Below are positions 1 through 64,000 of a stretch of DNA of 64,000 bases, piece by piece. The stretch is taken from the sequence record PQ015379.1. The stretch is one strand, 5' to 3'. Under the pieces are notes generated by a model. That model saw nothing but the letters and a program-made list of their open reading frames with translations. It was not told the DNA's origin and searched no databases. A program made the position numbers and the translations under genes. How positions within the stretch are numbered: position 1 is the stretch's first letter; every line of letters begins with the position of its first letter.

Positions 1-360
1 CGCTTCATAGATGTGCTCGGCCACCGAGCGCATCACACGAATTTTACGGAACTCTTCAAGGGTTTCCAGCGTTTCTTTCATCTGCGATTTCTTGGCGCAC
101 GGCTTCTCCCGTGTTTCCGCCAAGATTTCGCGAATGTCTTCGTCGAGGGAAGGGTCTTCTAGCAGACTCTTCCAGCTGACGATTTTGAAACGCTTCTTAG
201 CCAGCGATGTGATTCGCTCGAAAGCTTGTCGCATCACTGGCGTGTGGAAGTGGTCCCTGTTGAGTTTGCCGAGCCACAGTGTTCGCTGTTCTTCTTTTAG
301 CTTTTTGGTCGTTACCGTGAGCAACGCCCGGAGTTCAGCGGTTGGACTGTGAATCTGCAT
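1..360 (-). CDS. DnaB-like replicative helicase, N-terminal part (runs off window start)
   Basis: Not in ORF track (no stop in window). ATG at 360 reads MQIHSPTAELRALLTV...DHFHTPVMRQAFERI, resembling the DnaB N-terminal PHSxEAE/DFY..HR.IF pattern. Confidence 0.55.
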   Translation of the reverse strand, partial: MQIHSPTAELRALLTVTTKKLKEEQRTLWLGKLNRDHFHTPVMRQAFERITSLAKKRFKIVSWKSLLEDPSLDEDIREILAETREKPCAKKSQMKETLETLEEFRKIRVMRSVAEHIYEA

Positions 361-370
361 GGTTTACCTA

Positions 371-727
371 CTACGATGCCATCGGAATGGCCCCAAGTTG
401 CGTGAGATATTTTCGCCAAGCCGGAGCACGACGCCGTTTGCGGTTGACGTGCACCGTCTCGCCCTCGTTCCACTTGGTCGGCTGAATACCGATCATATCC
501 ATGAAAACGAGCGAGGCCAGCGCGCTATCAAATTCGACGCGTGTCACGTTGAAACACGTGCGCTTCAATTCGTTGAAGAGGCGCACGTTAGTGGGGTTCG
601 TCTGCGTCCGGATCAGGGCGTAAAGCTCTTTCACGATCTGGCGCTTGTAGGTAAGGGGCGCGTCAACTTTCCACAAGGCGAAAGCGTCAGGTTCACACGC
701 AATCAAATTTTCTTTTGCTGCATCCAT
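371..727 (-). CDS. hypothetical protein
   Basis: 118 aa ORF coupled to neighbours; no motif recognised. Confidence 0.7.
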   Translation of the reverse strand: MDAAKENLIACEPDAFALWKVDAPLTYKRQIVKELYALIRTQTNPTNVRLFNELKRTCFNVTRVEFDSALASLVFMDMIGIQPTKWNEGETVHVNRKRRRAPAWRKYLTQLGAIPMAS

Positions 728-1830
728 TAAGCAAGCTCCTTGTGTGCGGTCAGCACGCCACCGATGTAATGCACAAAGCGCATGAACGCTTCCTGATAAA
801 CACCGAGGTATTGAGCCAAGGTTTTCAGGAACGTCTGGTGTGGCACGCGGTTCTGGTAGTCTTGGTGATCCACACCACGACCCAGCTTGTTATTGCGTTT
901 GAGGAAACGGGTGAAACCTTCGTCGATTTGCCCGCTCAGAATTTCCAGAATCTTGCGCTTGCGGCCTTTGAACTTGGTCATCAAGCGGCCCAGCATGATC
1001 GCAGAATCAACACACGGCGCGTGATCCTCATGCTTGTTCATCAGGGTATCATATTCCGATTCCCCTTCCGCGTTGACGCCCATCTGGCTTTCGGAACGGC
1101 AGACCAAATCCCAGTCGTTACCACCGAAGCCATCGGCCTTGCCCTTGACCATGCGACCGCGTTTCGCCGTCGTGTGTTTGTCGATCATATTGTTCGCTTC
1201 GTTCGTTGCCGACCGGCGAATATAATTGACGATGTAGGCCTCGGGTTGTTTGGTCGGAATCAGCGAGTGGTATGCACGCAGAACCTTGATGGTCAGGTCG
1301 CTGGTGTAATCCTGTGCGCTGTTGTTTTCGGCCTTGACCGCGAACGTCAGTTTCTTGCGTACGCGGCTGCGAATGTGACGCATGGCCTTAGCCAGATAGC
1401 CTTCAAATGCTTTCTTGTCCCGCCGCATGGCGACGTGGGTTACGTCCTGCACCACGATACCACGCCCAAGGGCGTTCGCCTTGACCTGTGCCTTGAAGTT
1501 GCGCCGGGAAAAATATTGGCGGAACAGGGCAATGTCAGACGCCGTGAGATAGGCCTGAAGTTTGTTGTAACTGTCTGCGTTGTTGGGGACAAGCGAGAGG
1601 AAAAGTGCGGCATATTTCACGTTTACCGTGAGATAGCTTTTTTCCAGAAGGCCGAGTCGCAATTCTTTACCGCTCAACCCGGTAGGGGTCAAGTCGATAT
1701 CCTTGACGTTGCGCTGGAAATCGAATGCAGTATTCACACCAGACAAACAAAGGATACATTCCTCGATCAAGCGTTTCCCGTCGTGGGATTGAGGATCGAT
1801 TCCGAGTTTCGAAATGTGTTTGCCCAGCAT
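727..1830 (-). CDS. sigma-70-like transcription factor (divergent, ECF-like region 2 and possible region 4)
   Basis: AQDYTSDLTIKVLRAYHSL...AYIVNYIRRSATNEANNMIDK resembles sigma region 2; KFKGRKRKILEIL resembles the start of region 4. Confidence 0.5.
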   Translation of the reverse strand: MLGKHISKLGIDPQSHDGKRLIEECILCLSGVNTAFDFQRNVKDIDLTPTGLSGKELRLGLLEKSYLTVNVKYAALFLSLVPNNADSYNKLQAYLTASDIALFRQYFSRRNFKAQVKANALGRGIVVQDVTHVAMRRDKKAFEGYLAKAMRHIRSRVRKKLTFAVKAENNSAQDYTSDLTIKVLRAYHSLIPTKQPEAYIVNYIRRSATNEANNMIDKHTTAKRGRMVKGKADGFGGNDWDLVCRSESQMGVNAEGESEYDTLMNKHEDHAPCVDSAIMLGRLMTKFKGRKRKILEILSGQIDEGFTRFLKRNNKLGRGVDHQDYQNRVPHQTFLKTLAQYLGVYQEAFMRFVHYIGGVLTAHKELA

Positions 1831-2798
1831 TATTCTGCCCCCTCACGAACGTTACGAACTTTGACCGCCGAACCGCGTTTCTTTTTCGGTGCGGATTCTT
1901 CCTCTTCATCGCTGCCACGATCACGCTTAACGTCACGCTCCACAAAGTTGGAAGCCTTGTTGTCAACGTCGTAACCGGCTGCTGCATCCTCGACCAGCGA
2001 GATAAGATCGGGCAGACCTTTCTTGCGACCTTTGCGGATGTTATTCGAGGTGAACACGTCATCGATTGTCGAAACGCCGATGCCCTCTTTCGCCACTTTG
2101 TCGGCGAGGTCGGAAATGCCCAAGTTGAATTCCTCTTCGTGGCGCCAGCGCCGAGAAATCAAAGTAGCTGCATCGGGGTCCACAAGCGCATTTTTGGCCA
2201 GCATGTTTTCGTACATGCCTTGGAATTCCTGTTCGGTGTGGATCACAGGGCGGCAATGCGCCCCATAGGTCAACACGCACCGGCCATCGGCGCTCATGAG
2301 TTTGTAATGCTGCGAAGTCGCGTACATGACGTACGCTTGCATGAAATTGGAAATGTAATTGCGGTTTGCTGCGCCGCGATAACGCACGTAAACCTTCTGC
2401 ATAAAGGTCATGCCGTGGCCACGGGTTACAGGCTCATTGTGAAGCAGCACGCTCAGGGCGCGCATTGCCTTTGGATCGATGCTCGAAATCAGTTCAGCGA
2501 GTTCGCTGATCTTGTCGGAACCCAGTTCCCCAACTGGGCGAGTATTTGGAGAAAACTTTGGACAAATGGCCGATGCTTCATGCTTCGGTTCGCGGTTTTT
2601 AATCGCTTCCTTGGCAGACACATTTCCTTTTTCGTCCGTACCTTTCTTGGTCAAGTTGCCCTTGGCGATCTTGCCGCAAGGAACGTTGTTGCCCTCGACC
2701 AGTACGTCTTCGTGCAGACCGCTGCAATCACCACAGGTCGGGCTTACTTCGCGCAGACCCTTTGTTACCCGTGCTTTGATCCCTGATTGAACGCTCAT
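1830..2798 (-). CDS. hypothetical protein with Cys-rich N-terminus and acidic/basic C-tail
   Basis: 322 aa ORF; CGDCSG, PCGK, ICPKF. Confidence 0.7.
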   Translation of the reverse strand: MSVQSGIKARVTKGLREVSPTCGDCSGLHEDVLVEGNNVPCGKIAKGNLTKKGTDEKGNVSAKEAIKNREPKHEASAICPKFSPNTRPVGELGSDKISELAELISSIDPKAMRALSVLLHNEPVTRGHGMTFMQKVYVRYRGAANRNYISNFMQAYVMYATSQHYKLMSADGRCVLTYGAHCRPVIHTEQEFQGMYENMLAKNALVDPDAATLISRRWRHEEEFNLGISDLADKVAKEGIGVSTIDDVFTSNNIRKGRKKGLPDLISLVEDAAAGYDVDNKASNFVERDVKRDRGSDEEEESAPKKKRGSAVKVRNVREGAE

Positions 2799-3252
2799 TT
2801 TCCAAATAGCCCCTATTTCTCAAAAATTCACTAATCGCAAGTACCATCGCTTTCTCTAGCGACGATACGTTACTGTCCGATTTGTACAGTTGCAGTGCTG
2901 TGTGCAATGCCGGGGGCGCCTTGAACTGCATGACGTACTGTTTACCCGCAACAGCTTCGTCACTCAGAATCGCCTCTACCAATATCTTGAGATATGGGCC
3001 AGCATTGTTTTCCATGGTCGTGTTCGCCCAAAACTGTTTTTGCTTTTTGGGGTCCAGACCTGCTCTAGTTTTCTTGACCTTCGCAACGACTGCCAACGCA
3101 TGTGCGTGCAAAAGGTTGTGACATTGGGCACAAAGGGGAATTTGCAGGCTGTTCTTGCCGCCTAGCGATTGCGGAACGGTGTGGTGCCAATGCAGTAGCG
3201 GGAACCACTTCTCGCAAATCGTGCAATCTCCCTCTTTGTAGAACTCTGTCAT
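2728..3252 (-). CDS. HNH endonuclease with possible C-terminal ribbon-helix-helix domain
   Basis: CTIC...HWHHTVPQSLGGKN...LCAQCHNLLH is a zinc-binding HNH; YVMQFKAPPALHTALQLY...SLEKAMVLAISEFL is RHH-like. Confidence 0.8.
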   Translation of the reverse strand: MTEFYKEGDCTICEKWFPLLHWHHTVPQSLGGKNSLQIPLCAQCHNLLHAHALAVVAKVKKTRAGLDPKKQKQFWANTTMENNAGPYLKILVEAILSDEAVAGKQYVMQFKAPPALHTALQLYKSDSNVSSLEKAMVLAISEFLRNRGYLENERSIRDQSTGNKGSARSKPDLW

Positions 3253-4472
3253 CAGTCTTTTGTGTCAGTCATTTTGTGGCGAGGAATATCCCACGTCACC
3301 TTCGTGTTGTTCAGAAGGTTCGACAGGTTCCGGCGCACTTTTTCATCGATCAACCACACGAGAGCGATTCGCGAGTTGTTCGGGTTGCGAACGATGGTAT
3401 CGGAGGCAATAGCAAGCTTGGTGCCGGTGTGCTTGGCCGTTTCATTGACCAGCCCAACGATTTTGATGATTTCTTGTTCAAGCTCACTACTATTCTTTAC
3501 AGTTTTCATGCGCTGGCCATCACGGGTCAGGCGCAGCGAACCTTTGACCCCGATACGGTCAAGATCAACACACAGAAGCATCTGATTTTCAAGGACCAAG
3601 AAATGGTCGCCAATCCGTTTAACGGAAAGCCCTGCGTTTTCCAGACGCGTTGGGTTTTTGTAGGCGGCAATGTCTTGGAAAATCGGAACAACAGGATAGT
3701 AAACCATCGAGAACGGGCCGCGCAGTTGCTTCGGCAGACGGCGAACAAGTTCCTTGTAGGATTCGGAAAGTTCCGCCAGTTCGTCGTCGTGCTTTTGCAC
3801 CAGTTCACGCTTGAGGGACGACAAGCGTGCTTTGCCCTTTGGATCGTTAACGTCAGCGGCCAGAATTTCCGGATAGGTGATTTGGTTCCATTTGCAATCC
3901 GGATCTTTCTTCGGCTCGCCCCCAGCCGTCTCTTCCGGCAAATACGGACGGATCGAACGCAGTTGCGAAAGGGTGAAATGACGGTCAAGGAATTCGGACA
4001 CATCGGTCAGCGCATCGTTGAGCGGACGTTTGACGCCAGCGACAAGCAGGGTGCCCGGATCGAAAGCCTTAATCAGACGTTCGATTTCTTGGGCCTTGTC
4101 TTCGTCGGAAACGTAGCTGCTGCGCACCTGTTCTTTCTGGTCAGCGGACAAACCGCCGTCCAGTTGCTGCACCAAAGCAGCATGCAGGGTGCCGACATGA
4201 TCGTGAGCGATTTTCCGAACCGGTGTGAGGTTCTGGAAAATGTCATTGCGGAGGCCGTCCGCCGTTTCTTTGACCACTTTGCGGATCTTCAGAAGCGTGG
4301 ACTTGGTGCCCGGTGGCAAGCTGCCTTGGTTGATCAAGACAGTGGATTCACTGGAAATGGTTTCCAGCGAGGCGATGATGCCTTTTTTCGATTTCAGCGT
4401 GAGTTCAGCCATGCCCTGTTCGAATGCGGACAGCGCATTCAGAACGGCATCGAATTTAGTGGTGTTGGACAC
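3252..4472 (-). CDS. hypothetical protein
   Basis: 406 aa ORF with coding-like codon use. Confidence 0.75.
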   Translation of the reverse strand: MSNTTKFDAVLNALSAFEQGMAELTLKSKKGIIASLETISSESTVLINQGSLPPGTKSTLLKIRKVVKETADGLRNDIFQNLTPVRKIAHDHVGTLHAALVQQLDGGLSADQKEQVRSSYVSDEDKAQEIERLIKAFDPGTLLVAGVKRPLNDALTDVSEFLDRHFTLSQLRSIRPYLPEETAGGEPKKDPDCKWNQITYPEILAADVNDPKGKARLSSLKRELVQKHDDELAELSESYKELVRRLPKQLRGPFSMVYYPVVPIFQDIAAYKNPTRLENAGLSVKRIGDHFLVLENQMLLCVDLDRIGVKGSLRLTRDGQRMKTVKNSSELEQEIIKIVGLVNETAKHTGTKLAIASDTIVRNPNNSRIALVWLIDEKVRRNLSNLLNNTKVTWDIPRHKMTDTKD

Positions 4473-4580
4473 TATTCAATCCCCGATTAAACGTAGTATG
4501 GGCCTTTTCGGCCCGGTAATATGAAATTACCATTTGCTCCTACAGCTTTTCACAGCCGCTTTCTGCGCTCGCCGTTATGG

Positions 4581-5021
4581 TCAGAGAGTCATCAGAAGGG
4601 TTGCCACATTTGCTTCGCGACAATTCGGTATTCGGGCTTGCTGGTGAAACCCGTTTGCCAAATAGCATGCGATGCCTGCGGCATTATTATCGGCCACGAA
4701 AAGTTTAATCGGGCGGGAACCCATACCATGATCCACCATATCAACCAGATGCGTGAGCATACCGGTCGCCACATAATTGCGGCGGTAGATTTCTTGCACA
4801 TGCACGTTGTGAATAAACACACCGTCATGATTCGCAGTCGCCAAAATGTAGCCAGCGACTTCCTGTTTGCCCTCGGCATCAATGCCGGTGGCCAGCACAA
4901 CCACGGAATCTTTTCGTGGGATGTGATCTGCAATGTAACCAATTGAAGCTGCGCATCCGTTAGACATAGCGGGCAGGCAAGTGAAATCCCCGGCCTCGAA
5001 TGTCTGATAGTCGATATCCAT
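4581..5021 (-). CDS. GNAT (RimI-like) acetyltransferase
   Basis: Probable start MDIDYQ at 5021; FIHNVHVQEIYRRNYVATGML (motif A) and LFVADNNAAGIACYLANGF (motif B). Confidence 0.8.
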   Translation of the reverse strand: MDIDYQTFEAGDFTCLPAMSNGCAASIGYIADHIPRKDSVVVLATGIDAEGKQEVAGYILATANHDGVFIHNVHVQEIYRRNYVATGMLTHLVDMVDHGMGSRPIKLFVADNNAAGIACYLANGFHQQARIPNCREANVATLLMTL

Positions 5022-5130
5022 ATACCGATCCTTTTCAAAACTGCTGGTCGTATTGCTGGTTAGTGGGCGGGAAGTAAACTTCCCAAATTGCGTAAGTGTC
5101 GTGTCGTGGGCGTCGTTGCCCAACCCTCTA

Positions 5131-5159
5131 ATGCTACCAAGAATCAATGACTTAGACAA
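5131..5159 (-). promoter_or_regulatory. host sigma70-type (early) promoter upstream of GNAT gene
   Basis: TTGTCT-17 nt-TAGCAT with extended -10 TG on the minus strand. Confidence 0.6.
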
Positions 5160-5248
5160 GGTTACGCTATATCGGAAGTTACGCCCACAGGCCCCGGCCC
5201 ACGGGGGTTGCGGGGCACCCGGCACCTAGCACAGTGTGACAGCGTGTG

Positions 5249-5698
5249 TCAAGGCCGGGCTGCGTCGAGGTCCGTGGCAGCCGACGAATGGGCGGCCTCG
5301 CACGAATTAGCAGCGTGCACAGAATTTTCGGAAGTTTCCGCACGCTGTGCCGGATCTTCCATCTTGACCGCCGTGCTGTTGGCGTCGTAACGCTTTTGCT
5401 TGCTGGTGTAACCGATGCGGCGGAAAAGCGTTTGCGTATCGTCGAAGGTTTTCTGCGAGGTGTCAGCGATATATTCAGGTAGTTCAGAAAAAATTGTGTA
5501 GCCGTACCATGCGCCGTTTGCCATGCGCCCCTTTTCGTTTTCTCGGAAAGCCTTGAGGCTGATCGCCTGATTTTTAAATTGGGGCATGCCCTGCTTAGGC
5601 ACTTTCAATTTGTAGACTTCGAGAACTTCGCCGGTCTTCAGGTTGCCGACCACGAACAATTCACGTGGCTGGATTTCTTTCAGGGCGGGCGCTTTCAT
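5249..5698 (-). CDS. hypothetical protein
   Basis: 149 aa ORF, ATGA-coupled to upstream gene. Confidence 0.7.
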   Translation of the reverse strand: MKAPALKEIQPRELFVVGNLKTGEVLEVYKLKVPKQGMPQFKNQAISLKAFRENEKGRMANGAWYGYTIFSELPEYIADTSQKTFDDTQTLFRRIGYTSKQKRYDANSTAVKMEDPAQRAETSENSVHAANSCEAAHSSAATDLDAARP

Positions 5699-6213
5699 TT
5701 TTGTTCCTTGCGTGGGGCGATGCGGTTGGTGGCGCGGGCCTGCTTTTCCATCATGATTGCGTTTGCCCGGTAGAAATCAGTTTTGAACTTCTGCACTTCA
5801 GACGTTGGCAACCATTTCTGTTTTTTGTAGTCGTAGCCGATGGCTTCGTAAAATTCGAAAGCACCGTTGACTGTGATCAGTGGAATTGCGTGGATGCCAA
5901 CCGGCAGGAAATCCGGGCCGAGGTCGAGCCACACGCCATCAGGGTCTTTCTTCTCCAGCGATTCCCGCAACATGTTGTAGCGGAAGTGCAGGTCTTCTTC
6001 GTCGGCAATCGAATAGTAGATTGCCGGATTATTTTCGGTGTCTTTTGTTGCACGGTCTTGGGGAAATGCGCGCCGAAGTTCACGGGTGCGGAAACAGGAA
6101 AGGCTAACACCGTGCCGGTAATAACCCGGCTCTACAAATTCGGGCATCAGAATTTTGAACGCACGAAATTCATGGCCGCCACAGCGTTCGATTGCGTAGG
6201 TAATTCGAGGCAT
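5695..6213 (-). CDS. hypothetical protein
   Basis: Start MPRITY at 6213 with GGAG RBS. Confidence 0.7.
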   Translation of the reverse strand: MPRITYAIERCGGHEFRAFKILMPEFVEPGYYRHGVSLSCFRTRELRRAFPQDRATKDTENNPAIYYSIADEEDLHFRYNMLRESLEKKDPDGVWLDLGPDFLPVGIHAIPLITVNGAFEFYEAIGYDYKKQKWLPTSEVQKFKTDFYRANAIMMEKQARATNRIAPRKEQK

Positions 6214-6253
6214 GTAAATCTCCACGATCTAGTCGGATTGAGTTTTGCAGCAC

Positions 6254-6282
6254 GGAAAAAGGAAAGGGGCCGACAAGGCCCC
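6254..6282 (-). terminator. intrinsic terminator
   Basis: GGGGCC-TTGTC-GGCCCC hairpin followed by a T-rich tail on the minus strand. Confidence 0.7.
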
Positions 6283-6295
6283 GATCCCACGCACA

Positions 6296-6496
6296 TCAGA
6301 TTTTGTCAGAGACTTGACGCAACCACAGCAAACCTTGCTCGATGTTGGTCATCGCGATTGCGATATCCCGACCACCTTGCAGGCCTTCGCGGCGAATTTC
6401 GTCAGCGATTTGTTGCAGCTTCACCAACTCGCTTTCGAGGCGCATTTGGCTGCTGCCGATATTGCCACGCAGGGTTTGCAGTTCGTCGCCTGTCAT
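6296..6496 (-). CDS. Acb2/Tad1-like small helical protein (candidate nucleotide-signal sponge)
   Basis: C-terminal GRDIAIAMTNIEQGLLWL matches the R.LAIA.T.LE...MW helix of Acb2-type proteins; ATGA-coupled to recA. Confidence 0.5.
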   Translation of the reverse strand: MTGDELQTLRGNIGSSQMRLESELVKLQQIADEIRREGLQGGRDIAIAMTNIEQGLLWLRQVSDKI

Positions 6497-8019
6497 TCTT
6501 CGTCGTCTCCGTCACCAGCCGCTGCGGCTTTCGCAGCTTTCTTGGTGTGCGTATTTTTGATCTGATCGAGGTACAGGTCGTAACCCTTGCCGGATTCGAT
6601 TTGACGGCGGCACCATTCGTAAAGTCGAATAGGCTTGATCTTCATCTTTTCACAGCCAGCCTTGATCAGGTTTTTGTCGCCATCGACCATTTTCTTCAGG
6701 TCCATCCACGACAGGGTGTGCCCTGCGAATGGAGTACCGTCGCCGAATTTGATCTTGTTGCGCTGGCCGGAAATCTGGCCAGTTTCTTTCAGGTACATCC
6801 ACGTGTCCCACACGCGGTCAAAGCCGAGGCCTTCACCATCTTCGTTCGCGACGTAAAGACGCAAAACCATGTTGGATTTTTGCGGACCGCCCAATTTGTT
6901 TTTGAACGCGTGACACTTGATGTAACGGTAGGTGTCAACACCTTCGCCGCTGATCGACGGTTCCTCTTCCATCATGCCCTTACCGTGCGGGATGGAAATT
7001 GGCGACATGCGGAAACGGCAGTCGGCAAAGAAGCGCAGCGCAGTACCGCACGGCTCTTTCTTGTCGGGGCCGTACATGGCCATCGGAACTTCACGCAGCT
7101 GGTTGATACCGAGCACCAGCACGCGCTTTTCTTTCATCTTGCCTTTCACGCGTTTGATACCATCGGCAAACATACGCGCTTGAGACGCCAGACCATCGGT
7201 GCCATCTTCTTTTTCGTCAGCACGACGGGAAAGCATGGCCGGGTAGGAATCCACAAGGAACACAGCCTGCGGCAGACCGTGCGGCGCCGGGACTTTGAAC
7301 TTGTTGAATTTCTTGAAGTATTTCGCGTCGTAGAAACCTGCGGTCAACTTCTGGTTGGCTTTGGTGTTGGCGTAGATGAAATAATACTCGCCGTCGATTT
7401 TCAGTACGGAAGGCAGCTTCCGCATGATATCCGACATTGCGTCGAAGAAATCTTCACCAACCGATGGCGCGAAGTAACGGATGCGCGGACGAATGAGGTA
7501 ATTGCCCTCTTTGTCCTGCACGCCGAAAACTTCTTCAGCCTGTTGCGCTTTGCCGTTGCCATTGTATTTCCACATGGCGTTGGCGTATTCGGCGCTGAAC
7601 GAACCTTCGTAGTCGAAGAAAAACGCCTTGCCCATGAAGTCGGCTTTGCGAATGATCGACCCCATGACCAAAGTTGCAAGCGTGGTTTTACACGATTGCT
7701 CTTCGCCATAGAACGTGTACCAGCCACCAGCCAGCAGGCCGCCAGCCATTTGCAGGTTCACACAGAGACTGCCGGTGTCGAGGCGGTCTTCTTTTTCACT
7801 GACAGACATGGAGGTCAGGCCGACCTTCTTTTCCATGTTGTCGATTTCGTCTTCGAAATTTGCGTAAGGGTTGAAGACTTTTTTCGCGGGTTCAGCTACA
7901 GCTTTGGAAACCGCTTTTGCAACTTTGCTCTTTGCACCTTTGGTAGCCGGGGCCTTGCTGGCGCTGGCTTTATCTTCCTTCAGGTCGAGCTTTTTCGCTT
8001 TAGTGACTGCCTTGGGCAT
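6493..8019 (-). CDS. recA: RecA/UvsX-like recombinase with Lys/Ala-rich N-terminal extension
   Basis: Walker A variant GEEQSCKTT, Walker B LVDS, INQLR, GTALRFFAD; ATG at 8019 with GGAG RBS. Confidence 0.9.
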   Translation of the reverse strand: MPKAVTKAKKLDLKEDKASASKAPATKGAKSKVAKAVSKAVAEPAKKVFNPYANFEDEIDNMEKKVGLTSMSVSEKEDRLDTGSLCVNLQMAGGLLAGGWYTFYGEEQSCKTTLATLVMGSIIRKADFMGKAFFFDYEGSFSAEYANAMWKYNGNGKAQQAEEVFGVQDKEGNYLIRPRIRYFAPSVGEDFFDAMSDIMRKLPSVLKIDGEYYFIYANTKANQKLTAGFYDAKYFKKFNKFKVPAPHGLPQAVFLVDSYPAMLSRRADEKEDGTDGLASQARMFADGIKRVKGKMKEKRVLVLGINQLREVPMAMYGPDKKEPCGTALRFFADCRFRMSPISIPHGKGMMEEEPSISGEGVDTYRYIKCHAFKNKLGGPQKSNMVLRLYVANEDGEGLGFDRVWDTWMYLKETGQISGQRNKIKFGDGTPFAGHTLSWMDLKKMVDGDKNLIKAGCEKMKIKPIRLYEWCRRQIESGKGYDLYLDQIKNTHTKKAAKAAAAGDGDDEE

Positions 8020-8040
8020 CAATTCTCCGGTTGTAGATCA

Positions 8041-8067
8041 AGAAAGGGGCCTAACACACTAGGCCCC
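8041..8067 (-). terminator. intrinsic terminator after ssb-like gene
   Basis: GGGGCCTA-GTGTGT-TAGGCCCC hairpin then TTTCT on the minus strand. Confidence 0.7.
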
Positions 8068-8082
8068 ACGCACGGTCAACGA

Positions 8083-9276
8083 TCAGTCATCCCACGACGA
8101 CTTTTTCTTACCGGCTTTTTTCTTGGTCTTGTCTTTCGCTTTGGCGCCGCCCTTCACTTCCTTAGAAGCCTTTTTCTTTTTCGGCTTTTCGTCGTCTTCG
8201 TCTTTCGACTTGGACTTCTTCTTCACCTTGGAAGGCTTCTCTTCCTTGGCCGAAGATTTCTTTTTCTTCTTCGGCTTTTCGTCTTCGTCGTCGTCGGAAG
8301 ACTTCTTCTTTTTCTTCTTCGGCTTTTCGTCTTCTTCGTCTTCGTCGAAGCTCACCGACTTTTTCTTTTTCTTCTTCGGCTTTTCGTCGTCTTCGTCATC
8401 GTCGAGCGAAGTGGACTTGGCCTTTTTCTTCTTCGGCTTTTCGTCTTCCTCTTCGTCCTCGTCATCATCGAGGTCTTCACCGCCGATGATTTCCATACGC
8501 TTCACGTCTTCACGTGCTTGCTTTTCGGTCATACGACCGGACGCGTCCAGCAGTTCTTCGGTCAGGTTCCAGACCAGATAACCTTGCTCTTCGTCGGTCA
8601 GCTTGGTTGGGCCATCGGCCTTGTCGATGGTGTATTTGTCGGTGCCCGCTGCATCCGGTTTGAATTTCAGTTTCACGTCGAAACCGTATTTCGCATCGGA
8701 AACGTCGTACTGCGCGGTCTTGCCGGTTTTCTTGTCCTTGACCTTGTTTTCTTCCGACAGTTCTTGCAGACGGTTGATCGAGGTCATGGTCAGGCGGGCA
8801 ACACGCACCGGGGTCCACGTCTCGGAATTGATATCCTTGAACCCGGTTTTCTTTTCTTCTTTGGTCGGCTTCGACGCCTTACGGGGCGGGCCTTCTTCCT
8901 GCATGTCGCGGTCGATCACGTTGAACAGCCAGAAGTCGGAGGCACGCACCGGCTTTTCTTTCTGACCCTTGAACTTTTCGGCCAGCGCCATGTACGGGCA
9001 CTTGACGCCTTTTTTCGGGGTTTCCGGATCGTTCGGGTCGAAGTCAATGGCGTAACGCGGAATGTTCACTTCGCGTTTTTCTTTGCCCTTGGCACCGGCC
9101 CACAGCTTGATCCACACTTGGCGAACTTGCAGCGGCATGATCGGCAGAATGCGGAACGGGAAATACTTGTTTTTTGGCCAGACGATCATGTCAACCAATT
9201 CGTCCAGTTTGGTCGAATCGTTACCACGGCTGCTGGTCTTGATGCTGCCCATGCCTTTAAAAACGGCGCTACCCAT
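8083..9276 (-). CDS. gp32-like single-stranded DNA-binding protein with long charge-block C-terminal tail
   Basis: Start MGSAVF at 9276 (AGAGGA RBS); FRILP...CPY...FWLFNVIDR core; adjacent to recA; repeated DDDEDEKPKKKKK units; ends WDD. Confidence 0.6.
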   Translation of the reverse strand: MGSAVFKGMGSIKTSSRGNDSTKLDELVDMIVWPKNKYFPFRILPIMPLQVRQVWIKLWAGAKGKEKREVNIPRYAIDFDPNDPETPKKGVKCPYMALAEKFKGQKEKPVRASDFWLFNVIDRDMQEEGPPRKASKPTKEEKKTGFKDINSETWTPVRVARLTMTSINRLQELSEENKVKDKKTGKTAQYDVSDAKYGFDVKLKFKPDAAGTDKYTIDKADGPTKLTDEEQGYLVWNLTEELLDASGRMTEKQAREDVKRMEIIGGEDLDDDEDEEEDEKPKKKKAKSTSLDDDEDDEKPKKKKKKSVSFDEDEEDEKPKKKKKKSSDDDEDEKPKKKKKSSAKEEKPSKVKKKSKSKDEDDEKPKKKKASKEVKGGAKAKDKTKKKAGKKKSSWDD

Positions 9277-9369
9277 GAGTCTTCCTCTTGATGAATTTCT
9301 GTACCCGAAGACGTTCAATCTTCTAGGTACGATTTACAGTTTTTCAACCGGTCTACCGAGGGCAGGAAA

Positions 9370-9543
9370 TCACCAGTTGAGTTTAGATGCGCGCTCAAGC
9401 ACCTGTGCCAGTGCTTTGTCGTACGCTTCCTGTTCGATTTTCTTGGCCAGCGCCTTCACGTCTGGATGCAGGATGATGTTGCCCTGTTCGTCACGCGGAT
9501 TTTTGAAATCCACCACTGCAACGTTGTCGGATTTTTTAGCCAT
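9370..9543 (-). CDS. small hypothetical protein (57 aa)
   Basis: Translated by hand: MAKKSDNVAVVDFKNPRDEQGNIILHPDVKALAKKIEQEAYDKALAQVLERASKLNW; AGGTG RBS; preceded by ACTGTAAA. Confidence 0.7.
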   Translation of the reverse strand: MAKKSDNVAVVDFKNPRDEQGNIILHPDVKALAKKIEQEAYDKALAQVLERASKLNW

Positions 9544-10573
9544 GTCTCACCTGAAGATTTACAGTTTTTTCTTCCGCCATATGTTGTCGCATGAGCGCCT
9601 GTTCTTCCGGCGTGAAATACTCGCCAATGTCGAGGCTAAGACGTGCGATGCCGAGCGGGTCCACTTTCTTGGCCAGACGCTGCACCAGCGTGCGGCTCTG
9701 TTCGATTTCGATATCCTTTTCGAGTGCATTCCCCGGCGTTAGCACCGAGTGCAGCGCCATGCCCCCGCCTTCGTCTTCGTCGTCGCCATAAATTGCGTCA
9801 AGGCTCACGCTGAAATTGACGTGGTGGCTGGTCCCTTCGAACAGTTTTTTCTTCTGCGCTTGGGGCACGGTGTAGGCCACGCCGTATTCGTGTTCCTTGC
9901 TGGCTTTCATGGCGTTCTTCGTCCAGAACTGAACGTAAGAAGTTAGCGCACCTTTCCGACTGTCGTATTTGTCGAGCGCGGTGATCACCGCCTTGATGAT
10001 CGACTGCACAAGGTCTTTGTAACTCGACCGGCCTTGCGCCCCCACCACGTGAGCCTTGGCCCATTTGTTGGCGCTCTTCACGTAGTGGCCGACCACCGAA
10101 TTTCGGTACGAATAAAACCGCTTGAGATATGCGTTGCAGATTTGCAAAGCGTTGTACAGCGCCGACCGCTCACACATCCCGACTTGCACCGCGTATTTAT
10201 CGAGGGCCACTTGCTTTTCCTTGGACGGGTCGAGCAAGAATTCCTTGTACTGGCGCACGTAGCGCATGTTCTCGGCTGTGAACGTAGTCAGGAATTTGTG
10301 GATGAAGAAACGTTCCACACGGGCCGCACGAATGAAATCGAATTTATGCTTTCTGTCTTGCACACTGAGATAGGCGGCCAGCTTCTCGACGGCCTCGCCA
10401 CGATCCAGCGAACTCAACTTGCGTTTCCGGTTAGTGGCAACCAGCAGCAGCAAATATTCGACCTGCGCATCGAAAACGTTGGTGTACAAAACCAGCGGCT
10501 CTAGCGCCTTGTAAAGGAGCATGTCCATAATCTGCTGAATTTGTTCACCGGTCATGTTTTTATCAGCAGACAT
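9536..10573 (-). CDS. sigma-70-like RNA polymerase sigma factor
   Basis: YKDLVQSIIKAVITALDKYDSRKGALTSYVQFWTKNAM is a clear sigma region 2 (DL.Q...A.DKFD..RG..F.TYA.WW). Confidence 0.8.
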   Translation of the reverse strand: MSADKNMTGEQIQQIMDMLLYKALEPLVLYTNVFDAQVEYLLLLVATNRKRKLSSLDRGEAVEKLAAYLSVQDRKHKFDFIRAARVERFFIHKFLTTFTAENMRYVRQYKEFLLDPSKEKQVALDKYAVQVGMCERSALYNALQICNAYLKRFYSYRNSVVGHYVKSANKWAKAHVVGAQGRSSYKDLVQSIIKAVITALDKYDSRKGALTSYVQFWTKNAMKASKEHEYGVAYTVPQAQKKKLFEGTSHHVNFSVSLDAIYGDDEDEGGGMALHSVLTPGNALEKDIEIEQSRTLVQRLAKKVDPLGIARLSLDIGEYFTPEEQALMRQHMAEEKTVNLQVRHG

Positions 10574-10584
10574 TTTGTCTCCTA

Positions 10585-10839
10585 TCAGGTGTTACCGTTA
10601 ACGAAATCCATCAGTTCTTGCAACGTCGGGGCCGCCACTGCGTGCGAACCAACCGGCGTGTCAGGATACCACTGAAGCGTCCATATTTCGTTGGCTTCAA
10701 GTGCGCGCCGCTTTGCGTCGGCTGATACCCAGTCGAACCAGTCATTTTCCTCGATGTAATCAGCGAGTGACTGGTAATAATCCTTGTGCGCGTTGTGCTG
10801 CAACGTCAGGCTGCACTCATGTCTCGGAAATTGGATCAT
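10585..10839 (-). CDS. hypothetical phage protein
   Basis: 84 aa; EIWTLQWYPDTPVG. Confidence 0.7.
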   Translation of the reverse strand: MIQFPRHECSLTLQHNAHKDYYQSLADYIEENDWFDWVSADAKRRALEANEIWTLQWYPDTPVGSHAVAAPTLQELMDFVNGNT

Positions 10840-11155
10840 TTACGATTTGCTCCGGACGGGTTTTCTCGAAAGCATTCTGCGCTTCGTCACAGACTGCCAC
10901 GAAACGTTGGATGGCATCGCGTTGCTCGCTGATCAGGAACCGAGTAGTTACGGTCTGGCGTCCAGTGTCTGGAAATTCCTGCACCAAATCCAAGTCGTAA
11001 TAATCATCACGGCGAATCAGATGTACTTCGGTTGTGCCAGCTGCGAAATCTATGCCGTCCACCAGCAGCTGGTTAAGTGCGTTGGTGATGTGCGGATGAT
11101 CGTCATCCCACGGAATCCGGTGGATGAAGTGCATCATGTTGAAAGGTTTGTTCAT
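10817..11155 (-). CDS. hypothetical protein
   Basis: 112 aa coupled ORF. Confidence 0.65.
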   Translation of the reverse strand: MNKPFNMMHFIHRIPWDDDHPHITNALNQLLVDGIDFAAGTTEVHLIRRDDYYDLDLVQEFPDTGRQTVTTRFLISEQRDAIQRFVAVCDEAQNAFEKTRPEQIVNDPISET

Positions 11156-11400
11156 TGTGGTTCGTTCCCTTCGCGCATGGCCCGCATTTTGTCACGGGTG
11201 ATAATGTCGGTGCAGCGTTGGTGTCCGTGGAAGCATTTGTCAGGCATTCCGTTCGGATCACTACAGCAACAGTCGGAACAAATCCAACCACATTCACCGC
11301 GTGCCGCCTGTGCAGTCCACTCACGCATTTGACGCGAACTTTCTGCTAGGTACGATTCGAGTTTATGTGCCGGAATTTCAGTGACGGTTAGCAGGGCCAT
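11152..11400 (-). CDS. hypothetical Cys-rich protein
   Basis: 82 aa; CGWICSDC...C.HGH..C. Confidence 0.65.
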   Translation of the reverse strand: MALLTVTEIPAHKLESYLAESSRQMREWTAQAARGECGWICSDCCCSDPNGMPDKCFHGHQRCTDIITRDKMRAMREGNEPQ

Positions 11401-11410
11401 GATTCACCTT

Positions 11411-11935
11411 TCAGCGTGTTTGAAACCAGTCGTCGGCCAGCAGGTCGGAAATCGATGGAACCCAACCCGGTTGGCGCTCGCCGTCTGCGTTTTCCAGAAC
11501 GAAACATGGCTTGAGCTTGTGCGCGTCGTGGAATTTCTGGATGTAGACCGACAGGCCTTTGCCGTTCCAGTTTTTACGCGAGAAACGATGGCCTCGTTTC
11601 AGCAGTGCGATCACCGGGCTGAAGTCAGTGTACAGTGGACGCAGCGCCGCCGTGACCACGACCATGTAATGCTTGGTGCCGGGCGCAAACTGCGTCGGGT
11701 CGGTATCCACCGACATGACTTGAGCACCACGCGAATAAATCGGTTCGCCCAAATGATCTTCGCGCAGTTGGGCCAGCGCGCCTTCTAGCGCCACCTCGAC
11801 ACTTTCGTGCGAATTGCCGACGTATTCTTTTTCGAAAAGCTGCACGCCATTGTGACGTGGGATTTGACCCGGTGCCACCATGGTGAGCGGCAGGCTCAAG
11901 TAGCCTTCGAGAATTTCTTTCGAAATTTGTTCCAT
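11411..11935 (-). CDS. DUF2829/Tad2-like domain protein with extra N-terminal domain
   Basis: C-terminal FSPVIALLKRGHRFSRKNWNGKG...GWVPSISDLLADDW is the DUF2829 signature. Confidence 0.75.
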   Translation of the reverse strand: MEQISKEILEGYLSLPLTMVAPGQIPRHNGVQLFEKEYVGNSHESVEVALEGALAQLREDHLGEPIYSRGAQVMSVDTDPTQFAPGTKHYMVVVTAALRPLYTDFSPVIALLKRGHRFSRKNWNGKGLSVYIQKFHDAHKLKPCFVLENADGERQPGWVPSISDLLADDWFQTR

Positions 11936-11944
11936 TGTTGATCC

Positions 11945-12103
11945 TCAACCTGTGATTTGATGCAGCCACGGTTTAACGAGGCCCCACAATTTCGGGACTC
12001 CCCAAACCAACAGACCGCCGACAACGATGCCCCCGACGATACAGAGGCCAAAAACGAAAGTCATGGCCTTGGCAATGCCGTCACCGATTCCCATGTCAGT
12101 CAT
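11945..12103 (-). CDS. small membrane protein (~52 aa)
   Basis: MTDMGIGDGIAKAMTFVFGLCIVGGIVVGGLLVWGVPKLW...; one hydrophobic helix. Confidence 0.65.
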   Translation of the reverse strand: MTDMGIGDGIAKAMTFVFGLCIVGGIVVGGLLVWGVPKLWGLVKPWLHQITG

Positions 12104-12311
12104 CCCATGAAATAATTGGTTTGTCGGTCGCGATAAGTGTTCGGGATCGCGACTTGAGTTCTTCCATTTTTTGCAGCTTTTGTTCGGTGGTGTATGTGTT
12201 CCAATCTCGAACTTCTGCGATTGTGCGATTGCACCCCTTGCAAAGGTCATCCCCGACATTGTGGGAACAGCGACCAATGCAAGGTGTGGTGCGAGGCCGG
12301 GTTACACTCAC
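12096..12311 (-). CDS. DUF1289-family small Cys protein
   Basis: TPCIGRC....DLCKGCNRT.AEVRDW. Confidence 0.8.
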   Translation of the reverse strand: MSVTRPRTTPCIGRCSHNVGDDLCKGCNRTIAEVRDWNTYTTEQKLQKMEELKSRSRTLIATDKPIISWDD

Positions 12312-12760
12312 GGGCCGACTGCGGTTTCCGTCACGTCAATGAACGAGAACTGCATGACGCGATGTACAGGCTTGCCATTCGCGGCGTCGAGGGCCATTTC
12401 CACGCTCATGTAACTCGGCTCGTTGAACGCAATTTTGCGCACAACTTCCCCGGCCATGTTGTAGATGTTGAAAACGAAATGCGCGAATTCATTTTTCAAC
12501 CCGGCAAACGCGTCCAGATAAATCTGGTCGTCCAGCTGTTCCATGAACACGATGGTCAGGATGCTGTCTTCGACCGCGTGTTCACGCCAGTAAATCGCTT
12601 TGATCGCGAGGCGAATTTTCTGGAAAGCACCATCGATCAGCAGACCCTGATACGAGTCGGACGGCACACTTTCCGAAAACAGAATGCAGTCCAGATCGAA
12701 GTTATCGTCCAGCATCGGTTCTTTCAAGCTGTAGATTTCTTCGAGCGTGGGCTTCGTCAT
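12308..12760 (-). CDS. possible tail-tube (gp19-like) fold protein
   Basis: N-terminal SLKEPMLDDNFDL and C-terminal V..VMQFSF resemble myovirus tube/tube-initiator proteins; weak. Confidence 0.3.
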   Translation of the reverse strand: MTKPTLEEIYSLKEPMLDDNFDLDCILFSESVPSDSYQGLLIDGAFQKIRLAIKAIYWREHAVEDSILTIVFMEQLDDQIYLDAFAGLKNEFAHFVFNIYNMAGEVVRKIAFNEPSYMSVEMALDAANGKPVHRVMQFSFIDVTETAVGP

Positions 12761-13248
12761 TCGGCGGCCTTTTCTTTTTGCACAGCGTTGAACACACGGG
12801 TGGCCACCGCACCTTCAGTGCGACCGGCGTAGTTTTCTTTCAGGAACTTGTGGAACAGACCGAGTTTGTCGAACGGGTTTTCCGCGAGAATTGCGCGGTA
12901 GTCTTGTTCGGTCAGCACGTCCGGGTTGTCGGACTGCTCTTTCTCGGCTTTGGCCGGGATGTATTTTTGCAGCAGACGGGTTTGGTTTTCGAGGCGCAGG
13001 ATTTCGCCAGCGTGCTCTTGCTCGCCGCCCTGCGATTTTTTCAGCAGTGCGATGGTTTCTGCGTTACCGGCCAGAATGCCCTTGATGATCAGCACCAGCG
13101 CGTCGTCACCGACTTTCGGTTTCTTGGCCTTGGTGCCCAGTTCGTAGTCACCGAGGATGCGGGTCAGGATCGGGTAGGTTTCTTTCGGGCTTTGCAGACG
13201 CGCAGTGTCGCGGTCAACGGTCAGCTGTTGCAGAATGGAAAGAGTCAT
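12757..13248 (-). CDS. YqeY/GatB-C-like protein
   Basis: LQQLTVDRDTAR...LTRILGD...DDALVLIIK...E..LLQKYIP follows the YqeY pattern. Confidence 0.6.
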   Translation of the reverse strand: MTLSILQQLTVDRDTARLQSPKETYPILTRILGDYELGTKAKKPKVGDDALVLIIKGILAGNAETIALLKKSQGGEQEHAGEILRLENQTRLLQKYIPAKAEKEQSDNPDVLTEQDYRAILAENPFDKLGLFHKFLKENYAGRTEGAVATRVFNAVQKEKAAE

Positions 13249-13265
13249 TTCTATTGTTCTCCTTT

Positions 13266-13820
13266 TCAGATTTTAACGTGGCCGATAACGGCGTTTTGCT
13301 TGGTGCCGTGTTGCAGGCAGATGAACACGTTTTGTGGCAGGCTGGGATGCGTGTAGACTTCGATGCCCATCAGCATTCCGACGTAGCCAGCTTCGCGCCC
13401 GGATTTCGAATGGTGCACGTCGAACCACGGATGCAACGCACCTTCGGCCCCGTCATTCAGCATGAAATATTCTTCGCTGTTCGTGAAGCGCACATAGTCC
13501 GCAATGTCGGTGCCCATCAGGAACAGATTGCCTGCCGATTTGTTGCGCAGGTCGTTGGCCAGTTCGATGGTCAGCGGTTGCGGCTCACGGTCGAGGATAG
13601 GCCATTGCTTGGTGAGTTCGGCGCCGAATACTTCGCGAATGATCCGCGAAATTTGATCAGCCAATGCACCAGCTTTTGGGAAAAGATTTTCGGTGAAAAG
13701 CTCTTCGGGTGTGTCGGTGGCTGGGCTGGCGGCGCGGATGGCTTCCAGCTGTTCATCGGTCAGTGGACCGTCGTCTGGTTCGTAGCTCATTTTTGGTTTC
13801 CTGTTACAGGTTGTCTTCAA
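13266..13820 (-). CDS. hypothetical protein
   Basis: 184 aa ORF; start may be MSYEP at 13790. Confidence 0.65.
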   Translation of the reverse strand: MKTTCNRKPKMSYEPDDGPLTDEQLEAIRAASPATDTPEELFTENLFPKAGALADQISRIIREVFGAELTKQWPILDREPQPLTIELANDLRNKSAGNLFLMGTDIADYVRFTNSEEYFMLNDGAEGALHPWFDVHHSKSGREAGYVGMLMGIEVYTHPSLPQNVFICLQHGTKQNAVIGHVKI

Positions 13821-14466
13821 TGACCAGTTTTGCCAGCGCGATCAGGTGCTTACACAGTCCGACAGCCATACCGGGGTTCATCCATACAGGCGGCTCGCCG
13901 TTGGAATAAATCAGGTAGGCAGCGCCACAACGGGCGTTCGCATATTCCCACGTGTACACGTAGTTTTCACACGTGCATTGCGCGAGCACACGCTTGTGCT
14001 TGTACAGCGGTTTATTTTCGCCGTTCTTGTCCAGCCCAACGATGTAGGTTTCGTGATAGCGCTTCACCTTGTCAGGGCGGAACGGATCGTTGGTCCACAT
14101 GATCCCTTTCACGGCTGGTCGGCCCGCTTTGGTGAACATGCGTTTGTAGCGGTGCGCCTCAACGTCTACCGCATTGTTAATGAAAAGTCGCGGGGTATTT
14201 CGGATAAGTTCTTTCAGCGATTTACCCTGTCGCGTGAAGAACGTTTCGGGCATCGGACGTGCGCCCAAGTTTTCGAACTTGCGCAGCTTGTACGGGACGC
14301 CGCGAACTTTGACGATACCGGCAGATCGCACAGGGGCCGCGCTAGACTTCCGCTTGCGTTCCTTGATCTTTTCGGCTTCGCGTTTCGCTTGGGTTTTCTT
14401 CGGCTTGGTGACGATCCGCGATTTCTTGACCGACTGCACCTTCACCTTTTTCGTTTTGACAGCCAT
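13804..14466 (-). CDS. SWIM zinc-finger protein with basic N-terminus
   Basis: CTCENY...GLCKHLIALA (CxC...CKH). Confidence 0.75.
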   Translation of the reverse strand: MAVKTKKVKVQSVKKSRIVTKPKKTQAKREAEKIKERKRKSSAAPVRSAGIVKVRGVPYKLRKFENLGARPMPETFFTRQGKSLKELIRNTPRLFINNAVDVEAHRYKRMFTKAGRPAVKGIMWTNDPFRPDKVKRYHETYIVGLDKNGENKPLYKHKRVLAQCTCENYVYTWEYANARCGAAYLIYSNGEPPVWMNPGMAVGLCKHLIALAKLVIEDNL

Positions 14467-15141
14467 TTACAGGGCCTCTAAACGTTTCTTCACAATGTCG
14501 AATTGGTACGGGTGGCCTGCCAGCACCAGCAAGCTGTTTTTCTTTTTGCGCTTCAAGATTTTATCCAGCTTCATTCCGCTGATATCCAGAACGCGCCCGC
14601 CCTTTTCGGGGATCTTGTCACGGTGGCCGTTGTAAACCAACAGCTGCACCTTCGCATCTGCTGTCGCGTACGACAATTCCGAGAATTTCGGCGGATCAAA
14701 TCTTTCCGTCACGCAATCCCGCACCTCGACCGTCATGCCCAGTCGGTACGCCTGATAAATCACGGTGTGAGAAACGGATGGATCAACGACGAACGTGATG
14801 TAGCCGCCCGGCTTCAGGATGCGTTGCAGGTGGCGCATTTCTTCCATCTGCTTATTGCGCCATGCGTCGGGGCGTAACCAGTTGAACGCGTTCAGCACGT
14901 GGTGTTCCGGGTACGCGTAGACGTAGGAAAAACATTCGTCTTTGATTTTGCGCAGGCTGTGCAGCAAGGTGCCTTGCCACACGGTGCCATGCTCATTGCT
15001 GAATCGGCGTTCGGGCACATTCTGATTGTGGGAAGTAACGATAAAACCGTTATGCTCTTCGCAGCGTGTGATGGTTGGCACGTCGCCTACCAGCACGCAA
15101 CCACAATTGAAGTGGTTAATCATCGTGTCGTAACGACTCAT
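14467..15141 (-). CDS. degenerate SAM-dependent (DNA N4/N6-like) methyltransferase with Cys-rich N-terminus
   Basis: LLHSLRKIKDECFSYVYAYP and EMRHLQRILKPGGYI resemble the N6_N4 MTase N-part, but DPPY is not intact; start uncertain (15141 or 15123). Confidence 0.45.
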   Translation of the reverse strand: MSRYDTMINHFNCGCVLVGDVPTITRCEEHNGFIVTSHNQNVPERRFSNEHGTVWQGTLLHSLRKIKDECFSYVYAYPEHHVLNAFNWLRPDAWRNKQMEEMRHLQRILKPGGYITFVVDPSVSHTVIYQAYRLGMTVEVRDCVTERFDPPKFSELSYATADAKVQLLVYNGHRDKIPEKGGRVLDISGMKLDKILKRKKKNSLLVLAGHPYQFDIVKKRLEAL

Positions 15142-15430
15142 GGAGTTTGCCGCCTTGTTCCCACTTCTGCACACGGCCAACAAACGTGCCGTATTCAACG
15201 TGGATTACCGTAGGAATTTCGTTGAGGAAGCGGACGGCTTCGTTGTTGCGCGTCACGTCAAAAGTCATGCGCTGATTTTCCGCGTCGAGGCTGGCCACGA
15301 AGGTCCAGATTTCTCCGTCAAGCGGGACCACTTGGTAAAGAACTGCCAAGTCTTTGAGTTCCTTCAGCTGCTGGCAAAGGCGTGCCGCCTTGCGGGATAC
15401 AACCGAGAAACGCGGGGCTTTTTTCTGCAT
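15116..15430 (-). CDS. hypothetical protein
   Basis: 104 aa, GAGG RBS. Confidence 0.65.
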   Translation of the reverse strand: MQKKAPRFSVVSRKAARLCQQLKELKDLAVLYQVVPLDGEIWTFVASLDAENQRMTFDVTRNNEAVRFLNEIPTVIHVEYGTFVGRVQKWEQGGKLHESLRHDD

Positions 15431-16082
15431 CGGCCAAAGCCTCTTTGTAGAGTCCTAACAGCCCGGCGTGGTCGCCTTTCAGGCGCACCATCGCGTGCTT
15501 GTAGAATGTCTGTAGATGGTGATTGAGTAGCACAGGCCAATGCGAAGTGCTGGTGAAAAGTTTTAGAAATTCGTCACGGGTTTGCGTCTGGCTGAAATCA
15601 GGCAGAGTGATCCCACGGGACAAGATTTCGGAATGGGTGTCGAAGCTCATGGCGCTGAAGGCTTTCTGTTCGACGAAAGCTTTCCAGCAAAGAGCGAGGT
15701 TGTTTTCGTCACGCTGCACAGCATGGAAAACGTAGGGGACTGCGGATTTGTCGAAATCAACCAACGACAGAATATGTTCGATCAGGTCGAGTTCGATTTG
15801 TGCCGCGATGTAGGCGGGACGGGTGATCAGGGCGCGTGCCCCGTCTTCCATCATGGTTGCCTTGGCGCGCAGTACGTTGGCCGGGGTTTCGTCCTTGTCG
15901 CCTAGAGATTCACGGGCGACAGTTTGGCGGTGGCCGCTGCGGTAGGATTCTGCGTGAGCGCTAGCCATCGCATGTTTCCGGTCTTCGCGAAGTTCGTAAA
16001 GTACGCGTGCGAATTCCGTTTGTGTGAAGCATGCGGCGCCCAAGCGATAAACGATTTGATCGACTGAATGCAGCCAGTGCAT
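15318..16082 (-). CDS. hypothetical protein
   Basis: 254 aa; 113-nt overlap with next gene; start uncertain. Confidence 0.65.
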   Translation of the reverse strand: MHWLHSVDQIVYRLGAACFTQTEFARVLYELREDRKHAMASAHAESYRSGHRQTVARESLGDKDETPANVLRAKATMMEDGARALITRPAYIAAQIELDLIEHILSLVDFDKSAVPYVFHAVQRDENNLALCWKAFVEQKAFSAMSFDTHSEILSRGITLPDFSQTQTRDEFLKLFTSTSHWPVLLNHHLQTFYKHAMVRLKGDHAGLLGLYKEALADAEKSPAFLGCIPQGGTPLPAAEGTQRLGSSLPSGPA

Positions 16083-16084
16083 AC

Positions 16085-16107
16085 AAGAAAAGGGGCCGTA
16101 GCCCCTT
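16085..16107 (-). terminator. intrinsic terminator
   Basis: AAGGGGC-TACG-GCCCCTT then TTCTT on the minus strand. Confidence 0.7.
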
Positions 16108-16132
16108 CCCCCGTTAGCTCAGAGCGCGTCGA

Positions 16133-16678
16133 TTACTCGAAGTCGTCGTACTCTTTTTTCTTTTTCGGCTTGTCGCCTTTCTTGGCTTTCTTGCCGTCGC
16201 TGTCCTTGGACTTTTTCTTCTTCGAAGATTTCTCTTCTACGTCCTTGGATTTCTTTTTCTTGGCCGGTTTTTCGTCGTCTTCAGCCTTGGCCTTTTTCTT
16301 CTTGGCCGGTTTTTCTTCCTCGGCTTTCACCTTGGATTTCTTGGACGGCTTTTCTTCGTCCTTTTTGGCTTTCTTGCCTTTGGCCGGTTTCTCTTCCTCG
16401 GCCTTGGCTTTCTTGCCTTTGGCAGGCTTTTCGTCTTTCTTGGCCTTGGCGCCTTTGGCGTCTTTGGCAGCGGCCTTGCCTTTGCCTTTGGCCGGGGCTT
16501 CGTCGCCGTTCAGCTTGGCTTCGAGGGCTTCGATTTGGGCGTTGGTTTCTTCCAGCTGCGCATCGACAGTTTCAGAAACTTTGGCCTGCGCCTTTTGGGT
16601 GGCTTCGAGGGCACGGGCCTGCTTGCGCAGACGACCGATTTCGGATTTGGCGTTGATGGTTACGTCGTTCTTGGCCAT
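16133..16678 (-). CDS. Lys-rich histone H1-like/charged disordered protein with N-terminal coiled coil
   Basis: Repeated EEKPAKGKKAK units. Confidence 0.75.
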   Translation of the reverse strand: MAKNDVTINAKSEIGRLRKQARALEATQKAQAKVSETVDAQLEETNAQIEALEAKLNGDEAPAKGKGKAAAKDAKGAKAKKDEKPAKGKKAKAEEEKPAKGKKAKKDEEKPSKKSKVKAEEEKPAKKKKAKAEDDEKPAKKKKSKDVEEKSSKKKKSKDSDGKKAKKGDKPKKKKEYDDFE

Positions 16679-16771
16679 GGTATTTCAGGTTCCTATTGGT
16701 TGCCGATTAGGCGGAGAGAACACCGGAAGCATCCGATGATCAGAAAATTTTCAAAATGCCGATTTTGGGCG

Positions 16772-16800
16772 AAAAGAAACCCGGCGGTTAGACCGGGTTC
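16772..16800 (-). terminator. intrinsic terminator after poly-Glu gene
   Basis: AACCCGG-TCTAACCG-CCGGGTT then TCTTTT on the minus strand. Confidence 0.7.
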
Positions 16801-16849
16801 CTTTGGAATACGCGGTTCGAATTAAGAAGTTATTCGAGAGGCGCGAAGG

Positions 16850-17380
16850 TCAGTCTTCCTCTTCTTCCTCTTCCTCTTCCTCTTCCTCTTCCTCTTCCTC
16901 TTCCTCTTCCTCTTCCTCTTCCTCTTCCTCTTCCTCTTCCTCTTCCTCTTCCTCTTCCTCTTCCTCTTCCTCTTCCTCTTCTTCCTCTTCTTCCTCTTCC
17001 TCTTCTTCCTCTTCTTCCTCTTCCTCTTCCTCTTCTTCCTCTTCTTCCTCTTCTTCCTCTTCTTCCTCTTCTTCCTCTTCCTCTTCCTCTTCCTCTTCCT
17101 CTTCCTCTTCCTCTTCCTCTTCCTCTTCCTCTTCTTCCTCTTCCTCTTCCTCTTCTTCCTCTTCTTCCTCTTCTTCCTCGGCCTCTTGCAGTTCGCCGAT
17201 GGCGCCGATCACGTCTTCAACGGTTTCGAAGCCTTTGTCTTGGAAGGAAACCAGAATTTGCAGCAGCACGCCGAGGTTGATCAGGTTCAGATCATCGGCG
17301 GTCAGTTGCGGGGCGCTCTTTTTCTTCGAGGCCTTTTTAGCGGCTGGTTTTGCTTTTGCTTTCGAGGACGACTTTGCCAT
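16850..17380 (-). CDS. poly-glutamate protein: basic N-tail, short hydrophobic helix, 108 consecutive Glu
   Basis: 176 aa; GGAG RBS; own terminator; two ACTGTAAA motifs upstream. Confidence 0.8.
   Translation of the reverse strand: MAKSSSKAKAKPAAKKASKKKSAPQLTADDLNLINLGVLLQILVSFQDKGFETVEDVIGAIGELQEAEEEEEEEEEEEEEEEEEEEEEEEEEEEEEEEEEEEEEEEEEEEEEEEEEEEEEEEEEEEEEEEEEEEEEEEEEEEEEEEEEEEEEEEEEEEEEEEEEEEEEEEEEEEED
16856..17179 (-). repeat. 324-bp GAA/GAG microsatellite encoding Glu108
   Basis: (TTCCTC)n interspersed with TTCTTCCTC units on the plus strand. Confidence 0.95.
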
Positions 17381-17422
17381 GTGAATCTAACTCCAGTTGG
17401 GATGATGTACTGCTGAATATGG

Positions 17423-17465
17423 TTTACAGTTTTCGACTGCTAACCCGGTATGTAGGGTTTACAGT
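17423..17465 (-). promoter_or_regulatory. tandem ACTGTAAA motifs (putative phage promoters)
   Basis: TTTACAGT at 17423-17430 and 17458-17465 in the intergenic space upstream of the poly-Glu gene. Confidence 0.65.
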
Positions 17466-17516
17466 TTTGAGCCACATGGGCGCCTCAGTCGAGGTCGCCC
17501 ATGAACTCGGTGTCAG

Positions 17517-18080
17517 TTACTTCTTTTTCTTTTTCTTGCCGGAGTCGATTGCTACGACCTTTCCCGACTTTTTCTTGCCTTCGTCGTCCGACGATTTGGC
17601 ACCGCGACCGGAAGCCTGCGAGCCTTCGGCGTCGGCGGCTTTGATTTCGTACTGCACGTTTTCGTTGTCGCTGAACACGGACTGGCCGCCGTCGCCTTTA
17701 ACGATGATATCCGGGCCGTTGAACTTCAGGGTGCCGGTGGCGGAGGCAGCTACGCGACGTTGCATAACGGTGATCGAACCGCCTTTTTCGTCGCCCAGTT
17801 GTTCGAGAATGTCTTCGTTGCGGTAGACCGAAACAACCATTTTCTTCGAAGCGCTGGTGGCCTTGTGGCGCCAGATGGTGAACAGGTCCGAACGTTCGAT
17901 CAGGTAGCCCGGAACTTCGACCGGCTGTTGCGAGAACGCGGTCACGGTGAACAGGCCGGTCTTCATCGAGAACGGAGTTTTCGCGCTGGTGCCGCTCAGC
18001 TTACGCAGGGCTTTTTCCAGCTTGGAAACTTTGGAACGTGCAACGGTTTTGGTCTTGCTGGTTTTTTCGGTCTTGGCCAT
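17517..18080 (-). CDS. hypothetical protein with Lys-rich termini
   Basis: Start MAKTEK at 18080; ends GKKKKKK. Confidence 0.75.
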   Translation of the reverse strand: MAKTEKTSKTKTVARSKVSKLEKALRKLSGTSAKTPFSMKTGLFTVTAFSQQPVEVPGYLIERSDLFTIWRHKATSASKKMVVSVYRNEDILEQLGDEKGGSITVMQRRVAASATGTLKFNGPDIIVKGDGGQSVFSDNENVQYEIKAADAEGSQASGRGAKSSDDEGKKKSGKVVAIDSGKKKKKK

Positions 18081-18093
18081 TTTCAAACTCTAC

Positions 18094-19026
18094 CTATTTC
18101 TTTACCTTCGGCTTCGGCTTCGCGGCGGGTTTTACCGGCGCCTTGGCGTTCGGGTTCTTGAGGGAGACGCGCACCATTACGTTTGCGTCGTGGATGTGAT
18201 CAGCTTCGGTTACGGCGCTGGCTTCCGCACCGCTTTCAGCGCAAAGCGCGGAGAACAGCGACAGCAGGTTGGGCCGTACGTTGAAATTACTAACGTCAAA
18301 CGCAACTGCGAGCGAGGTCTTCAGGCTGCTGGCAGTTGCAAAGTTGCGAACCACTTGCCGATAACCAGCATCGAACTCGGTAATTGCTTCGGCAGGGTCG
18401 GTTGCGGTTTCGGTCAGGCTGGCAGCGTGAATATTCACGCGTACAACCAGCTGAATAGTGTTTACAGTTTCCGATTCCATGGCGTGGAAGTCGGTAACGC
18501 TGGCCGCGAAGTAATCCGAACGGGCAATCGAGAATTCGAGGCCCAATTGTTCATAATCCGGGCCGCCGAAACTTTCTTGCAGCTGTTTATTGATGCTGTT
18601 GATCAGCTTTTGCGTACGGGCTTCGATTGCCGGGCCGTCAGCGACGATCAGGTAATTTTCCAGCTGCAAACTTTGCAGGTATTCGTACACGTCAGTCAGC
18701 GGCTGGCGTGCGCAACCGTTCTTTTGACGCGACAGCGGACGGAACATCGACAGCGGTTCGCCGCCAGCTTCGAACACACCGTTTTCGCCTTGAACAACTG
18801 GGGTGATCGTTTTATGTTCCGATACCACATCATTTACAGTATTGAGCACGGCGCCCAACACGATTTCAACTTTCGGAACGATCCGCACGAAGAATTCATT
18901 ATCTTCCTGCGGAATGTTTGCTTTGCCACGGGTTACGTTGGCGGGTTCTTGTGCAACACCGACCGAACGTTCGGTCGATTGCAGGCGTTGCTTTGCAGCT
19001 TCGTCGTAAGAAATATCGGTATTCAC
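18094..19026 (-). CDS. hypothetical protein, Lys/Pro-rich C-tail
   Basis: 310 aa ORF. Confidence 0.7.
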   Translation of the reverse strand: MNTDISYDEAAKQRLQSTERSVGVAQEPANVTRGKANIPQEDNEFFVRIVPKVEIVLGAVLNTVNDVVSEHKTITPVVQGENGVFEAGGEPLSMFRPLSRQKNGCARQPLTDVYEYLQSLQLENYLIVADGPAIEARTQKLINSINKQLQESFGGPDYEQLGLEFSIARSDYFAASVTDFHAMESETVNTIQLVVRVNIHAASLTETATDPAEAITEFDAGYRQVVRNFATASSLKTSLAVAFDVSNFNVRPNLLSLFSALCAESGAEASAVTEADHIHDANVMVRVSLKNPNAKAPVKPAAKPKPKVKK

Positions 19027-20309
19027 AGGTCAATCCTCGTAACGTCAACGAACCGGACAGTGGCGTCAACGCCCGGTTGAATGATCAAAGCGGATACTTT
19101 TGCATCCAGTGCTTTCTCGAACATGTTTACAGTTTTGGCCACGTCCGTTTCATCGGCCACATAGCCAACGAATTCGAGCGCGGGGTGAGTCAGGCTATAA
19201 AAGCCCAGCGACGACATGCCTAGATGCTGCTGGCGGCCCATAGGAACCGTTTTAAGGCCTTCCCGGTTCCAACGGTATAGCTCGGTAGCCACGAACCGCA
19301 AACGCGCTTCAGGGCGCGCTTCCTGATAAGCCTTGAACTCGGCGTCAGGGTCAGCGGTCTTTACGCGTTCGGTCATCTGTTCCAGCTGCCTACGGGCCTT
19401 CATAAGCTTCTGCAAATCCTCAACGCTCGTTGGCGTGCCTTTGGCTGCCATACGTTCGTTGTGCCGCTGTAGAGAGTTTACAGTTTTCTCGGCCTCACGC
19501 TGCGCCGCCACGTCGTGCTCAATGTCGAAATGCGAACGCGTAAGCGGCGGCGTATCGTCGGTAAGGAATTGGCGGAACACTTGGCCAATTCGATCACCAT
19601 TGCGTTTCGATTCGGGAATGTACACGGTGCCTGCCACAACATACATCGCGTTGTGACCGAACGGCGTATATTCCTGCATCGTGGTTTTGCCACGCAGTTC
19701 ACCGAAATAACGCGGTGCCCCCAGTTGAACCAATTTATCCAACGCGAGGAAATAGTTTTCCTTGTCGTGGTAGAAACCGGCGTACAGGTGCGGCGTTACG
19801 CCGGGGGCCGTTCGATAGATCAAATACACGCGCACGCCTTTCAAACGCGGCAACACCGAACAACCTTTCTTGATGGTGCCCACGTTTTTGTGATCGTGAA
19901 TTTTGCGCACCACGTCGAGGCATGGATAAATCACTGCATCCGGATAGGAAAGGTCCGGCGCATCGTCGGCGCATTTCAGGGCGTACGCGCATTCACGGTC
20001 GAACTCGCTGGCCGCATCCATCATTGCGTACCGCGACCACACAACGCCGCGTTCCGGTTCGAACGGCAGGCCATAGCCGACGTTGAACAGCATGGCGACC
20101 GTCAGCATGTCTTCGAGCACACCTTCGGTTGCGTTTTTTACGATGCGTTGCAGATCGGATTTTTTCATTTGCGTACCCACCGTCACGGGCTGTTTAACCA
20201 GTCGGCCCATGTACTCATAGGAATACGTTCGGTAGTCGTGCGTAGGCTCGGTGGTCTTGAGCACGCCGCGTTCGTACAGATGATGAATGACGCTGGTCAG
20301 TCGTTGCAT
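19023..20309 (-). CDS. degenerate NAD-dependent-ligase-like adenylation domain protein
   Basis: VLPRLKGVRVYLIY (cf. KxDG), VAGTVYIP (cf. VRGEVYM), LRFVATEL; catalytic Lys appears replaced. Confidence 0.4.
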   Translation of the reverse strand: MQRLTSVIHHLYERGVLKTTEPTHDYRTYSYEYMGRLVKQPVTVGTQMKKSDLQRIVKNATEGVLEDMLTVAMLFNVGYGLPFEPERGVVWSRYAMMDAASEFDRECAYALKCADDAPDLSYPDAVIYPCLDVVRKIHDHKNVGTIKKGCSVLPRLKGVRVYLIYRTAPGVTPHLYAGFYHDKENYFLALDKLVQLGAPRYFGELRGKTTMQEYTPFGHNAMYVVAGTVYIPESKRNGDRIGQVFRQFLTDDTPPLTRSHFDIEHDVAAQREAEKTVNSLQRHNERMAAKGTPTSVEDLQKLMKARRQLEQMTERVKTADPDAEFKAYQEARPEARLRFVATELYRWNREGLKTVPMGRQQHLGMSSLGFYSLTHPALEFVGYVADETDVAKTVNMFEKALDAKVSALIIQPGVDATVRFVDVTRIDL

Positions 20310-20614
20310 TTTGGGCCTGCAATTTCTTTGATTTCGGAAACGTGGCGCGGATCTACACCGAACATAATCGTGTCGTAGTATTCCGCGATTTTATCCACAT
20401 GCACCACAATGATTGTGTCGCCCGTCGTACCAAAAACCTTGATCGGTTTATGCAGGAATACGAGGGCGAAATAATTGTTGAGGGCGACAGCCGCGTCATA
20501 TGCGGAACCGTCCATAGGATGGTTGGTGATTGCGATTTCGTCATGCTCTGAAATGTTCAGAACATATGCTGCAAATTGTGCCGTGTCCATCTTATCCCTC
20601 GGGCCTTCAGCCAA
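20297..20614 (-). CDS. hypothetical protein
   Basis: 105 aa; start may be MDTAQ at 20590. Confidence 0.65.
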   Translation of the reverse strand: MAEGPRDKMDTAQFAAYVLNISEHDEIAITNHPMDGSAYDAAVALNNYFALVFLHKPIKVFGTTGDTIIVVHVDKIAEYYDTIMFGVDPRHVSEIKEIAGPKCND

Positions 20615-21062
20615 ACACCATGAGAATGTCGTCGTGCGTCATGCTCATTTTCTGGTTGTTGTAACGCACGTCGAACATATCGTTTTGCTCGACGCACAGG
20701 TAAGGCACGCCATTGCGTTCGAAGATCACCGAATTACCCACGCGGGTCGAGTTCGGCAATGCAGCAGCCAAGGTATTGGTAGCGGGACGGGAGGGCTTGA
20801 GCGATTCGCGGAAGAAAACGAGGAACGCGCCGATATCCGCAAAGCGTTGTTTCACGCCTTGGATATCGAGGGTGATAACCGGGGTGTCGAAGCTAGCAGT
20901 CACAACGCCGGTATAGCTGGCGGTAGTGACCACGATGTTCGGCCCGATCAAAGAGGTGCGGATGTAATCCGCTTTGAATTTGTCCAAATTGGAATCTTGT
21001 TCGTTCGCCATCAAAGCAATGGCGATATTCGAAATTTTGTCAGCGCGGGACAGGTTGGCCAT
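20607..21062 (-). CDS. hypothetical protein
   Basis: Start MANLSR at 21062 with GGAG RBS. Confidence 0.7.
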   Translation of the reverse strand: MANLSRADKISNIAIALMANEQDSNLDKFKADYIRTSLIGPNIVVTTASYTGVVTASFDTPVITLDIQGVKQRFADIGAFLVFFRESLKPSRPATNTLAAALPNSTRVGNSVIFERNGVPYLCVEQNDMFDVRYNNQKMSMTHDDILMVFG

Positions 21063-21079
21063 GTGAAGCTCCAAAAATG

Positions 21080-21113
21080 AAAAAAGGAAGGGCTGCGGTG
21101 GCGGCCCTTCCTT
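21080..21113 (-). terminator. intrinsic terminator
   Basis: AAGGAAGGGC stem pairs with GCCCTTCCTT, followed by a T tract on the minus strand. Confidence 0.75.
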
Positions 21114-21139
21114 GAATTTACAGTTTCGTCACCTTGCCA

Positions 21140-22324
21140 TTACTGGTTCAGGTTTTCGAGCGACTGCAATACTGCCGAAACGCTGGTAGCGCGCTGCACG
21201 CTTTCACCGGCTTCGTTCTCGACGTAGAAAATATCCACGAACCGAAGGTTCTGGAAATTCTCGTTCTCGATGCGAACGGTGCGAACGTAATCGACGCTAG
21301 CGCCGTCTACTTCACGCGTGTACATGATTGTCAGAACACCATCCTTTTGTTCTGTCAGGGTATCCGATGGAAGTTGATCAGCGATCAGCTGCAATTTTTC
21401 CATGTGGATTGCCGCCAGCACTGCGGGGTCTTCTTTGACCGGGCCGGTCGGCTGGTTCAGCGCTTGTGCAACATCATCAGCGCTTTGGCCTTGGGTTTGA
21501 ACCGGGGCCGCTTCGCTTTCTGGTGCTGGTGCTTCAGGCTCTTCAGGCAACAGGGCCGCGCCTTCGCTTTGTGGCTCTTCCTGCGCGATTACAGCGCTTT
21601 CAGGGGCCGGGGTATGCTCGGCTACCGGGTCAACCGCTGGTGCGGCTTCCTGCGCGTCAGGCTGCGCGCTGGATTGTTCGGCGTCGGCTTGTTCTTCGGG
21701 GAAGTCGAACTGCGCATTGGTCGATGGCTGGGCGTCGTCCTCTTCGCGGAAATCTTCCTCTTCCTCGAAATCCTCTTCCTCTTCCAGTTCTTCCTCTTCT
21801 TCAGGAATTTCTGGCGCCGCTTCGGAAACAGGCGGCTGGCCGATGCGCGGAACGATACTCAGAACACGGCCCGAATCTTCGCCGGAACTTTCGGCAGGTG
21901 CACGGCTGGCACCGGTTTCGGTTTCTTCGTCTTCTTCGTCGTCTTCCAGATCATCGAACGCGACACGCAGCAAATCGTGGTCGATTTCTTCGCTGCACAG
22001 GTACAGCACGAATTCGCCGTCGCCTTCGTGACTGGAAAGGAACAAATCACCTTGGAAACGCGCCTCGGTTTCCAGCATGATATCACCGACGATTTGCGAC
22101 AGTTCGTCGGGGTCCACCAGTTCCCACATAGGGAGCGAAACGCGCTTGGCGAAAACTTTGGGCGCGTCCGGATCTTCATCGCGCAGCAGATCGTCGTCGG
22201 TCAGTTCGTGCCATTCGGCCAGTTCACCCGGATCGACGCTAAGCGTCATATTCAGGATGCCGATGATGTGGGCGCGGATTGCGATCAGGGCAGAAGCTGC
22301 CAGCCCAGCAAAAAATGCGTTCAT
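21140..22324 (-). CDS. highly acidic, largely disordered protein with hydrophobic N-terminus
   Basis: 394 aa; GAGGT RBS; EEEEELEEEEDFEEEEDF and E/A/P-rich linker. Confidence 0.75.
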   Translation of the reverse strand: MNAFFAGLAASALIAIRAHIIGILNMTLSVDPGELAEWHELTDDDLLRDEDPDAPKVFAKRVSLPMWELVDPDELSQIVGDIMLETEARFQGDLFLSSHEGDGEFVLYLCSEEIDHDLLRVAFDDLEDDEEDEETETGASRAPAESSGEDSGRVLSIVPRIGQPPVSEAAPEIPEEEEELEEEEDFEEEEDFREEDDAQPSTNAQFDFPEEQADAEQSSAQPDAQEAAPAVDPVAEHTPAPESAVIAQEEPQSEGAALLPEEPEAPAPESEAAPVQTQGQSADDVAQALNQPTGPVKEDPAVLAAIHMEKLQLIADQLPSDTLTEQKDGVLTIMYTREVDGASVDYVRTVRIENENFQNLRFVDIFYVENEAGESVQRATSVSAVLQSLENLNQ

Positions 22325-22394
22325 GTTTCTTACCTCGGAAAGTATTTAGCAGGGAACCCAATTGTTCCCCGCTTTGGAAAAGGAGCCGGGCGAA

Positions 22395-24284
22395 TTACAG
22401 GCTGATGCCGTTTTCTTCGCAGATGCCAACCAGTTCGTCGAACGAAACGGTTTTCAGCAGCAGCTTGTCGGTGTTGATCAGGCCCGGAATCAGTTCGCCG
22501 TTTTTCTCACGCAGGCCGATCAGCAGATACTGTTGGTCGCCAATGTTCAGCGTGAAGCCCGGTTCTACTTCGTAGCAGAAGGTGGTGAACACATCCTGCG
22601 AGGCATACCACTGTTCGGCGGCGGCGCGCATCGGGTTCTGGTACTTGCCAGTCGGAACGATGGCGGCCATGCGCTCACAGGCGGAATCGACGTAGGCGCT
22701 CGAATCTTCGGGGAACATGGTTTCGGCGTCAGGCACGAAGGTTTCGGATTCGGAGAAATCGGTTTCCTCTTCCTCTTCCAGTTCCTCTTCCTCTTCCAGT
22801 TCCTCTTCCTCTTCGACTTCCTCTTCTTCCTCCACCTCTTCCTCTTCTTCGACTTCCTCTTCCTCTTCGACTTCCTCTTCTTCCTCCACCTCTTCCTCTT
22901 CTTCGACTTCCTCTTCTACGTCAAGCGGATGGTCGTCGTTCAGTTGGCCCAGCTGGTGCTGGTCGAGGTCGGCGTCCAGATCGTCGGCGAAATTATCGCG
23001 ACGTTGTTTAGCCAAAAAAGCTTCGACTTCCTGCGCCGAAACACCAGCGGTTGCGAAGCTGATGGCAACGGTGCAGAAATCGGCGTTGCGACCGGCGAAC
23101 ACGGAAACCACGTTCACGTCGTATTCGCTCACGATGAACGCACGCACTTTTTCTTCGATCAGATCGCGCAGGTCGTTGGCGGTGTCGTCGTCGAATTCAG
23201 TAACGGCGATAACCTTTTTCTCGGAAGCCGGAACTTCACGATTTTTCGGCAGGGCGCCGCCAGCCTGTTGGTTGGTTTTGCCTTCGTAAACGAACTTGCC
23301 GCCGACCTGCACAACGTCAGAAACGTGAATGCGCAGGCCGCTATCGAGTTCGAGGGTGCCGGTGTTGAAAATGCGTTCAACGGTCTGCGGTTTTTTGCCG
23401 ACCACGATTTGCGACACTTTCTTTTTCAGGTCGCGGGTGGTGACAGGTGCAGGCTTGGCCGACGCCGGTTTCGCAGCGGGCTTTTTGTTGGCCTGTTCCC
23501 ACAGTTCTTTCAGTTCAGCGATGTAATCGTCGCTGTACACGGCAAATTTGCCGCTGGTGGTCATGCGCACTTCATCCACTTGGAATTCGGTGCCATCTTC
23601 CAGAACGCAACGGCCCGACGAATAGGTTTTCGCAACCTTTTGGTCTTCGCCGTCGTAGTCGATCACCTTGCCGCGTACGTCTTTGGTTTCGTACTGGCCA
23701 GCGGGACCGTAGAGGGCACCATCGAATTGAGGTGCGGCGCTGTCGTCGGTTTTCTTTTCCGATTTTTTGGTCACGCCACCTTTGGCCGGTGCGGCTTCGG
23801 TTTTGGCCGAAGGTTTTTTGCCCGACGCTGGTTTGGTCGAAGCTTTGGCCGGGGTGTTGCTTTCTTCTGGTTCAGCATCGCAGCCGTAACCACGGCCTTT
23901 GCGTTGAACGTCGGCCAGATTGAAAATCGAACCATCCACCAGTTCAACACGGTCGGTTTTGCGCAGAACGCGTTTCACTTCGACGCCGTTGATTTTCTTG
24001 CCTTCGAGTTCATCGAGGGTAAGCGGGCGCTGATCACGTGCGGACGGACGCGGGGCGGCTGCTTCTTTGGCCGGGGCTTTTTCAGCCGGGGCTTTTTTGG
24101 CAGCGCCGCCTTTCATATCAACGAAGACGCCACGGCCTTTGTTGTACACGTCTGCGAACTGAAACTCGGAACCTTCCTTGGTGCGGATGGTGCCGTTCTT
24201 CAGGTGCTTGATCACAGTTTCTTTGACCACGCCTTTTTTGCCGTGGTTAACGTTGATTGCTTTACCGGTCAGGTTGGTGCTCAT
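22395..24284 (-). CDS. repeat-domain protein with four internal modules, K/A/P linkers and an acidic (V/L)E5 repeat
   Basis: 629 aa; modules G.EFQFADV..KG, GSIFNLADV..KG, GTEFQVDEV...G, GLRIHVSDV...G. Confidence 0.8.
   Translation of the reverse strand: MSTNLTGKAINVNHGKKGVVKETVIKHLKNGTIRTKEGSEFQFADVYNKGRGVFVDMKGGAAKKAPAEKAPAKEAAAPRPSARDQRPLTLDELEGKKINGVEVKRVLRKTDRVELVDGSIFNLADVQRKGRGYGCDAEPEESNTPAKASTKPASGKKPSAKTEAAPAKGGVTKKSEKKTDDSAAPQFDGALYGPAGQYETKDVRGKVIDYDGEDQKVAKTYSSGRCVLEDGTEFQVDEVRMTTSGKFAVYSDDYIAELKELWEQANKKPAAKPASAKPAPVTTRDLKKKVSQIVVGKKPQTVERIFNTGTLELDSGLRIHVSDVVQVGGKFVYEGKTNQQAGGALPKNREVPASEKKVIAVTEFDDDTANDLRDLIEEKVRAFIVSEYDVNVVSVFAGRNADFCTVAISFATAGVSAQEVEAFLAKQRRDNFADDLDADLDQHQLGQLNDDHPLDVEEEVEEEEEVEEEEEVEEEEEVEEEEEVEEEEEVEEEEELEEEEELEEEEETDFSESETFVPDAETMFPEDSSAYVDSACERMAAIVPTGKYQNPMRAAAEQWYASQDVFTTFCYEVEPGFTLNIGDQQYLLIGLREKNGELIPGLINTDKLLLKTVSFDELVGICEENGISL
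22764..22920 (-). repeat. 18-bp tandem repeat (~9 copies) encoding (V/L)EEEEE
   Basis: DVEEEVEEEEEVEEEEEV...LEEEEELEEEEET in translation. Confidence 0.9.
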
Positions 24285-24352
24285 GGTCCAATCTCCAAAC
24301 TTGCGAAATAGTGTGAGTGTCGTTTTGCGGCGAATGCGTTGCCGAGGGCTTC

Positions 24353-24382
24353 AAACTACCAAAGGGAAAGCCGATTAGACAA
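24353..24382 (-). promoter_or_regulatory. host sigma70-type promoter candidate
   Basis: TTGTCT-18 nt-TAGTTT; shares CTTGTCTAA and TTGGTAG with the 5131-5159 promoter. Confidence 0.5.
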
Positions 24383-24565
24383 GCCCTAATGCCTAACGGG
24401 CTTCCCTATACACCGGCAAACGCTCACTAGAGCGTGGGCATTTGCGTACGCCTATATAAGGCAGCACATCAAACTTCCCTTATTCCGTGAGCGTCATTGC
24501 ATTGGGCGCAAAGCGTTACGGAAGGCCTCCACGGTATCAAACGGGGGCCATAGGGTCAAGCCGGG

Positions 24566-25348
24566 TTAGGCCGCTTTGCCCTTTGGCGCTGCATTCATTG
24601 CGCTAACGCTGGTTTGAATGGCTTTGGCTTCGCGCTTGCGGGTATCCAGCAAAGAACGCAGGGTGCAGGCTTGCGCGTAGTTCAAAGTGTTCGCCTGTTC
24701 GTATTCGGCGCGAAGTGCTTCGAGCGCGGTTTGCGCTTCAATGGTCGCCTGTTCAACGTCAAACGAATGGTTGAGGTTGGCTGTGCACGGTTGAATGCGT
24801 TTACGCGAATGGTGGCCGATGATGGTACAGGCGTTGCTTTGCGTGAGGGCGGCGGCGCTCTTCACGAAACTGAAGTACGACATGCGCACCAGTTTTACTT
24901 TGCCGTCTTTCAAACTCATGACCGGGAAGCAAACCATTTGCGACGGAACTTGACGGGTGCCGATTGCGAGCGCTTTGGAAAGCGGGAGCACTTCGCGGAA
25001 CGCAACGACCGTCAGTTGTTCCGGCAGCAGAATTTCCACACGGGCGAAAATTTCTTGCTGGCTTGGAAGCATCACGAACGGCTCGGCCTTCACGAATTGA
25101 AGATCGGGCGTAGCCGCTCGCATATGAACTGGGGTAACGACAGAAGCGTGTGCTTCAAAAGGAACGGTGACGATTTTGTCGCCGTCGAGGGTCATGCGGC
25201 AACCCATGGCAGCCAGCAGGTTAACGAAGTAATCGGCGCCAATGGAATTCGAAGTGGTCTGTTGCACAGTGTTGATATCGCGCAGCAGATCGGTATAGGT
25301 GAGGCTGCCATTCAGAATGTTTTGAACGATTCCGCTAGCGTTGAACAT
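24566..25348 (-). CDS. hypothetical protein
   Basis: 260 aa ORF. Confidence 0.7.
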   Translation of the reverse strand: MFNASGIVQNILNGSLTYTDLLRDINTVQQTTSNSIGADYFVNLLAAMGCRMTLDGDKIVTVPFEAHASVVTPVHMRAATPDLQFVKAEPFVMLPSQQEIFARVEILLPEQLTVVAFREVLPLSKALAIGTRQVPSQMVCFPVMSLKDGKVKLVRMSYFSFVKSAAALTQSNACTIIGHHSRKRIQPCTANLNHSFDVEQATIEAQTALEALRAEYEQANTLNYAQACTLRSLLDTRKREAKAIQTSVSAMNAAPKGKAA

Positions 25349-25368
25349 GTTTTTCTCCCGCAGAAAGT

Positions 25369-25398
25369 AAAAAAGCAGCCTATCTCTAGGCTGCTTTT
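25369..25398. terminator. intrinsic terminator (bidirectional geometry)
   Basis: AAAAAAGCAGCC-TATCTCTA-GGCTGCTTTT. Confidence 0.75.
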
Positions 25399-25422
25399 GG
25401 TTTTGCTACGACGTGCCGAAGC

Positions 25423-25953
25423 TTAGGCTTTTTTGGCCTTCGGAGCTTTGGCGACGGCGGCGACCGGGGCAGCAACAGCAGCGGCTTTGGCCTTCGGAGC
25501 TTTGACAGCTTTCGGCGCAGCAGCAACCGGGGCGGCGGTCACGGCAGGGGCAGCGGCGGCTTTCGGGGCAGCTTTGGCGGCTTTGGCTTTTTCCTTTTCG
25601 GCGGCAGCTTTGGCCTTGGCGGCAGCAGCGGCTTTGTCGTCGCGGGCTTTTTGCTGGGCAGCGGCTTTTTCGTTGGCGCGCAGGGTTTTCAGCGCGGCTT
25701 TCGATTCGTCCAGTTCAGCTTGGGCGACAGCGACGGCCTGTTGCAGGTTTTCGACGGTGGCACCGGCGTTCTTTTGCAGGGCGGCAACCACTTTCGGAGC
25801 GGTGGCCAGCGCCAGCTTGGCGTTGCCCTTGGTCAGGGTCTGTGCGGCTTTCAGGTCAGCTTTCAGACCGGCGAGGGTTTTTTCGCGGGTGGCAACGAGG
25901 GCGACGGCGGTTTTTTCGGCTTTCGAGATTTTCACAGCAGCGACTTCAGTCAT
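25423..25953 (-). CDS. Ala/Lys-rich histone H1/AlgP-like protein
   Basis: Start MTEVAA at 25953; KAAKAAPKAAAAP repeats. Confidence 0.75.
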   Translation of the reverse strand: MTEVAAVKISKAEKTAVALVATREKTLAGLKADLKAAQTLTKGNAKLALATAPKVVAALQKNAGATVENLQQAVAVAQAELDESKAALKTLRANEKAAAQQKARDDKAAAAAKAKAAAEKEKAKAAKAAPKAAAAPAVTAAPVAAAPKAVKAPKAKAAAVAAPVAAVAKAPKAKKA

Positions 25954-26011
25954 TTTCTTTCTCACTTTCCAGCGTTGTCGGCGATATGCCGGGGATTGTA
26001 GGAGGTTCCTA

Positions 26012-26848
26012 CTACTTGAGGATCGACTTTTTGAGTTGGTCGAGTCCATATTTTTCGCAAATGCGCGTGAAGGCTTTCACGTTCACTTTAGAAATTGACA
26101 AATCCAATTCCGTGTTTGCGTCGTACAGGTCGTGCCGGATGGTGACTAACTGCCGATTCAACTTCAGGATCTTCTTTGTATTTACAGTTTCTCGCGCCCG
26201 CTTTGGGAAACGTTCAACTGGAATCTTTTCAGCTTTGCCAAACTCTTCGATCAAAAGGATTGCGGTTTTAGCCCCAACACCCGGAATGCCCGGAATGTTG
26301 TCGATATCATCGCCGTCCAACATGAGGAAGTCTACCATTCGCTTGGCAGCAACTCCATAGATTTCTTTACAGTTTTTTCTGGATACGACGACCTTTTTAT
26401 TCGGGTTAATCAACCGAACGTGATCGTGATTCAGCAGCTGCGCGAAATCTTTATCCCCGGAAAGGATATAGGCCAAACCGCCTTCGTAGCCAACGGCAGT
26501 TGAACCGATCACGTCGTCGGCCTCTACACCTTTCTTGCCGAACACGGCAAAGCCCATTGCATCCAGCAGTTCGACAATCACCGGCAGTTGTTTTGCAAGC
26601 GATTTGCTTTTCTCCGGATCTTTCGGGCGCGTGCCTTTGTACTCGGGGTGGATTTCGTGGCGGAAATTCTGGCCGGGCCGGTCAAACGAATTCAGTACGT
26701 GCGTGGCCCCATATTCACGGATATTCGCTCGCAGAATGTTGATGTAACCGACGATGGCGTTTGTTGGGAAGCCTTTGTAACTCATGGGCCGTACAGCGTG
26801 GTACGCCCGGTGCATCGTGTTGGTGCCGTCTACTGACAAAAGGGTCAT
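26012..26848 (-). CDS. 5'-3' exonuclease/flap endonuclease (PolI N-domain-like)
   Basis: LLSVDGTN..HRAYHA, FRHEIHPEYKGTR, VEADDVIG, ILSGDKDFAQL, LDGDDIDNIPGIPGVGAKTA. Confidence 0.92.
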   Translation of the reverse strand: MTLLSVDGTNTMHRAYHAVRPMSYKGFPTNAIVGYINILRANIREYGATHVLNSFDRPGQNFRHEIHPEYKGTRPKDPEKSKSLAKQLPVIVELLDAMGFAVFGKKGVEADDVIGSTAVGYEGGLAYILSGDKDFAQLLNHDHVRLINPNKKVVVSRKNCKEIYGVAAKRMVDFLMLDGDDIDNIPGIPGVGAKTAILLIEEFGKAEKIPVERFPKRARETVNTKKILKLNRQLVTIRHDLYDANTELDLSISKVNVKAFTRICEKYGLDQLKKSILK

Positions 26849-26850
26849 GG

Positions 26851-27261
26851 TCAATCCTTGAAACGTGGATCGGCCTGCACCTCGCCATGGGTGTTCAGCA
26901 AATCACGCTCGTTTTCAATTAAGCGCACCGGATGGCGCAGGGTACGGAACGTGCGAGCGCTTCGGATCAGTGCAGCGGACAGACGCTCGGGCGTGTACGG
27001 AACGATTATGAAAACCTGATCGTCAATGCTGCCAATTGCAGCCTTCCCCTTTGGCACCTGATCGCGCACAGCAGCAAGCTTGGGCAATAGGTCCAAATTA
27101 GAAAGCGCACATTTCTTTTTGGCGCAGCTGATCGTGAGCGGTTCCCGTTGTGCGAACAGCTTCAGCAGCAACGCTTGCGCCCCCGGCCCTTCCATAGAAA
27201 CCGATTCAAGAAACGACTCGCCTTTTTGCCGACGATTGACGGTTGCCAGAATGATTTTCAT
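26851..27261 (-). CDS. hypothetical protein
   Basis: 136 aa coupled ORF. Confidence 0.65.
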   Translation of the reverse strand: MKIILATVNRRQKGESFLESVSMEGPGAQALLLKLFAQREPLTISCAKKKCALSNLDLLPKLAAVRDQVPKGKAAIGSIDDQVFIIVPYTPERLSAALIRSARTFRTLRHPVRLIENERDLLNTHGEVQADPRFKD

Positions 27262-27268
27262 GGCCGGT

Positions 27269-27499
27269 TCACCGGAACATTTGGCGCATATCTTCGAGCA
27301 GCTTCAGCGGGTCCAGCGCAGCGGCCAGTGCTTCGGCGTAGTCGAAAAGTGAACGCGGAATGGTTTCGAGGCAAATTGCATTATCTGCCGCGTTACGCAG
27401 ACGTTGTGCCGCCTCTTCCGGGGTTTCGTCGCGGCTCAGTGCCGAGTAATACGCCAGTTCCAAACGGCTCAACAGGCGGTGCAGACCCTGAATGTCCAT
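27269..27499 (-). CDS. hypothetical protein
   Basis: Probable start MDIQG at 27499 with GAGGTG RBS. Confidence 0.65.
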   Translation of the reverse strand: MDIQGLHRLLSRLELAYYSALSRDETPEEAAQRLRNAADNAICLETIPRSLFDYAEALAAALDPLKLLEDMRQMFR

Positions 27500-27563
27500 G
27501 TTCCACCTCATTCGAAAAATTAGGGTAGGCAAAACCAATTGCTCTACCCTGAATTTACAGTTT

Positions 27564-28076
27564 TCAGCGTTTCTTGCCACCGCAGGTCGTGCACGGGCGA
27601 GGCTGAATCTTTTTGCGAATGGTTTGATAGGTGATGTTGCTCGATTCGATGGTCATCAGGCTGGCAGCGGTCTGGCCCGTGGTATCGAAAATCTGCTTCA
27701 TCTTGGCTTTGTCGAACATGGAATCGTACGGGAATTTCTTCTGGTTCGTCTGTTCCCACAGCGGAATGTCGAAGGCTTCACGTTTGATTTGATCGATTTC
27801 AAACTGGCTCAGGATCGGCGCGATGTTCGGGTTAACGCGGTGAGCCTTCACCACGCGCCCGTTCTGGTCGATCATCTGAAGAGCCGTCATTTCGACTTCC
27901 AGATTCATCAGGCTGACCATTGGCCCGTGCTGCACGGCAGGCACCGCGAACCACGTATCCTGCAACGGCAGTTCCTGCCCTTCGAGAATCGGCAGGTGAA
28001 TCGACCGCATGAAACAATACACGATCAGATTGCAATCCATATCCGAATCGTGCGTGTAGATTTTTTGATCGCTCAT
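27564..28076 (-). CDS. hypothetical protein with C-terminal CTTCG
   Basis: 170 aa ORF. Confidence 0.7.
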   Translation of the reverse strand: MSDQKIYTHDSDMDCNLIVYCFMRSIHLPILEGQELPLQDTWFAVPAVQHGPMVSLMNLEVEMTALQMIDQNGRVVKAHRVNPNIAPILSQFEIDQIKREAFDIPLWEQTNQKKFPYDSMFDKAKMKQIFDTTGQTAASLMTIESSNITYQTIRKKIQPRPCTTCGGKKR

Positions 28077-28078
28077 GA

Positions 28079-29670
28079 TTACTCCACAGGGAGGCCCGAA
28101 ACGGTCGGGTCTGGTTTTTTCATGTAGTTCTTCACACGCTCGGCAGTGTCACGCGCTGCACGGGCGCCCGGTTCACGCTGATCATCTTTCAGGCCTTTGA
28201 TTTCAGCCTTGATCGACTTGATCTTGGTTTTCAGGTCCGACTCTTCCAGCGCCGCCAACTGGCGCACTTTCCGTTCGAGGATGATTTCTGCATCGGCTTC
28301 CGGCATTTTCAACGCCTTGGCCAGCACAGCAGCAGGGGTTTTCGACGCCAGAACTTTCGGCAAAGCTTTCAGCAGCTTTTCACGATTCTGCACCGCATAC
28401 AGATAGACTTCGTTCAGGTGCAGTTCTTTGGCAGCCTTGTCCAGCAGGTAGCCGATCAGACGCTCTTCGAGTTTGATCCGATACTTGATCCACGCGCCAA
28501 AGTATTGGACGTAGTTCACGTATTTGAATGTGTTGGTTTCGTCGCCCGGCTTGCGGATCGTGATACCCAGTCGGTAACTGACCGAGGAACGAATCGCCTT
28601 GTCAACTTTGGCGCAGACTTCATCGAATTTTTCTTCGTTCATGTTTTTCGGACATGACACTTCGATGTGTGCACCGTATGGGCCAGCGTGCTTGTTCTTT
28701 TTGCCGGAAGTGTTCGACGCGTCTTTCACGCCGTCAATGTTCGCCAGCTTCTGCAACGCCTTGTAAACGCCCTCTTCACCGGCCAGCGTGCCGGGGCAGA
28801 AGATTTGATGCGAATGGTGCGTTTGGCCACGTCATAATCGACAAGGGGCATGTACTGCACCGAGCCTTTGCCGGTCGCCATCAGTTCTTCGATTTGTTCA
28901 TCGGACGAAACGTCGATACAGCCAAACGGGTGCACGATCTTCAGAGCAGCAGCCAATTTCTTCGGCGTGTATTCCTTGCCGTTCAACATGTCGATAACGA
29001 CTTTCGAAACAGACGCCACCGAGAACGCAGGGTTGCCCACCTTCACCCCGTAGGCCGGGGGCGGCGTCGAGGTCAGGAAGAACAGAGTTGGCAGCAGCGC
29101 AGGCAGGTACAGCGGCAACTTTTCGTCGTTGGAAAAGTTCGGTTCCATCGGTACGACTTTCAGATACTGCGAGTCGAGCAGGAACATGTCCGCGAATTTC
29201 GATTTTTTCGCTTCGGTGTAACGATACGCCGATGCCGACGTGCCGTCAGGTTTACCCCAGCCACCTTGGCCCCACACCAGCGGCGGGTTGCTGTTGGCAA
29301 TCGTCACCATCGCGCCATAGCACGCGGAATCGCCGTGCGGGTGATATTTACCGATGGCGTCACCGACCGTACGTGCCGATTTCTTGAAACCTCCGGTCGA
29401 ATGCAGCTTGAGGCCGTCGAGTGCCCACAGCACGGCGCGGTGCACAGGCTTCAGGCCGTCGCGGAAATCAGGGACCGCACGATCTTCCACCACGTACGAC
29501 CCGTAAATGTGCAACGCAGCATCGGAAAATTCGTTGATCGTTTGCTGTTTTGTTTCGAGGGCCTTCGTCTCGAATTTCAGCAGCGGCGTTTTCGCCACGG
29601 ACTGCTTGGTTTTTGGGGCGGCGGTCACTTTCTTCGCTTTGACCTTCGCCACTTCTTTCGTCTTCGCCAT
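28079..29670 (-). CDS. gyrA: type IIA topoisomerase A subunit (GyrA/ParC-like, no beta-pinwheel CTD), interrupted by a -1 frameshift near 28801
   Basis: RAVPDFRDGLKPVHR, KSARTVGDAIGKYHPHGDS, catalytic AYRYTEA; adding one base at ~28801 gives IRIKS-FCPGTLAGEEGVYKALQKLAN and a 530-aa ORF. Confidence 0.85.
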
Positions 29671-29960
29671 CAGTTAACGTTCTCCGGGTCGATGCCCATA
29701 GCCAGCAAGGCTGCATGCAGGCGGCGCCATTCGGCATCTTCGAACACGACCCGATGCGCTTTTACCACGTCCATGCATTCGGTGTAGTAGCGACCAATTT
29801 CCTCAAGCGATTCAAGGCAGGCCATGGCCGTGGTGCGCGGAAATTTCGAAGTGGCCTTGATTTTCATGCCGTAGCTACGCGCTTCCGGCAGGATTCCGTT
29901 CAATTTGTGTTCGGCTTCGTTTACAAGGTCACGCATTTGATCCAGTGTCAGTTCTTTCAT
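29670..29960 (-). CDS. 96-aa hypothetical protein between gyrB and gyrA
   Basis: Start MKELTL at 29960; TAATG overlap with restored gyrB stop and TGATG overlap with gyrA start. Confidence 0.7.
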   Translation of the reverse strand: MKELTLDQMRDLVNEAEHKLNGILPEARSYGMKIKATSKFPRTTAMACLESLEEIGRYYTECMDVVKAHRVVFEDAEWRRLHAALLAMGIDPENVN

Positions 29961-32049
29961 TAATCTTCCAGCCCCAAAAGTTTGCGACGGTTCACCGCGT
30001 CTTCCGACACAACGGCACGGAACCATTGTTCATCGGCGGCGCTGGCAAACGGGTTGATTTGAATCAGTTTGCGGTGGCTCGGATCGAAGGCGATTGGGCC
30101 GATATATTCCGGGCCAACTTCCCCCAACCTTTGATGCGCACCAGATCCTGATCTTTTACAGATTTCGGCGCAGCTTTACGGCATTCGTCGAAGGTCATTC
30201 CGCCGTAGAGCGTACCTTTCGAATCGAGTGCAGCATACAGCGGGGCCTGCACGCAGAACACACGGCCTTGCTTGAACAGGTCAGGCAGCAGGCGGTACAA
30301 AACTGCGAGATACAGAACCGCGATGTGGCCGCCGTCCGGGTCCGGGTCAACGAGGAACAGAACGGATTTCACGCGAAGTTTTTCAACGTCGATTTTCGGA
30401 CGCTCGGCCTTCGGGTCCATGGTCTTCAGGTCGCAGCCCATGGCGATCAGGAAATTGGAAATATCCTTGTGCGTGATGATTTTCGCAATCGGGGCCTTCA
30501 GGGCGTTCAGTGGTTTACCACCGGCTGCCAGAACTTCCTGATAATGCGTGTCGCGGGCGTCGTCGGACGGGCCTTTTGCCGAGTCACCTTCAACCACGAA
30601 CAGTTCACGTTCCCACGGTTTGCAGTGCGGGCTAACAGCCAGCTTGGCAGGCAGTACGCCTTTGCCTTTTTTCTTCACATCGGCCATGGATTTCACGACA
30701 GCGGCCAGTTCTTCCCGGCCCTTGTTCATGATCAAGGCGCGCTTGATGATATCCTTGGCGACTTTCGGGTTCGCTTCGAAATATTTGTCGAAAGCGGGGA
30801 ACAGAAGTTCTTCCACTTCCTTGTCAACTTTCGAACTCAGTTTGTCCTTCACCTGCGAGGTGTAGGCCGCGCCGTGCATACGCCAGTCGAACATCCCGGT
30901 GAGGCCGATCAGCAGGTCGGAACTGGTCCAACCTTGGCCCGCTTTTTTACTCTTCGCTGGTTTCTTTTCCGGCACGTGTTTTTTCACAGCCTTGGAAAGT
31001 GCGGCGGTGAAACCAGTCACGTGCGAACCACCGTCGATGGTTGGCGAGGTGTTCACGAAAGTCAGGAAGTGGTCGGCGTCCGTGTGGTCAGACCAAACGA
31101 GGGCACAGGTGATGTTGTCGTTTTTGAACGTGAACGGTTTGCCTTGCGGCACCAGATCGCGCTGTTCGCACATGTCTTTTGCGACGAAAGCCAGATCCTT
31201 TTTGTTCAGATACACATGGTCGTCACGCTTGCCCTTCACGATGGAAGAGAAACGAATTTCCAGACCGGGGTTGAGCATGGCCATGTTGTTCAGCCACTGC
31301 GCCACATCCTTGACCACAGGAATTGCACGGCGGAAATCTTTTGGCAATTTCTTGCCCCGGCGTGCGTCTTCGGAACAGACGGTTTGGTCGAGTTCCAGTG
31401 CGACGATGGTTCCGTATTTTTTCAGGCTATCTTTCAACAGGCCCATAACGTCTTTATCGACGGCCTTGCAGGGCAGCGGGTTTTTCCCCTTGGAAATGAT
31501 TTCGCCTTTGCTGTACACCTGCGTTTGCAGCTTGCCGCCGTACGTGGTCCAGACGCGCATGCGATCCGAAACCGCGTTCACCGCCGACATACCGATGCCG
31601 TGAGTACCCGCCGAAGTTTTGTACGCCGAATCGTTGAACTTGGCGCCCGCGTGGGTCTTCGTGTAGGCAGCGGTCATTTTGCTGATTTTCGTACCGTCTT
31701 TCATTTTCACGAAGTCGGTAGGAATGCCGCCCGCTTGGTCAGCGATGATGTAAATTTCGGCGTCGATGTTGAGGATAACTTCGATCACCTTGTTACGGCC
31801 TGCCACGTGTTCGTCGTAGCAGTTATCGACGCCCTCTTTGACGCAGCGGTAAGCCATGGCCGACCCACGATCACCGAGGTACATCGCCGGGTTTTCGCGG
31901 ATACCGTCGAGGCCTTCAAGGACCGTGAAATCTTCCTGCGCGCTCACTTTCTTTTTGGTGGCTTTCTCGACGCCTTGTGCCACCTTCGTTTTCTTCGGTT
32001 TTTCTTCAGCGGCAGCTTTCGCTTTCGCCTTCACTTTCTTCTCGGCCAT
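29960..32049 (-). CDS. gyrB: type IIA topoisomerase B subunit (GyrB/ParE-like), interrupted by a -1 frameshift at 30121-30125
   Basis: GIRENPAMYLG, EGVDNCYDE, GTHGIGMSAVNAVS, VVEGDSAKG, VDPDPDGGHI; one extra G in TGGGGG restores KGWGEVGPE...FDPSHRKLIQI...RRKLLGLED. Confidence 0.9.
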
Positions 32050-32293
32050 TGGGGTTCTCGATGGATTCAAATTCTTCGGTTGTGCCGACCCACGCCAGAC
32101 GACAAGTCAACAGTTCGTCGGCTGTGAAATCTGACATGCGGCGGTAATTGTTGTCGAACAGCCAGTGCTGGTACGCGGCCCGCGACACGGAGCCGGGCGG
32201 ATACTCGCTGTAGAAACGTTGCACGTACCCTTCAAAATTATATGGCGCAATTTTGATGTGTTCGCCCCACGGTGTCACCATGACCAGTTCCAT
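32006..32293 (-). CDS. hypothetical protein
   Basis: 95 aa ORF. Confidence 0.55.
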   Translation of the reverse strand: MELVMVTPWGEHIKIAPYNFEGYVQRFYSEYPPGSVSRAAYQHWLFDNNYRRMSDFTADELLTCRLAWVGTTEEFESIENPNGREESEGESESCR

Positions 32294-32316
32294 GATCAGT
32301 ACCTTTGCGAGGTTGG

Positions 32317-32715
32317 TTATTCGCGGTCGAGAATTGCGCGAATTTCTTTGAGCTTCTGTTCGAGGCCAACGGAGCTATGCACCGCGTCGCGCTCGGCGTC
32401 GTAGGACACTTCGGCCAGACCTTGGAGCCGTTCGTTTTCTTCGCGCACGGTTTTCAGTTCACGCTCAAACTCGACGCGTTGCATTTTCTCTTTGATCGCT
32501 GCGTCACGCCACGAATCATAGCCGGGCGGGCCGATCAGCAGCAGACCGCCTTCGTCCGTGATCACGCCCAGCGCCCGCGCCTTGGGGCCAGTGCCGTTCG
32601 GATAAGTGCTGCCATCGCGAACGCTGGTCACGATATCGTGATAGTCTTTTTGGCTACACTCTTCCCACTCGGAATTAGCAAACCATTTCGCTTCGTAACG
32701 GACGACTTCAACCAT
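32317..32715 (-). CDS. hypothetical protein with coiled coil
   Basis: 132 aa ORF. Confidence 0.65.
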   Translation of the reverse strand: MVEVVRYEAKWFANSEWEECSQKDYHDIVTSVRDGSTYPNGTGPKARALGVITDEGGLLLIGPPGYDSWRDAAIKEKMQRVEFERELKTVREENERLQGLAEVSYDAERDAVHSSVGLEQKLKEIRAILDRE

Positions 32716-33100
32716 TGTTCTGTTCCTTCAGGATTTTGCGGCCCGAGGCCTTCAGCGAACGTTGGATGGCGCGGGCGGTCACGGCCTGAATGTGTTGCGA
32801 CAGCTGCAATTTCGCTTCGGTGCGCATGGCGCTGAATTTCAACGCGTGGCAATCGCTGATTGCGTATTCGTTTTCGAGTTCTGCACCGGCCTCAAGCAGC
32901 AACACGGCGCCAGTCTCCGGATCTTTGACGCAGACCAGATAACGGGCACCGTGCAGTTCGATAACGTGGTGATGCTGGAACGTGAAATCTTTGGCGGTCC
33001 GGCGACGGTCCGGCTTGAAGTTGCTGGCGTTGCTCAGGATGCGCTGACGGGTATAAACGTTCCCGTTGATATCCGGGTTTTCCATCGAGGATTTCAGCAT
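32708..33100 (-). CDS. hypothetical protein
   Basis: 130 aa ORF. Confidence 0.65.
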   Translation of the reverse strand: MLKSSMENPDINGNVYTRQRILSNASNFKPDRRRTAKDFTFQHHHVIELHGARYLVCVKDPETGAVLLLEAGAELENEYAISDCHALKFSAMRTEAKLQLSQHIQAVTARAIQRSLKASGRKILKEQNNG

Positions 33101-33666
33101 ACGATCACCTTACCTTGTCGAACTTCGAATTCGTGTTGTGCACCGAGGATTTCCAGCCACAGGTCGAAATAGCGCAGCAGCTGCGAGCTTCGAGCATGCG
33201 TGCCCCAGTGATATTTCATGAAATCTTTTTTGTTCTGCACCTTGTCTGCGATCAGCATGTACCGTGTGCGTAGATCAAGCAGGCCATAATTGCGAACAAT
33301 GGCAGCCTCGGCTTCACGGCGGCCCCACGGGTCGGTGGCTTCCCGGCACAGAAATGCGTTTGCAGCCAGCCGGTAATTCATCGCGCACTGCAACGACTCT
33401 TCGATGCCGATGATTTGTTGCAGATGTTCATGATTCATCTGCAAATCTTTCAGGTCTTGAACCAGCGGATGCAGGCAATAGCCGCCCATGGTCGGCAGAT
33501 CCGCGTCGAGGAAACGCAGAATTTTCAAACCTTCGTCGATGTGGTTCATCAGCGGCACGCCCGAGCGTTCTGCCCGGCGATTGCCGTAGTGTTCTTGAAT
33601 CAGCGCATATTCGATGGTGTCTTCGATATTTCCGGTGTAAGGCACCAAGCGTTCTGGTTCTTGCAT
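33094..33666 (-). CDS. SpoT/Mesh1-like HD-fold protein with degenerate HD motif
   Basis: HYGNRRAERSGVPLMNHI (cf. H.GQ.RKSGEPY..HP), CLHPLVQD (cf. LLHD.VED), LIADKVQN (cf. KLADR.HN); start MQEPER at 33666. Confidence 0.55.
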   Translation of the reverse strand: MQEPERLVPYTGNIEDTIEYALIQEHYGNRRAERSGVPLMNHIDEGLKILRFLDADLPTMGGYCLHPLVQDLKDLQMNHEHLQQIIGIEESLQCAMNYRLAANAFLCREATDPWGRREAEAAIVRNYGLLDLRTRYMLIADKVQNKKDFMKYHWGTHARSSQLLRYFDLWLEILGAQHEFEVRQGKVIVC

Positions 33667-33723
33667 ACACGTGCACCTAACGTTTGTGGTTATGCCCATT
33701 ATTTACAGTTTTTGCCACAAACG

Positions 33724-33757
33724 AAAAAACCGCGATCAGGTGGCCCCGGTCGCGGTT
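33724..33757 (-). terminator. intrinsic terminator
   Basis: AACCGCGA stem with TCGCGGTT and T tract on the minus strand. Confidence 0.7.
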
Positions 33758-33763
33758 CTTCTT

Positions 33764-34456
33764 TTAGCGGTTACGCAGCTTCACATCCTGATAGGGAATG
33801 GTGAAATCGATGCTCGAAGCGGTGGCCACCAGCGTATTGCCGGTATCCGAATCGTCAAGTTTTTTATTCCCTTCCTGTTTAGCGTTCGGGTCGTCCTTGC
33901 TGAATTCGCGAGCCTTGTTCGCCTCGGCTTCGCGTTTTTCTTTCTCTTCCTCTTCGACCGCCGGGTCCACCACTTTTTCAGCGGATTCAACAGGGATCAC
34001 GTCGGATTCTTTGCGCGAGGATTTCACGTTCGGATACGGTTCGGGAGTGGCCGACGCGGTAGCCTCTTCGTCGTCCTCTTCGTCGTCTTCCTCTTCCTCT
34101 TCGTCGTCCTCGGATTCATCATCTTCGGAATCGTCGCCGTCGTCCGAATCATCGGAATCATCCCCGTCGTCGCCGTCGTCAGATTCCTCTTCCTCTTCGT
34201 CCCCCGAATCGCCAGTTTCTTCACCAGATTCAGCCGGGGTTTGCGGAGCTTTCTTCGCGTCTTTCTTCTGCTTTTCAGCAGCAGCTTTGCGTTCTTCCTC
34301 GGCCTCTTTTTCTTGACGCGCTTTTTCTTCGCGGTCGCGTTCGGCCAGTTCCTGATCGGAATATTGCAGTTGTTCGGCGGTGCCCATGTCTGGCGCGCTG
34401 TACGCACCCGAGGCCGTGGCTACCGGCTGCTTGGGAATCGAAATGGTGATCTTCAT
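33764..34456 (-). CDS. acidic disordered protein with three ATAS motifs
   Basis: 230 aa; long D/E/S tract. Confidence 0.75.
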   Translation of the reverse strand: MKITISIPKQPVATASGAYSAPDMGTAEQLQYSDQELAERDREEKARQEKEAEEERKAAAEKQKKDAKKAPQTPAESGEETGDSGDEEEEESDDGDDGDDSDDSDDGDDSEDDESEDDEEEEEDDEEDDEEATASATPEPYPNVKSSRKESDVIPVESAEKVVDPAVEEEEKEKREAEANKAREFSKDDPNAKQEGNKKLDDSDTGNTLVATASSIDFTIPYQDVKLRNR

Positions 34457-35589
34457 TTTTTCGTGAGCCTCAGAGTCTTTTTCTTGGCCTTGGAATCAGG
34501 CGATTTCATTTTGAGTTTCTTCGGTTTCTTGCGCTGGGCCTCAAGCGATTCTTTCACATCGTCTTCGAGGTAATTGCGCATGTTGTTCGTGATATCCAAA
34601 ACCTTGATCAGCTGATCAGCCTTCAGTGCGTGCAGCATGTTGTCCTTGAGTGCGCGTTTGTCGAAGCACACTTTTTCCATCGGGCAAGGTTCGTACGCAG
34701 GCATCAAGCGTTCGTAGTCGTCCGGGCACTGGCAAGGTTTCTGCTTGATCGCAATTTCCGGTTTGTTCTGGATGAAACTGTTCACAGCAGAGCGGTAAAT
34801 TTTCTTCTGCTGGATGATCAGCTGGCGCGTTTCTTCACGACGGCGCGGTCCCCAGCGTTCGGCCTTCTCTTTGAATTCGTACGGGTTGTCCCGGCTCAAG
34901 TACAGCAGCGAGAAACCAGAAATTTTCATGCCGTATTTTTTCTCAAGCACGTAGCAGTAGGTCGGAACCTGCATCAAGTGTTCGCGCTTGGGCAATTTGT
35001 TGCCCTTCATCAGACCTTTTGTCGTGGTCTTGTAGTCGAGCACCCAATAGGTGCCGTCCGGCATTTCATAAATGCAGTCGATGTGGCCTTTCAGCCCGAA
35101 GTAATCGATGCACTTTTCCACGTACTCACACGCGACCCCACATTCGGGGCACAGGTTGTCCGTGGTGTTTTTGGTGGTCAACGTACCTTTGCGGTACATC
35201 ACACCTTTTTCGTCGTACAGGTCGCGGGCGTCGTGGTGCTTCTGGCACCGAGGGTTGCGGCATTTCCAATCGCCGAAAACCTTTTTCGTTTGCCCCATGT
35301 AATACTGAATATTTTCGTGTGCAGCGGTCCCAACCGAGGTGAAGTAGCCACCGCCTGCTGCCATGTTTGATTGGTAGAATCCGTGCTCGGCTGCGAGCAT
35401 GAATTGCATGTGTACCAGAATCGGGCAAATGGGGAATGACGAAGGCCGGTATTCTGGCCCTCGACCGTTCGGGGTGATAATCGAGCTATCCATTATTTGG
35501 GCGTACACTTTGCCCATATGCGACTCGATGTGCACCGACCGTTGACCGGTCTGAATACGTTTCGCTAAGTCCTTAAACACGTGGCACAT
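34453..35589 (-). CDS. Cas4/RecB-like PD-(D/E)xK exonuclease, probably Fe-S binding
   Basis: YRPSSFPICP, GTAAHE, GHIDCI...VLDYKTT, QVPTY, KPC...CP..KVC; Lys-rich C-tail. Confidence 0.8.
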   Translation of the reverse strand: MCHVFKDLAKRIQTGQRSVHIESHMGKVYAQIMDSSIITPNGRGPEYRPSSFPICPILVHMQFMLAAEHGFYQSNMAAGGGYFTSVGTAAHENIQYYMGQTKKVFGDWKCRNPRCQKHHDARDLYDEKGVMYRKGTLTTKNTTDNLCPECGVACEYVEKCIDYFGLKGHIDCIYEMPDGTYWVLDYKTTTKGLMKGNKLPKREHLMQVPTYCYVLEKKYGMKISGFSLLYLSRDNPYEFKEKAERWGPRRREETRQLIIQQKKIYRSAVNSFIQNKPEIAIKQKPCQCPDDYERLMPAYEPCPMEKVCFDKRALKDNMLHALKADQLIKVLDITNNMRNYLEDDVKESLEAQRKKPKKLKMKSPDSKAKKKTLRLTKK

Positions 35590-35595
35590 CCAGTA

Positions 35596-35664
35596 ACTGT
35601 AAATGGTACTTATAAATTGTCATTTTGATGGTCGAAACATGAAACTCGATGATGCGTTTACAGT
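35596..35664. promoter_or_regulatory. divergent pair of ACTGTAAA motifs
   Basis: ACTGTAAA (+) at 35596-35603 upstream of primase; TTTACAGT at 35657-35664 (minus copy) upstream of the Cas4-like gene. Confidence 0.65.
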
Positions 35665-36721
35665 CATCATGGGAGAGCTTGAAAAGATTCAAGGTCCGAC
35701 CCGGCACAAAGCGGGCAGCTTTGAAATCGTTTGTCCTTTCCATGAAGATTCTAACCCCTCGCTCGGCATTAACATCAGTCAGGAAGCGAAAGTCCCGGTC
35801 GGCACGTTCAACTGCTGGTCGTGTGGCGCTTCAGGATCGTGGAATAAACTTGCGGCTAAACTCGACCTGCAACAAATCAAATCGTGGCAGCATTTCGAGG
35901 GGACGACAGCCGGGCAGCGTGCACGCTTCAACAGGAAAAAGAAAGAGCGTGAGAACACCAACAACCGTTCGCTTAATCGTCTGCGTGAGGAACTGGGCGG
36001 CGCGATGATTCCGTGGCCCAAAGAAAAAGAATGGCGCGGTTATCCGGGGACAATGATCGAGCGTGTGCAAGGTCAAATGTTCAGCGAGGACAACCGGGAA
36101 GACGTGATGCTCGCTCTACCTATTTACATTAATGGTCGGTATAGGGGCGGCGTAAAAGCGTTGATGGAAAAAGCCGAAACCGGCATGTCCTATATCAACA
36201 CCAAGGGCGACTGGGTAATGGATTATGGGTTGCTCGGTTACGATTTTATCCGCAAGCATGAACTGTTCGGCTGCAAGGCCGTGGTGCTGTGTGAGGGTCC
36301 ACGCGACTGGCTGCGTCTGGTGCTGAATAAAATCCCGGCGTGTGCGGTGCTCGGTGCAAAAATGTTCGGGCCACGAAAGCTGATGCTGTTGCAGGGCCTC
36401 GGTATCACGAAAATTTACACGTTGACGGATAACGACAAAGCAGGCCGGGCCATGGCGCGCTTGATCGAAGGTTTCTGCGAAGGTCAGATCGAATTCGAGG
36501 AACTGCGACTGCCGCGCAAGTTCGATAAAGATGGTGAGTTGATCAAGCTGGACCCGGACGCCGCCAGCCAGAAAATCATCGACAAGGTGAAGGCGCTGGT
36601 CTACGCGTACGACCCTGATCCCAAACCGAAAAAGAAAAAGCCCAAGGCTATCGAGAAAACCAGCAAGGAATTCCCGAAGCTATCCATCGAAAAGAAAGTT
36701 AAGAGGATTAAGAAGCAATGA
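35639..36721 (+). CDS. dnaG: DnaG-type DNA primase
   Basis: CPFHEDSNPS...FNCWSC zinc finger; TOPRIM VLCEGPRD...LTDNDKAG; start MKLDD at 35639. Confidence 0.88.
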   Translation: MKLDDAFTVIMGELEKIQGPTRHKAGSFEIVCPFHEDSNPSLGINISQEAKVPVGTFNCWSCGASGSWNKLAAKLDLQQIKSWQHFEGTTAGQRARFNRKKKERENTNNRSLNRLREELGGAMIPWPKEKEWRGYPGTMIERVQGQMFSEDNREDVMLALPIYINGRYRGGVKALMEKAETGMSYINTKGDWVMDYGLLGYDFIRKHELFGCKAVVLCEGPRDWLRLVLNKIPACAVLGAKMFGPRKLMLLQGLGITKIYTLTDNDKAGRAMARLIEGFCEGQIEFEELRLPRKFDKDGELIKLDPDAASQKIIDKVKALVYAYDPDPKPKKKKPKAIEKTSKEFPKLSIEKKVKRIKKQ

Positions 36722-37014
36722 CCCACCCGATGATCGATCAGGAAACCATCGTCGCACTCAATGTGGCGCTGATGAAAAACCTGCACGTGATGAAAGCGCT
36801 GTACGACGAATTCGGCTACGGCCACCCGATGCCACCGGATGAACAAATCGCAAAATTCCAAGGCAACGTCACCGAAGCAGCCGCCTACGAAATGGCAGTC
36901 GCATTCGCCGATCAGATCAACCGCAATCTCGACATGCTGAAGACGCTGCGTCGTGGCAATATCAAACAGCAGATTCTGAACATCGCCGAAGTAATCGACG
37001 AAAAAGAAATCTAA
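36718..37014 (+). CDS. hypothetical protein
   Basis: 98 aa, ATGA-coupled. Confidence 0.7.
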   Translation: MTHPMIDQETIVALNVALMKNLHVMKALYDEFGYGHPMPPDEQIAKFQGNVTEAAAYEMAVAFADQINRNLDMLKTLRRGNIKQQILNIAEVIDEKEI

Positions 37015-37020
37015 CGCACC

Positions 37021-37064
37021 AAAAGAAAAAGGCCGCGATCCGAAATGGAAAGCGGCCTTTTTTT
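37021..37064. terminator. bidirectional terminator between convergent genes
   Basis: AAAAAGGCCGC...GCGGCCTTTTTTT. Confidence 0.8.
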
Positions 37065-37084
37065 GTGCCCGTAATTCGTGAAAA

Positions 37085-37714
37085 TTACAGGAGGTCAGCG
37101 ATGAACTGCTTCAGCGTCACGTCTTCGACGTTGTTCGCGATGTAGTTCAGGTCGTCGAAGTTCAGTTCGTCGCGGCGCATCGAAATGTCGTCCATCAGGT
37201 CGGCCATGTCTTCGCCTTCGTTCAGCGCACGGTTCACGATACCGGCAACGAACGGGGTTGGGTTGTACGACTCTTCGTTCTGCACCGGGGCCTGCGGGGA
37301 AACAGGCGGCGCGATATCGGTGCGCATTTCCAGCATTTCCGGAACGTTCGATTCTTTGTCGCTGGCGTTCATTTGCAGAACGCGTTGAATTTCCTGCTTC
37401 GCTTTCGGGCTGGCTTGAATTGCGGCTTCAGCGTCGTCCGGGTGTGCGATGGCGATTTCGCCCAGCTGGCACAGTTGGCGGAAATGCTTGTTCAGCAGCA
37501 GGTTTTTGCGCGGGGCGAACAGGGTCATGTCGATGGGGACGAAAGTTTTCGGAATCACGATGGATTGCAGAGTTTCGTCGTCGCCTTTCACCGTCAGGTT
37601 GATGTTGCCTGCGGGCTTGGTGCGGTTCATCACGTACAGCGGAACGTCGTCGCGCTTCAGCGCTTCGGTGACGGTCAGGGGGCGCATGAGGGCAGTGCTT
37701 TGGTTACGGCTCAT
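37085..37714 (-). CDS. hypothetical protein
   Basis: 209 aa ORF. Confidence 0.7.
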   Translation of the reverse strand: MSRNQSTALMRPLTVTEALKRDDVPLYVMNRTKPAGNINLTVKGDDETLQSIVIPKTFVPIDMTLFAPRKNLLLNKHFRQLCQLGEIAIAHPDDAEAAIQASPKAKQEIQRVLQMNASDKESNVPEMLEMRTDIAPPVSPQAPVQNEESYNPTPFVAGIVNRALNEGEDMADLMDDISMRRDELNFDDLNYIANNVEDVTLKQFIADLL

Positions 37715-38259
37715 TCGGGTGTTTCCTCGTCTTCGCTTGGGTAGAATTGTTCGAGTTCTTTATCTGAAATCTCGAACAGCATGTGAATTTTCGGGCTGCC
37801 GTATTTCGACATATGCTCTTTATCTAACAGCATCGGAATCATTTCGTATTCAAGCCCCAGTTCCGGGTCGAGAAATAGAGGATGTTCCGCGATCTTTTTG
37901 GTGATCGGCGTTTCTTCCACAAGATCCTCGCACACATAGGTGCGGAAGTCCTGCGCGGCATGGTAAACGGCGATCAACGCAGCAACCCGGTCACAGGCGG
38001 CCTTGCGAGCGATCAGCACCTCACGCTTTGTCAGGTGTGGCAATTTCAACAGACGGAGTTCAACGTCTGTCAAACCTTTTGGCTGGTCTTTCTTTTTCTT
38101 TTTCTTCGCTTGCTCTTGCTCGCCCTTTGAACTGGCGAACGTGGCGTCAAGGGCCATGCAACGACGTTTGGTTTGCAGCGTGTGATACTTGCAGGTAGTC
38201 ACACGACACTTCGTAGCAAACTCGTAGTCACTAAGCGGGCACTGGTTATTTGTTTCCAA
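37711..38259 (-). CDS. hypothetical protein with Cys-rich N-terminus
   Basis: CPL...CRVTTCKYH...C. Confidence 0.65.
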   Translation of the reverse strand: METNNQCPLSDYEFATKCRVTTCKYHTLQTKRRCMALDATFASSKGEQEQAKKKKKKDQPKGLTDVELRLLKLPHLTKREVLIARKAACDRVAALIAVYHAAQDFRTYVCEDLVEETPITKKIAEHPLFLDPELGLEYEMIPMLLDKEHMSKYGSPKIHMLFEISDKELEQFYPSEDEETPE

Positions 38260-38695
38260 GGGGGAATTCAGTTTCGTACAGGAAGCATTGGAAGGTCAGG
38301 CGGTGCAGCACAAATTCGCGCTCGCCGCCCGGCATCTTCGAATAGCCGGTGCTGGTATTTTTCAGACGCAGGCAATTCAGCTTGCGAGTGGCCATCACAC
38401 GTTTCGAATTCGATTCGGTATACAAGAAAATTTCTTTCGGCAATTCAATCGTGCCGTAGGCAATCCCGTACAGGTATTCGATGTTTTGCAGACGCTCGAC
38501 GACCCCCAGTTGCAACTGGTAGGGGCGGGTTTTCTCTTCGTACCCCATGGCATCGAAATCCAGATTCGCGTAAACCACGTTATCCAGAAAGATTTCAGGC
38601 ATCTTGTTTTTGGTTGCGTCGGGATTGTTCCCGATGGAAAACCCGGCCCGTGTCAGCTTTACGTCGAATGTGTAGACTGGTGTATCTGCTTTCAT
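38246..38695 (-). CDS. hypothetical protein
   Basis: 149 aa ORF. Confidence 0.7.
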   Translation of the reverse strand: MKADTPVYTFDVKLTRAGFSIGNNPDATKNKMPEIFLDNVVYANLDFDAMGYEEKTRPYQLQLGVVERLQNIEYLYGIAYGTIELPKEIFLYTESNSKRVMATRKLNCLRLKNTSTGYSKMPGGEREFVLHRLTFQCFLYETEFPLGNK

Positions 38696-38742
38696 TTTTG
38701 ACGCCCATTTTATGGTCCAATGTTCCCTTATATTTACATTAT

Positions 38743-39375
38743 TTAAAGGGAAGGGGCGTCCAAAAGTACGTTGAACAAACGGGTTTCGTCCGTATGACTT
38801 TTGATAAAATCATAGGGTTTCACGCGAAGCAGACGGGCCGCGTGATAAAGCGCGATAAAGAACGAATCCAGCTGGTGAATCACGATCCCGGCCCCTTTGT
38901 ATTTGACCTTGAGGTCTTCATACATTTCTTTCAAATCGGCTGGGGTCCGGTTGAATTCGTTTTTCCACGTGGCCGCCGTGTAAAACTCGGTTGGAATGTC
39001 CGGATGAATCAGCAGCATGGCCCCAAGCATCATGCCAATGGCTTCGACCGTGGTGCCAGCCCCGCGACCGGGCCGCGATTGGAAGCGTTCGGCTGCGATG
39101 AAATCAATGGTTTCGAGCGGGAGCGTTTTGTACTCTTTGACGAACTCGACGCATTCGGTTTGCGCCAGCTTCACGTCATGAATCATGTGCTCCATCATTT
39201 TGGTGCCAATGACCTTGAAGCGCATTCCGCCTTCTGGTCCCAACCACGCTTCGATTACCGTCACCGCGTAGTTTTTTGTGCCCATGTCTTCGCCCATTAC
39301 ACGAATGCGTTTGGTGCGCGGCACAGGCAATTCTTGTTTGACCGGTTTGGCTTTCGCCTTCCGTTTACGGGCCAT
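38743..39375 (-). CDS. RuvC-like Holliday junction resolvase
   Basis: RVMGEDMGTKNYAV, FIAAERFQSR, HQLDS; basic N-tail. Confidence 0.7.
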   Translation of the reverse strand: MARKRKAKAKPVKQELPVPRTKRIRVMGEDMGTKNYAVTVIEAWLGPEGGMRFKVIGTKMMEHMIHDVKLAQTECVEFVKEYKTLPLETIDFIAAERFQSRPGRGAGTTVEAIGMMLGAMLLIHPDIPTEFYTAATWKNEFNRTPADLKEMYEDLKVKYKGAGIVIHQLDSFFIALYHAARLLRVKPYDFIKSHTDETRLFNVLLDAPSL

Positions 39376-39462
39376 GGGTCAGTCTCCTATCTCATACCAC
39401 TTAATTACAATTCGCATCCTCGGTTTTTCGACCAGTAATTTAAAGGGAACGGAGGACATTCT

Positions 39463-40551
39463 ATGATCAAACGCGGACCCAGCAATGTGCGGCGCAATCA
39501 CGCCCGCAACTTCATCCAAACGCAGGCGCAAGCCCGCATGGATGAAACGGTTAAGGCTTACAACCATCAAGTTTCCAATGCGCTGGCCGTCAACGCGGTG
39601 CAGATTGTTTTGTATCAGGTAGAACGGCAGGTCGGGCGCCCCTGTTCCTGCTGCCGAACCAACGTTGCAATTCCGGGCAGCGTTTCCAACGTAACGCCCA
39701 CGATTCCCCAGCGCGACAGGGCAACGGACGGTATTGAATTCGGTTTCCAAGACGACGATATTTTCGGCGCGGAATCGGAAATGGATCAGCACATGTTCAA
39801 CGATGTGCAGGTGCGCGACGTTTCCGGTAGTCAGCCCGACGAAGGTCTGCGCGGAATTGAAACGGAAGAGTACGAAGATTCGGTAGGCCAAGGTTCGGTG
39901 AATTGCGGTATCTGTTACCGCTCGCTGAAACAGCCGGGCTACAAAGCGTATGGTATGCAGCGCACGATTTACACGCACTACGATATCGAACGCATCGAAG
40001 GCTACCATCTGGATTCCACCAGCGCCCCGCACGCGTTGGTACGCGAACACAACGACGGCCATGTGTGCTTCCGTCTGATGATCCCGAAATATTTCAAGTC
40101 GGTGATCTACAGCATTCGCGAAGATTTGTACGTGCTGCGTGAGAAACCGCTGCGCAAAGACGGCGCTATCATCACCATCGACGACCTGCGCCGTCACGCC
40201 GGGCAGTTCATGGAAATTTACGTGAAGTCCGAGCGCTTTACCCACGTCGTTTTCGAATTCGACATGGGCATCCCTCGGATCAACGCGAACATTGGCGGGG
40301 AAACCACGACCCTCGATTACGACCGGCTGCAAACCATGAGCGATATTCCTATTGTTTTGGGTCCGGAAGTTTCGGACGTGAACGAAGGCGATATCGTGTG
40401 CATTCCCGAACGAAATCTGTACCTGAAAATCCGCGACAAAGAACGGAAGATCATGCAGGATCAAGCCCGGTTGGAATGGGTGTGTTCGTCCCGTGTTCTT
40501 CAACCCACTGAGCCACTGCGTGCCATTGCCAAAGGATACAAACTGCGATGA
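39463..40551 (+). CDS. possible virion (neck/head-closure-like) protein
   Basis: 362 aa; PCSCC and NCGICY pairs; GGAGG RBS; function is a weak guess. Confidence 0.4.
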   Translation: MIKRGPSNVRRNHARNFIQTQAQARMDETVKAYNHQVSNALAVNAVQIVLYQVERQVGRPCSCCRTNVAIPGSVSNVTPTIPQRDRATDGIEFGFQDDDIFGAESEMDQHMFNDVQVRDVSGSQPDEGLRGIETEEYEDSVGQGSVNCGICYRSLKQPGYKAYGMQRTIYTHYDIERIEGYHLDSTSAPHALVREHNDGHVCFRLMIPKYFKSVIYSIREDLYVLREKPLRKDGAIITIDDLRRHAGQFMEIYVKSERFTHVVFEFDMGIPRINANIGGETTTLDYDRLQTMSDIPIVLGPEVSDVNEGDIVCIPERNLYLKIRDKERKIMQDQARLEWVCSSRVLQPTEPLRAIAKGYKLR

Positions 40552-41033
40552 ACCATAAACCATACACTCTGACCCTGCACGACAACGAAACCGAAGTCGT
40601 GGTCGATATCGATAACAAAACCATCAGCGCCCGCAACCACGAAGATTCCGTGTTCCGTTTGCGTGGCCATGGTATCGGTTTCATTATCAACGAATCGAAA
40701 AACTGGATCGAACCCGAGGTGGAAACTGTGATGGCCAATTGTGCCGTTACTTTCACCAATTTCGTACGCGATCAGTTTCTGTCGTTGCACGCGTGGGAGC
40801 CGTGGCGCAAGTATCCGGACCTGATCAAGATCCGTCTGGCCTCGAAGTGCATGTACCTGATTTTCGACCGCCCGCAAGATGGCCCGCGTCTGAATTTCAC
40901 CAATTCGCAAATCGGCGAAGAGTGGCCGCAAATCATCAACAAAAATCAGGATGTCTTCACCCTGCATCGCGGGCACATCACAAGCGGTTCGCCGGATGGG
41001 GGCTGCCTGCAATTCATGTACAGCCTGAAATGA
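40548..41033 (+). CDS. hypothetical protein
   Basis: 161 aa coupled ORF. Confidence 0.7.
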   Translation: MNHKPYTLTLHDNETEVVVDIDNKTISARNHEDSVFRLRGHGIGFIINESKNWIEPEVETVMANCAVTFTNFVRDQFLSLHAWEPWRKYPDLIKIRLASKCMYLIFDRPQDGPRLNFTNSQIGEEWPQIINKNQDVFTLHRGHITSGSPDGGCLQFMYSLK

Positions 41034-41206
41034 AAGATTTCCTGCGATCCCTCAAAGTTTACCGCTGGCTTGTCGGCGGTCGTTGGGAACGTTGGTATCA
41101 CGACCCCGGCCATTATGTGCTGTGGTATCAATGGGATACCGAAGTCGAAGGCCAGCGCCCACACCCTGCCTGCAAAGGCCAACCAATTGTCGAGGTTTAC
41201 GAATGA
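41030..41206 (+). CDS. small Trp-rich hypothetical protein (58 aa)
   Basis: MKDFLRSLKVYRWLVGGRWERW...; ATGA overlaps on both sides. Confidence 0.6.
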   Translation: MKDFLRSLKVYRWLVGGRWERWYHDPGHYVLWYQWDTEVEGQRPHPACKGQPIVEVYE

Positions 41207-41793
41207 AACTCCCGGTCTACAAATGCCACAAAGAAGTCGAAGCTTTCAAAATCCAATCCATTACCGCGCAGGCATTGGGCACCGCTGCTGGTGATATCGT
41301 GCCGCCTGTATTGGTGGCTGTTGGCTTGAACGATGATGGTTCGCCACGGCTGCTGCCATCGGCACAGAAAACCGAATACGTGCTGGCTGATGAAACCGGT
41401 GAATTCTCGGTCGTTGTTGACGAAGATTTCATCACGCGCCACAACGTCTACACCGAAGGCTATTTCGTGCGTTATTCGAATGGCCACCAGTCGTTCAGTC
41501 CGAAAGAAGCGTTCGAAGAGGGCTACACGGTTTCCGAAGAAAAACGGGTAATCGTTATCCGTGTTGGTAACGACCGTTGGACCCCGAGCATGGACGACCT
41601 GCAACAGGTTATGGAAATGTTCATGCACGCAACCCTCGATCCGGAAGGCGCGGTCGTTGCGGTCAACCACGCAGTACGTCTCGAATTGGATCAGGTGCTT
41701 CGTACCGAAACCGACAATCTGTACGTCTGTTCCATCGATGAAAAGCGCGATTTGAAAACCCTTCTGGCCCAAGCGAAGGAGAATAAAGAATGA
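41203..41793 (+). CDS. two-domain protein; N-domain resembles modules commonly fused to DUF2829/Acb2-type sponges
   Basis: YKCHKEVEAFKI...EGYFVRYSNGHQSFSPKEAFEEGY; start MKLPVY at 41203. Confidence 0.55.
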   Translation: MKLPVYKCHKEVEAFKIQSITAQALGTAAGDIVPPVLVAVGLNDDGSPRLLPSAQKTEYVLADETGEFSVVVDEDFITRHNVYTEGYFVRYSNGHQSFSPKEAFEEGYTVSEEKRVIVIRVGNDRWTPSMDDLQQVMEMFMHATLDPEGAVVAVNHAVRLELDQVLRTETDNLYVCSIDEKRDLKTLLAQAKENKE

Positions 41794-42557
41794 AAGAAAT
41801 GGTGATTGCCAGCAACATGATTGCGCTGGCGCGTAACCACAAAGAACAGGCGAAGAAACGCAGCGCCATGTTGCGCATGATCATGCCGCTTTTGTCCAAG
41901 GAAACCGGCGACAAACTGGCCAACGCGATCAGCAAGCAAGACACTCGCCATTTCATCAAATTGTGGGATCACATCAAACGCGAAATCACGCACAAACTGG
42001 ATGCCGAGCACCACAAGCACAAACATCATTTGGCCGTGGCCAGCATGGGCGATATCACGCGGGAAGAATGGGCAGCGATGCACCCCGGTGAATGTGCGGC
42101 AAAAGAAACGCCTGCGCGTCTGGAATCCCCGGAACCGACGTACGCGGACGTTACGACTTTTCAGCGTGACGATGAAACCAGCATTTCCATCACGACTTAC
42201 GGCCCACGGAAAATTCGCATTTCTTTGAATGGTAATACCGTTCTTGAAACGCAGCCTACGCAAGGCGTTCCGCCAGCCGTTGCCCAAGGTGAAGAGGTTC
42301 CAACCCCAGCGTATCCGGCGAGCATTGAACAATGCATCAACACCGAACAGATTTGCAAACTGGTCAAGATGGTTTGCGAACGTTTGCTGATGCAGGCTGA
42401 CCCATGCCCGCTGCCACCGCGTCTGATGAAGATGCCTGAAAACTGCGCGGAACACGATTGGCCGGATTGCAAAGTTTGTTTGCATGGGATCAAAGGTTTT
42501 GATTTCAACGCAAACATCCTTGAACTCTACGACAAGCTGTGTGCCTCCAGCATTTAA
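41790..42557 (+). CDS. hypothetical protein with His-rich linker
   Basis: 255 aa; EHHKHKHHLAVAS; C-terminal C..HDWPDCKVC. Confidence 0.7.
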   Translation: MKEMVIASNMIALARNHKEQAKKRSAMLRMIMPLLSKETGDKLANAISKQDTRHFIKLWDHIKREITHKLDAEHHKHKHHLAVASMGDITREEWAAMHPGECAAKETPARLESPEPTYADVTTFQRDDETSISITTYGPRKIRISLNGNTVLETQPTQGVPPAVAQGEEVPTPAYPASIEQCINTEQICKLVKMVCERLLMQADPCPLPPRLMKMPENCAEHDWPDCKVCLHGIKGFDFNANILELYDKLCASSI

Positions 42558-42574
42558 CAGCGTTTGCAGTGCCC

Positions 42575-42604
42575 AAAGGGGAGCCGAAAGGTTCCCCTTT
42601 TTTA
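42575..42604 (+). terminator. intrinsic terminator
   Basis: AAAGGGGAGCC-GAAA-GGTTCCCCTTT plus T tract. Confidence 0.8.
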
Positions 42605-42624
42605 TTGCCTTTTTTACCTAATCA

Positions 42625-42653
42625 TTCGAAACCCAACCTAATGGGGGTACAAT
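42625..42653 (+). promoter_or_regulatory. sigma70-like promoter candidate
   Basis: TTCGAA-17 nt-TACAAT. Confidence 0.35.
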
Positions 42654-43187
42654 GAAAGGCCCTAAAAACTGGCCGACGAACGGTAAATCCTAGGGCCAAA
42701 AAACTGTAAACAGTGGGTGTGTAGTTATGGATGGCAAGTGACAGAACGATTCATCGTTTGGAACGACGCGAGCGAAGCGAAGCCCGCAGAGGATTGCATA
42801 GTGCACAGAACGTTTTATCGAACTGAACGTTCAGAGAAAACCACACAGTGAAGCGTAAGCGAAACGATAGCGACTAACGCGTAGCGTTAGGAGCGGTGGC
42901 GTAGCCACCCGTAATAGAGAAGCGTTAACCAATCCCCCTTTCCCCCAGCGGAGTGGAGAGCAGGAAAAGAAAGGATTGCAGGGCATGTGTTTATTAGAAC
43001 TTTTAAGGAGAGGTCTGTCCGCGTTGTTTGTGCTTCGCAAAAACAATGGACCTTCGATTCAATGCTCGTTACCTACGGTAACTGCGCTCGAAGAGCGCCC
43101 CCTCCCCAGTTCCGCAGCCCCCTCCCCCGCCAGCCTGCCGACCGCCCGCGCCGAACCGTTTGACCCTGTACAAAAGAGGAACTGAAA

Positions 43188-44153
43188 ATGCCGTCTATTT
43201 ACCTGCCTGTTTATGCGCATGCCGATTCACAAAAAGGCAAATGCCTTGCAGCCCAATACGCAGGCATGCAAAGCATTCTGGTGCAAAGCTGCGTTGCGCT
43301 GGCAGCTGTTTCGGAAGGCCGGGCTAATCCTTTGTGGGATTTGCCAGAACACATTGTTGCCAAATACACCGACCCGGATAAAGCGATTGCAACCGCTGAC
43401 ATTATCGCGCAGCGAATCATTGAACGTTTCGACATTCGCAATTACAACGATTGGCTGGATGTTCGGCCTACGATTGAGCGCCTGTATTCGTCGGTGGCGG
43501 TGTTTGAAGACAACGACCTGTACACCGAACACGTGCGCTTCCATGATCGCTGGTACACCCGCGAATGGGAAAAAGTGACGTTCAAAAAACCGAAAGGTGA
43601 AGACGGTTTCATGCTGCACCTCGACGACAGCGACGGCAATGTGGGGATCGCGGTTGCGGTCGATGGTGCTGAATTCAAATCGCTGAAAAGCGGTAGCCTG
43701 CTGTACCGCAAAACTTCGCAAAATTCCCGTGACAAACACCCGAGCCTGAAGGCGTACAAGGAAAACGGGAACTGGAAGAAAATGATGGAAGTCTACAGCG
43801 GCTTCGATCTGTTCAAAGCCCGTGATCGTTCGCAACTGATTAGCCAGTGCGCGGTGGAAGCCCTCGAATCGGCGGCGCACCTGATCATCATGTCGCCGGG
43901 CAGCCGTGAAGAAACCAAATTCAATTTGACCAACGGTTTTAACGAAGTGGTCGAGCTTTTGGAATTGGCGGCCCTTCAGACGCGCCATCGCGATTTGGAA
44001 AAACGCGTTTTCGTAGATCACGCGGCCACCTACGGCCTCAAGGCACAATGCGAATCTGCGAACCCTGCTGCCGAAATGGCGGCGATGTTGACGGCCTTCT
44101 ACCGCCCGGATCTGGTGCGTTCGAAGAAAAAGAAAACTGTAAAATCTAAGTAG
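43188..44153 (+). CDS. hypothetical protein
   Basis: 321 aa; AGAGGA RBS; first gene after 630-bp noncoding gap. Confidence 0.8.
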   Translation: MPSIYLPVYAHADSQKGKCLAAQYAGMQSILVQSCVALAAVSEGRANPLWDLPEHIVAKYTDPDKAIATADIIAQRIIERFDIRNYNDWLDVRPTIERLYSSVAVFEDNDLYTEHVRFHDRWYTREWEKVTFKKPKGEDGFMLHLDDSDGNVGIAVAVDGAEFKSLKSGSLLYRKTSQNSRDKHPSLKAYKENGNWKKMMEVYSGFDLFKARDRSQLISQCAVEALESAAHLIIMSPGSREETKFNLTNGFNEVVELLELAALQTRHRDLEKRVFVDHAATYGLKAQCESANPAAEMAAMLTAFYRPDLVRSKKKKTVKSK

Positions 44154-44182
44154 AAGTAACGAAATCCACCTAGGACAACATC

Positions 44183-44809
44183 ATGCTTGAGGTCAGTATC
44201 TTTGATCGACCATTTGTGAATGCGTGCCGGGCCATCGCTGATGGGCTGTGCTTGTACGACAATAGTCTCTACTATTTCGCAAACGGTCTGGCCATCGGTT
44301 TTAAAGAAAAACGCCCGTACACCGTTCCAACCGATCAAGGGTACTGGGTGCCTAGCGGCACTCGCTCTAAAGGTTCCATGGTAGTCCGCGCCGAACTGGA
44401 AAAGGTGAACGCGCAATATACGTTGCTGAACTACGTTCGGAATAATTTCGACCACTACGTCGAATCCGTGATGTTGAGCGGTGACACGGGCGACATTTGG
44501 AAACACGTGCGGGTGCTGGTGGCGAATGACCGGGTGTACATTCAGTTTCCGGAAATTCGCGGACGCATCCACCTCAAAGATAAAACGGTTCGCTTGAAAA
44601 CCCCAATGCCGCCGATGCCCATTACGGTTATGCCTGAATTGGTCGAGAAGCTTTTGGGTATTTGCGAGGCGGCAGAACTGCCCCTCGATTTTGATCCAAT
44701 GGTAGTGATTGCGAACGCGTACCGTGGAACCTGTGGTACTGGCCAGCATGTAGCGGCCCACGGTTACGCAATGGTCCTTTTGCTGCAAAACAAAATTGAA
44801 GGTATGTGA
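44183..44809 (+). CDS. hypothetical protein
   Basis: 208 aa; ACTGTAAA at 44136-44143 upstream. Confidence 0.75.
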   Translation: MLEVSIFDRPFVNACRAIADGLCLYDNSLYYFANGLAIGFKEKRPYTVPTDQGYWVPSGTRSKGSMVVRAELEKVNAQYTLLNYVRNNFDHYVESVMLSGDTGDIWKHVRVLVANDRVYIQFPEIRGRIHLKDKTVRLKTPMPPMPITVMPELVEKLLGICEAAELPLDFDPMVVIANAYRGTCGTGQHVAAHGYAMVLLLQNKIEGM

Positions 44810-45459
44810 TGAAATACACCGAAGATCAAGTCAACAATTTTCTGGAAGACCTGCTGGCCCTGCGTGAAAGCGGGCCGGTGTTCAACGCCCGTGTAGAACA
44901 AGGCGTGATGAAATACCAATCGTGTGTGCCGGGGCGCCACGCAATCCAAGACACTGACGGCAAGATTTACAACGTAACGTTCGCTGATGATACGGCGGTT
45001 GTCGGTGTGCATAACAGCGGCCCGACCAAAATTTTCTACGCTGCTGGTTTGTCGCAGTACAAAATTCTGGAAATCGGCGCCAAGAAAACTGTTCGCATCG
45101 ACAACGTTTCGTACGAAGCGGTCGGTGAATTGCCGGGCGTCGGTTCGTTGTGGACGCATCACAGCGGGCGCCCGTATCTGGTGTTCGGCTACGCCAACCT
45201 CGATGCCAAACCTGAAAAATACGACGAATATCCGCCGCTGATTCTGTACGTCGGCCAGAACGGCAAAGTGTGGGCGAAAACCGAGCAACGCTTCAAGGAA
45301 ACGATGGCCCGTGGCGGTCGCTTCCAATTCCAAGAGAATGCTGGTTTCGAATATATGGGCATTCTCGAAAACGACGAACTGGTCAATGGCTATATCACTC
45401 GCGAAGTGCGCCAGCTGGCCGAACAATCCCAAGGGCTGATCGAACATGTCGAAGAATAA
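44809..45459 (+). CDS. hypothetical protein with C-terminal DUF1653-like domain
   Basis: WTHHSGRPYLV...LILYVGQNGKVWAK...F. Confidence 0.6.
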   Translation: MKYTEDQVNNFLEDLLALRESGPVFNARVEQGVMKYQSCVPGRHAIQDTDGKIYNVTFADDTAVVGVHNSGPTKIFYAAGLSQYKILEIGAKKTVRIDNVSYEAVGELPGVGSLWTHHSGRPYLVFGYANLDAKPEKYDEYPPLILYVGQNGKVWAKTEQRFKETMARGGRFQFQENAGFEYMGILENDELVNGYITREVRQLAEQSQGLIEHVEE

Positions 45460-45772
45460 CGAACCACACTACCTGTATCGTTACCGTGCGTGGGACAAAA
45501 ACGTCTACTACGGGAACCGCGACGTTTCCCAACTGACCACCGAGCAAGTCGAAGCCGGTTGGGGTCCGTGGGAATGGATCGACGAACAGAAATACGAAGA
45601 AATTCTGCGCTACATTTCGTGGCAGAATCCTTGCCATTATCAGGCGCAGAAACTGCTGGTCGATGTTCACGAAGACACTTCGTTCTGTCCCAAGCGCTGG
45701 ATCGCGGATTCATACGCTGATCGTCTGGCCGCGCAGCAGAAAATGCGCGAAGAAAAAGGCCGCACAGCATGA
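45446..45772 (+). CDS. hypothetical protein
   Basis: 108 aa coupled ORF. Confidence 0.7.
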   Translation: MSKNNEPHYLYRYRAWDKNVYYGNRDVSQLTTEQVEAGWGPWEWIDEQKYEEILRYISWQNPCHYQAQKLLVDVHEDTSFCPKRWIADSYADRLAAQQKMREEKGRTA

Positions 45773-46119
45773 GCACACCACAAGCTTTGCGCAAAGTGAA
45801 AGTGTGGCGCGTGCAGGCCGGGACCGAAAAGCACAACCCGGTTTTTAAAGGCGACTGGTTCTTGGGCGACGACTGGAAAAAGGAATCGTGGCCGCGTGAT
45901 ACCGTGGTCGAAGTTCGCGAAATCTTTTTCTCTTTCATCTGGCGCACGCGGATCGAAGGCAAAGGCCGGATCAAAATCAGCAGCCGCCAACTGTGGACCA
46001 TGAAATCGCGGCGTGAAGCGCAGGTGCTCTACGCCAATAACGGTTCGCCATACGGCGGCCATTACGTTTACCACGAAGAGGCACACGACGATGAATTCGA
46101 CCCAGCCCCCGAATCCTGA
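45769..46119 (+). CDS. hypothetical protein
   Basis: 116 aa coupled ORF. Confidence 0.7.
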   Translation: MSTPQALRKVKVWRVQAGTEKHNPVFKGDWFLGDDWKKESWPRDTVVEVREIFFSFIWRTRIEGKGRIKISSRQLWTMKSRREAQVLYANNGSPYGGHYVYHEEAHDDEFDPAPES

Positions 46120-46336
46120 AGAAATCGCGCCGAATATCGTGCAGCAAATGTTGGGTCGCATTCACCCGCATAAACCGCTACCGTCACACGTCGATATCCC
46201 CGGTGAATTCTATGGCTGGCCGCTGCGTCTGGTGCCACGGAATTGCAGCACCTGCTGGGAACTGGGCGAAGGCCCTGATCAGGAATGGATTGAAAATAAT
46301 CCGTTGAACGTCGTGCATCTGACACCGAATGCCTGA
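46091..46336 (+). CDS. hypothetical protein
   Basis: Probable start MNSTQ at 46091. Confidence 0.55.
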   Translation: MNSTQPPNPEEIAPNIVQQMLGRIHPHKPLPSHVDIPGEFYGWPLRLVPRNCSTCWELGEGPDQEWIENNPLNVVHLTPNA

Positions 46337-46634
46337 TCCTTTTGTGATCGTCTACTGTGCAGAAATTTCTGATGCGTTGGCCAAAATTCCCGAAGAGGAT
46401 TGGCCTTCGCATGTGGACGATCCAGAACACCGGCTCTACGGCCACCCGATGTTCCTTTTGACCGTGAGCCAAACACAACATATTGGCATCAGCAATAAAC
46501 CGAATCCAGATTGGATAAAATCCCACAAACTAATGCTGCGTTACGGACTCGTTGAGCCGCGCAGTTATGGAGCGACCAATGAGCGACGAACCGAAGAAAA
46601 AGAAGAAAAAGAAAAAGGGGTTGATGAAATCTGA
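46329..46634 (+). CDS. hypothetical protein
   Basis: 101 aa ORF. Confidence 0.5.
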   Translation: MPDPFVIVYCAEISDALAKIPEEDWPSHVDDPEHRLYGHPMFLLTVSQTQHIGISNKPNPDWIKSHKLMLRYGLVEPRSYGATNERRTEEKEEKEKGVDEI

Positions 46635-47790
46635 ATCCCTTGACCTGAAGCCGAAGAAGAAAAAGAAATCTTCCGAGGAACAGGAAACCGGCCTCAAGAA
46701 AAAGAAGCCGAAGGACTATGGGCGTGACGTGAGTGGCACCCTCGAAGGCGACGGCAAGAAGAAAAAGAAAAAGGATTTGGCGGAAAAACCCGCTGAACCT
46801 GTTCGCGAACTTCTGCCGGTCGAACAAGACGATTACATCATCGTCAAAGTCGGCAAGAAAAACGAACTCGCCTTCGCACACAGCCCCAAGCGTAACACCG
46901 CGTACATCGAGCGCACGATGAACACCGATGCGCCGGTTACTTTCGAATATGACGGTAACACGCTGATTGCCAACCTCGGCAAAGATCCACTGCCCGGCAA
47001 AGTGCATGGCGTGGATATCCAGCCGCACTATGGCACCATCGATACCCCAATGGGGCCGATGCACATGTACCGCAAACTGAACGACGCGGAAAAAGATGCA
47101 ATCCGTATCGCGCAGAAAAAGATCGTGAAGAAATTCGAAAGCCTCGGCCTCGAAAAACTCTTCCCGTTCACCTCGCTGGAAGTGCACAACCCACGCGGGC
47201 GCTGGGCCGGTATGTATCAGGTCAGTTTCAAATCTGGCGAGGCAGTGGACAAGGTAAAACTGTTCGCGAAAATCCTCGACGACCAAATTTACAACCAGTA
47301 CGTTTTCGCCCACGAATGCGGCCATGGCATCTGGTATCGCTACGTGCCCGAGCGCATCCGCGCCCTGTGGCTGGAACAGTACAACGCGATGACCGCTGTC
47401 ACCAAGGCCAAGAAATCCGAACTGGCCGACCAGTGCCAATCGCTGATCGCTTCGTCGCTGTCGATTCGTGATTTCCAGCGTGATCTGGAAGGCGATGAAC
47501 TAGCGATGTTCAAGGAAGCGCTGGGCTACCTGAAGAAAGTCCACAAAATGTCGCCTGAAGACGTGAACGTTCTGCTGAACCAAAACAGCAAAGTGCTCGC
47601 CGAAATCTGGCCGACTTCTGCCTCGATTTCCAACGCCGATTCGCTGGCCGCGCTGCATGGTCCGTACGCCGCCGTTTCCGTGCAGGAAATGTTCGCAGAA
47701 ATCTTTGCTGCGCACATCAAAGGCGATCACGTGGGCAAGACCCTGACCAAGCTGCTGGAAAAAACCCTCAAAGTCGCACGGAGCGAATAA
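46579..47790 (+). CDS. zincin-type metallopeptidase with poly-Lys N-terminus
   Basis: FAHECGHG (HExxH) and distal QEMFAE; start MSDEPKKKKKKKK at 46579 with GGAG RBS. Confidence 0.7.
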   Translation: MSDEPKKKKKKKKGLMKSESLDLKPKKKKKSSEEQETGLKKKKPKDYGRDVSGTLEGDGKKKKKKDLAEKPAEPVRELLPVEQDDYIIVKVGKKNELAFAHSPKRNTAYIERTMNTDAPVTFEYDGNTLIANLGKDPLPGKVHGVDIQPHYGTIDTPMGPMHMYRKLNDAEKDAIRIAQKKIVKKFESLGLEKLFPFTSLEVHNPRGRWAGMYQVSFKSGEAVDKVKLFAKILDDQIYNQYVFAHECGHGIWYRYVPERIRALWLEQYNAMTAVTKAKKSELADQCQSLIASSLSIRDFQRDLEGDELAMFKEALGYLKKVHKMSPEDVNVLLNQNSKVLAEIWPTSASISNADSLAALHGPYAAVSVQEMFAEIFAAHIKGDHVGKTLTKLLEKTLKVARSE

Positions 47791-47793
47791 CCA

Positions 47794-48048
47794 ATGGGCG
47801 AAGATGATTTGAAATACGAAGAGGCGTTGCTGCTGGGCGGTCCGCACAACGGGCAATTCCTCGACGTGATCGTCGGCGCCGAACAAGTGTTGGTGCGCGG
47901 TGATCAATCGGTTGCTGCGCACGAACAAAACGCATGGGTGTATAAACGACACGAACTGCGGTCCAACACCGGGCGCAGTTACGCGATCTACACCTACGGC
48001 AAAATCGACATTCTGAAAACTCTTCTGGAAGGGTACAAAAAACTATGA
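47794..48048 (+). CDS. hypothetical protein
   Basis: 84 aa; LLLGGPHNG. Confidence 0.7.
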   Translation: MGEDDLKYEEALLLGGPHNGQFLDVIVGAEQVLVRGDQSVAAHEQNAWVYKRHELRSNTGRSYAIYTYGKIDILKTLLEGYKKL

Positions 48049-48311
48049 AGAAAATTCTGATTATTTTGTCGCTACTATCGGTCGCCGGTTGCGGAGACGA
48101 TAAAGTCTACGTCGATGCCACGACCGGCCAGCGTGTAGCGGCCCCGGAAGAGCGCAATCTGGAATCTTTCAACTATACGAAATCCACGAATTACGCGATG
48201 GATCGTATGTGTATCGATGGTGTTGTGTACCTGCGTTATGATCGCGGGATCACCGTCGCTTTCAAATCTGACGGCACGGTCGCTCGCTGCAAAGGGGCGC
48301 AGCTACTATGA
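48045..48311 (+). CDS. lipoprotein
   Basis: MKKILIILSLLSVAG-C signal II/lipobox. Confidence 0.8.
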   Translation: MKKILIILSLLSVAGCGDDKVYVDATTGQRVAAPEERNLESFNYTKSTNYAMDRMCIDGVVYLRYDRGITVAFKSDGTVARCKGAQLL

Positions 48312-48556
48312 CCAACGCCACGTGGTGGATCTTGGGCCTGTTTTTCGCGGGCGTCCTCGCACTGATCGTGGTTGCGGTTTATCGTGGCCGGGCCAAGCCT
48401 GAACCAACACCGACGAAACGCAAAAATCCTAAAAGCCGGATGGAACGCAAACTGTCGCGGGAAGTTTACGCGAAGGCCATCAGACACGGCGCTACCGAGG
48501 CCGAAGCGCGCAAATGCGTTGCCCTCTACCTAAAACGCCGGGCTGCTAAACTGTAA
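48308..48556 (+). CDS. small N-anchored membrane protein carrying a KAIRHGATEAEA module
   Basis: TM WWILGLFFAGVLALIVVAVY then basic domain shared with 60727..62025. Confidence 0.8.
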   Translation: MTNATWWILGLFFAGVLALIVVAVYRGRAKPEPTPTKRKNPKSRMERKLSREVYAKAIRHGATEAEARKCVALYLKRRAAKL

Positions 48557-48591
48557 ATACAGGGTAAGCCCTCAATCGAAGTGACTGTGAC

Positions 48592-49776
48592 ATGGCAAAA
48601 GAAGTGAAGAAGAAAAAGACGTTCAAATCTGACACCGAAGAGAACGTGAAGGCCGCCAAGAAAAAAGCGAAAGGCAGTGGCGAAAAGCTCACGCTCGAAA
48701 CTTCGCAGCTGGCCAACGAATACCGCCCGCGTAAGCTGGATCAAGTAGTCGGTCAAGACACAACGGTCGCGGCCCTCGAAGGTATGTTCAAGCGCGGAAA
48801 GATTCCGCAAGTTATGCTTTTCTCCGGTCACTACGGCTGCGGCAAAACGTCGTTCGCCGGGATCGTGGCCCGCATGATCAACTGTGAAACGCTCAACCTG
48901 TGCGGCAAGTGCGTAAGCTGCCGTATGGGCAAACACCCTGACCTGATCGAACACGACGCGGCGGTCAAAGGCAACATCGACGCCATCCGTTCGCTGATCG
49001 CAGCAGCAGGCAACGCCCCGAGTTTCCGCAAGCGTGTAATTCTGGTGGACGAAGTGCACGCCCTGCGCGACCAAAGCGAAAAAGCGATGCTGACCAGTGT
49101 GGAAAATCCGCCGCCGAATACCATTTGGTTGCTGTGCACCACCAACCCGGAAAAAATGAACAAGGCGTTGGTTAGCCGGGCAACGCATTTCCGCCTGAAG
49201 CAAATCGAACTCGACACCATGGTCGAGCGTCTGAACTTCATCGCCGAAGCCGAAGGGCAGAAGCTGAAGAAAGAAGTCAAAAAAGCGATTACCACCATCG
49301 CAGAATCCAGCAACGGCTCGCTTCGTGAAGCAGTGTCCAAGCTGGATTTGTTGCTTTCGGTCCTCGCATCCGGGCGCAAGTACAACCCGGACGACCTGAG
49401 TTCGTTCGTCGATATCGAAGCAGACCTCGACGAATATTCCGCGCATTTCCTTGCGTCGATTTTCAAACGCGACCTGATCAAGATGGTGCAGTGCGCCAAG
49501 ACCTGCGGCGGTGTTCGCGGCCTGATCAACAAAACGCGCTGGCTTGTTGAATACAAGATCGGACAGCACACCGGCACCAACAAATACACGCCTTACAACG
49601 GCAAGCTTTTCGATGCGCTGGCCAAACAGGAAGGGATCAAGAAAACCGGCATCAAGCCGCTGATCATGATCCAGAATTTGCTGAGTGAAATCGAAGTCAA
49701 ATTGAACAGCGCGACGCTCGACGAAACCGTTGTGTTCTATAGCTCGGTCGGCGCCTTTATCGCAGAGAACGAATGA
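48592..49776 (+). CDS. dnaX: DNA polymerase III gamma/tau-like clamp loader ATPase
   Basis: YRPRKLDQVVGQ, GHYGCGKTS, CGKCVSC, ILVDEVHAL; ACTGTAAA at 48550-48557 upstream. Confidence 0.85.
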   Translation: MAKEVKKKKTFKSDTEENVKAAKKKAKGSGEKLTLETSQLANEYRPRKLDQVVGQDTTVAALEGMFKRGKIPQVMLFSGHYGCGKTSFAGIVARMINCETLNLCGKCVSCRMGKHPDLIEHDAAVKGNIDAIRSLIAAAGNAPSFRKRVILVDEVHALRDQSEKAMLTSVENPPPNTIWLLCTTNPEKMNKALVSRATHFRLKQIELDTMVERLNFIAEAEGQKLKKEVKKAITTIAESSNGSLREAVSKLDLLLSVLASGRKYNPDDLSSFVDIEADLDEYSAHFLASIFKRDLIKMVQCAKTCGGVRGLINKTRWLVEYKIGQHTGTNKYTPYNGKLFDALAKQEGIKKTGIKPLIMIQNLLSEIEVKLNSATLDETVVFYSSVGAFIAENE

Positions 49777-51851
49777 TGGATCTTTCCACTACCGAAGCGG
49801 GACTGCTTTACACGATCAAAAACGAGCCGGGTAAAACCCTGACTTACTACGGCGACCAACTGCGCACGTCGCATACGCACCTGACCCGTGCGCTGGAAAA
49901 ACTGGTGCGTGCAGGGTACGTGGAGCGCATCGACAACAAGCTGACGATTTCTGATTCGTTCATGAAAAAGGAAGAGCAGGAAGTCGAGGCCGAGGCGCCT
50001 GAAGCGGTAGTGGAAATTCCTGAACCAGTTGTCGAAGAATCAGCACCCGAAGTTCCGGCTGAACCCGAGCCTGAAGAGGTTGTGCCGCCGAAAACTGACG
50101 GTGACAAAGTAATCGACAAAATGCTGGACGAAATGCAGGATCGTCCCCGCATCACGTCGATGGAATTGCAAAAGCTTCTGGCCGATGGTGTGCCGCGTAC
50201 TGCGCTGCAAATCGCTATGCACTTCGGCTACAACCGGGGCACCGCCGTTGCGCAAGTGCTGCGCAATATGTGCAACGCAAACGTGATGGTGAAAGAAGGC
50301 CCGCTGTATTCGCTGAAACACGAACCGACGATTGCCGTTGTGCAGCAAAGCGGAATCGTTGTGCGCAAGGGCGAGCCTGACGACATGATCGTTAAGGACA
50401 AACCACGCATTCCCGGTCTGGATGACTGCGAACTACGCGAAGCAATTCTGCGCCTGCGTGAGCCGTTCACCGCCGAACAGTGTTTGGCGATCCTGCAACG
50501 CCGCCACAAAGTGGAACGTGTGCCGTTCCTCGAAGTTTTCGAAACCATCGCGTTTGCCAACAAATTCGTGGCGTGGGACGGTAACGAATTCGTCGATCCA
50601 ATCGTCGATTATTCCCCGACCCACACGTTCATCGTGGTTGACCGCATGGACGCAAAAGATGCGTTCAAACTGCTGGACAACTATTGCGAGAAATTCAAAG
50701 AACCTTACAAGCTTTTCGAGGTTGTGAGTGTCACGCGCCTGCCTCCTGCCGAGGTGCTGGCGTATTTCAGCGATATGAATTATTTCACGCGTGATATCAA
50801 CAAAATCACGCACGGCAATTTCGCGCCACACTACCCGAACCGCAAGGATCGGCAGGCTGCGAAGCGTGGCCCGGCCCCGGCCAAGCCTTACGCACGTCTC
50901 GAAACGCTGGAACAGGAACACGTGAAGCGTTTCATGCTGGGCGGCGTGTCGGTTGATACGTTCATCAAACGTTTCCACATCGACCCAGCAGAAAAAGCGC
51001 GTACTGTCGAACTTCTGGTAGCCGCCAAACTGGCTCGCCATGACGCGGAAAACGATTGGGTATTCCTGCGTGATGATGTGGAAATGAAGCCACTGAAACT
51101 CGGTGACTACGACGCACCCGAAATCGAGTTGCCTGATGATCATATTCTGAACGATGAATTGTCGGAAGTTTTGGTCGCCTGCATCGAAGAGGAAGAGCAG
51201 CCAAAACCAGATTTCGAAGTCGGCCCCATGCACGAAATCCCACAAGATCAATTCAACGAAATGGTGGATCGTTTCGTCGGTGTGTTGCCTAGCGCCCCGG
51301 CCACTGAGGGCATCACAGTAATGACCGAAGGCATGGTCGAAATGTCGGTCGAGGACTACGAAAAAGCGCTGGCCCAAGGCGCGGATTTGTTGCTGTATCA
51401 AGTTCTGCCGTGCGGCCAACGTGTGCACGTGTGGACCAACAAACGCCCAGCCGAAACCACTGCCGAGGATCAGGCGGAAGAACTCGACGACGATGTGTTC
51501 GGCGGCGATTCCTGCGATGGCTGTGGTGCTGGCCCTGACGACGAATGCACCTGCATGAACACTCGCTGCGGCGAATGCGATCACGTCGATTGCGTTTGCA
51601 AACTTGACGATTATGTTTTTGGCTGCAAAGGTCCGAAAGGTGCGCCCACATCGGATGGCCCTACCGGTACGTGCGGCATACAAGGCACGTACCACCTGCA
51701 ACGCTGCGCCAAGATTTTCTGTAAAGATTCTGTACCTGATAAACGTTGGGGCCTTGTGCTGCAAATGTTGGAAGAGCGTATGCGCTTCGAACATCAGTAC
51801 ACGTCCGCCGACCAACTCAAAGCAATTCGTGAGTATTTGGAAACCCCATGA
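49773..51851 (+). CDS. large multi-winged-helix-like protein with acidic linkers and Cys-rich C-terminus
   Basis: N-term EPGKTLTYYGDQL...LTRALEKLVRAGYVER is MarR/wHTH-like; SCDGC...CTC...CGECDHVDCVC. Confidence 0.55.
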   Translation: MMDLSTTEAGLLYTIKNEPGKTLTYYGDQLRTSHTHLTRALEKLVRAGYVERIDNKLTISDSFMKKEEQEVEAEAPEAVVEIPEPVVEESAPEVPAEPEPEEVVPPKTDGDKVIDKMLDEMQDRPRITSMELQKLLADGVPRTALQIAMHFGYNRGTAVAQVLRNMCNANVMVKEGPLYSLKHEPTIAVVQQSGIVVRKGEPDDMIVKDKPRIPGLDDCELREAILRLREPFTAEQCLAILQRRHKVERVPFLEVFETIAFANKFVAWDGNEFVDPIVDYSPTHTFIVVDRMDAKDAFKLLDNYCEKFKEPYKLFEVVSVTRLPPAEVLAYFSDMNYFTRDINKITHGNFAPHYPNRKDRQAAKRGPAPAKPYARLETLEQEHVKRFMLGGVSVDTFIKRFHIDPAEKARTVELLVAAKLARHDAENDWVFLRDDVEMKPLKLGDYDAPEIELPDDHILNDELSEVLVACIEEEEQPKPDFEVGPMHEIPQDQFNEMVDRFVGVLPSAPATEGITVMTEGMVEMSVEDYEKALAQGADLLLYQVLPCGQRVHVWTNKRPAETTAEDQAEELDDDVFGGDSCDGCGAGPDDECTCMNTRCGECDHVDCVCKLDDYVFGCKGPKGAPTSDGPTGTCGIQGTYHLQRCAKIFCKDSVPDKRWGLVLQMLEERMRFEHQYTSADQLKAIREYLETP

Positions 51852-54154
51852 TCAACATCACCGGCAGCCGTTTTGGCGGTATCGTCTCGTACAAAAAGGG
51901 TGAATTTGATTTCACCAACAACTGTGGTCTGACCACGGTTTCCGGACACAACCGCGACTCCCTGATTTCCAAGAATCAGAACAACGGCGCCGGTAAATCC
52001 CTGCTGTTTTCGATGCTGCCTAACGTCGCTTTCGAGCAGACGCCGATGGCCGACACGCGGAAGAAAAACCGCATTCACTCGAAAGGATCGTTCATCGAAT
52101 TCGATGTGGAGAACTTGGGTCACAAGTGGACGATCCGCCAGCAGGGCAACGGTTACAAAATCTTCCGCGACGGTACGGATCTTGAGGTTCGTGGCCAAGC
52201 CAACCAGCGGGAACAAATCGCGAAAATCATTCCTCTGACGCCCGAGGAATGGTATTCGTATGTGCACCTGCAATCGCAGAAGAAACTGGAATTCCTGTAC
52301 GGCACACCACGTGCCCGCATGACCTATATCAGTGATGTGTGGCGTCTCGATCAGTTCGACGTGCTGCGTCGGTTCTTCGAAAAGAAAATCGACGAAGTAA
52401 AAGTCGCGCAGAACAAGTCGGATGCCTTCAGCCACCAGCTGATGAACATCAATGACGCGCTGAACAAAAACGGCTGGAACAAAAAGCTGGACAAGGAACT
52501 GGCCGAGGCGAAAGAAATCGTCAAAACCCAGTCCAAGAAAGTGACGAAGCTTCAGACCCAGCGGCAGGAACTGAAGAGTCTGGCCAAGCAGGTCGAGTTC
52601 TACACGACCACGAAACAAAAGCTGGATAAACTCAAGGGGAAAATCCGTTGGGATCTGGCCGACCTGAAAGAGCAGTATCAGCTGCATCAACAGGCCGAGA
52701 AGCACGCAGAAGAAATGGAAGAGTACGACCGGCGTACCAAGAAACTGGTACGCAAGTTGGAAGAACTGGGCGACACTTCCGGGGGAGGCAAGGCCAGCAA
52801 AAAGAAAATCAAGGAACTGCGGGCAGAACTCGCCAAGTTGGAAGAGGACGACCGGCGCCTTGAGAAGGTCCGCGACAAGCACGACGCTGCTGTGCGCGAA
52901 CTGGAAAACTTGGATGATCACGTGGACCCTGATCTGCGGAAATTCCTGTCCAAGTGCAACAAAGAAAAAGTCGATCCGATGGAGGCCCTGAAAGAGGAAT
53001 ACGCCGAAGCGAAATCGACGATGAAGCTGGCCGATCTACTGCACGATCACGACGGTGGCAACTGCCCGACGTGCCAACAGTCGATCAACCTGAAGGATCT
53101 GGAAAAAACCATTGCTTCGGCCAAAAAGCGCCGGGGCAAAGCGCACTCGATGATTCACGCGCTGGAAATCCGGATCACCAAGGAAGAAAACACCAACATC
53201 ATCAAGCAACTGAAGTTCGATGATCGGAGTTTCTACAAGGCCCGCAAGCGCATCAAGACCATCCGCGCCGAACTTGTAACGCTCGAAGAACAGATGGAAA
53301 ACGCAGTGCGTTATGACGAAATCATGGCGCAGATGCAGGAACTGAAAAAGCCCAAGGCGCCGAAGCGTGCACCTGTTGTCTCGATGGAAAAGATCGAACA
53401 GCAAAAGGAATACCACGACGAAGTAAAACGCCTGAAGCTGCGCCTTGCCGAGTTCGACGAAGTACCCGAAGACGACAACATTCTGAAGCGTCTGGCGGAA
53501 GTTGAAACGAAGCTGGCCAAGGTTGAAAAGAAATACGCCAAGGCTCACAAAGTCACGGTGCGTTACAGTTCGTTGCGTGCAGAATTCAAACTGCTGACCA
53601 AGCAGCGCGAAGAAACCAGCGCCAAGATCGAAGAATTCGCCCCGCTGATCAAAAAGCTGGCGCGGTTTAAGGTTCTGGTCAAAGCCTATAGCAACAAAGG
53701 GCTAAAGCTGAACGCCATGCACGAAATCGTGTACGGGCTTCAGCAGAACTACAACAAATACGCACAGCTGATTTTCGCTGAGCCGTTTAAATTCCACGTG
53801 GAAGCCAAGGAAGACGGGGTGCACATCATCGTTGACCGGGGCCAAGGCAACGTGTCGGATGTTCGTGAATTGTCCGGCGCAGAATCGGATAGTTTCCGCC
53901 TGCTGCACTTCCTCGCATGCGTGATCATGGCCAAGGATGATCGCCGGGTTAACCTTGCGATTCTCGACGAACCAGACGCGCACATGGACCCAGCAACCAC
54001 GCAACTTTTTGTCGAACGTTACGTTCCGTTCCTGCGCAAGCTGGTGCCTCACGTGTTCATCATTACGCAGAAGGGCAAACACCTGCACCCGGAATGCTCG
54101 TACGTCACGGTCGAGAAATTCAAAGGGGTTTCCAATGTTCGCTACGACGCCTGA
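51848..54154 (+). CDS. sbcC: SbcC/Rad50/gp46-like SMC ATPase
   Basis: NGAGKS Walker A, coiled coils, CPTC zinc hook, LSGAE signature, LDEPD Walker B. Confidence 0.92.
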   Translation: MINITGSRFGGIVSYKKGEFDFTNNCGLTTVSGHNRDSLISKNQNNGAGKSLLFSMLPNVAFEQTPMADTRKKNRIHSKGSFIEFDVENLGHKWTIRQQGNGYKIFRDGTDLEVRGQANQREQIAKIIPLTPEEWYSYVHLQSQKKLEFLYGTPRARMTYISDVWRLDQFDVLRRFFEKKIDEVKVAQNKSDAFSHQLMNINDALNKNGWNKKLDKELAEAKEIVKTQSKKVTKLQTQRQELKSLAKQVEFYTTTKQKLDKLKGKIRWDLADLKEQYQLHQQAEKHAEEMEEYDRRTKKLVRKLEELGDTSGGGKASKKKIKELRAELAKLEEDDRRLEKVRDKHDAAVRELENLDDHVDPDLRKFLSKCNKEKVDPMEALKEEYAEAKSTMKLADLLHDHDGGNCPTCQQSINLKDLEKTIASAKKRRGKAHSMIHALEIRITKEENTNIIKQLKFDDRSFYKARKRIKTIRAELVTLEEQMENAVRYDEIMAQMQELKKPKAPKRAPVVSMEKIEQQKEYHDEVKRLKLRLAEFDEVPEDDNILKRLAEVETKLAKVEKKYAKAHKVTVRYSSLRAEFKLLTKQREETSAKIEEFAPLIKKLARFKVLVKAYSNKGLKLNAMHEIVYGLQQNYNKYAQLIFAEPFKFHVEAKEDGVHIIVDRGQGNVSDVRELSGAESDSFRLLHFLACVIMAKDDRRVNLAILDEPDAHMDPATTQLFVERYVPFLRKLVPHVFIITQKGKHLHPECSYVTVEKFKGVSNVRYDA

Positions 54155-54431
54155 CGACGTATACCATTCGATTGTCCGAAATAAACGAGATATCCATGAG
54201 TTTTTGGTGCAAGTTTATGCGGACAACGCCGATACTGAATACGACGAACTTCCGGTTGTGATCGACGAAGATTGTTTGCCAACGGTTTTCCCTTGCCTGC
54301 TGATCGTGCGGTGGGCAGGTAACGCCGAGGTGCAAGTGGTGGCCACCATCGATCTGACCGAAAATGCCAACCTCACTTATCACCTGTGCAGCATGGGTGC
54401 CAAATTGGGTGATGTAATTGGCACGGTCTAA
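54135..54431 (+). CDS. hypothetical protein
   Basis: Start MFATT at 54135. Confidence 0.65.
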   Translation: MFATTPDDVYHSIVRNKRDIHEFLVQVYADNADTEYDELPVVIDEDCLPTVFPCLLIVRWAGNAEVQVVATIDLTENANLTYHLCSMGAKLGDVIGTV

Positions 54432-54750
54432 TGCTGTGCAAAACTATCTGCCTCGCATCGCGTGGGAATGTGATCACGTGGTGCACTACAGCTATTGGAT
54501 CATCACGGCCCACGCGCACATTCCCGGCAATGCTTCGCTTTGTGTTTTCGGTGAGTATCGTTTGCCGTTGCTGCGCGTTGCAAAGCTGGGTATGCGTTCC
54601 TGCCTCGAAGAAATTGTGCGTGATGCAGAAGTTTCGCTGTCGCACAAATATAATACGCTGGTGCGTAAACATGCGCCGAAGAACAAGCGCGCACAAGCCG
54701 CGCTAGACATGATCACCGAATGGCAGGACAAACAACGTGGGCCAGCCTAA
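54418..54750 (+). CDS. hypothetical protein (start uncertain)
   Basis: Best codon use in the QNYLPRIAWECD frame; see finding on its start. Confidence 0.55.
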   Translation: MARSNAVQNYLPRIAWECDHVVHYSYWIITAHAHIPGNASLCVFGEYRLPLLRVAKLGMRSCLEEIVRDAEVSLSHKYNTLVRKHAPKNKRAQAALDMITEWQDKQRGPA

Positions 54751-55006
54751 ACCGAAAATCAAATGGTCGTGCGATCCTACGGTCCACGATGATATGCTGC
54801 ATTTCCGTGCGACCCTCATGTGGTACGGGATCGAAATTAAAACTGAGGCAAAGCTGTGCAAAACGCGGCTGTACGAAGATCCTTGGGTTTACTTGTCGGT
54901 CATTCAAGCCATGCAGGACGCCATCGACGACGCGCTAGACAATGTGACCAGAACCATCACGGATTCGCTCGACTATGACGACGAAAAAACCGAAGCTGAA
55001 ACCTAA
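54737..55006 (+). CDS. hypothetical protein
   Basis: 89 aa ORF. Confidence 0.6.
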   Translation: MGQPKPKIKWSCDPTVHDDMLHFRATLMWYGIEIKTEAKLCKTRLYEDPWVYLSVIQAMQDAIDDALDNVTRTITDSLDYDDEKTEAET

Positions 55007-55142
55007 ACACGAACAGCGTTTGGCCCAAGGCAAGGCGCGTCTCGAAAAATACATCGCTGAGAACGGCGACCATTTCCAACAAATGATCGACGCCTGCGAA
55101 GGGCATACATTCACAGGCCCATTGGCCGGGAGAATCAAATGA
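54975..55142 (+). CDS. small hypothetical protein (55 aa)
   Basis: MTTKKPKLKPKHEQRLAQGKARLEKY...GRIK; ATGA-coupled to next ORF. Confidence 0.55.
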   Translation: MTTKKPKLKPKHEQRLAQGKARLEKYIAENGDHFQQMIDACEGHTFTGPLAGRIK

Positions 55143-55279
55143 GCGGTATCGACGACCTGAAATTGCTGAAATTTTCGAACCTGTACGTGTTCCACCGGGC
55201 GGCCATGCGCTTTCACTCGGACGCCCTGAAGTCCACTAGCAGCCTCAAGAAACAACTGAAGGGCAACAAAGACAAATGA
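55139..55279 (+). CDS. small hypothetical protein (46 aa)
   Basis: MSGIDDLKLLKFSNLYVFHRAAMRF...NKDK; ATGA overlaps on both sides. Confidence 0.6.
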   Translation: MSGIDDLKLLKFSNLYVFHRAAMRFHSDALKSTSSLKKQLKGNKDK

Positions 55280-55989
55280 TCGCATATGGTTTCTCGCACA
55301 CGGCGCCCGATAAAGTTCTGGTGCACCTTCGCCAAATCGGGGTGCCTCGCGCCCAAATCGCAATCCTCGGTCCCGACTACGAAGCGCGCAAGCACCTGAT
55401 CTTTTTGGATGCCATGAGCTTTGAAACCTATCGCGAACGGGCCGACAAAGACCAGTGCATTTGCTACGTCTGCGACGATCCGATTTCGCTGGCGCCGTTT
55501 GAACTGATTCCCGTTGACTACAAGGAAGCCGACTACTTCCACGTTGACGGGTTCACCCTGACCGAATTCAAATCCATTCCACCGGCCAAGCAGGTGACTG
55601 GTCGCCGCCGCAAATTCGACGTGGTTGATTTCGCAAAAGATCACGCGGCACGGCAGCAAACTTTCTTCACCAATTTCATGACGTTCATCTACTCGATGCC
55701 GTCCGAAACGCACCAGTTACCGGTGCGTCAGCTGGCTTGTAAATGGCTGGCTTCCACCGAGACTTACCGCCAGCTGAATAATCGAATCGAAAAGCTGCGC
55801 AAAACTGTTTACCTGACTGACAAGCAGGCCGAACGTTTGGTTGAACTGCTGTCTACCGATATCGTGGACGTTTACCGCACCGCCCTGCAAATGGACGGCG
55901 AGGAAGACGAAGTGGCACACAAGCTGAAAATCAGCGCGTACGAAATGCGTTACATCCGCGCAATCAACAAAGGGGCCGCCGAGCAATGA
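55276..55989 (+). CDS. hypothetical protein
   Basis: 237 aa ORF. Confidence 0.75.
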   Translation: MIAYGFSHTAPDKVLVHLRQIGVPRAQIAILGPDYEARKHLIFLDAMSFETYRERADKDQCICYVCDDPISLAPFELIPVDYKEADYFHVDGFTLTEFKSIPPAKQVTGRRRKFDVVDFAKDHAARQQTFFTNFMTFIYSMPSETHQLPVRQLACKWLASTETYRQLNNRIEKLRKTVYLTDKQAERLVELLSTDIVDVYRTALQMDGEEDEVAHKLKISAYEMRYIRAINKGAAEQ

Positions 55990-56237
55990 GCAAACCCGCA
56001 CGATCCCCACGCACCGCGACACACATCGGCTACAACGGTTTCAACAACGAACAGTTTTTCAGCCGTCGCGGGCGTGTTGTGTTTCAATTTTCCATGGGCC
56101 GGGGGCAGTGGTTTGCAACCCGCCTGAATCCTAATCGTTTAGCCGAGTGCAGACCCCTCAATATTTTTGAACTGCACCCTGAAACTGCACGCGACATTCT
56201 GAGTCGCCAGCGAGGAACGCATGAGCCACGGCTTTGA
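55986..56237 (+). CDS. hypothetical protein
   Basis: 83 aa coupled ORF. Confidence 0.6.
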   Translation: MSKPARSPRTATHIGYNGFNNEQFFSRRGRVVFQFSMGRGQWFATRLNPNRLAECRPLNIFELHPETARDILSRQRGTHEPRL

Positions 56238-56769
56238 AGTGATTTGCGACCACACCAACAACACGCAGGAAGATATCGACAACAACGTGTTGAACCTCGA
56301 TATCGTGGGGCACCTGCCTTTGGCCGGTTGGAAAGCCGCCGAAGAAATCGTGATGCCGGAAATGAAACCGGGTTGGGATATCCCGCATGATCGTTCGTGG
56401 TTCACGGTCGAGGAAGCCGATGCTTTGAAGGCGAAAATGATGGGCCTTTCTCCGGAATTTCTGAGCGCTGGTGGAATGTACGTTGTGGTCCCGTCGTACG
56501 CCGCCGCCCTTCAGCGGGTCAACGAACGACTTACCAAATCGCTGCATCGTGTGCGCTGCGATTATCTGAAACCGATTGCGGTTCGTGGCGGTGCCTTGCT
56601 GCGTCACAACAAAATGAAATTCCGTTCGCTGCGTGTGGCCCGCCTGTGGTGGAAAACCAACATGCGCGACAATCCCGATTTCGATCCGGAACAGTTCATG
56701 CCCAAAGGCCAATTGGGCACCATGTACGGCGTGACGATTACCAATTCCCGAGGGACCAAAAATGAATAA
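56221..56769 (+). CDS. hypothetical protein
   Basis: 182 aa ORF. Confidence 0.65.
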   Translation: MSHGFEVICDHTNNTQEDIDNNVLNLDIVGHLPLAGWKAAEEIVMPEMKPGWDIPHDRSWFTVEEADALKAKMMGLSPEFLSAGGMYVVVPSYAAALQRVNERLTKSLHRVRCDYLKPIAVRGGALLRHNKMKFRSLRVARLWWKTNMRDNPDFDPEQFMPKGQLGTMYGVTITNSRGTKNE

Positions 56770-57052
56770 ACCTAACGGCGTTTGGGATGATCTGGTTGAT
56801 CCAGCTGAAGCCCCGGCTATGCGCCTGCGTTCGCTGATGCTGATGCGCATTTCCGAACAGGTCAAAGGCTGGGGTCAGAACCCGGAAGTGATTTGTCAAA
56901 AGCTGTTCATTTCGAACGGGCGCCTGCACGATTTGCTGGCCGGGCACATCGACCTTTTCAGCTACGATGAATTGGTGGAATTGCTGCCGCGTGCGGATCT
57001 GAATCTCGAAGCGATTTTGAAAGAAGGGCTGCGCCGTGCTGAAACTCGCTGA
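56762..57052 (+). CDS. XRE-family (HigA/HTH_37-like) transcriptional regulator
   Basis: LRSLML..I......Q.....KLFISNGRLHDLLAGHIDLFSYDELVELL. Confidence 0.8.
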   Translation: MNKPNGVWDDLVDPAEAPAMRLRSLMLMRISEQVKGWGQNPEVICQKLFISNGRLHDLLAGHIDLFSYDELVELLPRADLNLEAILKEGLRRAETR

Positions 57053-57449
57053 AGGTTTCCCCGACTACGGCAAGCAAGGCACCCCGCAATCGTGGACCTT
57101 GAATTTCGATAACCTGCCTAGCGGCATGAATTACAAGCCACTCAAAATCACGCTCGGCGCCCCTGAACGCCATCCGGTTCAGATGGATTTTACTGTCACT
57201 GAAAACCTGTTCGACCTGCAAGAAAACCCCGACATGAAAATGTTGAAGTATTTGCAGGATTGGGCGGCACTGGCCAAAGCCCACAACGACGTGCCACGCT
57301 TCACCGTGGATTCCGGGCGCAAGGGTGTGACCGTCACGTTTAGCAAGGCCCCGATGCTGCGCCTGTGGTTCCGTTCCCGTCGTCTGGCCAAAGTCTACGC
57401 CAAAAAGCACGACGTTTCCTTTTCGCACATGAGTTCTGAACAATGCTGA
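57036..57449 (+). CDS. hypothetical protein
   Basis: 137 aa ORF. Confidence 0.65.
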   Translation: MLKLAEGFPDYGKQGTPQSWTLNFDNLPSGMNYKPLKITLGAPERHPVQMDFTVTENLFDLQENPDMKMLKYLQDWAALAKAHNDVPRFTVDSGRKGVTVTFSKAPMLRLWFRSRRLAKVYAKKHDVSFSHMSSEQC

Positions 57450-58078
57450 AAATGTACATCGCTGTTTTGACCGACGCGCCCGACTACATGGTGCCTACGC
57501 TGGTCGCGCACTCGGTGCTGAACGCGCACGAATACTTCACCGACACCGAGTACCGCACCACGGAACAGTTGCAGACTTATCACGAATGGCAGCACATGTG
57601 GTTCCGCAAAGTGGTTTTGCGTGTGAACCGCCGCGAATTCACCAAGATTCGCGAAACACTGCTTTGCTGGGCGGGTCACGAAAACACGATCTGCAATGCT
57701 GAGCCGTCGTGCCTCGTTGTGTTCCCGGTTGAACACGACAACGTACCGAACGTTCTGAAGTTCGCGAAAATGTGGAAACCGGAAACCGTAACCCCGCCAC
57801 TGCCGCCTCAAGTTCCGGGCACCAAGCAAGTCGATTACCGCATGCTTCCCGAATCGGTAAAACAGTTGGTGCAAAACGAATCGTTCGACATGTACAAAGT
57901 TGAACGTTATTTCAAGGCGCATGCGGCCCTTGAATCGGGGATTTACGTTGTGCAGCCCGGTGATTACCTGTCGGCCATTGCTGACGACCTCGGCATGGAT
58001 TGGCGCGAACTCGCCCAGTTCAACGGTTTGACCAACCCGGATTTGATCTATCCCGGCCAAGCGATCCGCCTCCGTTAA
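57443..58078 (+). CDS. PTH2-like peptidyl-tRNA hydrolase domain fused to C-terminal LysM
   Basis: KMYIAV......PTLVAHS...KVVLRV (PTH2-like); YVVQPGDYLSAIA...WRELAQFNGLTNPDLIYPGQAIRL (LysM). Confidence 0.7.
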   Translation: MLKMYIAVLTDAPDYMVPTLVAHSVLNAHEYFTDTEYRTTEQLQTYHEWQHMWFRKVVLRVNRREFTKIRETLLCWAGHENTICNAEPSCLVVFPVEHDNVPNVLKFAKMWKPETVTPPLPPQVPGTKQVDYRMLPESVKQLVQNESFDMYKVERYFKAHAALESGIYVVQPGDYLSAIADDLGMDWRELAQFNGLTNPDLIYPGQAIRLR

Positions 58079-58087
58079 GGAATCCAG

Positions 58088-58414
58088 ATGAATGCACTGA
58101 TCGAAGAGATTCACCAGACAGCAGAAAAAATCGAAGAACTGTCTGAAAAACTCGACCCACGGGACCGCGACGTTTTCTTCACGCGCTGCGCCCTGTGTAA
58201 TGATCCACAACGGATCTACACCGAAATGTGGTTCGAGCGTGCGAACGCCCGCGACTTCGCGATTTACAACGTGGCGCCCGGCGATAACCTGCAAGAAATC
58301 TTCGACCGTTTCCAGCCAGATGTGACCATGGAACGTTTCGCATTCATCAACAATATTTCGGACCCGGCCAATCCACCGGTCGGCCTGTTGATTACCCTCA
58401 AGGACGTAAAATGA
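58088..58414 (+). CDS. LysM-like domain protein
   Basis: YNVAPGDNLQEI...FAFINNISDPA.PPVGLLITL. Confidence 0.6.
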   Translation: MNALIEEIHQTAEKIEELSEKLDPRDRDVFFTRCALCNDPQRIYTEMWFERANARDFAIYNVAPGDNLQEIFDRFQPDVTMERFAFINNISDPANPPVGLLITLKDVK

Positions 58415-58779
58415 CTGACGCAGAAATCGCGGCACACGAAGCCGAAGCGGAACAGAACGCCGCACGTGACAAAGAACTGGAACGTTTGGCCGGTGTTGCG
58501 GCTGATCGCTCGCCGGAAGAAATCGCCAATGGCTGGGCACCGCTGACCAACAACGAAGACTCGGTGGCCCTGCAATGCTACCTGCGAATTGACGTGTATT
58601 TCGCACATGGTTTCAGCCAAGTTTTGGCCTACCGTTCGCAGGATAAAAACAACGATTCGATGTGGGCTTACATCGGCTACGGCCTCGGCACCGCCAAATA
58701 CCCGTGGCCCTGCAACGTGCGCCGCGCCATCGTGGAAGCAGCCGCAAAAATCGGACGCCTCAAGGAAATCCGCCAATGA
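58411..58779 (+). CDS. hypothetical protein
   Basis: 122 aa coupled ORF. Confidence 0.7.
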   Translation: MTDAEIAAHEAEAEQNAARDKELERLAGVAADRSPEEIANGWAPLTNNEDSVALQCYLRIDVYFAHGFSQVLAYRSQDKNNDSMWAYIGYGLGTAKYPWPCNVRRAIVEAAAKIGRLKEIRQ

Positions 58780-59243
58780 TCGACGCTGAAGACTTCCAAA
58801 TTCCCGTGCCCAGCACCCAAAAGGCACTGGACCGCATCGTGTTGCAACAATCGGTAAAGCACCTGCAACAGCAAATCTCCGAACGTTTGATGGAAGCTGT
58901 GCAGGACAATCTTTTCGAAAACACGCCGCAGCAGTTGATCGCCAGTTGCAACGCGATGCTGGCCGACGCAAGCGACAAAAACTTGCTGGGCGCAGAACTG
59001 TCGGCTATCGACTCGAAAATCTGCACCAAGTACGAAATCCACGATGCGAAAAACCGCTGCCTCGTTCGCCTCATGGATAAAAACGACAGCGATATCAAAT
59101 TCATCTGGTTGCGTGGTCGCCGCAAGGCCCATAAGGTTGGTCGCAGCCACGTAGGTTCGATTTATCTGGCGTTTTCGGCGCGCCCGGTCGAGGCTACGCG
59201 GCGTGTGGTGTTCCAAGTTGCAGTGGAGTCGAAGCCACAATGA
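58776..59243 (+). CDS. hypothetical protein
   Basis: Start MIDAED at 58776 (ATGA overlap). Confidence 0.65.
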   Translation: MIDAEDFQIPVPSTQKALDRIVLQQSVKHLQQQISERLMEAVQDNLFENTPQQLIASCNAMLADASDKNLLGAELSAIDSKICTKYEIHDAKNRCLVRLMDKNDSDIKFIWLRGRRKAHKVGRSHVGSIYLAFSARPVEATRRVVFQVAVESKPQ

Positions 59244-59545
59244 ACAACACTGTAAACCATATGAAGCGTGAGCTTTATGTGCTGATCATCAATGAGTTGA
59301 ACCGGCAGGCGCGCCCGTCTTGCAAGGCTTCGGGCCGCGAAGAAAAAGAGCGGTGCATGCGCGCCTATGTGCAGCGGCAATACCTGAAAATCGGTGGCCC
59401 GTTGAACATGGAACTTCTCCCATATTTCCATCCAGATTTTCCAGATAACGAGCACGAATCGCTGGTGAATGCTGACCTCGAAGTATTGGTCACTATCGCC
59501 AGCAAACTCGGTTACTCGCTGGATATGAACTGGACCCGTCGCTAG
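59240..59545 (+). CDS. hypothetical protein
   Basis: 101 aa coupled ORF. Confidence 0.65.
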   Translation: MNNTVNHMKRELYVLIINELNRQARPSCKASGREEKERCMRAYVQRQYLKIGGPLNMELLPYFHPDFPDNEHESLVNADLEVLVTIASKLGYSLDMNWTRR

Positions 59546-59554
59546 GAATAAATC

Positions 59555-60601
59555 GTGGCAAAACAATTTGAAGCCGTTTTCACCTCGGACTGGCATTTGA
59601 CCGGCCTGAACAAACATTTCCAAGATGCAGATGATCGCATTCTGGCCGAAGGTCGTAAGATTTTTCAGTACGCGCTGAATAACGGCATCAAATACGTGAT
59701 CATTCCGGGTGACATTTCCGATAACCCGGATCTGCCATTCGACACGTACACCAGCCTGTTCAACCTGTTTTACGAATACGACAAACTGCTGACCATCATC
59801 TACGTGGCAGGCAACCACGATTTCGAGAACATCGAGAAAATGTCGATGAACTTCATGCGTCGTTTGTCGAAAACCAAAGCCTTCAAAAACCTGCGCATCG
59901 TACTCAAGCCCGAGCGTATCGAAATCGAAGGCGTGCCGGTCAATCTGTTGCCGTTCCCGGCCCTCAAAACCCTGTCGAAAAAGACCGGCGCCCTTAACGT
60001 GGCTCACGTTGAATATACCGGGGCCGTCGGTGACAACGGGCGTACCCTGAAGACCAAGCATGAACTGGAATCGCACAAAAACGATTTCACGATCAGCGGG
60101 CACATCCACCAATACCAGTACATGGAAAAGAAACGCGCGATTTATTGCGGCAATCCTTTCCAGAAAAACTTCGGCGAAACCAGTGTCAAAGGTTTCGTGC
60201 ACGCCCGTGTGATCCTCAATGGGGATCGCGTGGATGTGGAACATAAATTCGTCGAGAATAAACCGGCGTTCAGTCTGCAAAACGTACACATCAAAGACCT
60301 GAACGATTACAAAAAGCTGAAGCACGATTCGAATATCCGCTATAAGCTGCACATCGATCCAGAAGTGCCGCTGCCTGCCGATATTATGCTGCAATATCCG
60401 AATATTACCGGGGGAATTGTTTGGACCGGTGCCAAGGGCAAGGATTTGACCGATATTGACACGATTAAAATCGAACGGGCGGATATTGACCCTGAATTCG
60501 GTTTGGAATCGTTTTTGGGGGCCGAAGGATTAAACGCAAAGCAGATTGAATTGGCAATGAAGGAAGTGAAAAAGGCGAAAAATAGCCTCGGTTTTTCCTG
60601 A
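59555..60601 (+). CDS. sbcD: SbcD/Mre11/gp47-like nuclease
   Basis: SDWH, PGDISD, AGNHD, AH, SGHIH metallophosphoesterase motifs, YCGNP. Confidence 0.92.
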   Translation: MAKQFEAVFTSDWHLTGLNKHFQDADDRILAEGRKIFQYALNNGIKYVIIPGDISDNPDLPFDTYTSLFNLFYEYDKLLTIIYVAGNHDFENIEKMSMNFMRRLSKTKAFKNLRIVLKPERIEIEGVPVNLLPFPALKTLSKKTGALNVAHVEYTGAVGDNGRTLKTKHELESHKNDFTISGHIHQYQYMEKKRAIYCGNPFQKNFGETSVKGFVHARVILNGDRVDVEHKFVENKPAFSLQNVHIKDLNDYKKLKHDSNIRYKLHIDPEVPLPADIMLQYPNITGGIVWTGAKGKDLTDIDTIKIERADIDPEFGLESFLGAEGLNAKQIELAMKEVKKAKNSLGFS

Positions 60602-60726
60602 GTAGTCCGGGGGCGACCCCGGAATTAATTAATTCCCGACCATACTAATTTATTTATAGTTGGTCGGCATCGCGGCGCTGCGATTAAAGGCCTACTGCAT
60701 AAACCCTTAATCGAGGAATTCCTAAG

Positions 60727-62025
60727 ATGGTCATGAAAGCCGTCCAAAAGGACAAAAGCGCTGCTGCTGTCAAAGAGCGCAAGGTAGCGAAAGCTCGCCG
60801 CCGCAAATCGAAACACAAACTCAACCGTGAGGCACGCGCCAAGTACAAGGCGATGACCGTGCAAGAAAAACGCGACCTGCACGCACAGGCCGTTTTCACC
60901 AAGGCCATGCGCCATGGTGCGACCGAAGCCGAAGCGAAAAAGATCAAGGCCGCGTGGCTGAAACGCCGCAAACTGCGTGAACAGGGCCAACACGCCGCTG
61001 GTAAGCGCCGCGATGCCCACTCGGCTCAACGTCAAATTCGCTCGCAACTGAGCCGCAAAGCTGATGCCCTGAGCACCCAGCACAAAAAAGCTCTGCAAGC
61101 GATCAAAACCAAAGGCAAAACTCCTGCCGCCCGCGCTCAACTGCGTGCCAAGGAAAAAGCCCGTTACGCCGACGCTCGCAAAGCGCTGGCCGCCGAGCGC
61201 ATGAAAGCCACCGGTGCCCACAAGGCCGCTTTGAAGAAGATCAAATCGAAAGGGAAATTCTCCCTGAAGAGCATGATCAGCAACTACAAAGACAAGCCGA
61301 TCAGCACCCAAGGCAAGCGTCTGGTTAACGTGGACAAAATCGGCAAGAAAGCTCAAGCCGATGGCATCGCGAAAATCGCTGGCAAGCACTTCAACGCCAC
61401 CAAGATCAAAACTGGCGGCGCCAAGAAGAAAACCCCAGCCGCTGCTGCCCCAGCCGCCGCTGAAGCTCCGGTGAAAAAAGGCCGTGGTCGTCCAAAAATG
61501 ACCGAAGAGCAAAAGAAAGCAGCCGCTGAAAAGCGTGCCGCCGCCAAAGCTCCTGCCACCCCGGCCAAAAAAGCTGAAAGCAAAAAGGCTGACAAGCCTG
61601 CCAAAGCTCCGGCCAAAAAGCCTTCCGCGAAGAAAACCGAGGCTGCCCCGGCTGCCCCGGAAAAACGCGGTCGCGGTCGTCCAAAAATGACCGAAGAGCA
61701 AAAAGCAGCCGCCAAACTGGCGCGTGACGCCAAGAAAGCTTCTGCTGCCAAACCGGCCAAAGCTTCCAAAGCTCCAAAAGCTCCCAAAGCTTCCACCAAG
61801 ACCAAGCCTTCGGCCAAGTCGAACGTAGAAGCCAAGGAAAAGCCGGAAAACAAAAAGCCAGCGGCCAAGACCAAACCGTCGAACGCCCCGGCCAAAAAGC
61901 AGCCCGCCACCAAACCAGCGGCTAAACCCGCTGCGAAGAAACCGGCCAAAAAGCCTGCCGCTGAAGCGAAAGCTCCGGGCAAGCAAAAAACCGGTGGCGC
62001 CGCTCCTAAAGTCCGCCTCGCCTAA
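60727..62025 (+). CDS. histone H1-like Lys/Ala-rich protein with two AT-hooks
   Basis: 432 aa; KKGRGRPK and KRGRGRPK; KPAAK repeats; GAGG RBS; own terminator. Confidence 0.8.
   Translation: MVMKAVQKDKSAAAVKERKVAKARRRKSKHKLNREARAKYKAMTVQEKRDLHAQAVFTKAMRHGATEAEAKKIKAAWLKRRKLREQGQHAAGKRRDAHSAQRQIRSQLSRKADALSTQHKKALQAIKTKGKTPAARAQLRAKEKARYADARKALAAERMKATGAHKAALKKIKSKGKFSLKSMISNYKDKPISTQGKRLVNVDKIGKKAQADGIAKIAGKHFNATKIKTGGAKKKTPAAAAPAAAEAPVKKGRGRPKMTEEQKKAAAEKRAAAKAPATPAKKAESKKADKPAKAPAKKPSAKKTEAAPAAPEKRGRGRPKMTEEQKAAAKLARDAKKASAAKPAKASKAPKAPKASTKTKPSAKSNVEAKEKPENKKPAAKTKPSNAPAKKQPATKPAAKPAAKKPAKKPAAEAKAPGKQKTGGAAPKVRLA
61486..61703 (+). repeat. 29-bp direct repeat (61486-61514, 61675-61703) encoding the AT-hook module GRPKMTEEQK
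   Basis: GGTCGTCCAAAAATGACCGAAGAGCAAAA occurs twice. Confidence 0.9.
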
Positions 62026-62059
62026 TACGTGAAGCGGCGCTCTAGGGCGTAGCAAAACG

Positions 62060-62094
62060 AAACCCGTCTCTCTTTATTGGGAGGCGGGTTTTTT
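62060..62094 (+). terminator. intrinsic terminator
   Basis: AAACCCGTCTC...GAGGCGGGTTTTTT. Confidence 0.75.
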
Positions 62095-62146
62095 GCGTTA
62101 TGGACCATAATTTATTTGTATATCCTCCTATTCGGGTGTACAGGCA

Positions 62147-63148
62147 TTGCAAATACAATCCAAATACATCGATGACAACCCGAACATCATCGACCTTAAA
62201 AACGCCCGAAACGCAAACGAAGTCGTAACGGTATTAACCCGAATCAATACGGCTACCGGCGTTTTGGTTTCCAAATTCAACCAAAAGAAGCTGCCATTCC
62301 TGAAGGTTTCCGATGGTGTGGAAGCCCTCACGTTCTGCGTTGATTCGTTGGTCGAACTACGCTGTGCACGTTCTGTTGCGCAGGAATTCAGCGATTCCAA
62401 ACGCGACCGCTGTTTCCAGATGATCAGCGCCCTGCAATCCAACATCCGTTCGTTCCAGAAAACGCTGTTGGATTTGATCGATGGTGTTTGCAGTTCCCGC
62501 ATGGACAAACACCTCGATTACCTTTCGGATATCGTCTACAAAATCCTTTCGCGAATCAGCCACACCACGCAGCTGCACCTGCGCCTGCCTGAATATCAGA
62601 TGATTTGCTTCCGCACTGATTCCGGCATTCAGGATAAAAACGGCTACGTTAGCGGCCCGATCACGGTGAAGCTCACGCTGCTGGGCGGTGTATATCGCAT
62701 TTCGATCCCTGATTCGCCGTACGTGCTTTCCGGTGAAACCATCGTTGAATCGGCAAAGGATGTGCAAACGTACATCACGGGCAACCTTTCCGATTTCGAA
62801 TACGTCGGCAAACCGGTGCCCAAGGACGACAAACTGCTGGCGTCCAAACTGGTGAAAAACATTGAGGTAACGGACGATACTTTGAACGTCGTTTTGAAAC
62901 CCTTCGTGAAGCCAGAAGATATCAACAAGTTTTTGATGCGGGTTCTGCCGTATCTCAAGCGTGCGGTTAGCCTGCCCGACACTGATGTGATCCACCGCGT
63001 TTCGCAGTACGGGAACAATTTCATGATTTCTTTCATCGTGGGTAAACGGAAAATCTACGATGTGCAATCACTGAATAAACTGACGAAGCTGCTGAACGTC
63101 GGCAAGTCGGAAAAAGACAAACTCAACACAATCATGGAACAATCCTAA
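62147..63148 (+). CDS. hypothetical protein
   Basis: 333 aa ORF; start uncertain (TTG). Confidence 0.75.
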   Translation: MQIQSKYIDDNPNIIDLKNARNANEVVTVLTRINTATGVLVSKFNQKKLPFLKVSDGVEALTFCVDSLVELRCARSVAQEFSDSKRDRCFQMISALQSNIRSFQKTLLDLIDGVCSSRMDKHLDYLSDIVYKILSRISHTTQLHLRLPEYQMICFRTDSGIQDKNGYVSGPITVKLTLLGGVYRISIPDSPYVLSGETIVESAKDVQTYITGNLSDFEYVGKPVPKDDKLLASKLVKNIEVTDDTLNVVLKPFVKPEDINKFLMRVLPYLKRAVSLPDTDVIHRVSQYGNNFMISFIVGKRKIYDVQSLNKLTKLLNVGKSEKDKLNTIMEQS

Positions 63149-64000
63149 ATGGCACAAGACCTCAGTTTCATCAAAAAGATGACGCCGGAACAGGCTGCGA
63201 AATACTACAAAAACCGGAAGAGCACCTATCGCCGGTTGCTGTCGAAATTCACCAGCCTGCTGCGTTTCTTCTTTGGCAAATCGTTCCGTTCGAACGTTGC
63301 CACCGCTTCCGAAGTGAAGGTGCGCGAAGTCCGTGATGGTTCTGGTGGTGGCGGTAGTTCCGCTGGCTATGGCCTGTCGGTTCAAAAGCTGAAAATTCCG
63401 GGCAAACGCCAACTGCAAAAGAACCTCGATGCCCTCGAAATGCGCGGCGCCATTGACGAACTCGATGCGATCATCGACCAGTGCAGCGCTACCGAAAACG
63501 CTGGCATGAAAGCGCTGGTTAAAGACATGATCGCCAACCGCAACGCGCTGGCCGAAGTCTACACCGAAGCCCTGCATGCCATGTCGGAAATGTCCGAGAA
63601 TTTCATTCCGGATGAAGTGGGCGATCTGTTCAAACGCATTCAGAAATACTTCGACAGCATGGAGAAAAACCATGTCGAAGCGCGTGGCGAAACCGACGAA
63701 AACGAAGACGAACTGGCCTACTACATCAACGTAGGCACCAAAGACGGCGGGATGGATTTCGTACTGAACTGCGATATCACCCACTGGCGCAACGTCACCG
63801 AAGGTTTCCACAAGGCGCTGTGCGTCGTGGTCACTGTTCGCGTTGAGCCGAACGAATCTGCATTCTCGTTCAAATCCTACGTGAACATTCTGGATCGCGT
63901 GGCCCTGCCGTACCTGTACAACCTCGGTTCGGAAATCACTGGCGAAAACACTTCCGCCGTCGCGAAAAACTTCGTGAAAAACATCGACCGCGAAATCGCT
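63149..64000 (+). CDS. hypothetical protein, runs off window end
   Basis: ATG at 63149 directly after previous stop; MAQDLSFIKKMTPEQAAKYY...NVATASEV; no stop seen to 64000. Confidence 0.75.
   Translation, partial: MAQDLSFIKKMTPEQAAKYYKNRKSTYRRLLSKFTSLLRFFFGKSFRSNVATASEVKVREVRDGSGGGGSSAGYGLSVQKLKIPGKRQLQKNLDALEMRGAIDELDAIIDQCSATENAGMKALVKDMIANRNALAEVYTEALHAMSEMSENFIPDEVGDLFKRIQKYFDSMEKNHVEARGETDENEDELAYYINVGTKDGGMDFVLNCDITHWRNVTEGFHKALCVVVTVRVEPNESAFSFKSYVNILDRVALPYLYNLGSEITGENTSAVAKNFVKNIDREIA

What the first reader, a model, noticed from the sequence alone, without database searches (positions are those of the whole stretch)
32049..49776. Many replication/recombination enzymes carry an added Lys-rich tail
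Seen: RecA N (KAVTKAKKLDLKEDK...), GyrA N (MAKTKEVAKVKAKK), GyrB N (MAEKKVKAKAK...KPKKTK), DnaX N (MAKEVKKKKTFK...KAAKKKAK), RuvC N (MARKRKAKAK), SWIM N (KTKKVKV...KK), peptidase N (KKKKKKKK), primase C (KPKKKKPK...KKVKRIKK), Cas4-like C (RKKPKKLKMK...KAKKK). Bacterial homologues generally lack such tails. Inference: a shared electrostatic address tag, NLS-like, that partitions the replisome into a DNA- or polyanion-rich compartment, fitting the acidic/basic cluster.
Basis: partly seen in the sequence, partly recalled or inferred. Interest (0 to 1): 0.75.

Follow-up and report, generated by a model that had tools for sequence, protein, structure and literature searches.

The report
Lysine-rich tails on phage replication enzymes
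In a 314-kb Pseudomonas phage about a third of the DNA-handling enzymes carry an extra floppy, lysine-rich end piece that bacterial versions lack; the pattern is real, conserved among related phages and apparently undescribed, and it most likely acts as a generic electrostatic tether to DNA or other polyanions, but that function is inferred, not shown.

Summary
The window is Pseudomonas phage HRDY3 (PQ015379.1, bases 124001-188000), a jumbo phage of the Lu11/PaBG group. All nine quoted tails exist. They are add-ons of 21-78 residues next to cores that match RecA, type IIA topoisomerase A and B subunits, DnaX-type clamp loader, DnaG-type primase, a PD-(D/E)XK nuclease, a RuvC-fold resolvase and a metallopeptidase. 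Several lie outside the stated coordinates.

The enrichment is real. In the whole HRDY3 proteome, 11 of 30 proteins annotated as DNA-handling have at least 7 Lys in a terminal 30 residues, against 18 of 419 others (p=3e-7) and 0 of 29 virion proteins. PaBG repeats the result (p=2e-6).

Tails are about 30-47% Lys and nearly Arg-free. The clamp-loader tail is modelled at low confidence. Tails diverge and gain indels faster than the cores, yet keep their composition. They are gained and lost gene by gene and can change terminus. Half of a much wider phage RecA-like family carries basic N-tails.

Best reading: disordered polycationic tethers that hold enzymes on phage DNA or polyanions, perhaps together with the phage's own acid-block proteins. 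An obligatory NLS-like address tag is unlikely. No direct functional evidence exists. I rate this a new variant of a known kind.

The parts
6493..8019 (-). RecA/UvsX-like recombinase gene; Lys-rich N-tail = residues 1-48 (7876-8019)
   Evidence: Pfam RecA 62 bits. Residue 78 aligns to E. coli RecA residue ~39. Tail has 14 K, 0 R. Tail also present in PaBG gp116 and in half of the wider family.
8083..9276 (-). SSB-like gene; 118-residue C-tail (8086-8439) of alternating acidic and Lys blocks, ending in an acidic-aromatic tip
   Evidence: phrog_15004 SSB, E=8e-120. Tail has 50 K, 31 D/E. Meets the formal PASK definition. Same build in PaBG gp117 and in locus L022.
13804..14466 (-). SWIM-motif protein of unknown function; N-tail residues 1-45 (14332-14466)
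   Evidence: phrog_18980, unknown function. Pfam SWIM E=0.11, below cut-off. Tail has 14 K, 4 R. Start codon abuts the upstream stop.
16133..16678 (-). Lys/Glu-block protein ending in an acidic-aromatic tip; candidate partner or scaffold
   Evidence: Sequence. PASK-positive at residues 94-179. Counterparts of like build and gene order: PaBG gp124 and AD1 gp321.
16850..17380 (-). Protein with a Lys-rich N-tail (17312-17380), a ~60-residue domain and ~110 consecutive Glu
   Evidence: Sequence. Tail has 9 K, 0 R. No Pfam or PHROG hit. Counterparts of like build: PaBG gp125 and AD1 gp320, with poly-Asp/Glu ends.
17517..18080 (-). Unknown protein with Lys-rich tails at both ends (N 17991-18080, C 17520-17597)
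   Evidence: phrog_22271, unknown function. Composition. Counterpart of like build: PaBG gp126.
18094..19026 (-). Unknown protein with a Lys/Pro/Ala C-tail (18097-18162)
   Evidence: No family hit.
28079..29670 (-). Type IIA topoisomerase A-subunit gene ('GyrA'); read in two frames in this record (one frame change); N-tail residues 1-30 (29581-29670)
   Evidence: Pfam DNA_topoisoIV on both ORFs. Residue 52 aligns to E. coli GyrA residue 20. One ORF of 528-558 aa in 9 relatives, PaBG and AD1. Tail present in all of them.
29960..32049 (-). Type IIA topoisomerase B-subunit gene ('GyrB'); one frame change in its 3' part in this record; N-tail residues 1-37 (31939-32049)
   Evidence: Pfam DNA_gyraseB, Toprim, HATPase_c. 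Residue 41 aligns to E. coli GyrB residue ~10. Relatives are 695-703 aa in one frame. Tail is 12-41 aa in relatives.
34453..35580 (-). PD-(D/E)XK (Cas4-like) nuclease; C-tail = last 33 residues (34456-34554)
   Evidence: Pfam PDDEXK_1 38 bits. Tail has 13 K, 2 R. Tail is 26-46 aa in close relatives and absent in PaBG gp152.
35639..36721 (+). DnaG-type primase (CHC2 zinc finger + Toprim); C-tail = last 36 residues (36611-36718)
   Evidence: Pfam Zn_ribbon_DnaG, Toprim_2. Tail has 14 K. Tail is 17-56 aa in relatives. The PaBG primase ends where the HRDY3 tail starts.
38743..39375 (-). RuvC-fold Holliday-junction resolvase; N-tail residues 1-21 (39313-39375)
   Evidence: phrog_18317, E=3e-64, profile starts at residue 22. 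AF2 model pLDDT 89.7, first strand at residue 23. Foldseek top hits are RuvC, E~1e-6. Invariant D30, E96, H167, D170. The tail is at the C-end in PaBG, P0096 and P0097.
43188..44153 (+). Unknown protein with a short Lys-rich C-tail (44118-44150)
   Evidence: No PHROG hit.
46579..47790 (+). Zn-metallopeptidase-like protein (HExxH); 78-residue N-tail (46579-46812) with Lys runs and acidic/Ser patches
   Evidence: phrog_17197 peptidase, E=8e-108, profile starts at residue 79. No Pfam or PDB relative. Tail has 27 K. PASK-positive at residues 1-46. Tail kept in locus L023, where the clamp loader has none.
48592..49776 (+). DnaX/RFC-type clamp-loader ATPase; N-tail residues 1-37 (48592-48702)
   Evidence: Pfam DNA_pol3_delta2 83 bits. 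Residue 38 aligns to E. coli DnaX residue 5. AF2 pLDDT 33-49 for residues 1-30 and above 90 in the core. 35 of 38 phage-clade homologues have a 16-41 aa tail; the bacterial DnaX examined have none.
60727..62025 (+). 432-residue Lys/Ala/Pro-rich histone-H1/AlgP-like protein with two RGRP (AT-hook-like) motifs
   Evidence: Sequence. No Pfam or PHROG hit. RGRP motifs.
22395..24284 (-). 629-residue protein: repeated small domains joined by Lys/Ala/Pro linkers, then a (Glu5-Val)n block
   Evidence: Sequence. No Pfam or PHROG hit.
1..360 (-). N-terminal part of the replicative DNA helicase gene; its Lys-rich C-tail lies outside the window (record 122852-124360)
   Evidence: Annotation. The C-terminal 70 residues carry Lys runs. 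PaBG DnaB-like gp110 has a similar C-tail.

Best explanation
The tails are intrinsically disordered polycationic extensions, 21-78 residues long, about 30-47% Lys and almost no Arg. They were added to the N- or C-end of many of the phage's DNA-transaction proteins.

They most likely act as non-specific electrostatic tethers to polyanions, above all the replicating phage DNA. A tether would raise each enzyme's local concentration, residence time and processivity on DNA, and so keep the replication and recombination machinery together on the phage genome.

Shown: the tails exist, are enriched in DNA-handling proteins, keep their composition, and are absent from bacterial homologues; the one tail modelled in detail is predicted at low confidence.

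Inferred: that they bind DNA, and that this is what selection maintains.
For: - Enrichment in DNA-annotated proteins: HRDY3 11/30 against 18/419, p=2.7e-7; none in 29 virion proteins. Replicated in PaBG: 14/28 against 10/117, p=2.4e-6.
- Add-ons relative to solved bacterial homologues and to PHROG profiles.
- Low model confidence in the clamp-loader tail, pLDDT 33-49 against above 90 in the core. The resolvase tail scores lower than its core, 61-74.
- Composition is constrained while sequence is not. Pairwise identity is 0.56-0.78 in tails against 0.83-0.85 in cores. Gap fraction is up to 0.38 against at most 0.02. The Lys fraction stays at 0.24-0.47.
- The tail can sit at either terminus of the same enzyme: the resolvase has it at the N-end in HRDY3 and at the C-end in PaBG, P0096 and P0097.
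- Graded lengths and gene-by-gene gain and loss fit an affinity-tuning module.
- In the wider RecA-like family 62 of 120 cluster representatives have basic N-tails: 50 Lys-dominated, 8 Arg-dominated. So charge, not lysine as such, is what persists. Two of these tails are made of repeated RGRP (AT-hook-like) units.
- The tails are translated as far as gene structure shows. Most start codons follow GGAG-like sites or abut the upstream stop, and most have no alternative ATG at the core border. Lys runs prefer AAG (57% against 42% in cores, p=7e-4), so they are not plain poly-A slippage tracts.
- Precedent: lysine repeats in the C-terminal domain of actinobacterial topoisomerase I confer high processivity (PMC7398561).
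Against: - There are no binding or localisation data of any kind.
- Several tails hold acidic and Ser patches (clamp loader, peptidase, SSB) that pure DNA tethers do not need.
- The 14:1 Lys:Arg ratio in HRDY3 is not required for DNA binding.
- Tails also occur on a metallopeptidase, a Nudix hydrolase and proteins of unknown function.
- Many DNA enzymes of the same phage have none: topoisomerase I, SbcC, SbcD, NAD ligase, sliding clamp, 5'-3' exonuclease.
- The co-conserved acid-block proteins suggest protein partners as well.
Confidence: 0.5

Rival explanations
1. Protein-docking tails. The basic tails bind the acidic blocks and acidic-aromatic tips of phage hub proteins: the SSB-like protein, the poly-Glu protein and the Lys/Glu-block protein. 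This would build an electrostatic replisome network, in the way the acidic tip of E. coli SSB recruits its partners.
For: - The SSB-like protein has a 118-residue tail of alternating acid and Lys blocks with an acidic-aromatic tip. PaBG gp117 and the distant phage in L022, whose tip resembles the bacterial SSB tip, have the same build.
- The helicase, the recombinase and the 16133 protein also end in acidic tips.
- The acid/base gene trio is matched by genes of like build and order in PaBG and AD1.
- The tail-bearing proteins (clamp loader, primase, helicase, recombinase, nucleases, topoisomerase, polymerase) cover the same functional classes that E. coli SSB partners belong to; E. coli SSB recruits at least 17 proteins through its acidic tip (PMC10018359).
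Against: - Known SSB-tip partners use folded pockets, not disordered Lys runs.
- No co-variation between tail charge and acid-block length was tested.
- Tails come and go on single genes while the acid-block proteins stay.
- This reading is compatible with, and hard to separate from, DNA tethering.
Confidence: 0.2
2. Partition tag for a membrane-less compartment; this is the core of the first reader's idea. Tails, together with the phage's poly-Glu, acid-block and H1-like proteins, phage DNA and perhaps host polyphosphate, form a charge-driven condensate. Lys-rich tails partition enzymes into it.
For: - Charge-block proteins are dense in the same module: SSB tail, 16133, the poly-Glu protein, 22395 with a (Glu5-Val)n block, and the H1/AlgP-like 60727 protein.
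- 7 of 464 proteins (1.5%) meet the formal PASK definition, against 0.05% reported for E. coli (PMC12345225).
- The strong Lys-over-Arg bias matches the report that Lys-to-Arg changes abolish polyphosphate binding of PASK-like regions (PMC12345225).
- The host's own H1-like AlgP sits on polyphosphate granules (PMC9239181).
Against: - There is no evidence that any condensate forms.
- Most enzyme tails do not meet the PASK definition.
- Essential enzymes lack tails in some relatives, which is awkward for a required partition signal.
- Arg-rich tails occur in other lineages of the RecA-like family.
Confidence: 0.15
3. NLS-like import signal for a protein-shelled phage nucleus of the phiKZ/Chimalliviridae kind.
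For: The only evidence is a superficial likeness of Pro-Lys runs to classical nuclear localisation signals.
Against: - The record's 481 annotated features include no chimallin, tubulin or multisubunit RNA polymerase. They do include a sigma-70-type factor and a family A polymerase.
- PaBG and its relatives are placed in a cluster separate from the chimallin phages, whose signature genes are listed in PMC12390700.
- The largest unknown protein in the module has no Pfam or PHROG match.
- Tails are dispensable in some lineages.
Confidence: 0.02
4. By-product without function of its own: neutral low-complexity expansion, or A-rich 5' coding sequence that only serves translation initiation (many tails start Met-Ala-Lys).
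For: - Lys is the commonest second residue (72 of 464), and 13 proteins start Met-Ala-Lys, 5 of them with at least 8 Lys in their first 30 residues.
- Tails are indel-prone.
Against: - C-terminal tails cannot serve initiation.
- N-tails run 21-78 residues, far beyond an initiation region.
- Enrichment by protein function holds in two genomes.
- Lys fraction is held constant through indels.
- AAG is preferred over AAA in tails.
- Tails persist down to 39% core identity.
Confidence: 0.06
5. Packaging signal: the tails carry the enzymes into the capsid with the DNA, so that they are injected.
For: The only support is an analogy from general knowledge with basic internal proteins of other phages. 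No result here supports it.
Against: - None of 29 annotated virion proteins has such a tail.
- The 14 abundant PaBG virion proteins reported do not include the tailed replication proteins or gp124-126 (PMC7412058).
- The tail-bearing genes lie in the replication module.
Confidence: 0.03

Closest known systems
Lysine-repeat C-terminal domain of actinobacterial topoisomerase I (also Lys-rich tails of actinobacterial and Deinococcus HU)
   Same: A disordered Lys-rich extension is added to a conserved DNA enzyme. Its length varies between lineages. It is reported to raise processivity on DNA (PMC7398561).
   Different: There it concerns one or a few chromosomal proteins of a bacterium. Here a dozen or more enzymes of one phage module carry tails, at either terminus, often with acidic/Ser patches. 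No sequence relationship was found or sought beyond composition.
Histone H1 C-terminal domain and Pseudomonas AlgP
   Same: Lys/Ala/Pro-rich, Arg-poor, disordered composition. AlgP associates with polyphosphate granules in the host genus (PMC9239181). The phage also encodes a free-standing protein of this type (60727-62025).
   Different: H1 and AlgP are architectural proteins made largely of such sequence. Here short versions are appended to enzymes. No Pfam match was found.
Acidic-tip hub of bacterial SSB, and acidic C-tails in the phage T7 replisome (the T7 case is from my own knowledge)
   Same: Replisome and repair proteins are held together by electrostatic contacts between disordered tails and partners (PMC10018359). 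The functional classes of the tail-bearing proteins overlap those of SSB partners.
   Different: The polarity and the scale differ. Here the clients carry long basic tails, and the hub proteins carry long acid and basic blocks.
PASK (polyacidic Ser/Lys-rich) polyphosphate-binding motifs
   Same: Lys runs mixed with Ser, Asp and Glu in disordered regions, with lysine rather than arginine being essential (PMC12345225).
   Different: Only the SSB tail, the 16133 protein and the peptidase tail meet the formal definition. Most enzyme tails are of a Lys/Ala/Thr/Val/Pro type.
Classical nuclear localisation signals and protein import into the chimallin phage nucleus
   Same: Short Pro-Lys-rich basic clusters at protein ends.
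   Different: No shell, tubulin or multisubunit RNA polymerase genes are annotated. The tails are far longer and more variable than an NLS and are dispensable in some lineages.

Membership tests
RecA/UvsX recombinase | RecA ATPase core matched by the family profile | tested here: met
   Pfam PF00154, 62.4 bits against a cut-off of 27. PDB RecA hits. 291 relatives at E<1e-30.
Type IIA topoisomerase (GyrB/ParE and GyrA/ParC subunits) | GHKL ATPase + transducer + Toprim in B; winged-helix/tower breakage-reunion domain in A | tested here: met
   Pfam and PDB hits. The A subunit is only ~530 aa in relatives, so the GyrA C-terminal wrapping domain is missing. I call it a topoisomerase II/IV-like enzyme rather than a gyrase (inference).
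DnaX/RFC clamp-loader ATPase | AAA+ module with the DNA_pol3_delta2 profile and lid | tested here: met
   Pfam, 83 bits. E. coli gamma/tau, E=9e-35.
RuvC Holliday-junction resolvase | RNase H-like RuvC fold | tested here: met
   AF2 model pLDDT 89.7. Foldseek top hits are RuvC of Thermus, E. coli, Deinococcus and P. aeruginosa, E~1e-6, target-normalised TM 0.63-0.73.
RuvC Holliday-junction resolvase | Conserved acidic/His catalytic residues | tested here: inconclusive
   D30, E96, H167 and D170 are invariant in 33 homologues. Their equivalence to the RuvC catalytic residues was not checked by superposition.
SWIM zinc finger | CxCxnCxH profile match | tested here: inconclusive
   The motif is visible in the sequence, but Pfam SWIM gives E=0.11 and 12.5 bits, below the cut-off of 19.6.
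PASK polyphosphate-binding motif | A 20-residue window with at least 75% D/E/S/K and at least one K (definition in PMC12345225) | tested here: not met
   Met only by the SSB tail, the 16133 protein and the peptidase tail. Not met by the RecA, topoisomerase, primase, nuclease, resolvase or clamp-loader tails.
AT-hook | RGRP core flanked by basic residues | tested here: not met
   No RGRP in any HRDY3 enzyme tail. Two in the H1-like 60727 protein. Repeated copies in the N-tails of 2 of 150 RecA-family representatives.
T4 gp32-type LAST motif, (Lys/Arg)3(Ser/Thr)2 | Motif more frequent than chance | tested here: not met
   5 occurrences against 2.5 +/- 1.6 in shuffles.
Chimallin-type phage nucleus with protein import | Signature genes: chimallin, PhuZ tubulin, two multisubunit RNA polymerases (PMC12390700) | tested here: not met
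   None among the 481 annotated features of the record; a sigma factor is present instead. This rests on annotation only. No structure-based search for a shell protein was run.
Intrinsically disordered basic tail (functional class, not a homology family) | Low predicted order, composition conserved while sequence and length drift | tested here: met
   pLDDT 33-49 in the clamp-loader tail. Tail against core identity and gap statistics. Tails in 35 of 38 clamp-loader homologues.
Intrinsically disordered basic tail (functional class) | Binds DNA or another polyanion | not testable with these tools
   No binding data can be computed here.

The most novel reading that the evidence does not exclude
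A jumbo phage group without a protein-shelled nucleus encodes its own polyelectrolyte system: poly-Glu and acid-block proteins, H1-like proteins and an SSB with a charge-patterned tail. This system condenses with phage DNA into a membrane-less replication factory. The Lys-rich tails are the partition code that decides which enzymes enter. Basic tails on the widespread phage RecA-like family would then mark the same principle across many large phages.
Probability: 0.15. Interest if true: 0.85.

Novelty: new variant of a known kind. Interest (0 to 1): 0.6.

Why it matters
Disordered basic tails that tune DNA enzymes are known one protein at a time. Here one phage module carries them on most of its replication, recombination and topology enzymes. 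They sit next to conserved poly-acidic and H1-like proteins, and the trait recurs across at least three phage genera and a much wider RecA-like family.

If the tails organise the replisome in space, this gives a second, purely electrostatic route to viral replication-factory formation in bacteria, besides the chimallin nucleus.

There is also a practical point. Gene callers and annotators can clip such tails, as the PaBG peptidase start suggests, and low-complexity filters hide them. They are probably under-reported.

Tried and rejected
- LAST-like motif after Lys runs: not above chance.
- Formal PASK motif: met by only three tails.
- Phage tRNA-Lys supply: HRDY3 has no tRNA genes, although PaBG has two tRNA-Lys.
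- Poly-A slippage origin: tails prefer AAG.
- Mis-called starts: most N-tail starts have GGAG-like sites or abut the upstream stop. Most have no alternative ATG at the core border, though a few in-frame ATG or GTG codons lie near it.
- Pfam, PHROGs and PDB sequence searches found no relatives for the peptidase core, the SSB core, the acid/base proteins or the 629-residue protein, beyond the PHROG names.
It was rerun without that row as A3.
- The contig of the Arg-rich representative P0111 gave no DNA.
- Literature searches found nothing on HRDY3 or on Lys-rich tails in jumbo phages.
- The third homologue search and the metagenome and genome scans were not used.

Slip: the script printed the spans of the aligned pieces of the two topoisomerase genes. 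These show roughly where their frame changes lie.

Full report
WHAT THE WINDOW IS. The window is identical to bases 124001-188000 of Pseudomonas phage HRDY3 (PQ015379.1, 313,683 bp). Its nearest named relative is Pseudomonas phage Lu11. PaBG and the Dickeya and Erwinia Alexandravirus phages are more distant members of the same group (PMC7412058). I fetched the rest of the record. I called genes with a codon model whose calls reproduced 10 of 11 spot-checked annotated genes exactly.

CHECK OF THE OBSERVATION. Every quoted tail is present.

Most of the named protein identities hold:
- Pfam, above curated cut-offs: RecA, both type IIA topoisomerase subunits, a DnaX-type clamp loader, a DnaG-type primase and a PD-(D/E)XK nuclease.
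- PHROGs: the resolvase, the peptidase and the SSB.
- The resolvase model has a RuvC fold.
- 'SWIM' rests on a motif seen by eye only.

The tails are additions next to the conserved cores:
- About 30 residues on the B subunit.
- About 32 on the A subunit.
- About 34 on the clamp loader.
- About 40 on RecA.
- 21 on the resolvase and 78 on the peptidase.

The finding's coordinates cover only part of the set. There are also more tails than were listed: SSB, helicase, PolA, a small polymerase, an HNH endonuclease and a Nudix hydrolase.

IS IT MORE THAN CHANCE?
- Proteome Lys is 6.5%.
- Terminal 30-residue windows with at least 9 Lys are four times as frequent as interior ones, and about zero are expected binomially.
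- I used the depositor's product names as a blind classification. 11 of 30 DNA-handling proteins have at least 7 Lys in a terminal window, against 18 of 419 others (odds ratio 12.9, p=2.7e-7).
- None of 29 annotated virion proteins does.
- 19 of the 29 tail-bearing genes lie in the 122-212 kb replication module.
- The same test on 142 kb of PaBG gives 14/28 against 10/117 at the 6-Lys level, p=2.4e-6.

ANATOMY OF THE TAILS.
- In 15 tails of the window Lys:Arg is 213:15. The other frequent residues are Ala, Ser, Pro, Thr, Asp and Glu, and net charge is +6 to +19.
- Several tails carry acidic and Ser patches between Lys runs: clamp loader, peptidase, SSB.
- The clamp-loader tail is modelled with pLDDT 33-49, against above 90 in the core. 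The resolvase tail scores 61-74.
- Lys codons in tails are 57% AAG, against 42% in cores (p=7e-4), so the runs are not poly-A slippage tracts.
- Most N-tail starts follow GGAG-like sites or abut the upstream stop, and most have no alternative ATG at the core border.

EVOLUTION.
- Clamp loader: 35 of 38 phage-clade homologues, down to 39% identity, have a 16-41 residue Lys-rich N-tail with almost no Arg. Three clade members and the bacterial DnaX examined have none.
- In HRDY3 and six close relatives the tails of five enzymes are always present. They evolve faster than the cores (identity 0.56-0.78 against 0.83-0.85) and have many indels (gap fraction up to 0.38 against at most 0.02). Their Lys fraction stays at 0.24-0.47.
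- PaBG and AD1 keep tails on both topoisomerase subunits. PaBG also keeps them on the recombinase, SSB, helicase, PolA, an HNH endonuclease and, shortened, the clamp loader.
- The PaBG primase and nuclease lack the C-tails, and PaBG SbcC has one that HRDY3 lacks.
- The resolvase tail is N-terminal in the 63-100% identity group, absent in several members, and C-terminal in PaBG and two distant homologues.
- In a tail-less clamp-loader lineage (L023) the resolvase is also tail-less but the peptidase keeps its tail.
- An exhaustive search with the recombinase shows a large family. 62 of 120 analysable cluster representatives have basic N-tails of median 42 and up to 134 residues. 50 are Lys-dominated and 8 Arg-dominated, and two are built of repeated RGRP units.
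- One such distant phage (L022, 216-kb contig) again has a long recombinase tail and an SSB with acid and Lys blocks and an acidic tip.

CONTEXT.
- The same module encodes a striking set of charge-block proteins: the SSB tail; a Lys/Glu-block protein with an acidic-aromatic tip; a protein with about 110 consecutive Glu; a 629-residue protein with Lys/Ala/Pro linkers and a (Glu5-Val)n block; and an H1/AlgP-like protein.
- The acid/base trio has counterparts of like build and gene order in PaBG (gp124-126) and AD1 (gp319-321).
- None of these has a Pfam family.

HOW IT MOST LIKELY WORKS. The facts are these: enrichment on DNA enzymes, low model confidence, composition kept but not sequence, free choice of terminus, graded length, gene-by-gene turnover, and Arg-based versions elsewhere. 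They fit a generic, tunable polyanion tether best. The tail adds non-specific affinity for DNA and so raises local concentration and processivity. Lysine repeats of actinobacterial topoisomerase I are reported to do the same (PMC7398561).

Docking on the phage's acidic hub proteins is a close rival, and the two may coexist. It is analogous to the SSB acidic tip that recruits at least 17 partners in E. coli (PMC10018359).

A condensate or partition-tag reading, possibly involving polyphosphate, is not excluded. It would explain the acid-block proteins and the lysine preference (PMC9239181, PMC12345225). However, essential enzymes without tails in some lineages argue against an obligatory tag.

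A chimallin-type nucleus with NLS-like import is unlikely. No signature genes are annotated, a sigma factor is present, and the group is separate from the chimallin phages (PMC12390700).

A neutral by-product, a translation-initiation effect and a packaging signal are each contradicted by several results.

COMPARISON AND NOVELTY. The closest known things are Lys-rich tails of single bacterial DNA proteins, H1/AlgP, SSB and T7 electrostatic replisome contacts, and PASK motifs. None describes a module-wide set of tails in a phage. I found no paper on HRDY3 or on such tails in jumbo phages in the searchable library. I rate it a new variant of a known kind. The function is inferred only.

LIMITS AND A SLIP.
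- Functional classes come from the depositors' names.
- Thresholds for 'tail' are arbitrary, though three thresholds gave the same result.
- The PaBG test used my own gene calls.
- The two topoisomerase genes of HRDY3 each show one frame change relative to all relatives.
- The script printed alignment spans that reveal roughly where the changes lie, which I should not have printed.

Noticed in passing
window 28079-29670 (-) and 29960-32049 (-): Both type IIA topoisomerase genes of HRDY3 are read in two frames, one frame change each. The 9 IMG/VR relatives, PaBG and AD1 each have a single ORF (A subunit 528-558 aa, B subunit 671-703 aa). Whether this is a sequencing error or real is undecided.
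   Followed up: partly
window 16133-18086 (-): A trio of extreme-charge proteins: a Lys/Glu-block protein with an acidic-aromatic tip, a protein with ~110 consecutive Glu, and a protein with Lys tails at both ends. PaBG gp124-126 and AD1 gp319-321 have the same build and gene order. None has a Pfam family.
   Followed up: partly
window 22395-24284 (-): A 629-residue protein with the highest coding score in the window. It has four to five repeated small domains joined by Lys/Ala/Pro linkers, then a (Glu5-Val)n block. No Pfam or PHROG match.
   Followed up: partly
window 60727-62025 (+): A 432-residue Lys/Ala/Pro-rich, AlgP/histone-H1-like protein with two RGRP (AT-hook-like) motifs.
   Followed up: partly
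L021 2894-3955 (PaBG gp304 peptidase): An upstream in-frame ATG would add a 32-residue Lys-rich N-tail that the RefSeq start leaves out. Annotated starts may clip such tails.
   Followed up: partly
RecA-like family, proteins P0098-P0247; L022 10001-12604: Many representatives are 800-1290 aa with two matched stretches, which suggests inteins inside the recombinase gene. The L022 gene carries Intein_splicing and LAGLIDADG hits.
   Followed up: no
L018 4740-7355 (PaBG): PaBG encodes two tRNA-Lys(UUU) plus tRNA-Asp, tRNA-Ala and tRNA-Thr. Four of the five lie together in one short stretch. These amino acids are frequent in the tails. HRDY3 has no tRNA genes at all.
   Followed up: partly
HRDY3 record 1-243, 240-479, 1719-1958 (L003): Small early-region proteins with basic C-termini. 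The ends of the first and the third are near-identical, which suggests a paralogue family.
   Followed up: no
HRDY3 record 38577-39947 (L003); PaBG gene 37 (PMC7412058): HRDY3 annotates a glutathionylspermidine-synthase-like gene, and the PaBG paper lists a RimK-related gene. Enzymes of these families act on polyamines or add poly-Glu (own knowledge). This could bear on the cell's polycation and polyanion balance.
   Followed up: no
L023 (190-kb metagenomic contig, GC 44%): In this relative the clamp loader and the RuvC-like resolvase have no basic tails, while the neighbouring peptidase keeps a Lys-rich N-tail. Tails turn over gene by gene.
   Followed up: yes

Follow-up and report, generated by a model that had tools for sequence, protein, structure and literature searches.

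Small phage membrane proteins that are connected to DNA-associated proteins are already known as a general kind. In phage phi29, p16.7 and p1 link the membrane to DNA and to the DNA-bound terminal protein (PMC4974454). An 82-aa protein encoded by the Pseudomonas jumbo phage HRDY3 resembles these proteins in being small, in having an N-terminal anchor followed by a cytoplasmic helical C-terminal part, and in being encoded among replication genes. The general arrangement of a p16.7-type anchor, with an N-terminal transmembrane (TM) segment and a cytoplasmic C-terminal part, is thus predicted for the HRDY3 protein. However, no sequence or fold relationship to p16.7 or p1 was found. Instead of the dimeric multi-helix DNA-binding domain of p16.7, the 82-aa protein has only a two-helix hairpin for which we found no family, PHROG or PDB-sequence match, and its homology to a histone-like protein of its own phage has no counterpart in phi29.

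Two further systems offer comparisons. H-NST is a truncated paralogue of H-NS that keeps only the oligomerization part and joins or caps the assemblies of the larger protein. Like H-NST, the HRDY3 protein is short and carries a putative helical interaction element of a larger DNA binder, in this case one with a helical N-domain and AT-hook-type DNA binding; we infer that this H1-like N-domain oligomerizes. Unlike H-NST, the 82-aa fragment is membrane-anchored and, by Pfam searches, has no homology to H-NS, MvaT or Lsr2. LEM/HeH proteins of the inner nuclear membrane tie chromatin to the membrane through a two-helix module of ~40 residues that is also present in chromatin-associated proteins. 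The analogy to LEM/HeH is a loose one only, as there is no sequence match and the HeH module has an extended inter-helix loop in contrast to the tight 4-residue turn of the HRDY3 hairpin.

HRDY3 (PQ015379.1) is a relative of Lu11 with a circular record of 313,683 bp, and a literature search on this phage found no publication. The window analyzed here is a 64,000-nt stretch of that record, and addition of 124,000 to a window position gives the HRDY3 record position. The stretch from 46500 to 52500 matched the HRDY3 record at 100% identity, and jumbo phage Lu11 was the sole other isolate with DNA similarity to it. The 82-aa gene directly precedes a clamp-loader/SbcCD replication-repair block, and its ATG start codon overlaps the stop codon of the lipoprotein gene upstream (ATGA). 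The motif CTGTAAATA, which the Lu11 annotation gives as a putative middle/late promoter ahead of the clamp-loader gene, overlaps the stop codon of the 82-aa ORF, with the clamp-loader gene following; three matches to this motif were found in the window as compared to 0.06 expected. The clamp loader and a peptidase of HRDY3 both have Lys-rich N-termini. The features discussed below are collected in the table.

Table. Features of the two hairpin-carrying genes and their surroundings (window positions)
Feature	Position	Strand	Basis or remark
Lipoprotein gene, 88 aa	48045..48311	+	Lipobox ...AGC; directly upstream of the 82-aa gene
Small protein ORF, 82 aa, bitopic membrane protein	48308..48556	+	XDJ15172.1, annotated as hypothetical
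N-terminal TM helix	48314..48391	+	AlphaFold2 (AF2) residues 3-28; hydrophobic core 6-24
Disordered Lys/Arg/Pro-rich linker, residues 29-43	48392..48436	+	Low AF2 confidence
Alpha-hairpin module, predicted to be cytoplasmic	48437..48550	+	Helix 44-59, turn HGAT 60-63, helix 64-81
Aligned 26-residue stretch, small protein	48464-48541	+	BLASTP
CTGTAAATA	48551..48559	+	Putative middle/late promoter motif per Lu11 annotation
Clamp-loader gene	48592..49776	+	Conserved right-hand border of the syntenic slot
AT-hook/H1-like basic protein, 432 aa	60727..62025	+	XDJ15192.1, annotated as hypothetical; orthologue of Lu11 gp111
All-helical N-terminal domain, residues 1-205	60727..61341	+	AF2, mean pLDDT 84
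Homologous hairpin, helices 45-62 and 67-85	60859..60981	+	Second hairpin of the N-domain
Aligned 26-residue stretch, large protein	60892-60969	+	BLASTP
AT-hook core GRGRPK, copy 1	61480..61497	+	Motif; PF02178 on homologues
AT-hook core GRGRPK, copy 2	61669..61686	+	Motif

A hairpin shared by a membrane protein and a histone-like protein

The AF2 model of the 82-aa protein was built from an alignment of four orthologues. It consists of one TM helix, a linker whose length and sequence differ among orthologues, and a hairpin of ~38 residues (pLDDT 82-90) that is the sole folded cytoplasmic element. Residues 6-24 have the highest 19-residue Kyte-Doolittle mean of the protein (2.60). The HRDY3 protein contains no K/R residues before the TM segment and six in the first 15 residues after it, and in all six orthologues 0-1 K/R residues precede the TM helix as compared to 4-7 in the next 15 residues. 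By the positive-inside rule, this asymmetry predicts an N-out, C-in topology. The part of the HRDY3 protein that follows the TM helix is very basic, with 19 K/R and 5 D/E residues and a pI of about 10.8.

Residues 53-78 of the small protein align without gaps to residues 56-81 of the 432-aa protein, with 18 of 26 residues identical and 22 positive (BLASTP E-value 4e-9). When all six frames of the 313,683-bp record were searched, only two copies of the module were found, the query itself (E = 2e-19) and the other copy (E = 6.5e-8). By comparison, 200 shuffled versions of the 26-mer searched against the six-frame translation of the window gave at most 11 of 26 identical residues, with a mean of 9.1. 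The two copies are identical at 52 of 78 nucleotides, and the same codon is used at 10 of the 18 identical residues, where 7.7 would be expected from local codon usage (P = 0.18). Since codon sharing is near expectation and nucleotide identity is limited to 52/78, the similarity is kept at the protein level; the codon counts also give no support for a recent conversion event involving these copies in HRDY3. These results bear out the original prediction, in which a module of ~25 aa was said to be common to a membrane protein with one TM helix and an H1-like protein, with differing codons. The coordinates given for the two amino acid strings were otherwise correct but 9 nt late; the strings start at 48464 and 60892, whereas 48473 and 60901 are the positions of the K of KA[I/M]RHG.

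The module was also compared to described families and folds. Searches of the module and both proteins against Pfam, PHROGs, NCBIfam and PADLOC returned nothing meaningful, and the module had no HhH, RHH, SAP or HTH match in Pfam at E-values up to 10. Matches of the module profile to PDB sequences were at chance level (E ≥ 0.5), and a Foldseek search with the module gave nothing below an E-value of 1. Fold searches of PDB, AFDB clusters, BFVD and the ESM Atlas returned generic helical hairpins, with gp191 of phage PaBG as the single useful match. A likeness to the RNase H1 hybrid-binding domain (AVRRG ... ATEDEAWAFV) involved two distant segments with a score of 12 bits and was taken as chance. 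The module represents a previously undescribed domain with a very narrow distribution and without a relative in Pfam, PHROG, NCBIfam or PDB.

Conservation, divergence and distribution of the small gene

Loci encoding orthologues of the small protein were fetched via the neighboring clamp-loader gene. This approach identified five further distinct orthologues at six loci: L006, L008 and L010 (identical to one another), L009, L011 (P0024) and L024. Every orthologous ORF sits directly before the clamp-loader gene, in the same slot as in HRDY3, and all of the encoded proteins keep the N-terminal hydrophobic helix, the linker and a C-terminal hairpin with the pattern hY..Ah[R/D].GA[T/S]..EA......Y. 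Thus, absence of the module from orthologues, which had been named as grounds for refutation, is not the case for either protein. However, the ...LKRR that had been included in the module is seen in HRDY3 alone; the orthologues do not conserve it. When the profile of the small family was compared to that of the H1-like family with hhalign, the match had a probability of 96% and an E-value of 4e-9 over 31 columns. For the two orthologue pairs with an estimable dS, dN/dS was 0.11 and 0.22, and pN was lower than pS in all pairs. Natural variants found in two DNA runs differed in the ORF by three synonymous substitutions and a single conservative one. The shuffles, the profile-profile match, the six syntenic orthologues and the excess of pS over pN rule out a chance similarity or a spurious ORF. 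These data show that the product of the 82-aa gene is real and under selection, and that it is a bitopic protein of the inner membrane whose C-terminal part is predicted to be cytoplasmic. By sequence comparison, the two hairpins are homologous and not merely alike, and the invariant tip residues of the H1-like family (R, H, E, E and K) are all kept in the HRDY3 small protein.

The small protein diverges rapidly. Between HRDY3 and L009, the clamp loaders are 93% identical and the H1 N-domains 78%, whereas the small proteins are only 35-38% identical. In a blastn comparison of the same two phages, the flanking DNA aligned at 78-81%, with a gap exactly over 48312-48549. The membrane helix and the basic linker have a low information content, which can account for much of this divergence. 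Identity of the hairpin to the invariant H1 hairpin is 9-11 of 26 residues in sister phages as compared to 18 of 26 in HRDY3. We found no within-genome co-variation of the small and H1 modules, the H1 module being invariant.

To define the distribution of the module, we built a 39-column profile from both families and compared it to 1.84 billion representative proteins (E ≤ 1e-3). Of the 13 matches, seven were H1-like clusters and four were small TM clusters; the other two were a false match driven by repeats (P0023) and a borderline singleton. The singleton, P0025, is a 101-aa protein with a module-like N-terminus and a zinc-ribbon domain (E = 3e-4); the module is absent from the 119 other listed relatives, of 338, of its zinc-ribbon family. 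Thus, as judged by this search, the module appears to be confined essentially to the small TM and H1-like families. Two complete relatives of HRDY3 (308 kb and 314 kb) each encode one small and one large carrier ~12.3 kb apart, as does HRDY3, and the small gene was accompanied by the large protein in every complete genome examined.

Carriers of the small gene were limited to a subclade of the Lu11-like jumbo phages, and in each of them the gene is flanked by the peptidase/lipoprotein genes on one side and the clamp-loader gene on the other. Lu11, of which the whole genome was searched, does not have it, nor do the Lu11-like L026, the more distant L025 and L027 and the P0012-type phage L028, in which two lipoprotein genes occupy the slot instead. 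In a clamp-loader tree, the carriers grouped into three pairs with good support. These pairs and Lu11 formed an unresolved polytomy, and the gene is missing from the outgroup. Because Lu11 and more distant relatives do not have it, the small gene is lineage-specific and accessory. From these results we conclude that the small gene is a lineage-specific derivative. Most likely, the hairpin of the H1-like protein is the ancestral one, and the small gene came about later, when this segment was duplicated and fused to a membrane anchor.

Public sequencing data contained a possible indication of expression. In an RNA-labelled run, a 414-nt contig with a depth of 46 spans 48300-48683 with one mismatch. 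In the same run, the adjacent piece had a depth of 2.6, the remainder of the 4-kb stretch was absent, and the H1/structural region was less than 5% covered. This pattern hints at a high relative transcript abundance of the 82-aa gene, which is to be taken as a lead only because it is based on contigs and on a run chosen by the same query.

The histone-like protein and its virion homologue

The N-domain of the 432-aa protein is a stack of helical hairpins, with helices 12-27/29-42, 45-62/67-85 and 90-127/133-171 in the AF2 model. The hairpin that is homologous to the module has the same helix-turn-helix form as in the small protein, and alternative hhalign alignments identified no internal repeat of it within the N-domain. 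We aligned the N-domain with 15 metagenomic homologues and Lu11 gp111 (42-60% identity). The longest invariant run among the 17 H1-like sequences is AMRHGATEAEA (A60-A70), which forms the tip of the module, and helix 2 of the hairpin begins with an invariant acidic E-x-E. The 227-aa C-terminal tail contains 58 K, 65 A and 27 P residues, and the pI is 11.1. The two GRGRPK motifs in the tail have the R-G-R-P core with basic flanks that characterizes an AT-hook. Although the HRDY3 protein itself had no Pfam match at E < 0.01, the Pfam AT_hook family (PF02178) is among the precomputed annotations of homologues P0012 and P0016. The earlier label of an AT-hook/H1 protein is therefore a fair description. 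Resemblance to H1 is limited to the Lys/Ala/Pro-rich composition of the tail: we found no Pfam match to the winged-helix domain of eukaryotic linker histones H1/H5, and the N-domain consists entirely of helical hairpins. Membership of the H-NS, MvaT or Lsr2 families was not indicated by any Pfam or NCBIfam match or by a significant fold match.

A Foldseek search against predicted viral structures identified Lu11 gp111 and a protein of phage PaBG (E = 8.7e-5, TM-score 0.51, 28% identity). The latter is PaBG_00191 (gp191), whose gene follows SbcD directly and precedes the connector and head genes; the large-protein genes of HRDY3 and Lu11 are located likewise, between SbcD and the head genes. 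Comparison of the H1 family to gp191 with hhalign gave a probability of 95% and an E-value of 2e-8 over 166 columns. The computed mass of PaBG_00191 is 35,272.5 Da, as compared to the published value of 35,272.92 Da for gp191. In purified PaBG virions, gp191 was reported as an "unknown" protein of 35,272.92 Da in band 8 of 14 Coomassie-visible proteins; it was seen in several bands, from which the authors inferred multiple proteolysis sites (PMC7412058).

PaBG gp191 and the HRDY3 protein share the helical N-domain, the Lys/Ala/Pro-rich tail and the gene position. However, gp191 has the hairpin without the RHGATEAEA signature and lacks AT-hooks, and a small TM paralogue is absent from PaBG. Lu11 differs again, as gp111 carries the signature but the small TM gene is missing. 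By homology and synteny with gp191, the HRDY3 H1-like protein is most likely a packaged, DNA-associated, abundant and proteolytically processed virion protein. We infer this virion role from a homologue that is 28% identical and whose hairpin is without GATEAEA. The H1-coated phage DNA assumed in the original prediction is plausible given that the PaBG homologue is an abundant virion protein.

Candidate functions of the membrane-anchored hairpin

Our preferred model is that the 82-aa protein is a membrane-anchored, cytoplasm-facing protein-protein interaction hairpin that recruits, or competes for, the partner of the H1-like hairpin. We put this putative role forward tentatively, as a possibility that we would stop short of calling probable. 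A lone two-helix hairpin would be unable to bury its own hydrophobic stripe. With the stripe left exposed, the hairpin would have to pack on other helices, which could be those of further copies of itself or those of a partner on which it docks. The small protein would in this way display the docking element of the histone-like protein on the cytoplasmic side of the inner membrane, where the displayed hairpin may recruit whatever this element binds, acting as a tether, or compete for it, acting as a decoy or cap. The most economical partner would be the N-domain of the histone-like protein itself or its oligomer; otherwise, it would be a third protein shared by the two. A complex prediction with the H1 N-domain and residues 29-82 of the small protein, run without controls, returned no answer (score 0.00) and is given no weight for or against such a contact. 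A protein-protein contact is favored over a DNA contact by the charge of the hairpins in other phages: that of L006 is net acidic (2 K/R and 5 D/E) and that of L008/L010 is neutral (4 K/R and 4 D/E), and in neither case is the tail basic.

We also considered that the two families share a fold and nothing else. The hairpin would then be a self-stabilizing "brick" derived from a duplication and used for unrelated jobs, with the small protein being an accessory membrane protein, which might for instance modulate a membrane protein of the host, and with its hairpin surface adapted to targets of a different kind. The positions that all carriers conserve (two aromatics, packing Ala residues, the turn Gly, a Thr/Ser N-cap and a capping Glu) are what the hairpin needs for its own fold, and for this reason the families may share the fold only and not a partner. 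The wide variation of the surfaces, the low identity of the HRDY3 and L009 small proteins despite their nearly identical clamp loaders, the lack of any co-variation with the H1 protein of the same phage and the dispensability of the gene in Lu11 are all consistent with this explanation. Conversely, the HRDY3 small protein retains all of the invariant tip residues of the H1-like family, the two carriers always co-occur in complete genomes, and a module found in essentially no other family among 1.84 billion proteins is not a generic brick. We consider a purely structural relationship somewhat doubtful. A superinfection-exclusion decoy is a special case of the recruit-or-compete model, in which the membrane hairpin would capture or mis-engage the incoming H1-DNA complex of a second phage, ejection of such a complex being putative. 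T4 Imm and Sp are small inner-membrane exclusion proteins that would be functional analogues of such a decoy. An exclusion role would suit a fast-evolving, accessory inner-membrane protein encoded in a variable slot, whose hairpin, according to the predicted topology, would face the side where injected material arrives, and whose proposed target has a homologue that is an abundant virion protein (PMC7412058). However, the supposed target motif is invariant and shows no sign of escape, and searches of Pfam, PHROGs, NCBIfam and PADLOC revealed no similarity to known exclusion proteins, making this special case distinctly unlikely.

Direct binding to DNA is another way in which the small protein might act at the membrane. 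In this explanation, an HhH- or RHH-like hairpin together with the basic linker would pin replicating DNA to the membrane. The HhH pattern is G-h-G-x-x-x-A, which the G-h-T-x-x-x-A of the module loosely resembles; the linker and tail are very basic in HRDY3, the gene lies immediately before the clamp-loader/SbcCD block, and phi29 p16.7 provides a precedent (PMC4974454). This explanation is opposed by the lack of any HhH, RHH, SAP or HTH match in Pfam, NCBIfam or PDB sequences at E-values up to 10, by the acidic E-x-E at the start of helix 2, and by the acidic or neutral hairpins and non-basic tails of L006 and L008/L010. The original prediction of a small helical interaction or DNA-binding domain thus holds for the helical hairpin (pLDDT about 90), whereas its direct DNA-binding option is weakened, and we regard a DNA anchor as very unlikely. 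The homotypic contact, the tether and the decoy of the original prediction are candidate roles. A role in lysis, as a holin or as an i-spanin paired with the adjacent lipoprotein, is scarcely credible. In its favor are the small size, the single TM helix and the charged C-terminus of the protein, the translational coupling of its gene to the lipoprotein gene, and the absence of any TM protein gene beside the annotated endolysin (57443-58078). However, the endolysin gene is ~9 kb away from the 82-aa gene, which lies inside a replication gene block and is absent from Lu11 and outgroup phages, while a holin gene would be expected to accompany the endolysin and to be conserved in relatives. An i-spanin requires a periplasmic C-terminal part (N-in, C-out), whereas that of the 82-aa protein is predicted to be cytoplasmic. 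In addition, one or two lipoproteins without the TM gene are present in Lu11, L025-L027 and L028, and the TM gene without the lipoprotein is present in L011 and L024. This independent occurrence indicates that the two do not form a spanin-like pair, and the spanin and holin explanations were rejected on distribution and predicted topology.

Returning to the recruit-or-compete model, its most specific form would have the packaged AT-hook histone-like protein and the membrane hairpin couple phage chromatin, or assembly or ejection intermediates, to the inner membrane, or serve as a decoy against superinfecting genomes. With such coupling, the phage would have a counterpart of the tethering of chromatin to membranes through small helical modules held in common. 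We consider this specific form unlikely as it stands, although the shared hairpin suggests that phage chromatin may be connected to the cell membrane. Because two contrasting architectures carry the hairpin in one phage lineage, the link between these two is directly testable, and the 82-aa protein is a ready-made probe for the role of the invariant core of the histone-like protein. Recognition of the H1-like family as probable virion proteins, via PaBG gp191, will be useful for the annotation of Lu11-like phages. If the two hairpins do not bind each other or a common partner, the small gene would be a clean case of a new phage gene born by duplication of a gene fragment. If they do, this binding would reveal how protein-coated DNA is positioned or controlled at the membrane by a jumbo phage that lacks a phage nucleus, or how such a phage excludes rivals.

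Variation at and around the small gene

The slot between the metallopeptidase and clamp loader genes (window 47794-48556) was found to be a variable cassette in HRDY3 and in loci L006-L011 and L024-L028 of its relatives. Its contents, which occur in combinations, are a soluble protein of ~84-90 aa, one or two small lipoproteins and the gene encoding the transmembrane (TM) helix and hairpin. The lipoproteins belong to phrog_7772 and share the motif C[IV]DG[IV].Y. The make-up of the slot varied even among otherwise close phages.

We also compared HRDY3 with its 308-kb relative (L009) by blastn. The flanks were 78-81% identical, and because the unaligned gap between them (48312-48549) corresponds exactly to the small ORF, we conclude that this gene alone is subject to very fast divergence or allele replacement. 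A contig from a public DNA run (X1) contained 92 other letters in place of 83 nt within window 48603-48687. The replaced nucleotides encode part of the clamp loader's N-terminal, Lys-rich tail, and such tails appear to vary in both length and sequence between strains.

Candidate transcription signals and a possible short transcript

Inspection of the window revealed three copies of CTGTAAATA, against an expectation of 0.06, and all three were oriented as the local genes. The intergenic region ahead of the H1-like gene, in which the AT-rich tract reads TTAATTAATT ... TAATTTATTTATAG, resembles a terminator with a different promoter behind it, at the point where the structural block begins; this promoter is possibly a late one. 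The annotated endolysin had no neighboring gene encoding a transmembrane segment.

Features of the HRDY3 window and of one metagenomic contig
Feature	Location	Strand	Description
CTGTAAATA	48551-48559	+	Core of Lu11 'putative middle/late promoter'; overlaps stop codon of the 82-aa ORF
CTGTAAATA	26179-26187	-	Core of Lu11 'putative middle/late promoter'
CTGTAAATA	33700-33708	-	Core of Lu11 'putative middle/late promoter'
Intergenic region ahead of H1-like gene	60603-60726		GC-rich hairpin CCGGGG-GCGA-CCCCGG, then AT-rich tract
'Metallopeptidase', 412 aa	46552-47790	+	HECGH zinc motif; long poly-Lys N-terminal region
Endolysin (annotated)	57443-58078	+	
P0025, 101 aa	L012 552-857		1.3-kb high-GC metagenome contig; N-terminus RVYDRAIRQGKTEAEAQAAVASW fits module profile (E 3e-4)

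An RNA-labelled public run (X4) contained a 414-nt contig with one mismatch and a depth of 46 over window 48300-48683, spanning the small ORF and the initial 90 nt of the clamp loader gene. The adjoining upstream piece had a depth of 2.6; the remainder of the 4-kb stretch was not present in this run, nor was 5% or more of the H1/structural region. The contig may be a sign of a short, highly abundant transcript, although the run itself had been chosen by this same query.

Module architecture, the metallopeptidase and virion enzymes

In P0025, a borderline match from the profile search, the module-like N-terminus is joined to a zinc-ribbon domain. The module was found in none of the 119 other members checked of this 338-protein zinc-ribbon family. 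P0025 could be a third architecture of the module or a chance match.

In HRDY3 the 'metallopeptidase' gene lies two genes upstream of the one for the 82-aa protein; Lu11 (gp123), PaBG (gp304) and all metagenomic relatives have it at the corresponding place. Its product had no match in Pfam, NCBIfam or PADLOC. This Lys-tailed protease is possibly DNA-associated, and we speculate that it might be responsible for the multiple cleavages of the H1-like virion protein.

The helicase-like 221-kDa gp202 of PaBG is also a virion protein (structural proteome Table 1, PMC7412058), and its gene lies shortly downstream of the head genes. The PaBG structural proteome was compared with L029/L030; a large SNF2-type helicase is encoded at the equivalent position in Lu11 and in contigs of the P0012 type, P0012 being a homologue of the H1-like protein. 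In PaBG, Lu11 and P0012-type phages, DNA-handling enzymes and the histone-like protein may be packaged together.

Follow-up and report, generated by a model that had tools for sequence, protein, structure and literature searches.

Lysine-, alanine- and proline-rich disordered polycationic tails with KPAA-type repeats are found in the C-terminal domain (CTD) of histone H1, in AlgP, in PhaF and in Hc1. AlgP has dozens of KPAA units, and PhaF joins a helical N-terminal part to an H1-like tail. HMGA (HMG-I/Y) proteins are about 100 amino acids long and have three AT-hooks and an acidic C-terminal tail, with no folded domain. Inside virus particles, the T4 internal proteins IPI-III and the adenovirus protein VII are basic proteins that reside in the head with the genome; they are cleaved by the maturation protease, and those of T4 are ejected together with the DNA, which they protect. 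To our knowledge, little is known about how phage genomes of 250-300 kb are packed and neutralised beyond the action of divalent cations and polyamines, or about how jumbo phages that have no phage nucleus protect their genomes in the first minutes of infection. The large aquatic "moraphages" encode H1-like proteins of the Hc1 type, which are thought to compact the phage's own genome (PMC12619734), and virion proteins of the jumbo coliphage phAPEC6 were annotated as "DNA condensation protein" (PMC7247149). Neither report involves AT-hooks or an N-terminal domain of the type described below.

Here, we analysed a 432-amino acid protein (XDJ15192.1) of the Pseudomonas jumbo phage HRDY3, encoded within a stretch of 64,000 nucleotides from record PQ015379.1 (in the following, the window). 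The record names it "hypothetical protein", and a literature search found no paper that names HRDY3. The coordinates of all features are collected in Table 1. The gene starts 125 nt downstream of sbcD, the neighbour recognised already in an earlier, sequence-only reading of this DNA; the product of that neighbour is indeed an SbcD-like nuclease (phrog_100, E 9e-35), and the annotation of the record agrees. The standard genetic code suffices to read the gene.

Low-complexity DNA can give rise to open reading frames by chance, and a 476-aa frame (60625..62055) overlaps the gene on the minus strand. We see virtually no chance that the 432-aa frame is such an artefact or that the minus-strand frame is the real gene. 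Read in the plus frame, the 28 natural SNPs of near-identical metagenomic variants comprise 18 synonymous and 10 non-synonymous changes, whereas in the minus-strand frame the same SNPs are synonymous in 4 cases and non-synonymous in 24, one of them a stop. As all indels of these variants are in frame as well, we take the plus frame as the coding one. The N-terminal domain, the synteny, the Shine-Dalgarno sequence, the leader and the terminator are all kept among relatives, and together these data already refute the chance or minus-strand origin. The gene is real and evolves under purifying selection.

Table 1. Features of the gene for the basic protein and its surroundings in the window
Feature	Position	Strand	Basis
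Hairpin directly after the sbcD stop, possible terminator	60606..60623	+	7-bp stem, no U-run
Promoter-like motif CTAATTTA	60645..60652	+	conservation in related loci
Two-tier leader stem-loop, invariant loop GGCGCT	60655..60704	+	conservation, covariation
Shine-Dalgarno sequence GAGGA	60713..60717	+	direct reading; 9 nt before ATG
CDS, 432-aa basic protein XDJ15192.1	60727..62025	+	ORF, record; stop codon counted in
Conserved basic helical N-domain, aa 1-222, net charge +48	60727..61392	+	alignment; AlphaFold2
Two-helix hairpin module, aa 45-85	60859..60981	+	shared motif
Disordered Ala/Lys/Pro tail, aa 223-432	61393..62022	+	composition; AlphaFold2
AT-hook 1, GRGRPK, aa 252-257	61480..61497	+	direct reading; AlphaFold2
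Exact 29-bp duplicate, copy 1	61486..61514	+	sequence comparison
AT-hook 2, GRGRPK, aa 315-320	61669..61686	+	direct reading; AlphaFold2
Exact 29-bp duplicate, copy 2	61675..61703	+	sequence comparison
KPAAK-type repeats, aa 396-413	61912..61965	+	translation, direct reading
Conserved C-terminal motif K-(T/S)-G-G-A-x-P-K...(F/L)-(S/A)	61987..62022	+	alignment
Intrinsic terminator, 14-bp stem and U6	62059..62095	+	folding energy
Promoter-like motif variant CATAATTTA before the next gene	62106..62114	+	sequence reading

The sequence-only reading had described a protein dominated by lysine and alanine, with a helical basic N-terminal half, two GRGRPK AT-hooks within a duplicated 29-bp module and a KPAAK tail, and each of these observations was borne out. 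Alanine accounts for 24.1% and lysine for 22.7% of the residues, followed by arginine (6.9%) and proline (6.7%); there is no cysteine, the pI is 11.06 and the net charge is +97. The tail is richer still in alanine (29%), lysine (26%) and proline (13%), and AlphaFold2 models it with a pLDDT below 50. The KPAAK-type stretch reads KPAAKPAAKKPAKKPAAE, that is, about four KPAA-like units. Both AT-hooks are followed by MTEEQK and by a short predicted helix (aa 260-270 and 323-338, AlphaFold2), and this module of hook plus helix is also present in a distant member of the family (P0018). The 29-bp copies sit within 72-nt modules that are 76% identical to each other, so the exact match is not a product of chance. 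In one variant (X1), each copy has the identical synonymous A>G substitution at its offset 8 (61494 and 61683), suggesting concerted evolution.

By direct reading, both hooks have the R-G-R-P core with basic flanks that characterises the AT-hook (PF02178). In the hmmscan search PF02178 matched five of the 16 closest members of the family (best E 2.2e-6); a match to the HRDY3 protein itself was not reported. The tails of these 16 carry from 0 to 7 GRP cores per protein, and as two of the proteins have none, the hooks are dispensable for the family. The type and the number of the tail repeats differ between relatives, and the tail varies in length, in frame, even between near-identical strains. 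The very end of the protein is conserved although the tail varies: 16 of 16 sequences have G424, A425 and K428, and distant family members have comparable ends.

In the AlphaFold2 model, residues 10-185 are all-helical (pLDDT about 90-98) and the remainder is disordered. The predicted helices span residues 12-27, 29-41, 45-62 and 67-85, followed by a long hairpin (90-128/133-171); a separate model of residues 1-92 has a pLDDT of 88.7. The N-domain is 41-56% identical among 15 metagenomic homologues, with the invariant motifs AMRHGATEAEA, ISN..P.S..GKRL and KHF. A copy of its two-helix hairpin module occurs in an 82-aa membrane protein encoded elsewhere in the window (48308-48556), and the motif common to both proteins is KA(M/I)RHGATEAEA(K/R)K...YLKRR. 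A complex prediction for residues 1-190 and the hairpin part of the membrane protein gave a score of 0.00 and returned no verdict. We also considered the invariant ATEAEA stretch as a site of a prohead protease. We rejected this possibility, since no Pfam family is available for the protease and since the motif is present in the membrane protein as well and absent from PaBG gp191.

We were not able to find a significant match to the N-domain in Pfam, PHROGs or NCBIfam, or with a sequence profile search of the PDB. Foldseek against the PDB gave no match with E <= 0.001, and a wide structure search (VIA) returned only generic helical hairpins under the noise level for helical proteins (Z <= 10.7 for the whole model, Z <= 6.9 for residues 1-92 alone). 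The ESM Atlas gave no usable feature match, and TM was < 0.5 for every structure row. The N-domain is helical and specific to the family, without known relative.

How does this protein compare with the described ones? It had been called a hybrid of histone H1 and HMGA, and as an analogy this is apt. HMGA and the HRDY3 protein have in common the R-G-R-P core flanked by lysine and arginine, and EKRGRGRPK at the second hook is nearly identical to the first hook of HMGA1; by analogy, one would expect binding to the minor groove at A/T tracts. As a statement on relatedness, the name does not hold. Unlike HMGA, the HRDY3 protein has 432 residues, two hooks, a large helical N-domain and a basic C-terminus instead of an acidic tail, and the hook motif is too short for common descent to be demonstrable. 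The winged helix of the linker histones H1/H5 has no Pfam match here at E <= 10, the N-domain being an all-helical hairpin bundle, and the Lys/Ala/Pro-rich, disordered tail is H1-like in composition only. Since the protein belongs to neither family, we use both names as an analogy and nothing else. Hc1 (PF07432) is absent among the matches at E <= 10 for all 16 members, whereas the moraphage proteins do match it. The two-part layout, a helical N-terminal part followed by an H1-like tail, is similar to that of PhaF. On the other hand, there is no Pfam or NCBIfam match to a phasin domain, and the structural match to the phasin PhaP (5ip0; VIA, Z 10.7, rmsd 5.2) is within the noise for helical hairpins. 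In comparison with AlgP, the HRDY3 protein has few KPAA units. Nor does Pfam give a match to the CarD/CdnL/TRCF RNAP-interacting domain, as found in Myxococcus CarD.

The HRDY3 protein belongs to a small, phage-specific family that includes Lu11 gp110 and PaBG gp191. An exhaustive search of 1.84 billion proteins gave 14 clusters and a word search gave 15 homologues, all of which, clusters and homologues alike, have basic tails. The members combine an N-domain that is helical, very basic and conserved with a basic tail that changes fast. Lu11 gp110 (AFH14642.1) is 54% identical to the HRDY3 protein over residues 1-207 and was the sole match of tblastn against a phage collection, even at E 10. 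PaBG gp191 (AGS82067.1), 34% identical over the N-domain, required a profile. Its homology is supported by hhalign (probability 94.8%, E 5e-8, 158 columns), by an HMM (E 4e-6), by Foldseek (E 3e-7) and by the leader element that its gene has in common with that of HRDY3. The N-domain of the HRDY3 protein has the features of the Lu11 gp110/PaBG gp191 family, namely the AMRHGATEAEA hairpin and ISN..P.S..GKRL. Its gene also occupies the slot of the family: SbcD lies before it and the head-tail connector cluster after it, and CTAATTT, the GGCGCT leader and the terminator are all present. Synteny is strict in Lu11, PaBG and the metagenomic contigs, where SbcD is followed by the family gene, three unknown genes and the head-tail connector. 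The genes of Lu11 gp110 and PaBG gp191 follow SbcD with the same promoter motif, leader and terminator as in HRDY3. The tails are different: two GRGRPK hooks in HRDY3, about eight PGRPKK hooks in Lu11 gp110, and repeats of the type AKKAATKAAKP without any AT-hook in PaBG gp191. The Dickeya phage protein AD1_184 was considered as a further homologue; it is K/A-rich and encoded in the same slot, but it has no sequence homology (hhalign probability 0.06%), and we regard it as a positional analogue only. In sequence records and in the PaBG proteome paper (PMC7412058), members of the family are annotated as "hypothetical" or "Unknown" only.

PaBG gp191 provides a link to the virion. It is a Coomassie-visible protein of CsCl-purified PaBG virions with the function "Unknown" (PMC7412058, Table 1), and it was found in multiple bands, of which band 8 is listed at 35,272.92 Da (PMC7412058), matching the mass of 35,272.47 Da that we computed for gp191. 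PaBG gp191 is a proteolytically processed, abundant component of CsCl-purified virions, as judged from one MALDI gel study of this homologue. A sticky polycation of this kind could co-purify with particles. In being virion-borne and proteolysed, gp191 resembles T4 IPI-III and adenovirus protein VII, which have no relation in sequence or fold to the HRDY3 family; internal location and ejection would be further parallels.

Next, we looked at the expression of the gene. The hairpin after sbcD (-15.2 kcal/mol) is weak evidence for a terminator, since its z is only -1.9. In 10 related loci, the motif CTAATTTA precedes the gene without any change. CTAATTTW has only five exact sites in the 313.7-kb HRDY3 genome, all intergenic and correctly oriented, two of which precede the capsid operon; in the window, TAATTTATTT occurs twice only, before the gene and before the next one. 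Five of the eight sites in PaBG are intergenic and lie before gp191, gp192, the tail sheath gene gp213, gp189 and gp280. Since the motif is found as well before an operon that includes a 5'-3' exonuclease and, in PaBG, before a gene for a MutH/Vsr-like nuclease, it does not prove late timing. A scan with the sigma-70 consensus found no promoter, and a search for RNA sequencing runs that contain this DNA gave none. The inner 5-bp stem of the leader is kept in all nine family loci, with three of the five pairs covarying, and the outer stem is kept in PaBG by means of a different sequence. With a covariance model (R1), a single copy of the element is found in each of the genomes of HRDY3, Lu11 and PaBG, in every case before the family gene; a search of Rfam gave nothing above noise for it. 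The Shine-Dalgarno sequence is kept in Lu11. The terminator behind the gene is strong (-23.2 kcal/mol, z -6.2) and is found at the same place in five related loci. The gene is a monocistronic unit: it is preceded by a rare promoter-like motif, shared with the capsid operon, and by a leader stem-loop of its own, and a strong terminator follows it. This unit, the virion link and the conserved N-domain family go beyond what the sequence-only reading contained.

What does the protein do? We consider the chances about even that this polycation binds DNA, is packaged into the head and probably reaches the cell together with the genome. The sequence-only reading had proposed the main DNA-condensing protein of a larger system or, alternatively, an antagonist of host xenogeneic silencers. 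DNA condensing is the best-supported role, because of the extreme polycation, the AT-hook cores across the family, the tail that resembles the H1 CTD and the homologue in PaBG virions. The conserved N-domain, the conserved C-terminal motif or both would target the protein into the prohead. The tail would neutralise phosphate charge and the AT-hooks would enter the minor groove at A/T tracts, so that the 314-kb genome could be condensed with the help of this protein. It would probably exit the head together with the DNA and shield it early in infection. From base composition, A/T tracts should be several-fold more common in phage DNA with 53% GC than in host DNA with 62-66% GC; the window contains 7.6 W6 tracts per kb, as against 1.5-3.0 expected from composition alone at an assumed host GC of 0.62-0.66.

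On the other hand, it is possible, if clearly less probable, that the protein acts within the cell as a phage "chromatin" or host-takeover protein, and that its presence in PaBG particles is due to carry-over and not to a design of the head. It might cover the phage DNA during replication, condense the nucleoid of the host or drive silencers of the MvaT/MvaU type off the AT-richer phage DNA; AT-hooks and MvaT are both expected to prefer A/T tracts. The gene lies at the border of a replication and recombination block, beside sbcCD, its hairpin module is copied in a membrane protein, and it shares the promoter-like motif with a replication-type operon that runs toward a cluster of basic and acidic disordered proteins. 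However, the same motif is common to capsid and tail-sheath genes, and PaBG gp191 remains after CsCl banding, is visible with Coomassie and is proteolysed like head proteins. Passive carry-over on DNA seems unlikely, because packaging normally removes bound proteins from the DNA at the portal.

The composition would suit any polyanion, and the main partner might be RNA (the protein's own leader included), polyphosphate or the poly-glutamate proteins of the phage, with a role in condensate nucleation or translational regulation. The precedent is PhaF of P. aeruginosa, described in PMC12818456 as an RNA-binding translation activator with an intrinsically disordered RNA-binding region, and the conserved, gene-specific leader stem-loop could serve as an operator for the gene's own product. 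We consider this unlikely, since AT-hook cores, which read the minor groove of DNA, recur across the family and the virion association of the homologue suggests packaged DNA as the partner. Even less probable is a structural or assembly protein (a scaffold, decoration or "hair" protein) with no role in nucleic acid binding and with the basic tail as a spacer. It would agree with the position of the gene before the head-tail connector cluster, with PaBG gp191 in virions and with the long helical hairpin of the N-domain, a type frequent in assembly proteins. However, scaffolds tend to be acidic and do not remain in mature heads, and the net charge of +97, the canonical AT-hooks and the tails that stay basic while repeat type and length vary freely argue for bulk electrostatic binding.

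The family is a concrete candidate for the neutralising, packing and early protection of genomes in jumbo phages: an abundant, virion-linked polycation in which a eukaryote-like minor-groove reader and a linker-histone-like tail are joined to a family-specific folded domain. The dedicated leader RNA element offers a handle on the high-level expression of a cell-toxic polycation. A more speculative extension, to which we give little credence, is that genomes of the Lu11/PaBG group are delivered as pre-assembled "chromatin", in which a head-packaged AT-hook/H1-like coat would protect against nucleases and MvaT-type silencing, a SNF2-family ATPase would uncoat or translocate it, and the protein would limit itself via the leader stem-loop. 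In PaBG, the giant SNF2-family ATPase gp202 is a virion protein (band 1; PMC7412058), and in all these phages the gene for this ATPase is found a few kb downstream of the family gene.

The HRDY3 protein is annotated in the record of Pseudomonas phage HRDY3 (PQ015379.1; 313,683 bp, circular, from pond water; position 59000 of the window is 183000 of the record) as XDJ15192.1 and labelled "hypothetical protein"; our literature search found no paper naming HRDY3. Positions 59000-63500 of the window match that record with 100% identity. The gene of the HRDY3 protein is real and under selection. In near-identical variants from contigs of four public runs, 18 of 28 SNPs are synonymous in the plus frame, and the three length differences (18 nt; 2+1 nt; 225 nt replaced by 51 nt) are each a multiple of three, which leaves the idea that the product is not a gene with a negligible probability. 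An overlapping 476-aa ORF on the minus strand was ruled out as a real gene, as just 4 of the 28 SNPs are synonymous in it and one makes a stop.

The sequence-only reading had described a Lys/Ala-dominated protein of 432 aa with two AT-hooks in a duplicated 29-bp module, a helical basic N-half and a KPAAK tail, encoded next to sbcD. We checked the ORF, composition, hooks, duplication, tail and neighbour, and every element of this description is therefore correct. The protein contains 24.1% Ala, 22.7% Lys and no Cys, with a pI of 11.06 and a net charge of +97; the N-part is strongly basic as well (+48 over 215 aa), and the tail consists of 29% A, 26% K and 13% P. The upstream gene, coding for an SbcD-like nuclease, ends 125 nt before the ATG. 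In an AlphaFold2 model with an input alignment of 16 sequences, residues 10-185 are all-helical at a pLDDT of about 90-98, and the remainder is modelled as disordered, save for a short helix directly after each AT-hook. A separate model of residues 1-92 is consistent with the full model.

Coordinates of features of the HRDY3 protein, its gene and related loci (aa, residues of the HRDY3 protein)
Feature	Window	Strand	aa	Other record	Remark
HRDY3 protein gene	60727-62025	+
AT-hook cores GRGRPK			252; 315		MTEEQK directly after each
Exact 29-mer, two copies	61486-61514; 61675-61703				inside 72-nt units 76% alike
KPAAK-type repeats			396-413
N-part helices (AlphaFold2)			12-27; 29-41; 45-62; 67-85		predicted
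Antiparallel hairpin (AlphaFold2)			90-128/133-171		predicted, 39+39 residues
C-terminal motif	61987-62022
Tail length variation	61431-61657; 61759
Leader stem-loop	60655-60704	+			invariant GGCGCT loop, covarying inner stem
Promoter-like motif	60645-60652; 62106-62114; 27516-27523 (-)			HRDY3 record 226173; 226291; 113297
82-aa protein	48308-48556	+
Next gene, TTG start	62147
Next-gene orthologue, Lu11				L002 (Lu11 locus) 7186-7405
AD1_184				L017 (AD1 locus) 4248-4937
SNF2-type ATPase gene				L005 (PaBG locus) 148541-154450; HRDY3 record 193606-199668	in HRDY3 ~5.6 kb beyond window end

The flanks of the gene predict that it is transcribed separately. Gaps of about 120 nt flank it in all relatives, and the 5' gap holds, in order, a hairpin after sbcD, CTAATTT(A/T), a two-tier stem-loop and GAGGA. 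The inner stem is kept in all nine family loci, with three of its five pairs covarying; most loci share an AGUUGG/CCAACU-like outer stem, and PaBG still pairs there with a different sequence. In each of the genomes of HRDY3, Lu11 and PaBG, a covariance model finds this leader element at one place, before the family gene, and a search of Rfam with it returned nothing similar. The element might stabilise the mRNA at its 5' end or act as an autoregulation operator. On the 3' side, transcription would end at a strong intrinsic terminator (-23.2 kcal/mol, z -6.2), which is conserved in five loci.

CTAATTT(A/T) is invariant in ten loci, that of Dickeya phage AD1 among them; CTAATTTA is a rare promoter-like motif. 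HRDY3 has five exact copies of CTAATTTW, all intergenic, correctly oriented and often right after a terminator: one precedes the HRDY3 protein gene, two the operon whose last gene is that of the major head protein, and the others a gene close to those for tail fibre and lysis and a minus-strand operon that begins at 27516 of the window and includes a 5'-3' exonuclease. In PaBG, five of eight copies are intergenic, preceding gp191, gp192, the tail sheath gene gp213, gp189 and gp280. The motif is likely a phage-specific promoter class for strongly expressed genes, the main structural ones included; it does not fix their timing, because nuclease genes are preceded by it too. In the same post-SbcD slot, Dickeya phage AD1 encodes a K/A-rich basic protein of 229 aa, AD1_184, preceded by ACTAATTTT. 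Since it has neither detectable sequence homology to the family nor the leader element, we take it for a positional analogue belonging to the Alexandravirus branch.

The N-domain gave no significant match in Pfam, PHROGs, NCBIfam or the ESM Atlas, nor in the PDB, whether by sequence profile search or by Foldseek. In a wide VIA search, Z reached at most 10.7 for the long hairpin and 6.9 for residues 1-92, both under the tool's own threshold of meaning for helical proteins. The sole real matches in a viral structure library were Lu11 gp110 (E 7e-16) and a PaBG protein (E 3e-7). The protein had been proposed to be a histone-H1/HMGA hybrid; the canonical AT-hook cores and the H1-like tail make this an analogy only, as the defining domains of HMGA and linker histone were not found in it, nor were those of Hc1, AlgP/PhaF or CarD. 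As far as sequence can tell, it would work like an AT-hook/H1-type polycation without belonging to HMGA, linker histone, Hc1 or CarD, nor, probably, to AlgP/PhaF, with which it shares about four KPAA-like units; its sole family is the unnamed Lu11 gp110/PaBG gp191 group, of which we found no description in the literature searched. Since a 2025 report describes Hc1-type H1-like proteins of large aquatic phages and likewise proposes compaction (PMC12619734), and virion proteins of the jumbo coliphage phAPEC6 are annotated "DNA condensation protein" (PMC7247149), the general idea of compaction is not new. The HRDY3 protein, unlike the former, is not an Hc1 member, and what is new is its domain combination and the link to the virion.

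With the N-part as query, a word search returned 15 metagenomic proteins 365-479 aa long, some of them on contigs of 250-311 kb. Across 1.84 billion representatives, an exhaustive profile search gave just 14 clusters at E <= 0.001; the family is thus small and carried by phages. In the family alignment, the motifs AMRHGATEAEA, ISN..P.S..GKRL and KHF of the N-domain are invariant, and the repeat units of the tail vary lineage by lineage. The hypervariable tail is followed by a conserved short C-terminal motif, K-T/S-G-G-A-x-P-K...F/L-S/A, probably a docking peptide for some partner. The 16 closest members have 0 to 7 GRP AT-hook cores per protein, within repeat units such as KKRGRPAGSKNKPK, PGRPKKTPAAA or GRGRPKMTEEQK, and the Pfam AT_hook model matches five of them; Lu11 gp110 has about eight PGRPKK hooks. 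Distant members carry different basic repeats or, in some cases, an AKK-rich N-terminal extension instead. Judging from these alignments, what is common to the family is the N-domain with a polycationic disordered region, AT-hooks being a recurrent option and not obligatory. A second tail module, QPE(W/Y)KG(T/G)RKSKAV..WEK.TGKK, recurs in three distant members (P0020, P0022 and P0023) and may be another nucleic-acid-binding unit. Elsewhere in the window, the two-helix hairpin of the family recurs in a protein of 82 aa, where it comes after an N-terminal hydrophobic helix and reads KAIRHGATEAEARK..YLKRR.

A profile search of the PaBG genome gave one match (E 4e-6), PaBG_00191, a protein of 332 aa without AT-hooks. 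Its gene has the family leader element and lies directly 3' of SbcD, followed by the same gene run up to the head-tail connector, and hhalign aligns it with the N-domain profile over 158 columns (94.8% probability, E 5e-8). We computed an average mass of 35,272.47 Da for gp191; the PaBG virion table, from one MALDI gel study, lists band 8 at 35,272.92 Da as gene product 191, "Unknown" (Table 1 of Evseev et al. 2020, PMC7412058). There, gp191 is among the 14 Coomassie-visible proteins of CsCl-purified particles, and the authors read its occurrence in several bands as proteolytic processing (PMC7412058). Taken together, homology, mass and bands make a true homologue of the HRDY3 protein an abundant, processed virion component in PaBG.

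The HRDY3 protein thus combines a basic, folded domain with canonical AT-hook cores and a tail like that of H1, and its homologue is found in virions. We read it as a virion-loaded, DNA-binding polycation, a reading which, as a whole, we hold to be evenly balanced between right and wrong. The tail would bind DNA via bulk charge, and the hooks would recognise A/T tracts through the minor groove, as is established for HMGA. The window (GC 0.532) has 7.6 W6 tracts per kb, compared with 1.5-3.0 per kb expected from composition alone at GC 0.62-0.66, the range assumed for a Pseudomonas host, so the hooks would favour phage over host DNA. The portal does not let DNA-bound proteins through during packaging; a location in the head would therefore mean loading into the prohead, for which the conserved N-domain or C-terminal motif are candidates. 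The processing of gp191 would fit a prohead-protease substrate. By analogy with T4 internal proteins, ejection with the DNA and its early shielding may follow.

Hooks and polycationic tail might also be those of an intracellular chromatin, host-takeover or anti-silencer protein; set against the gp191 of purified particles, this seems to us rather unlikely. With still lower probability, the charge could serve to bind RNA or another polyanion, possibly with autoregulation via the protein's own leader, a reading to be weighed against the AT-hook cores. A structural protein without a nucleic-acid role would agree with the Coomassie-visible bands of gp191 and has to face the basic domain and tail; we regard it as improbable. 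Apart from these readings, all these phages encode, a few genes downstream, a conserved giant SNF2-type ATPase. The PaBG one forms band 1 of the virion (gp202, 221 kDa), so a DNA translocase would be packaged together with the H1-like protein.

The length of the tail varies in frame among near-identical strains. The changes include the loss of 18 nt from the 9-nt KAP repeat array and 51 nt in place of a 225-nt stretch around the first hook. In X1, a public run with a near-identical variant, an identical synonymous A>G is found at matching offsets of both 29-bp AT-hook modules (61494 and 61683), which suggests gene conversion between them. Finally, the orthologue of the next gene starts much later in the Lu11 record than in HRDY3, although conservation of the DNA extends 5' of this position; the true Lu11 start probably lies further upstream than annotated.
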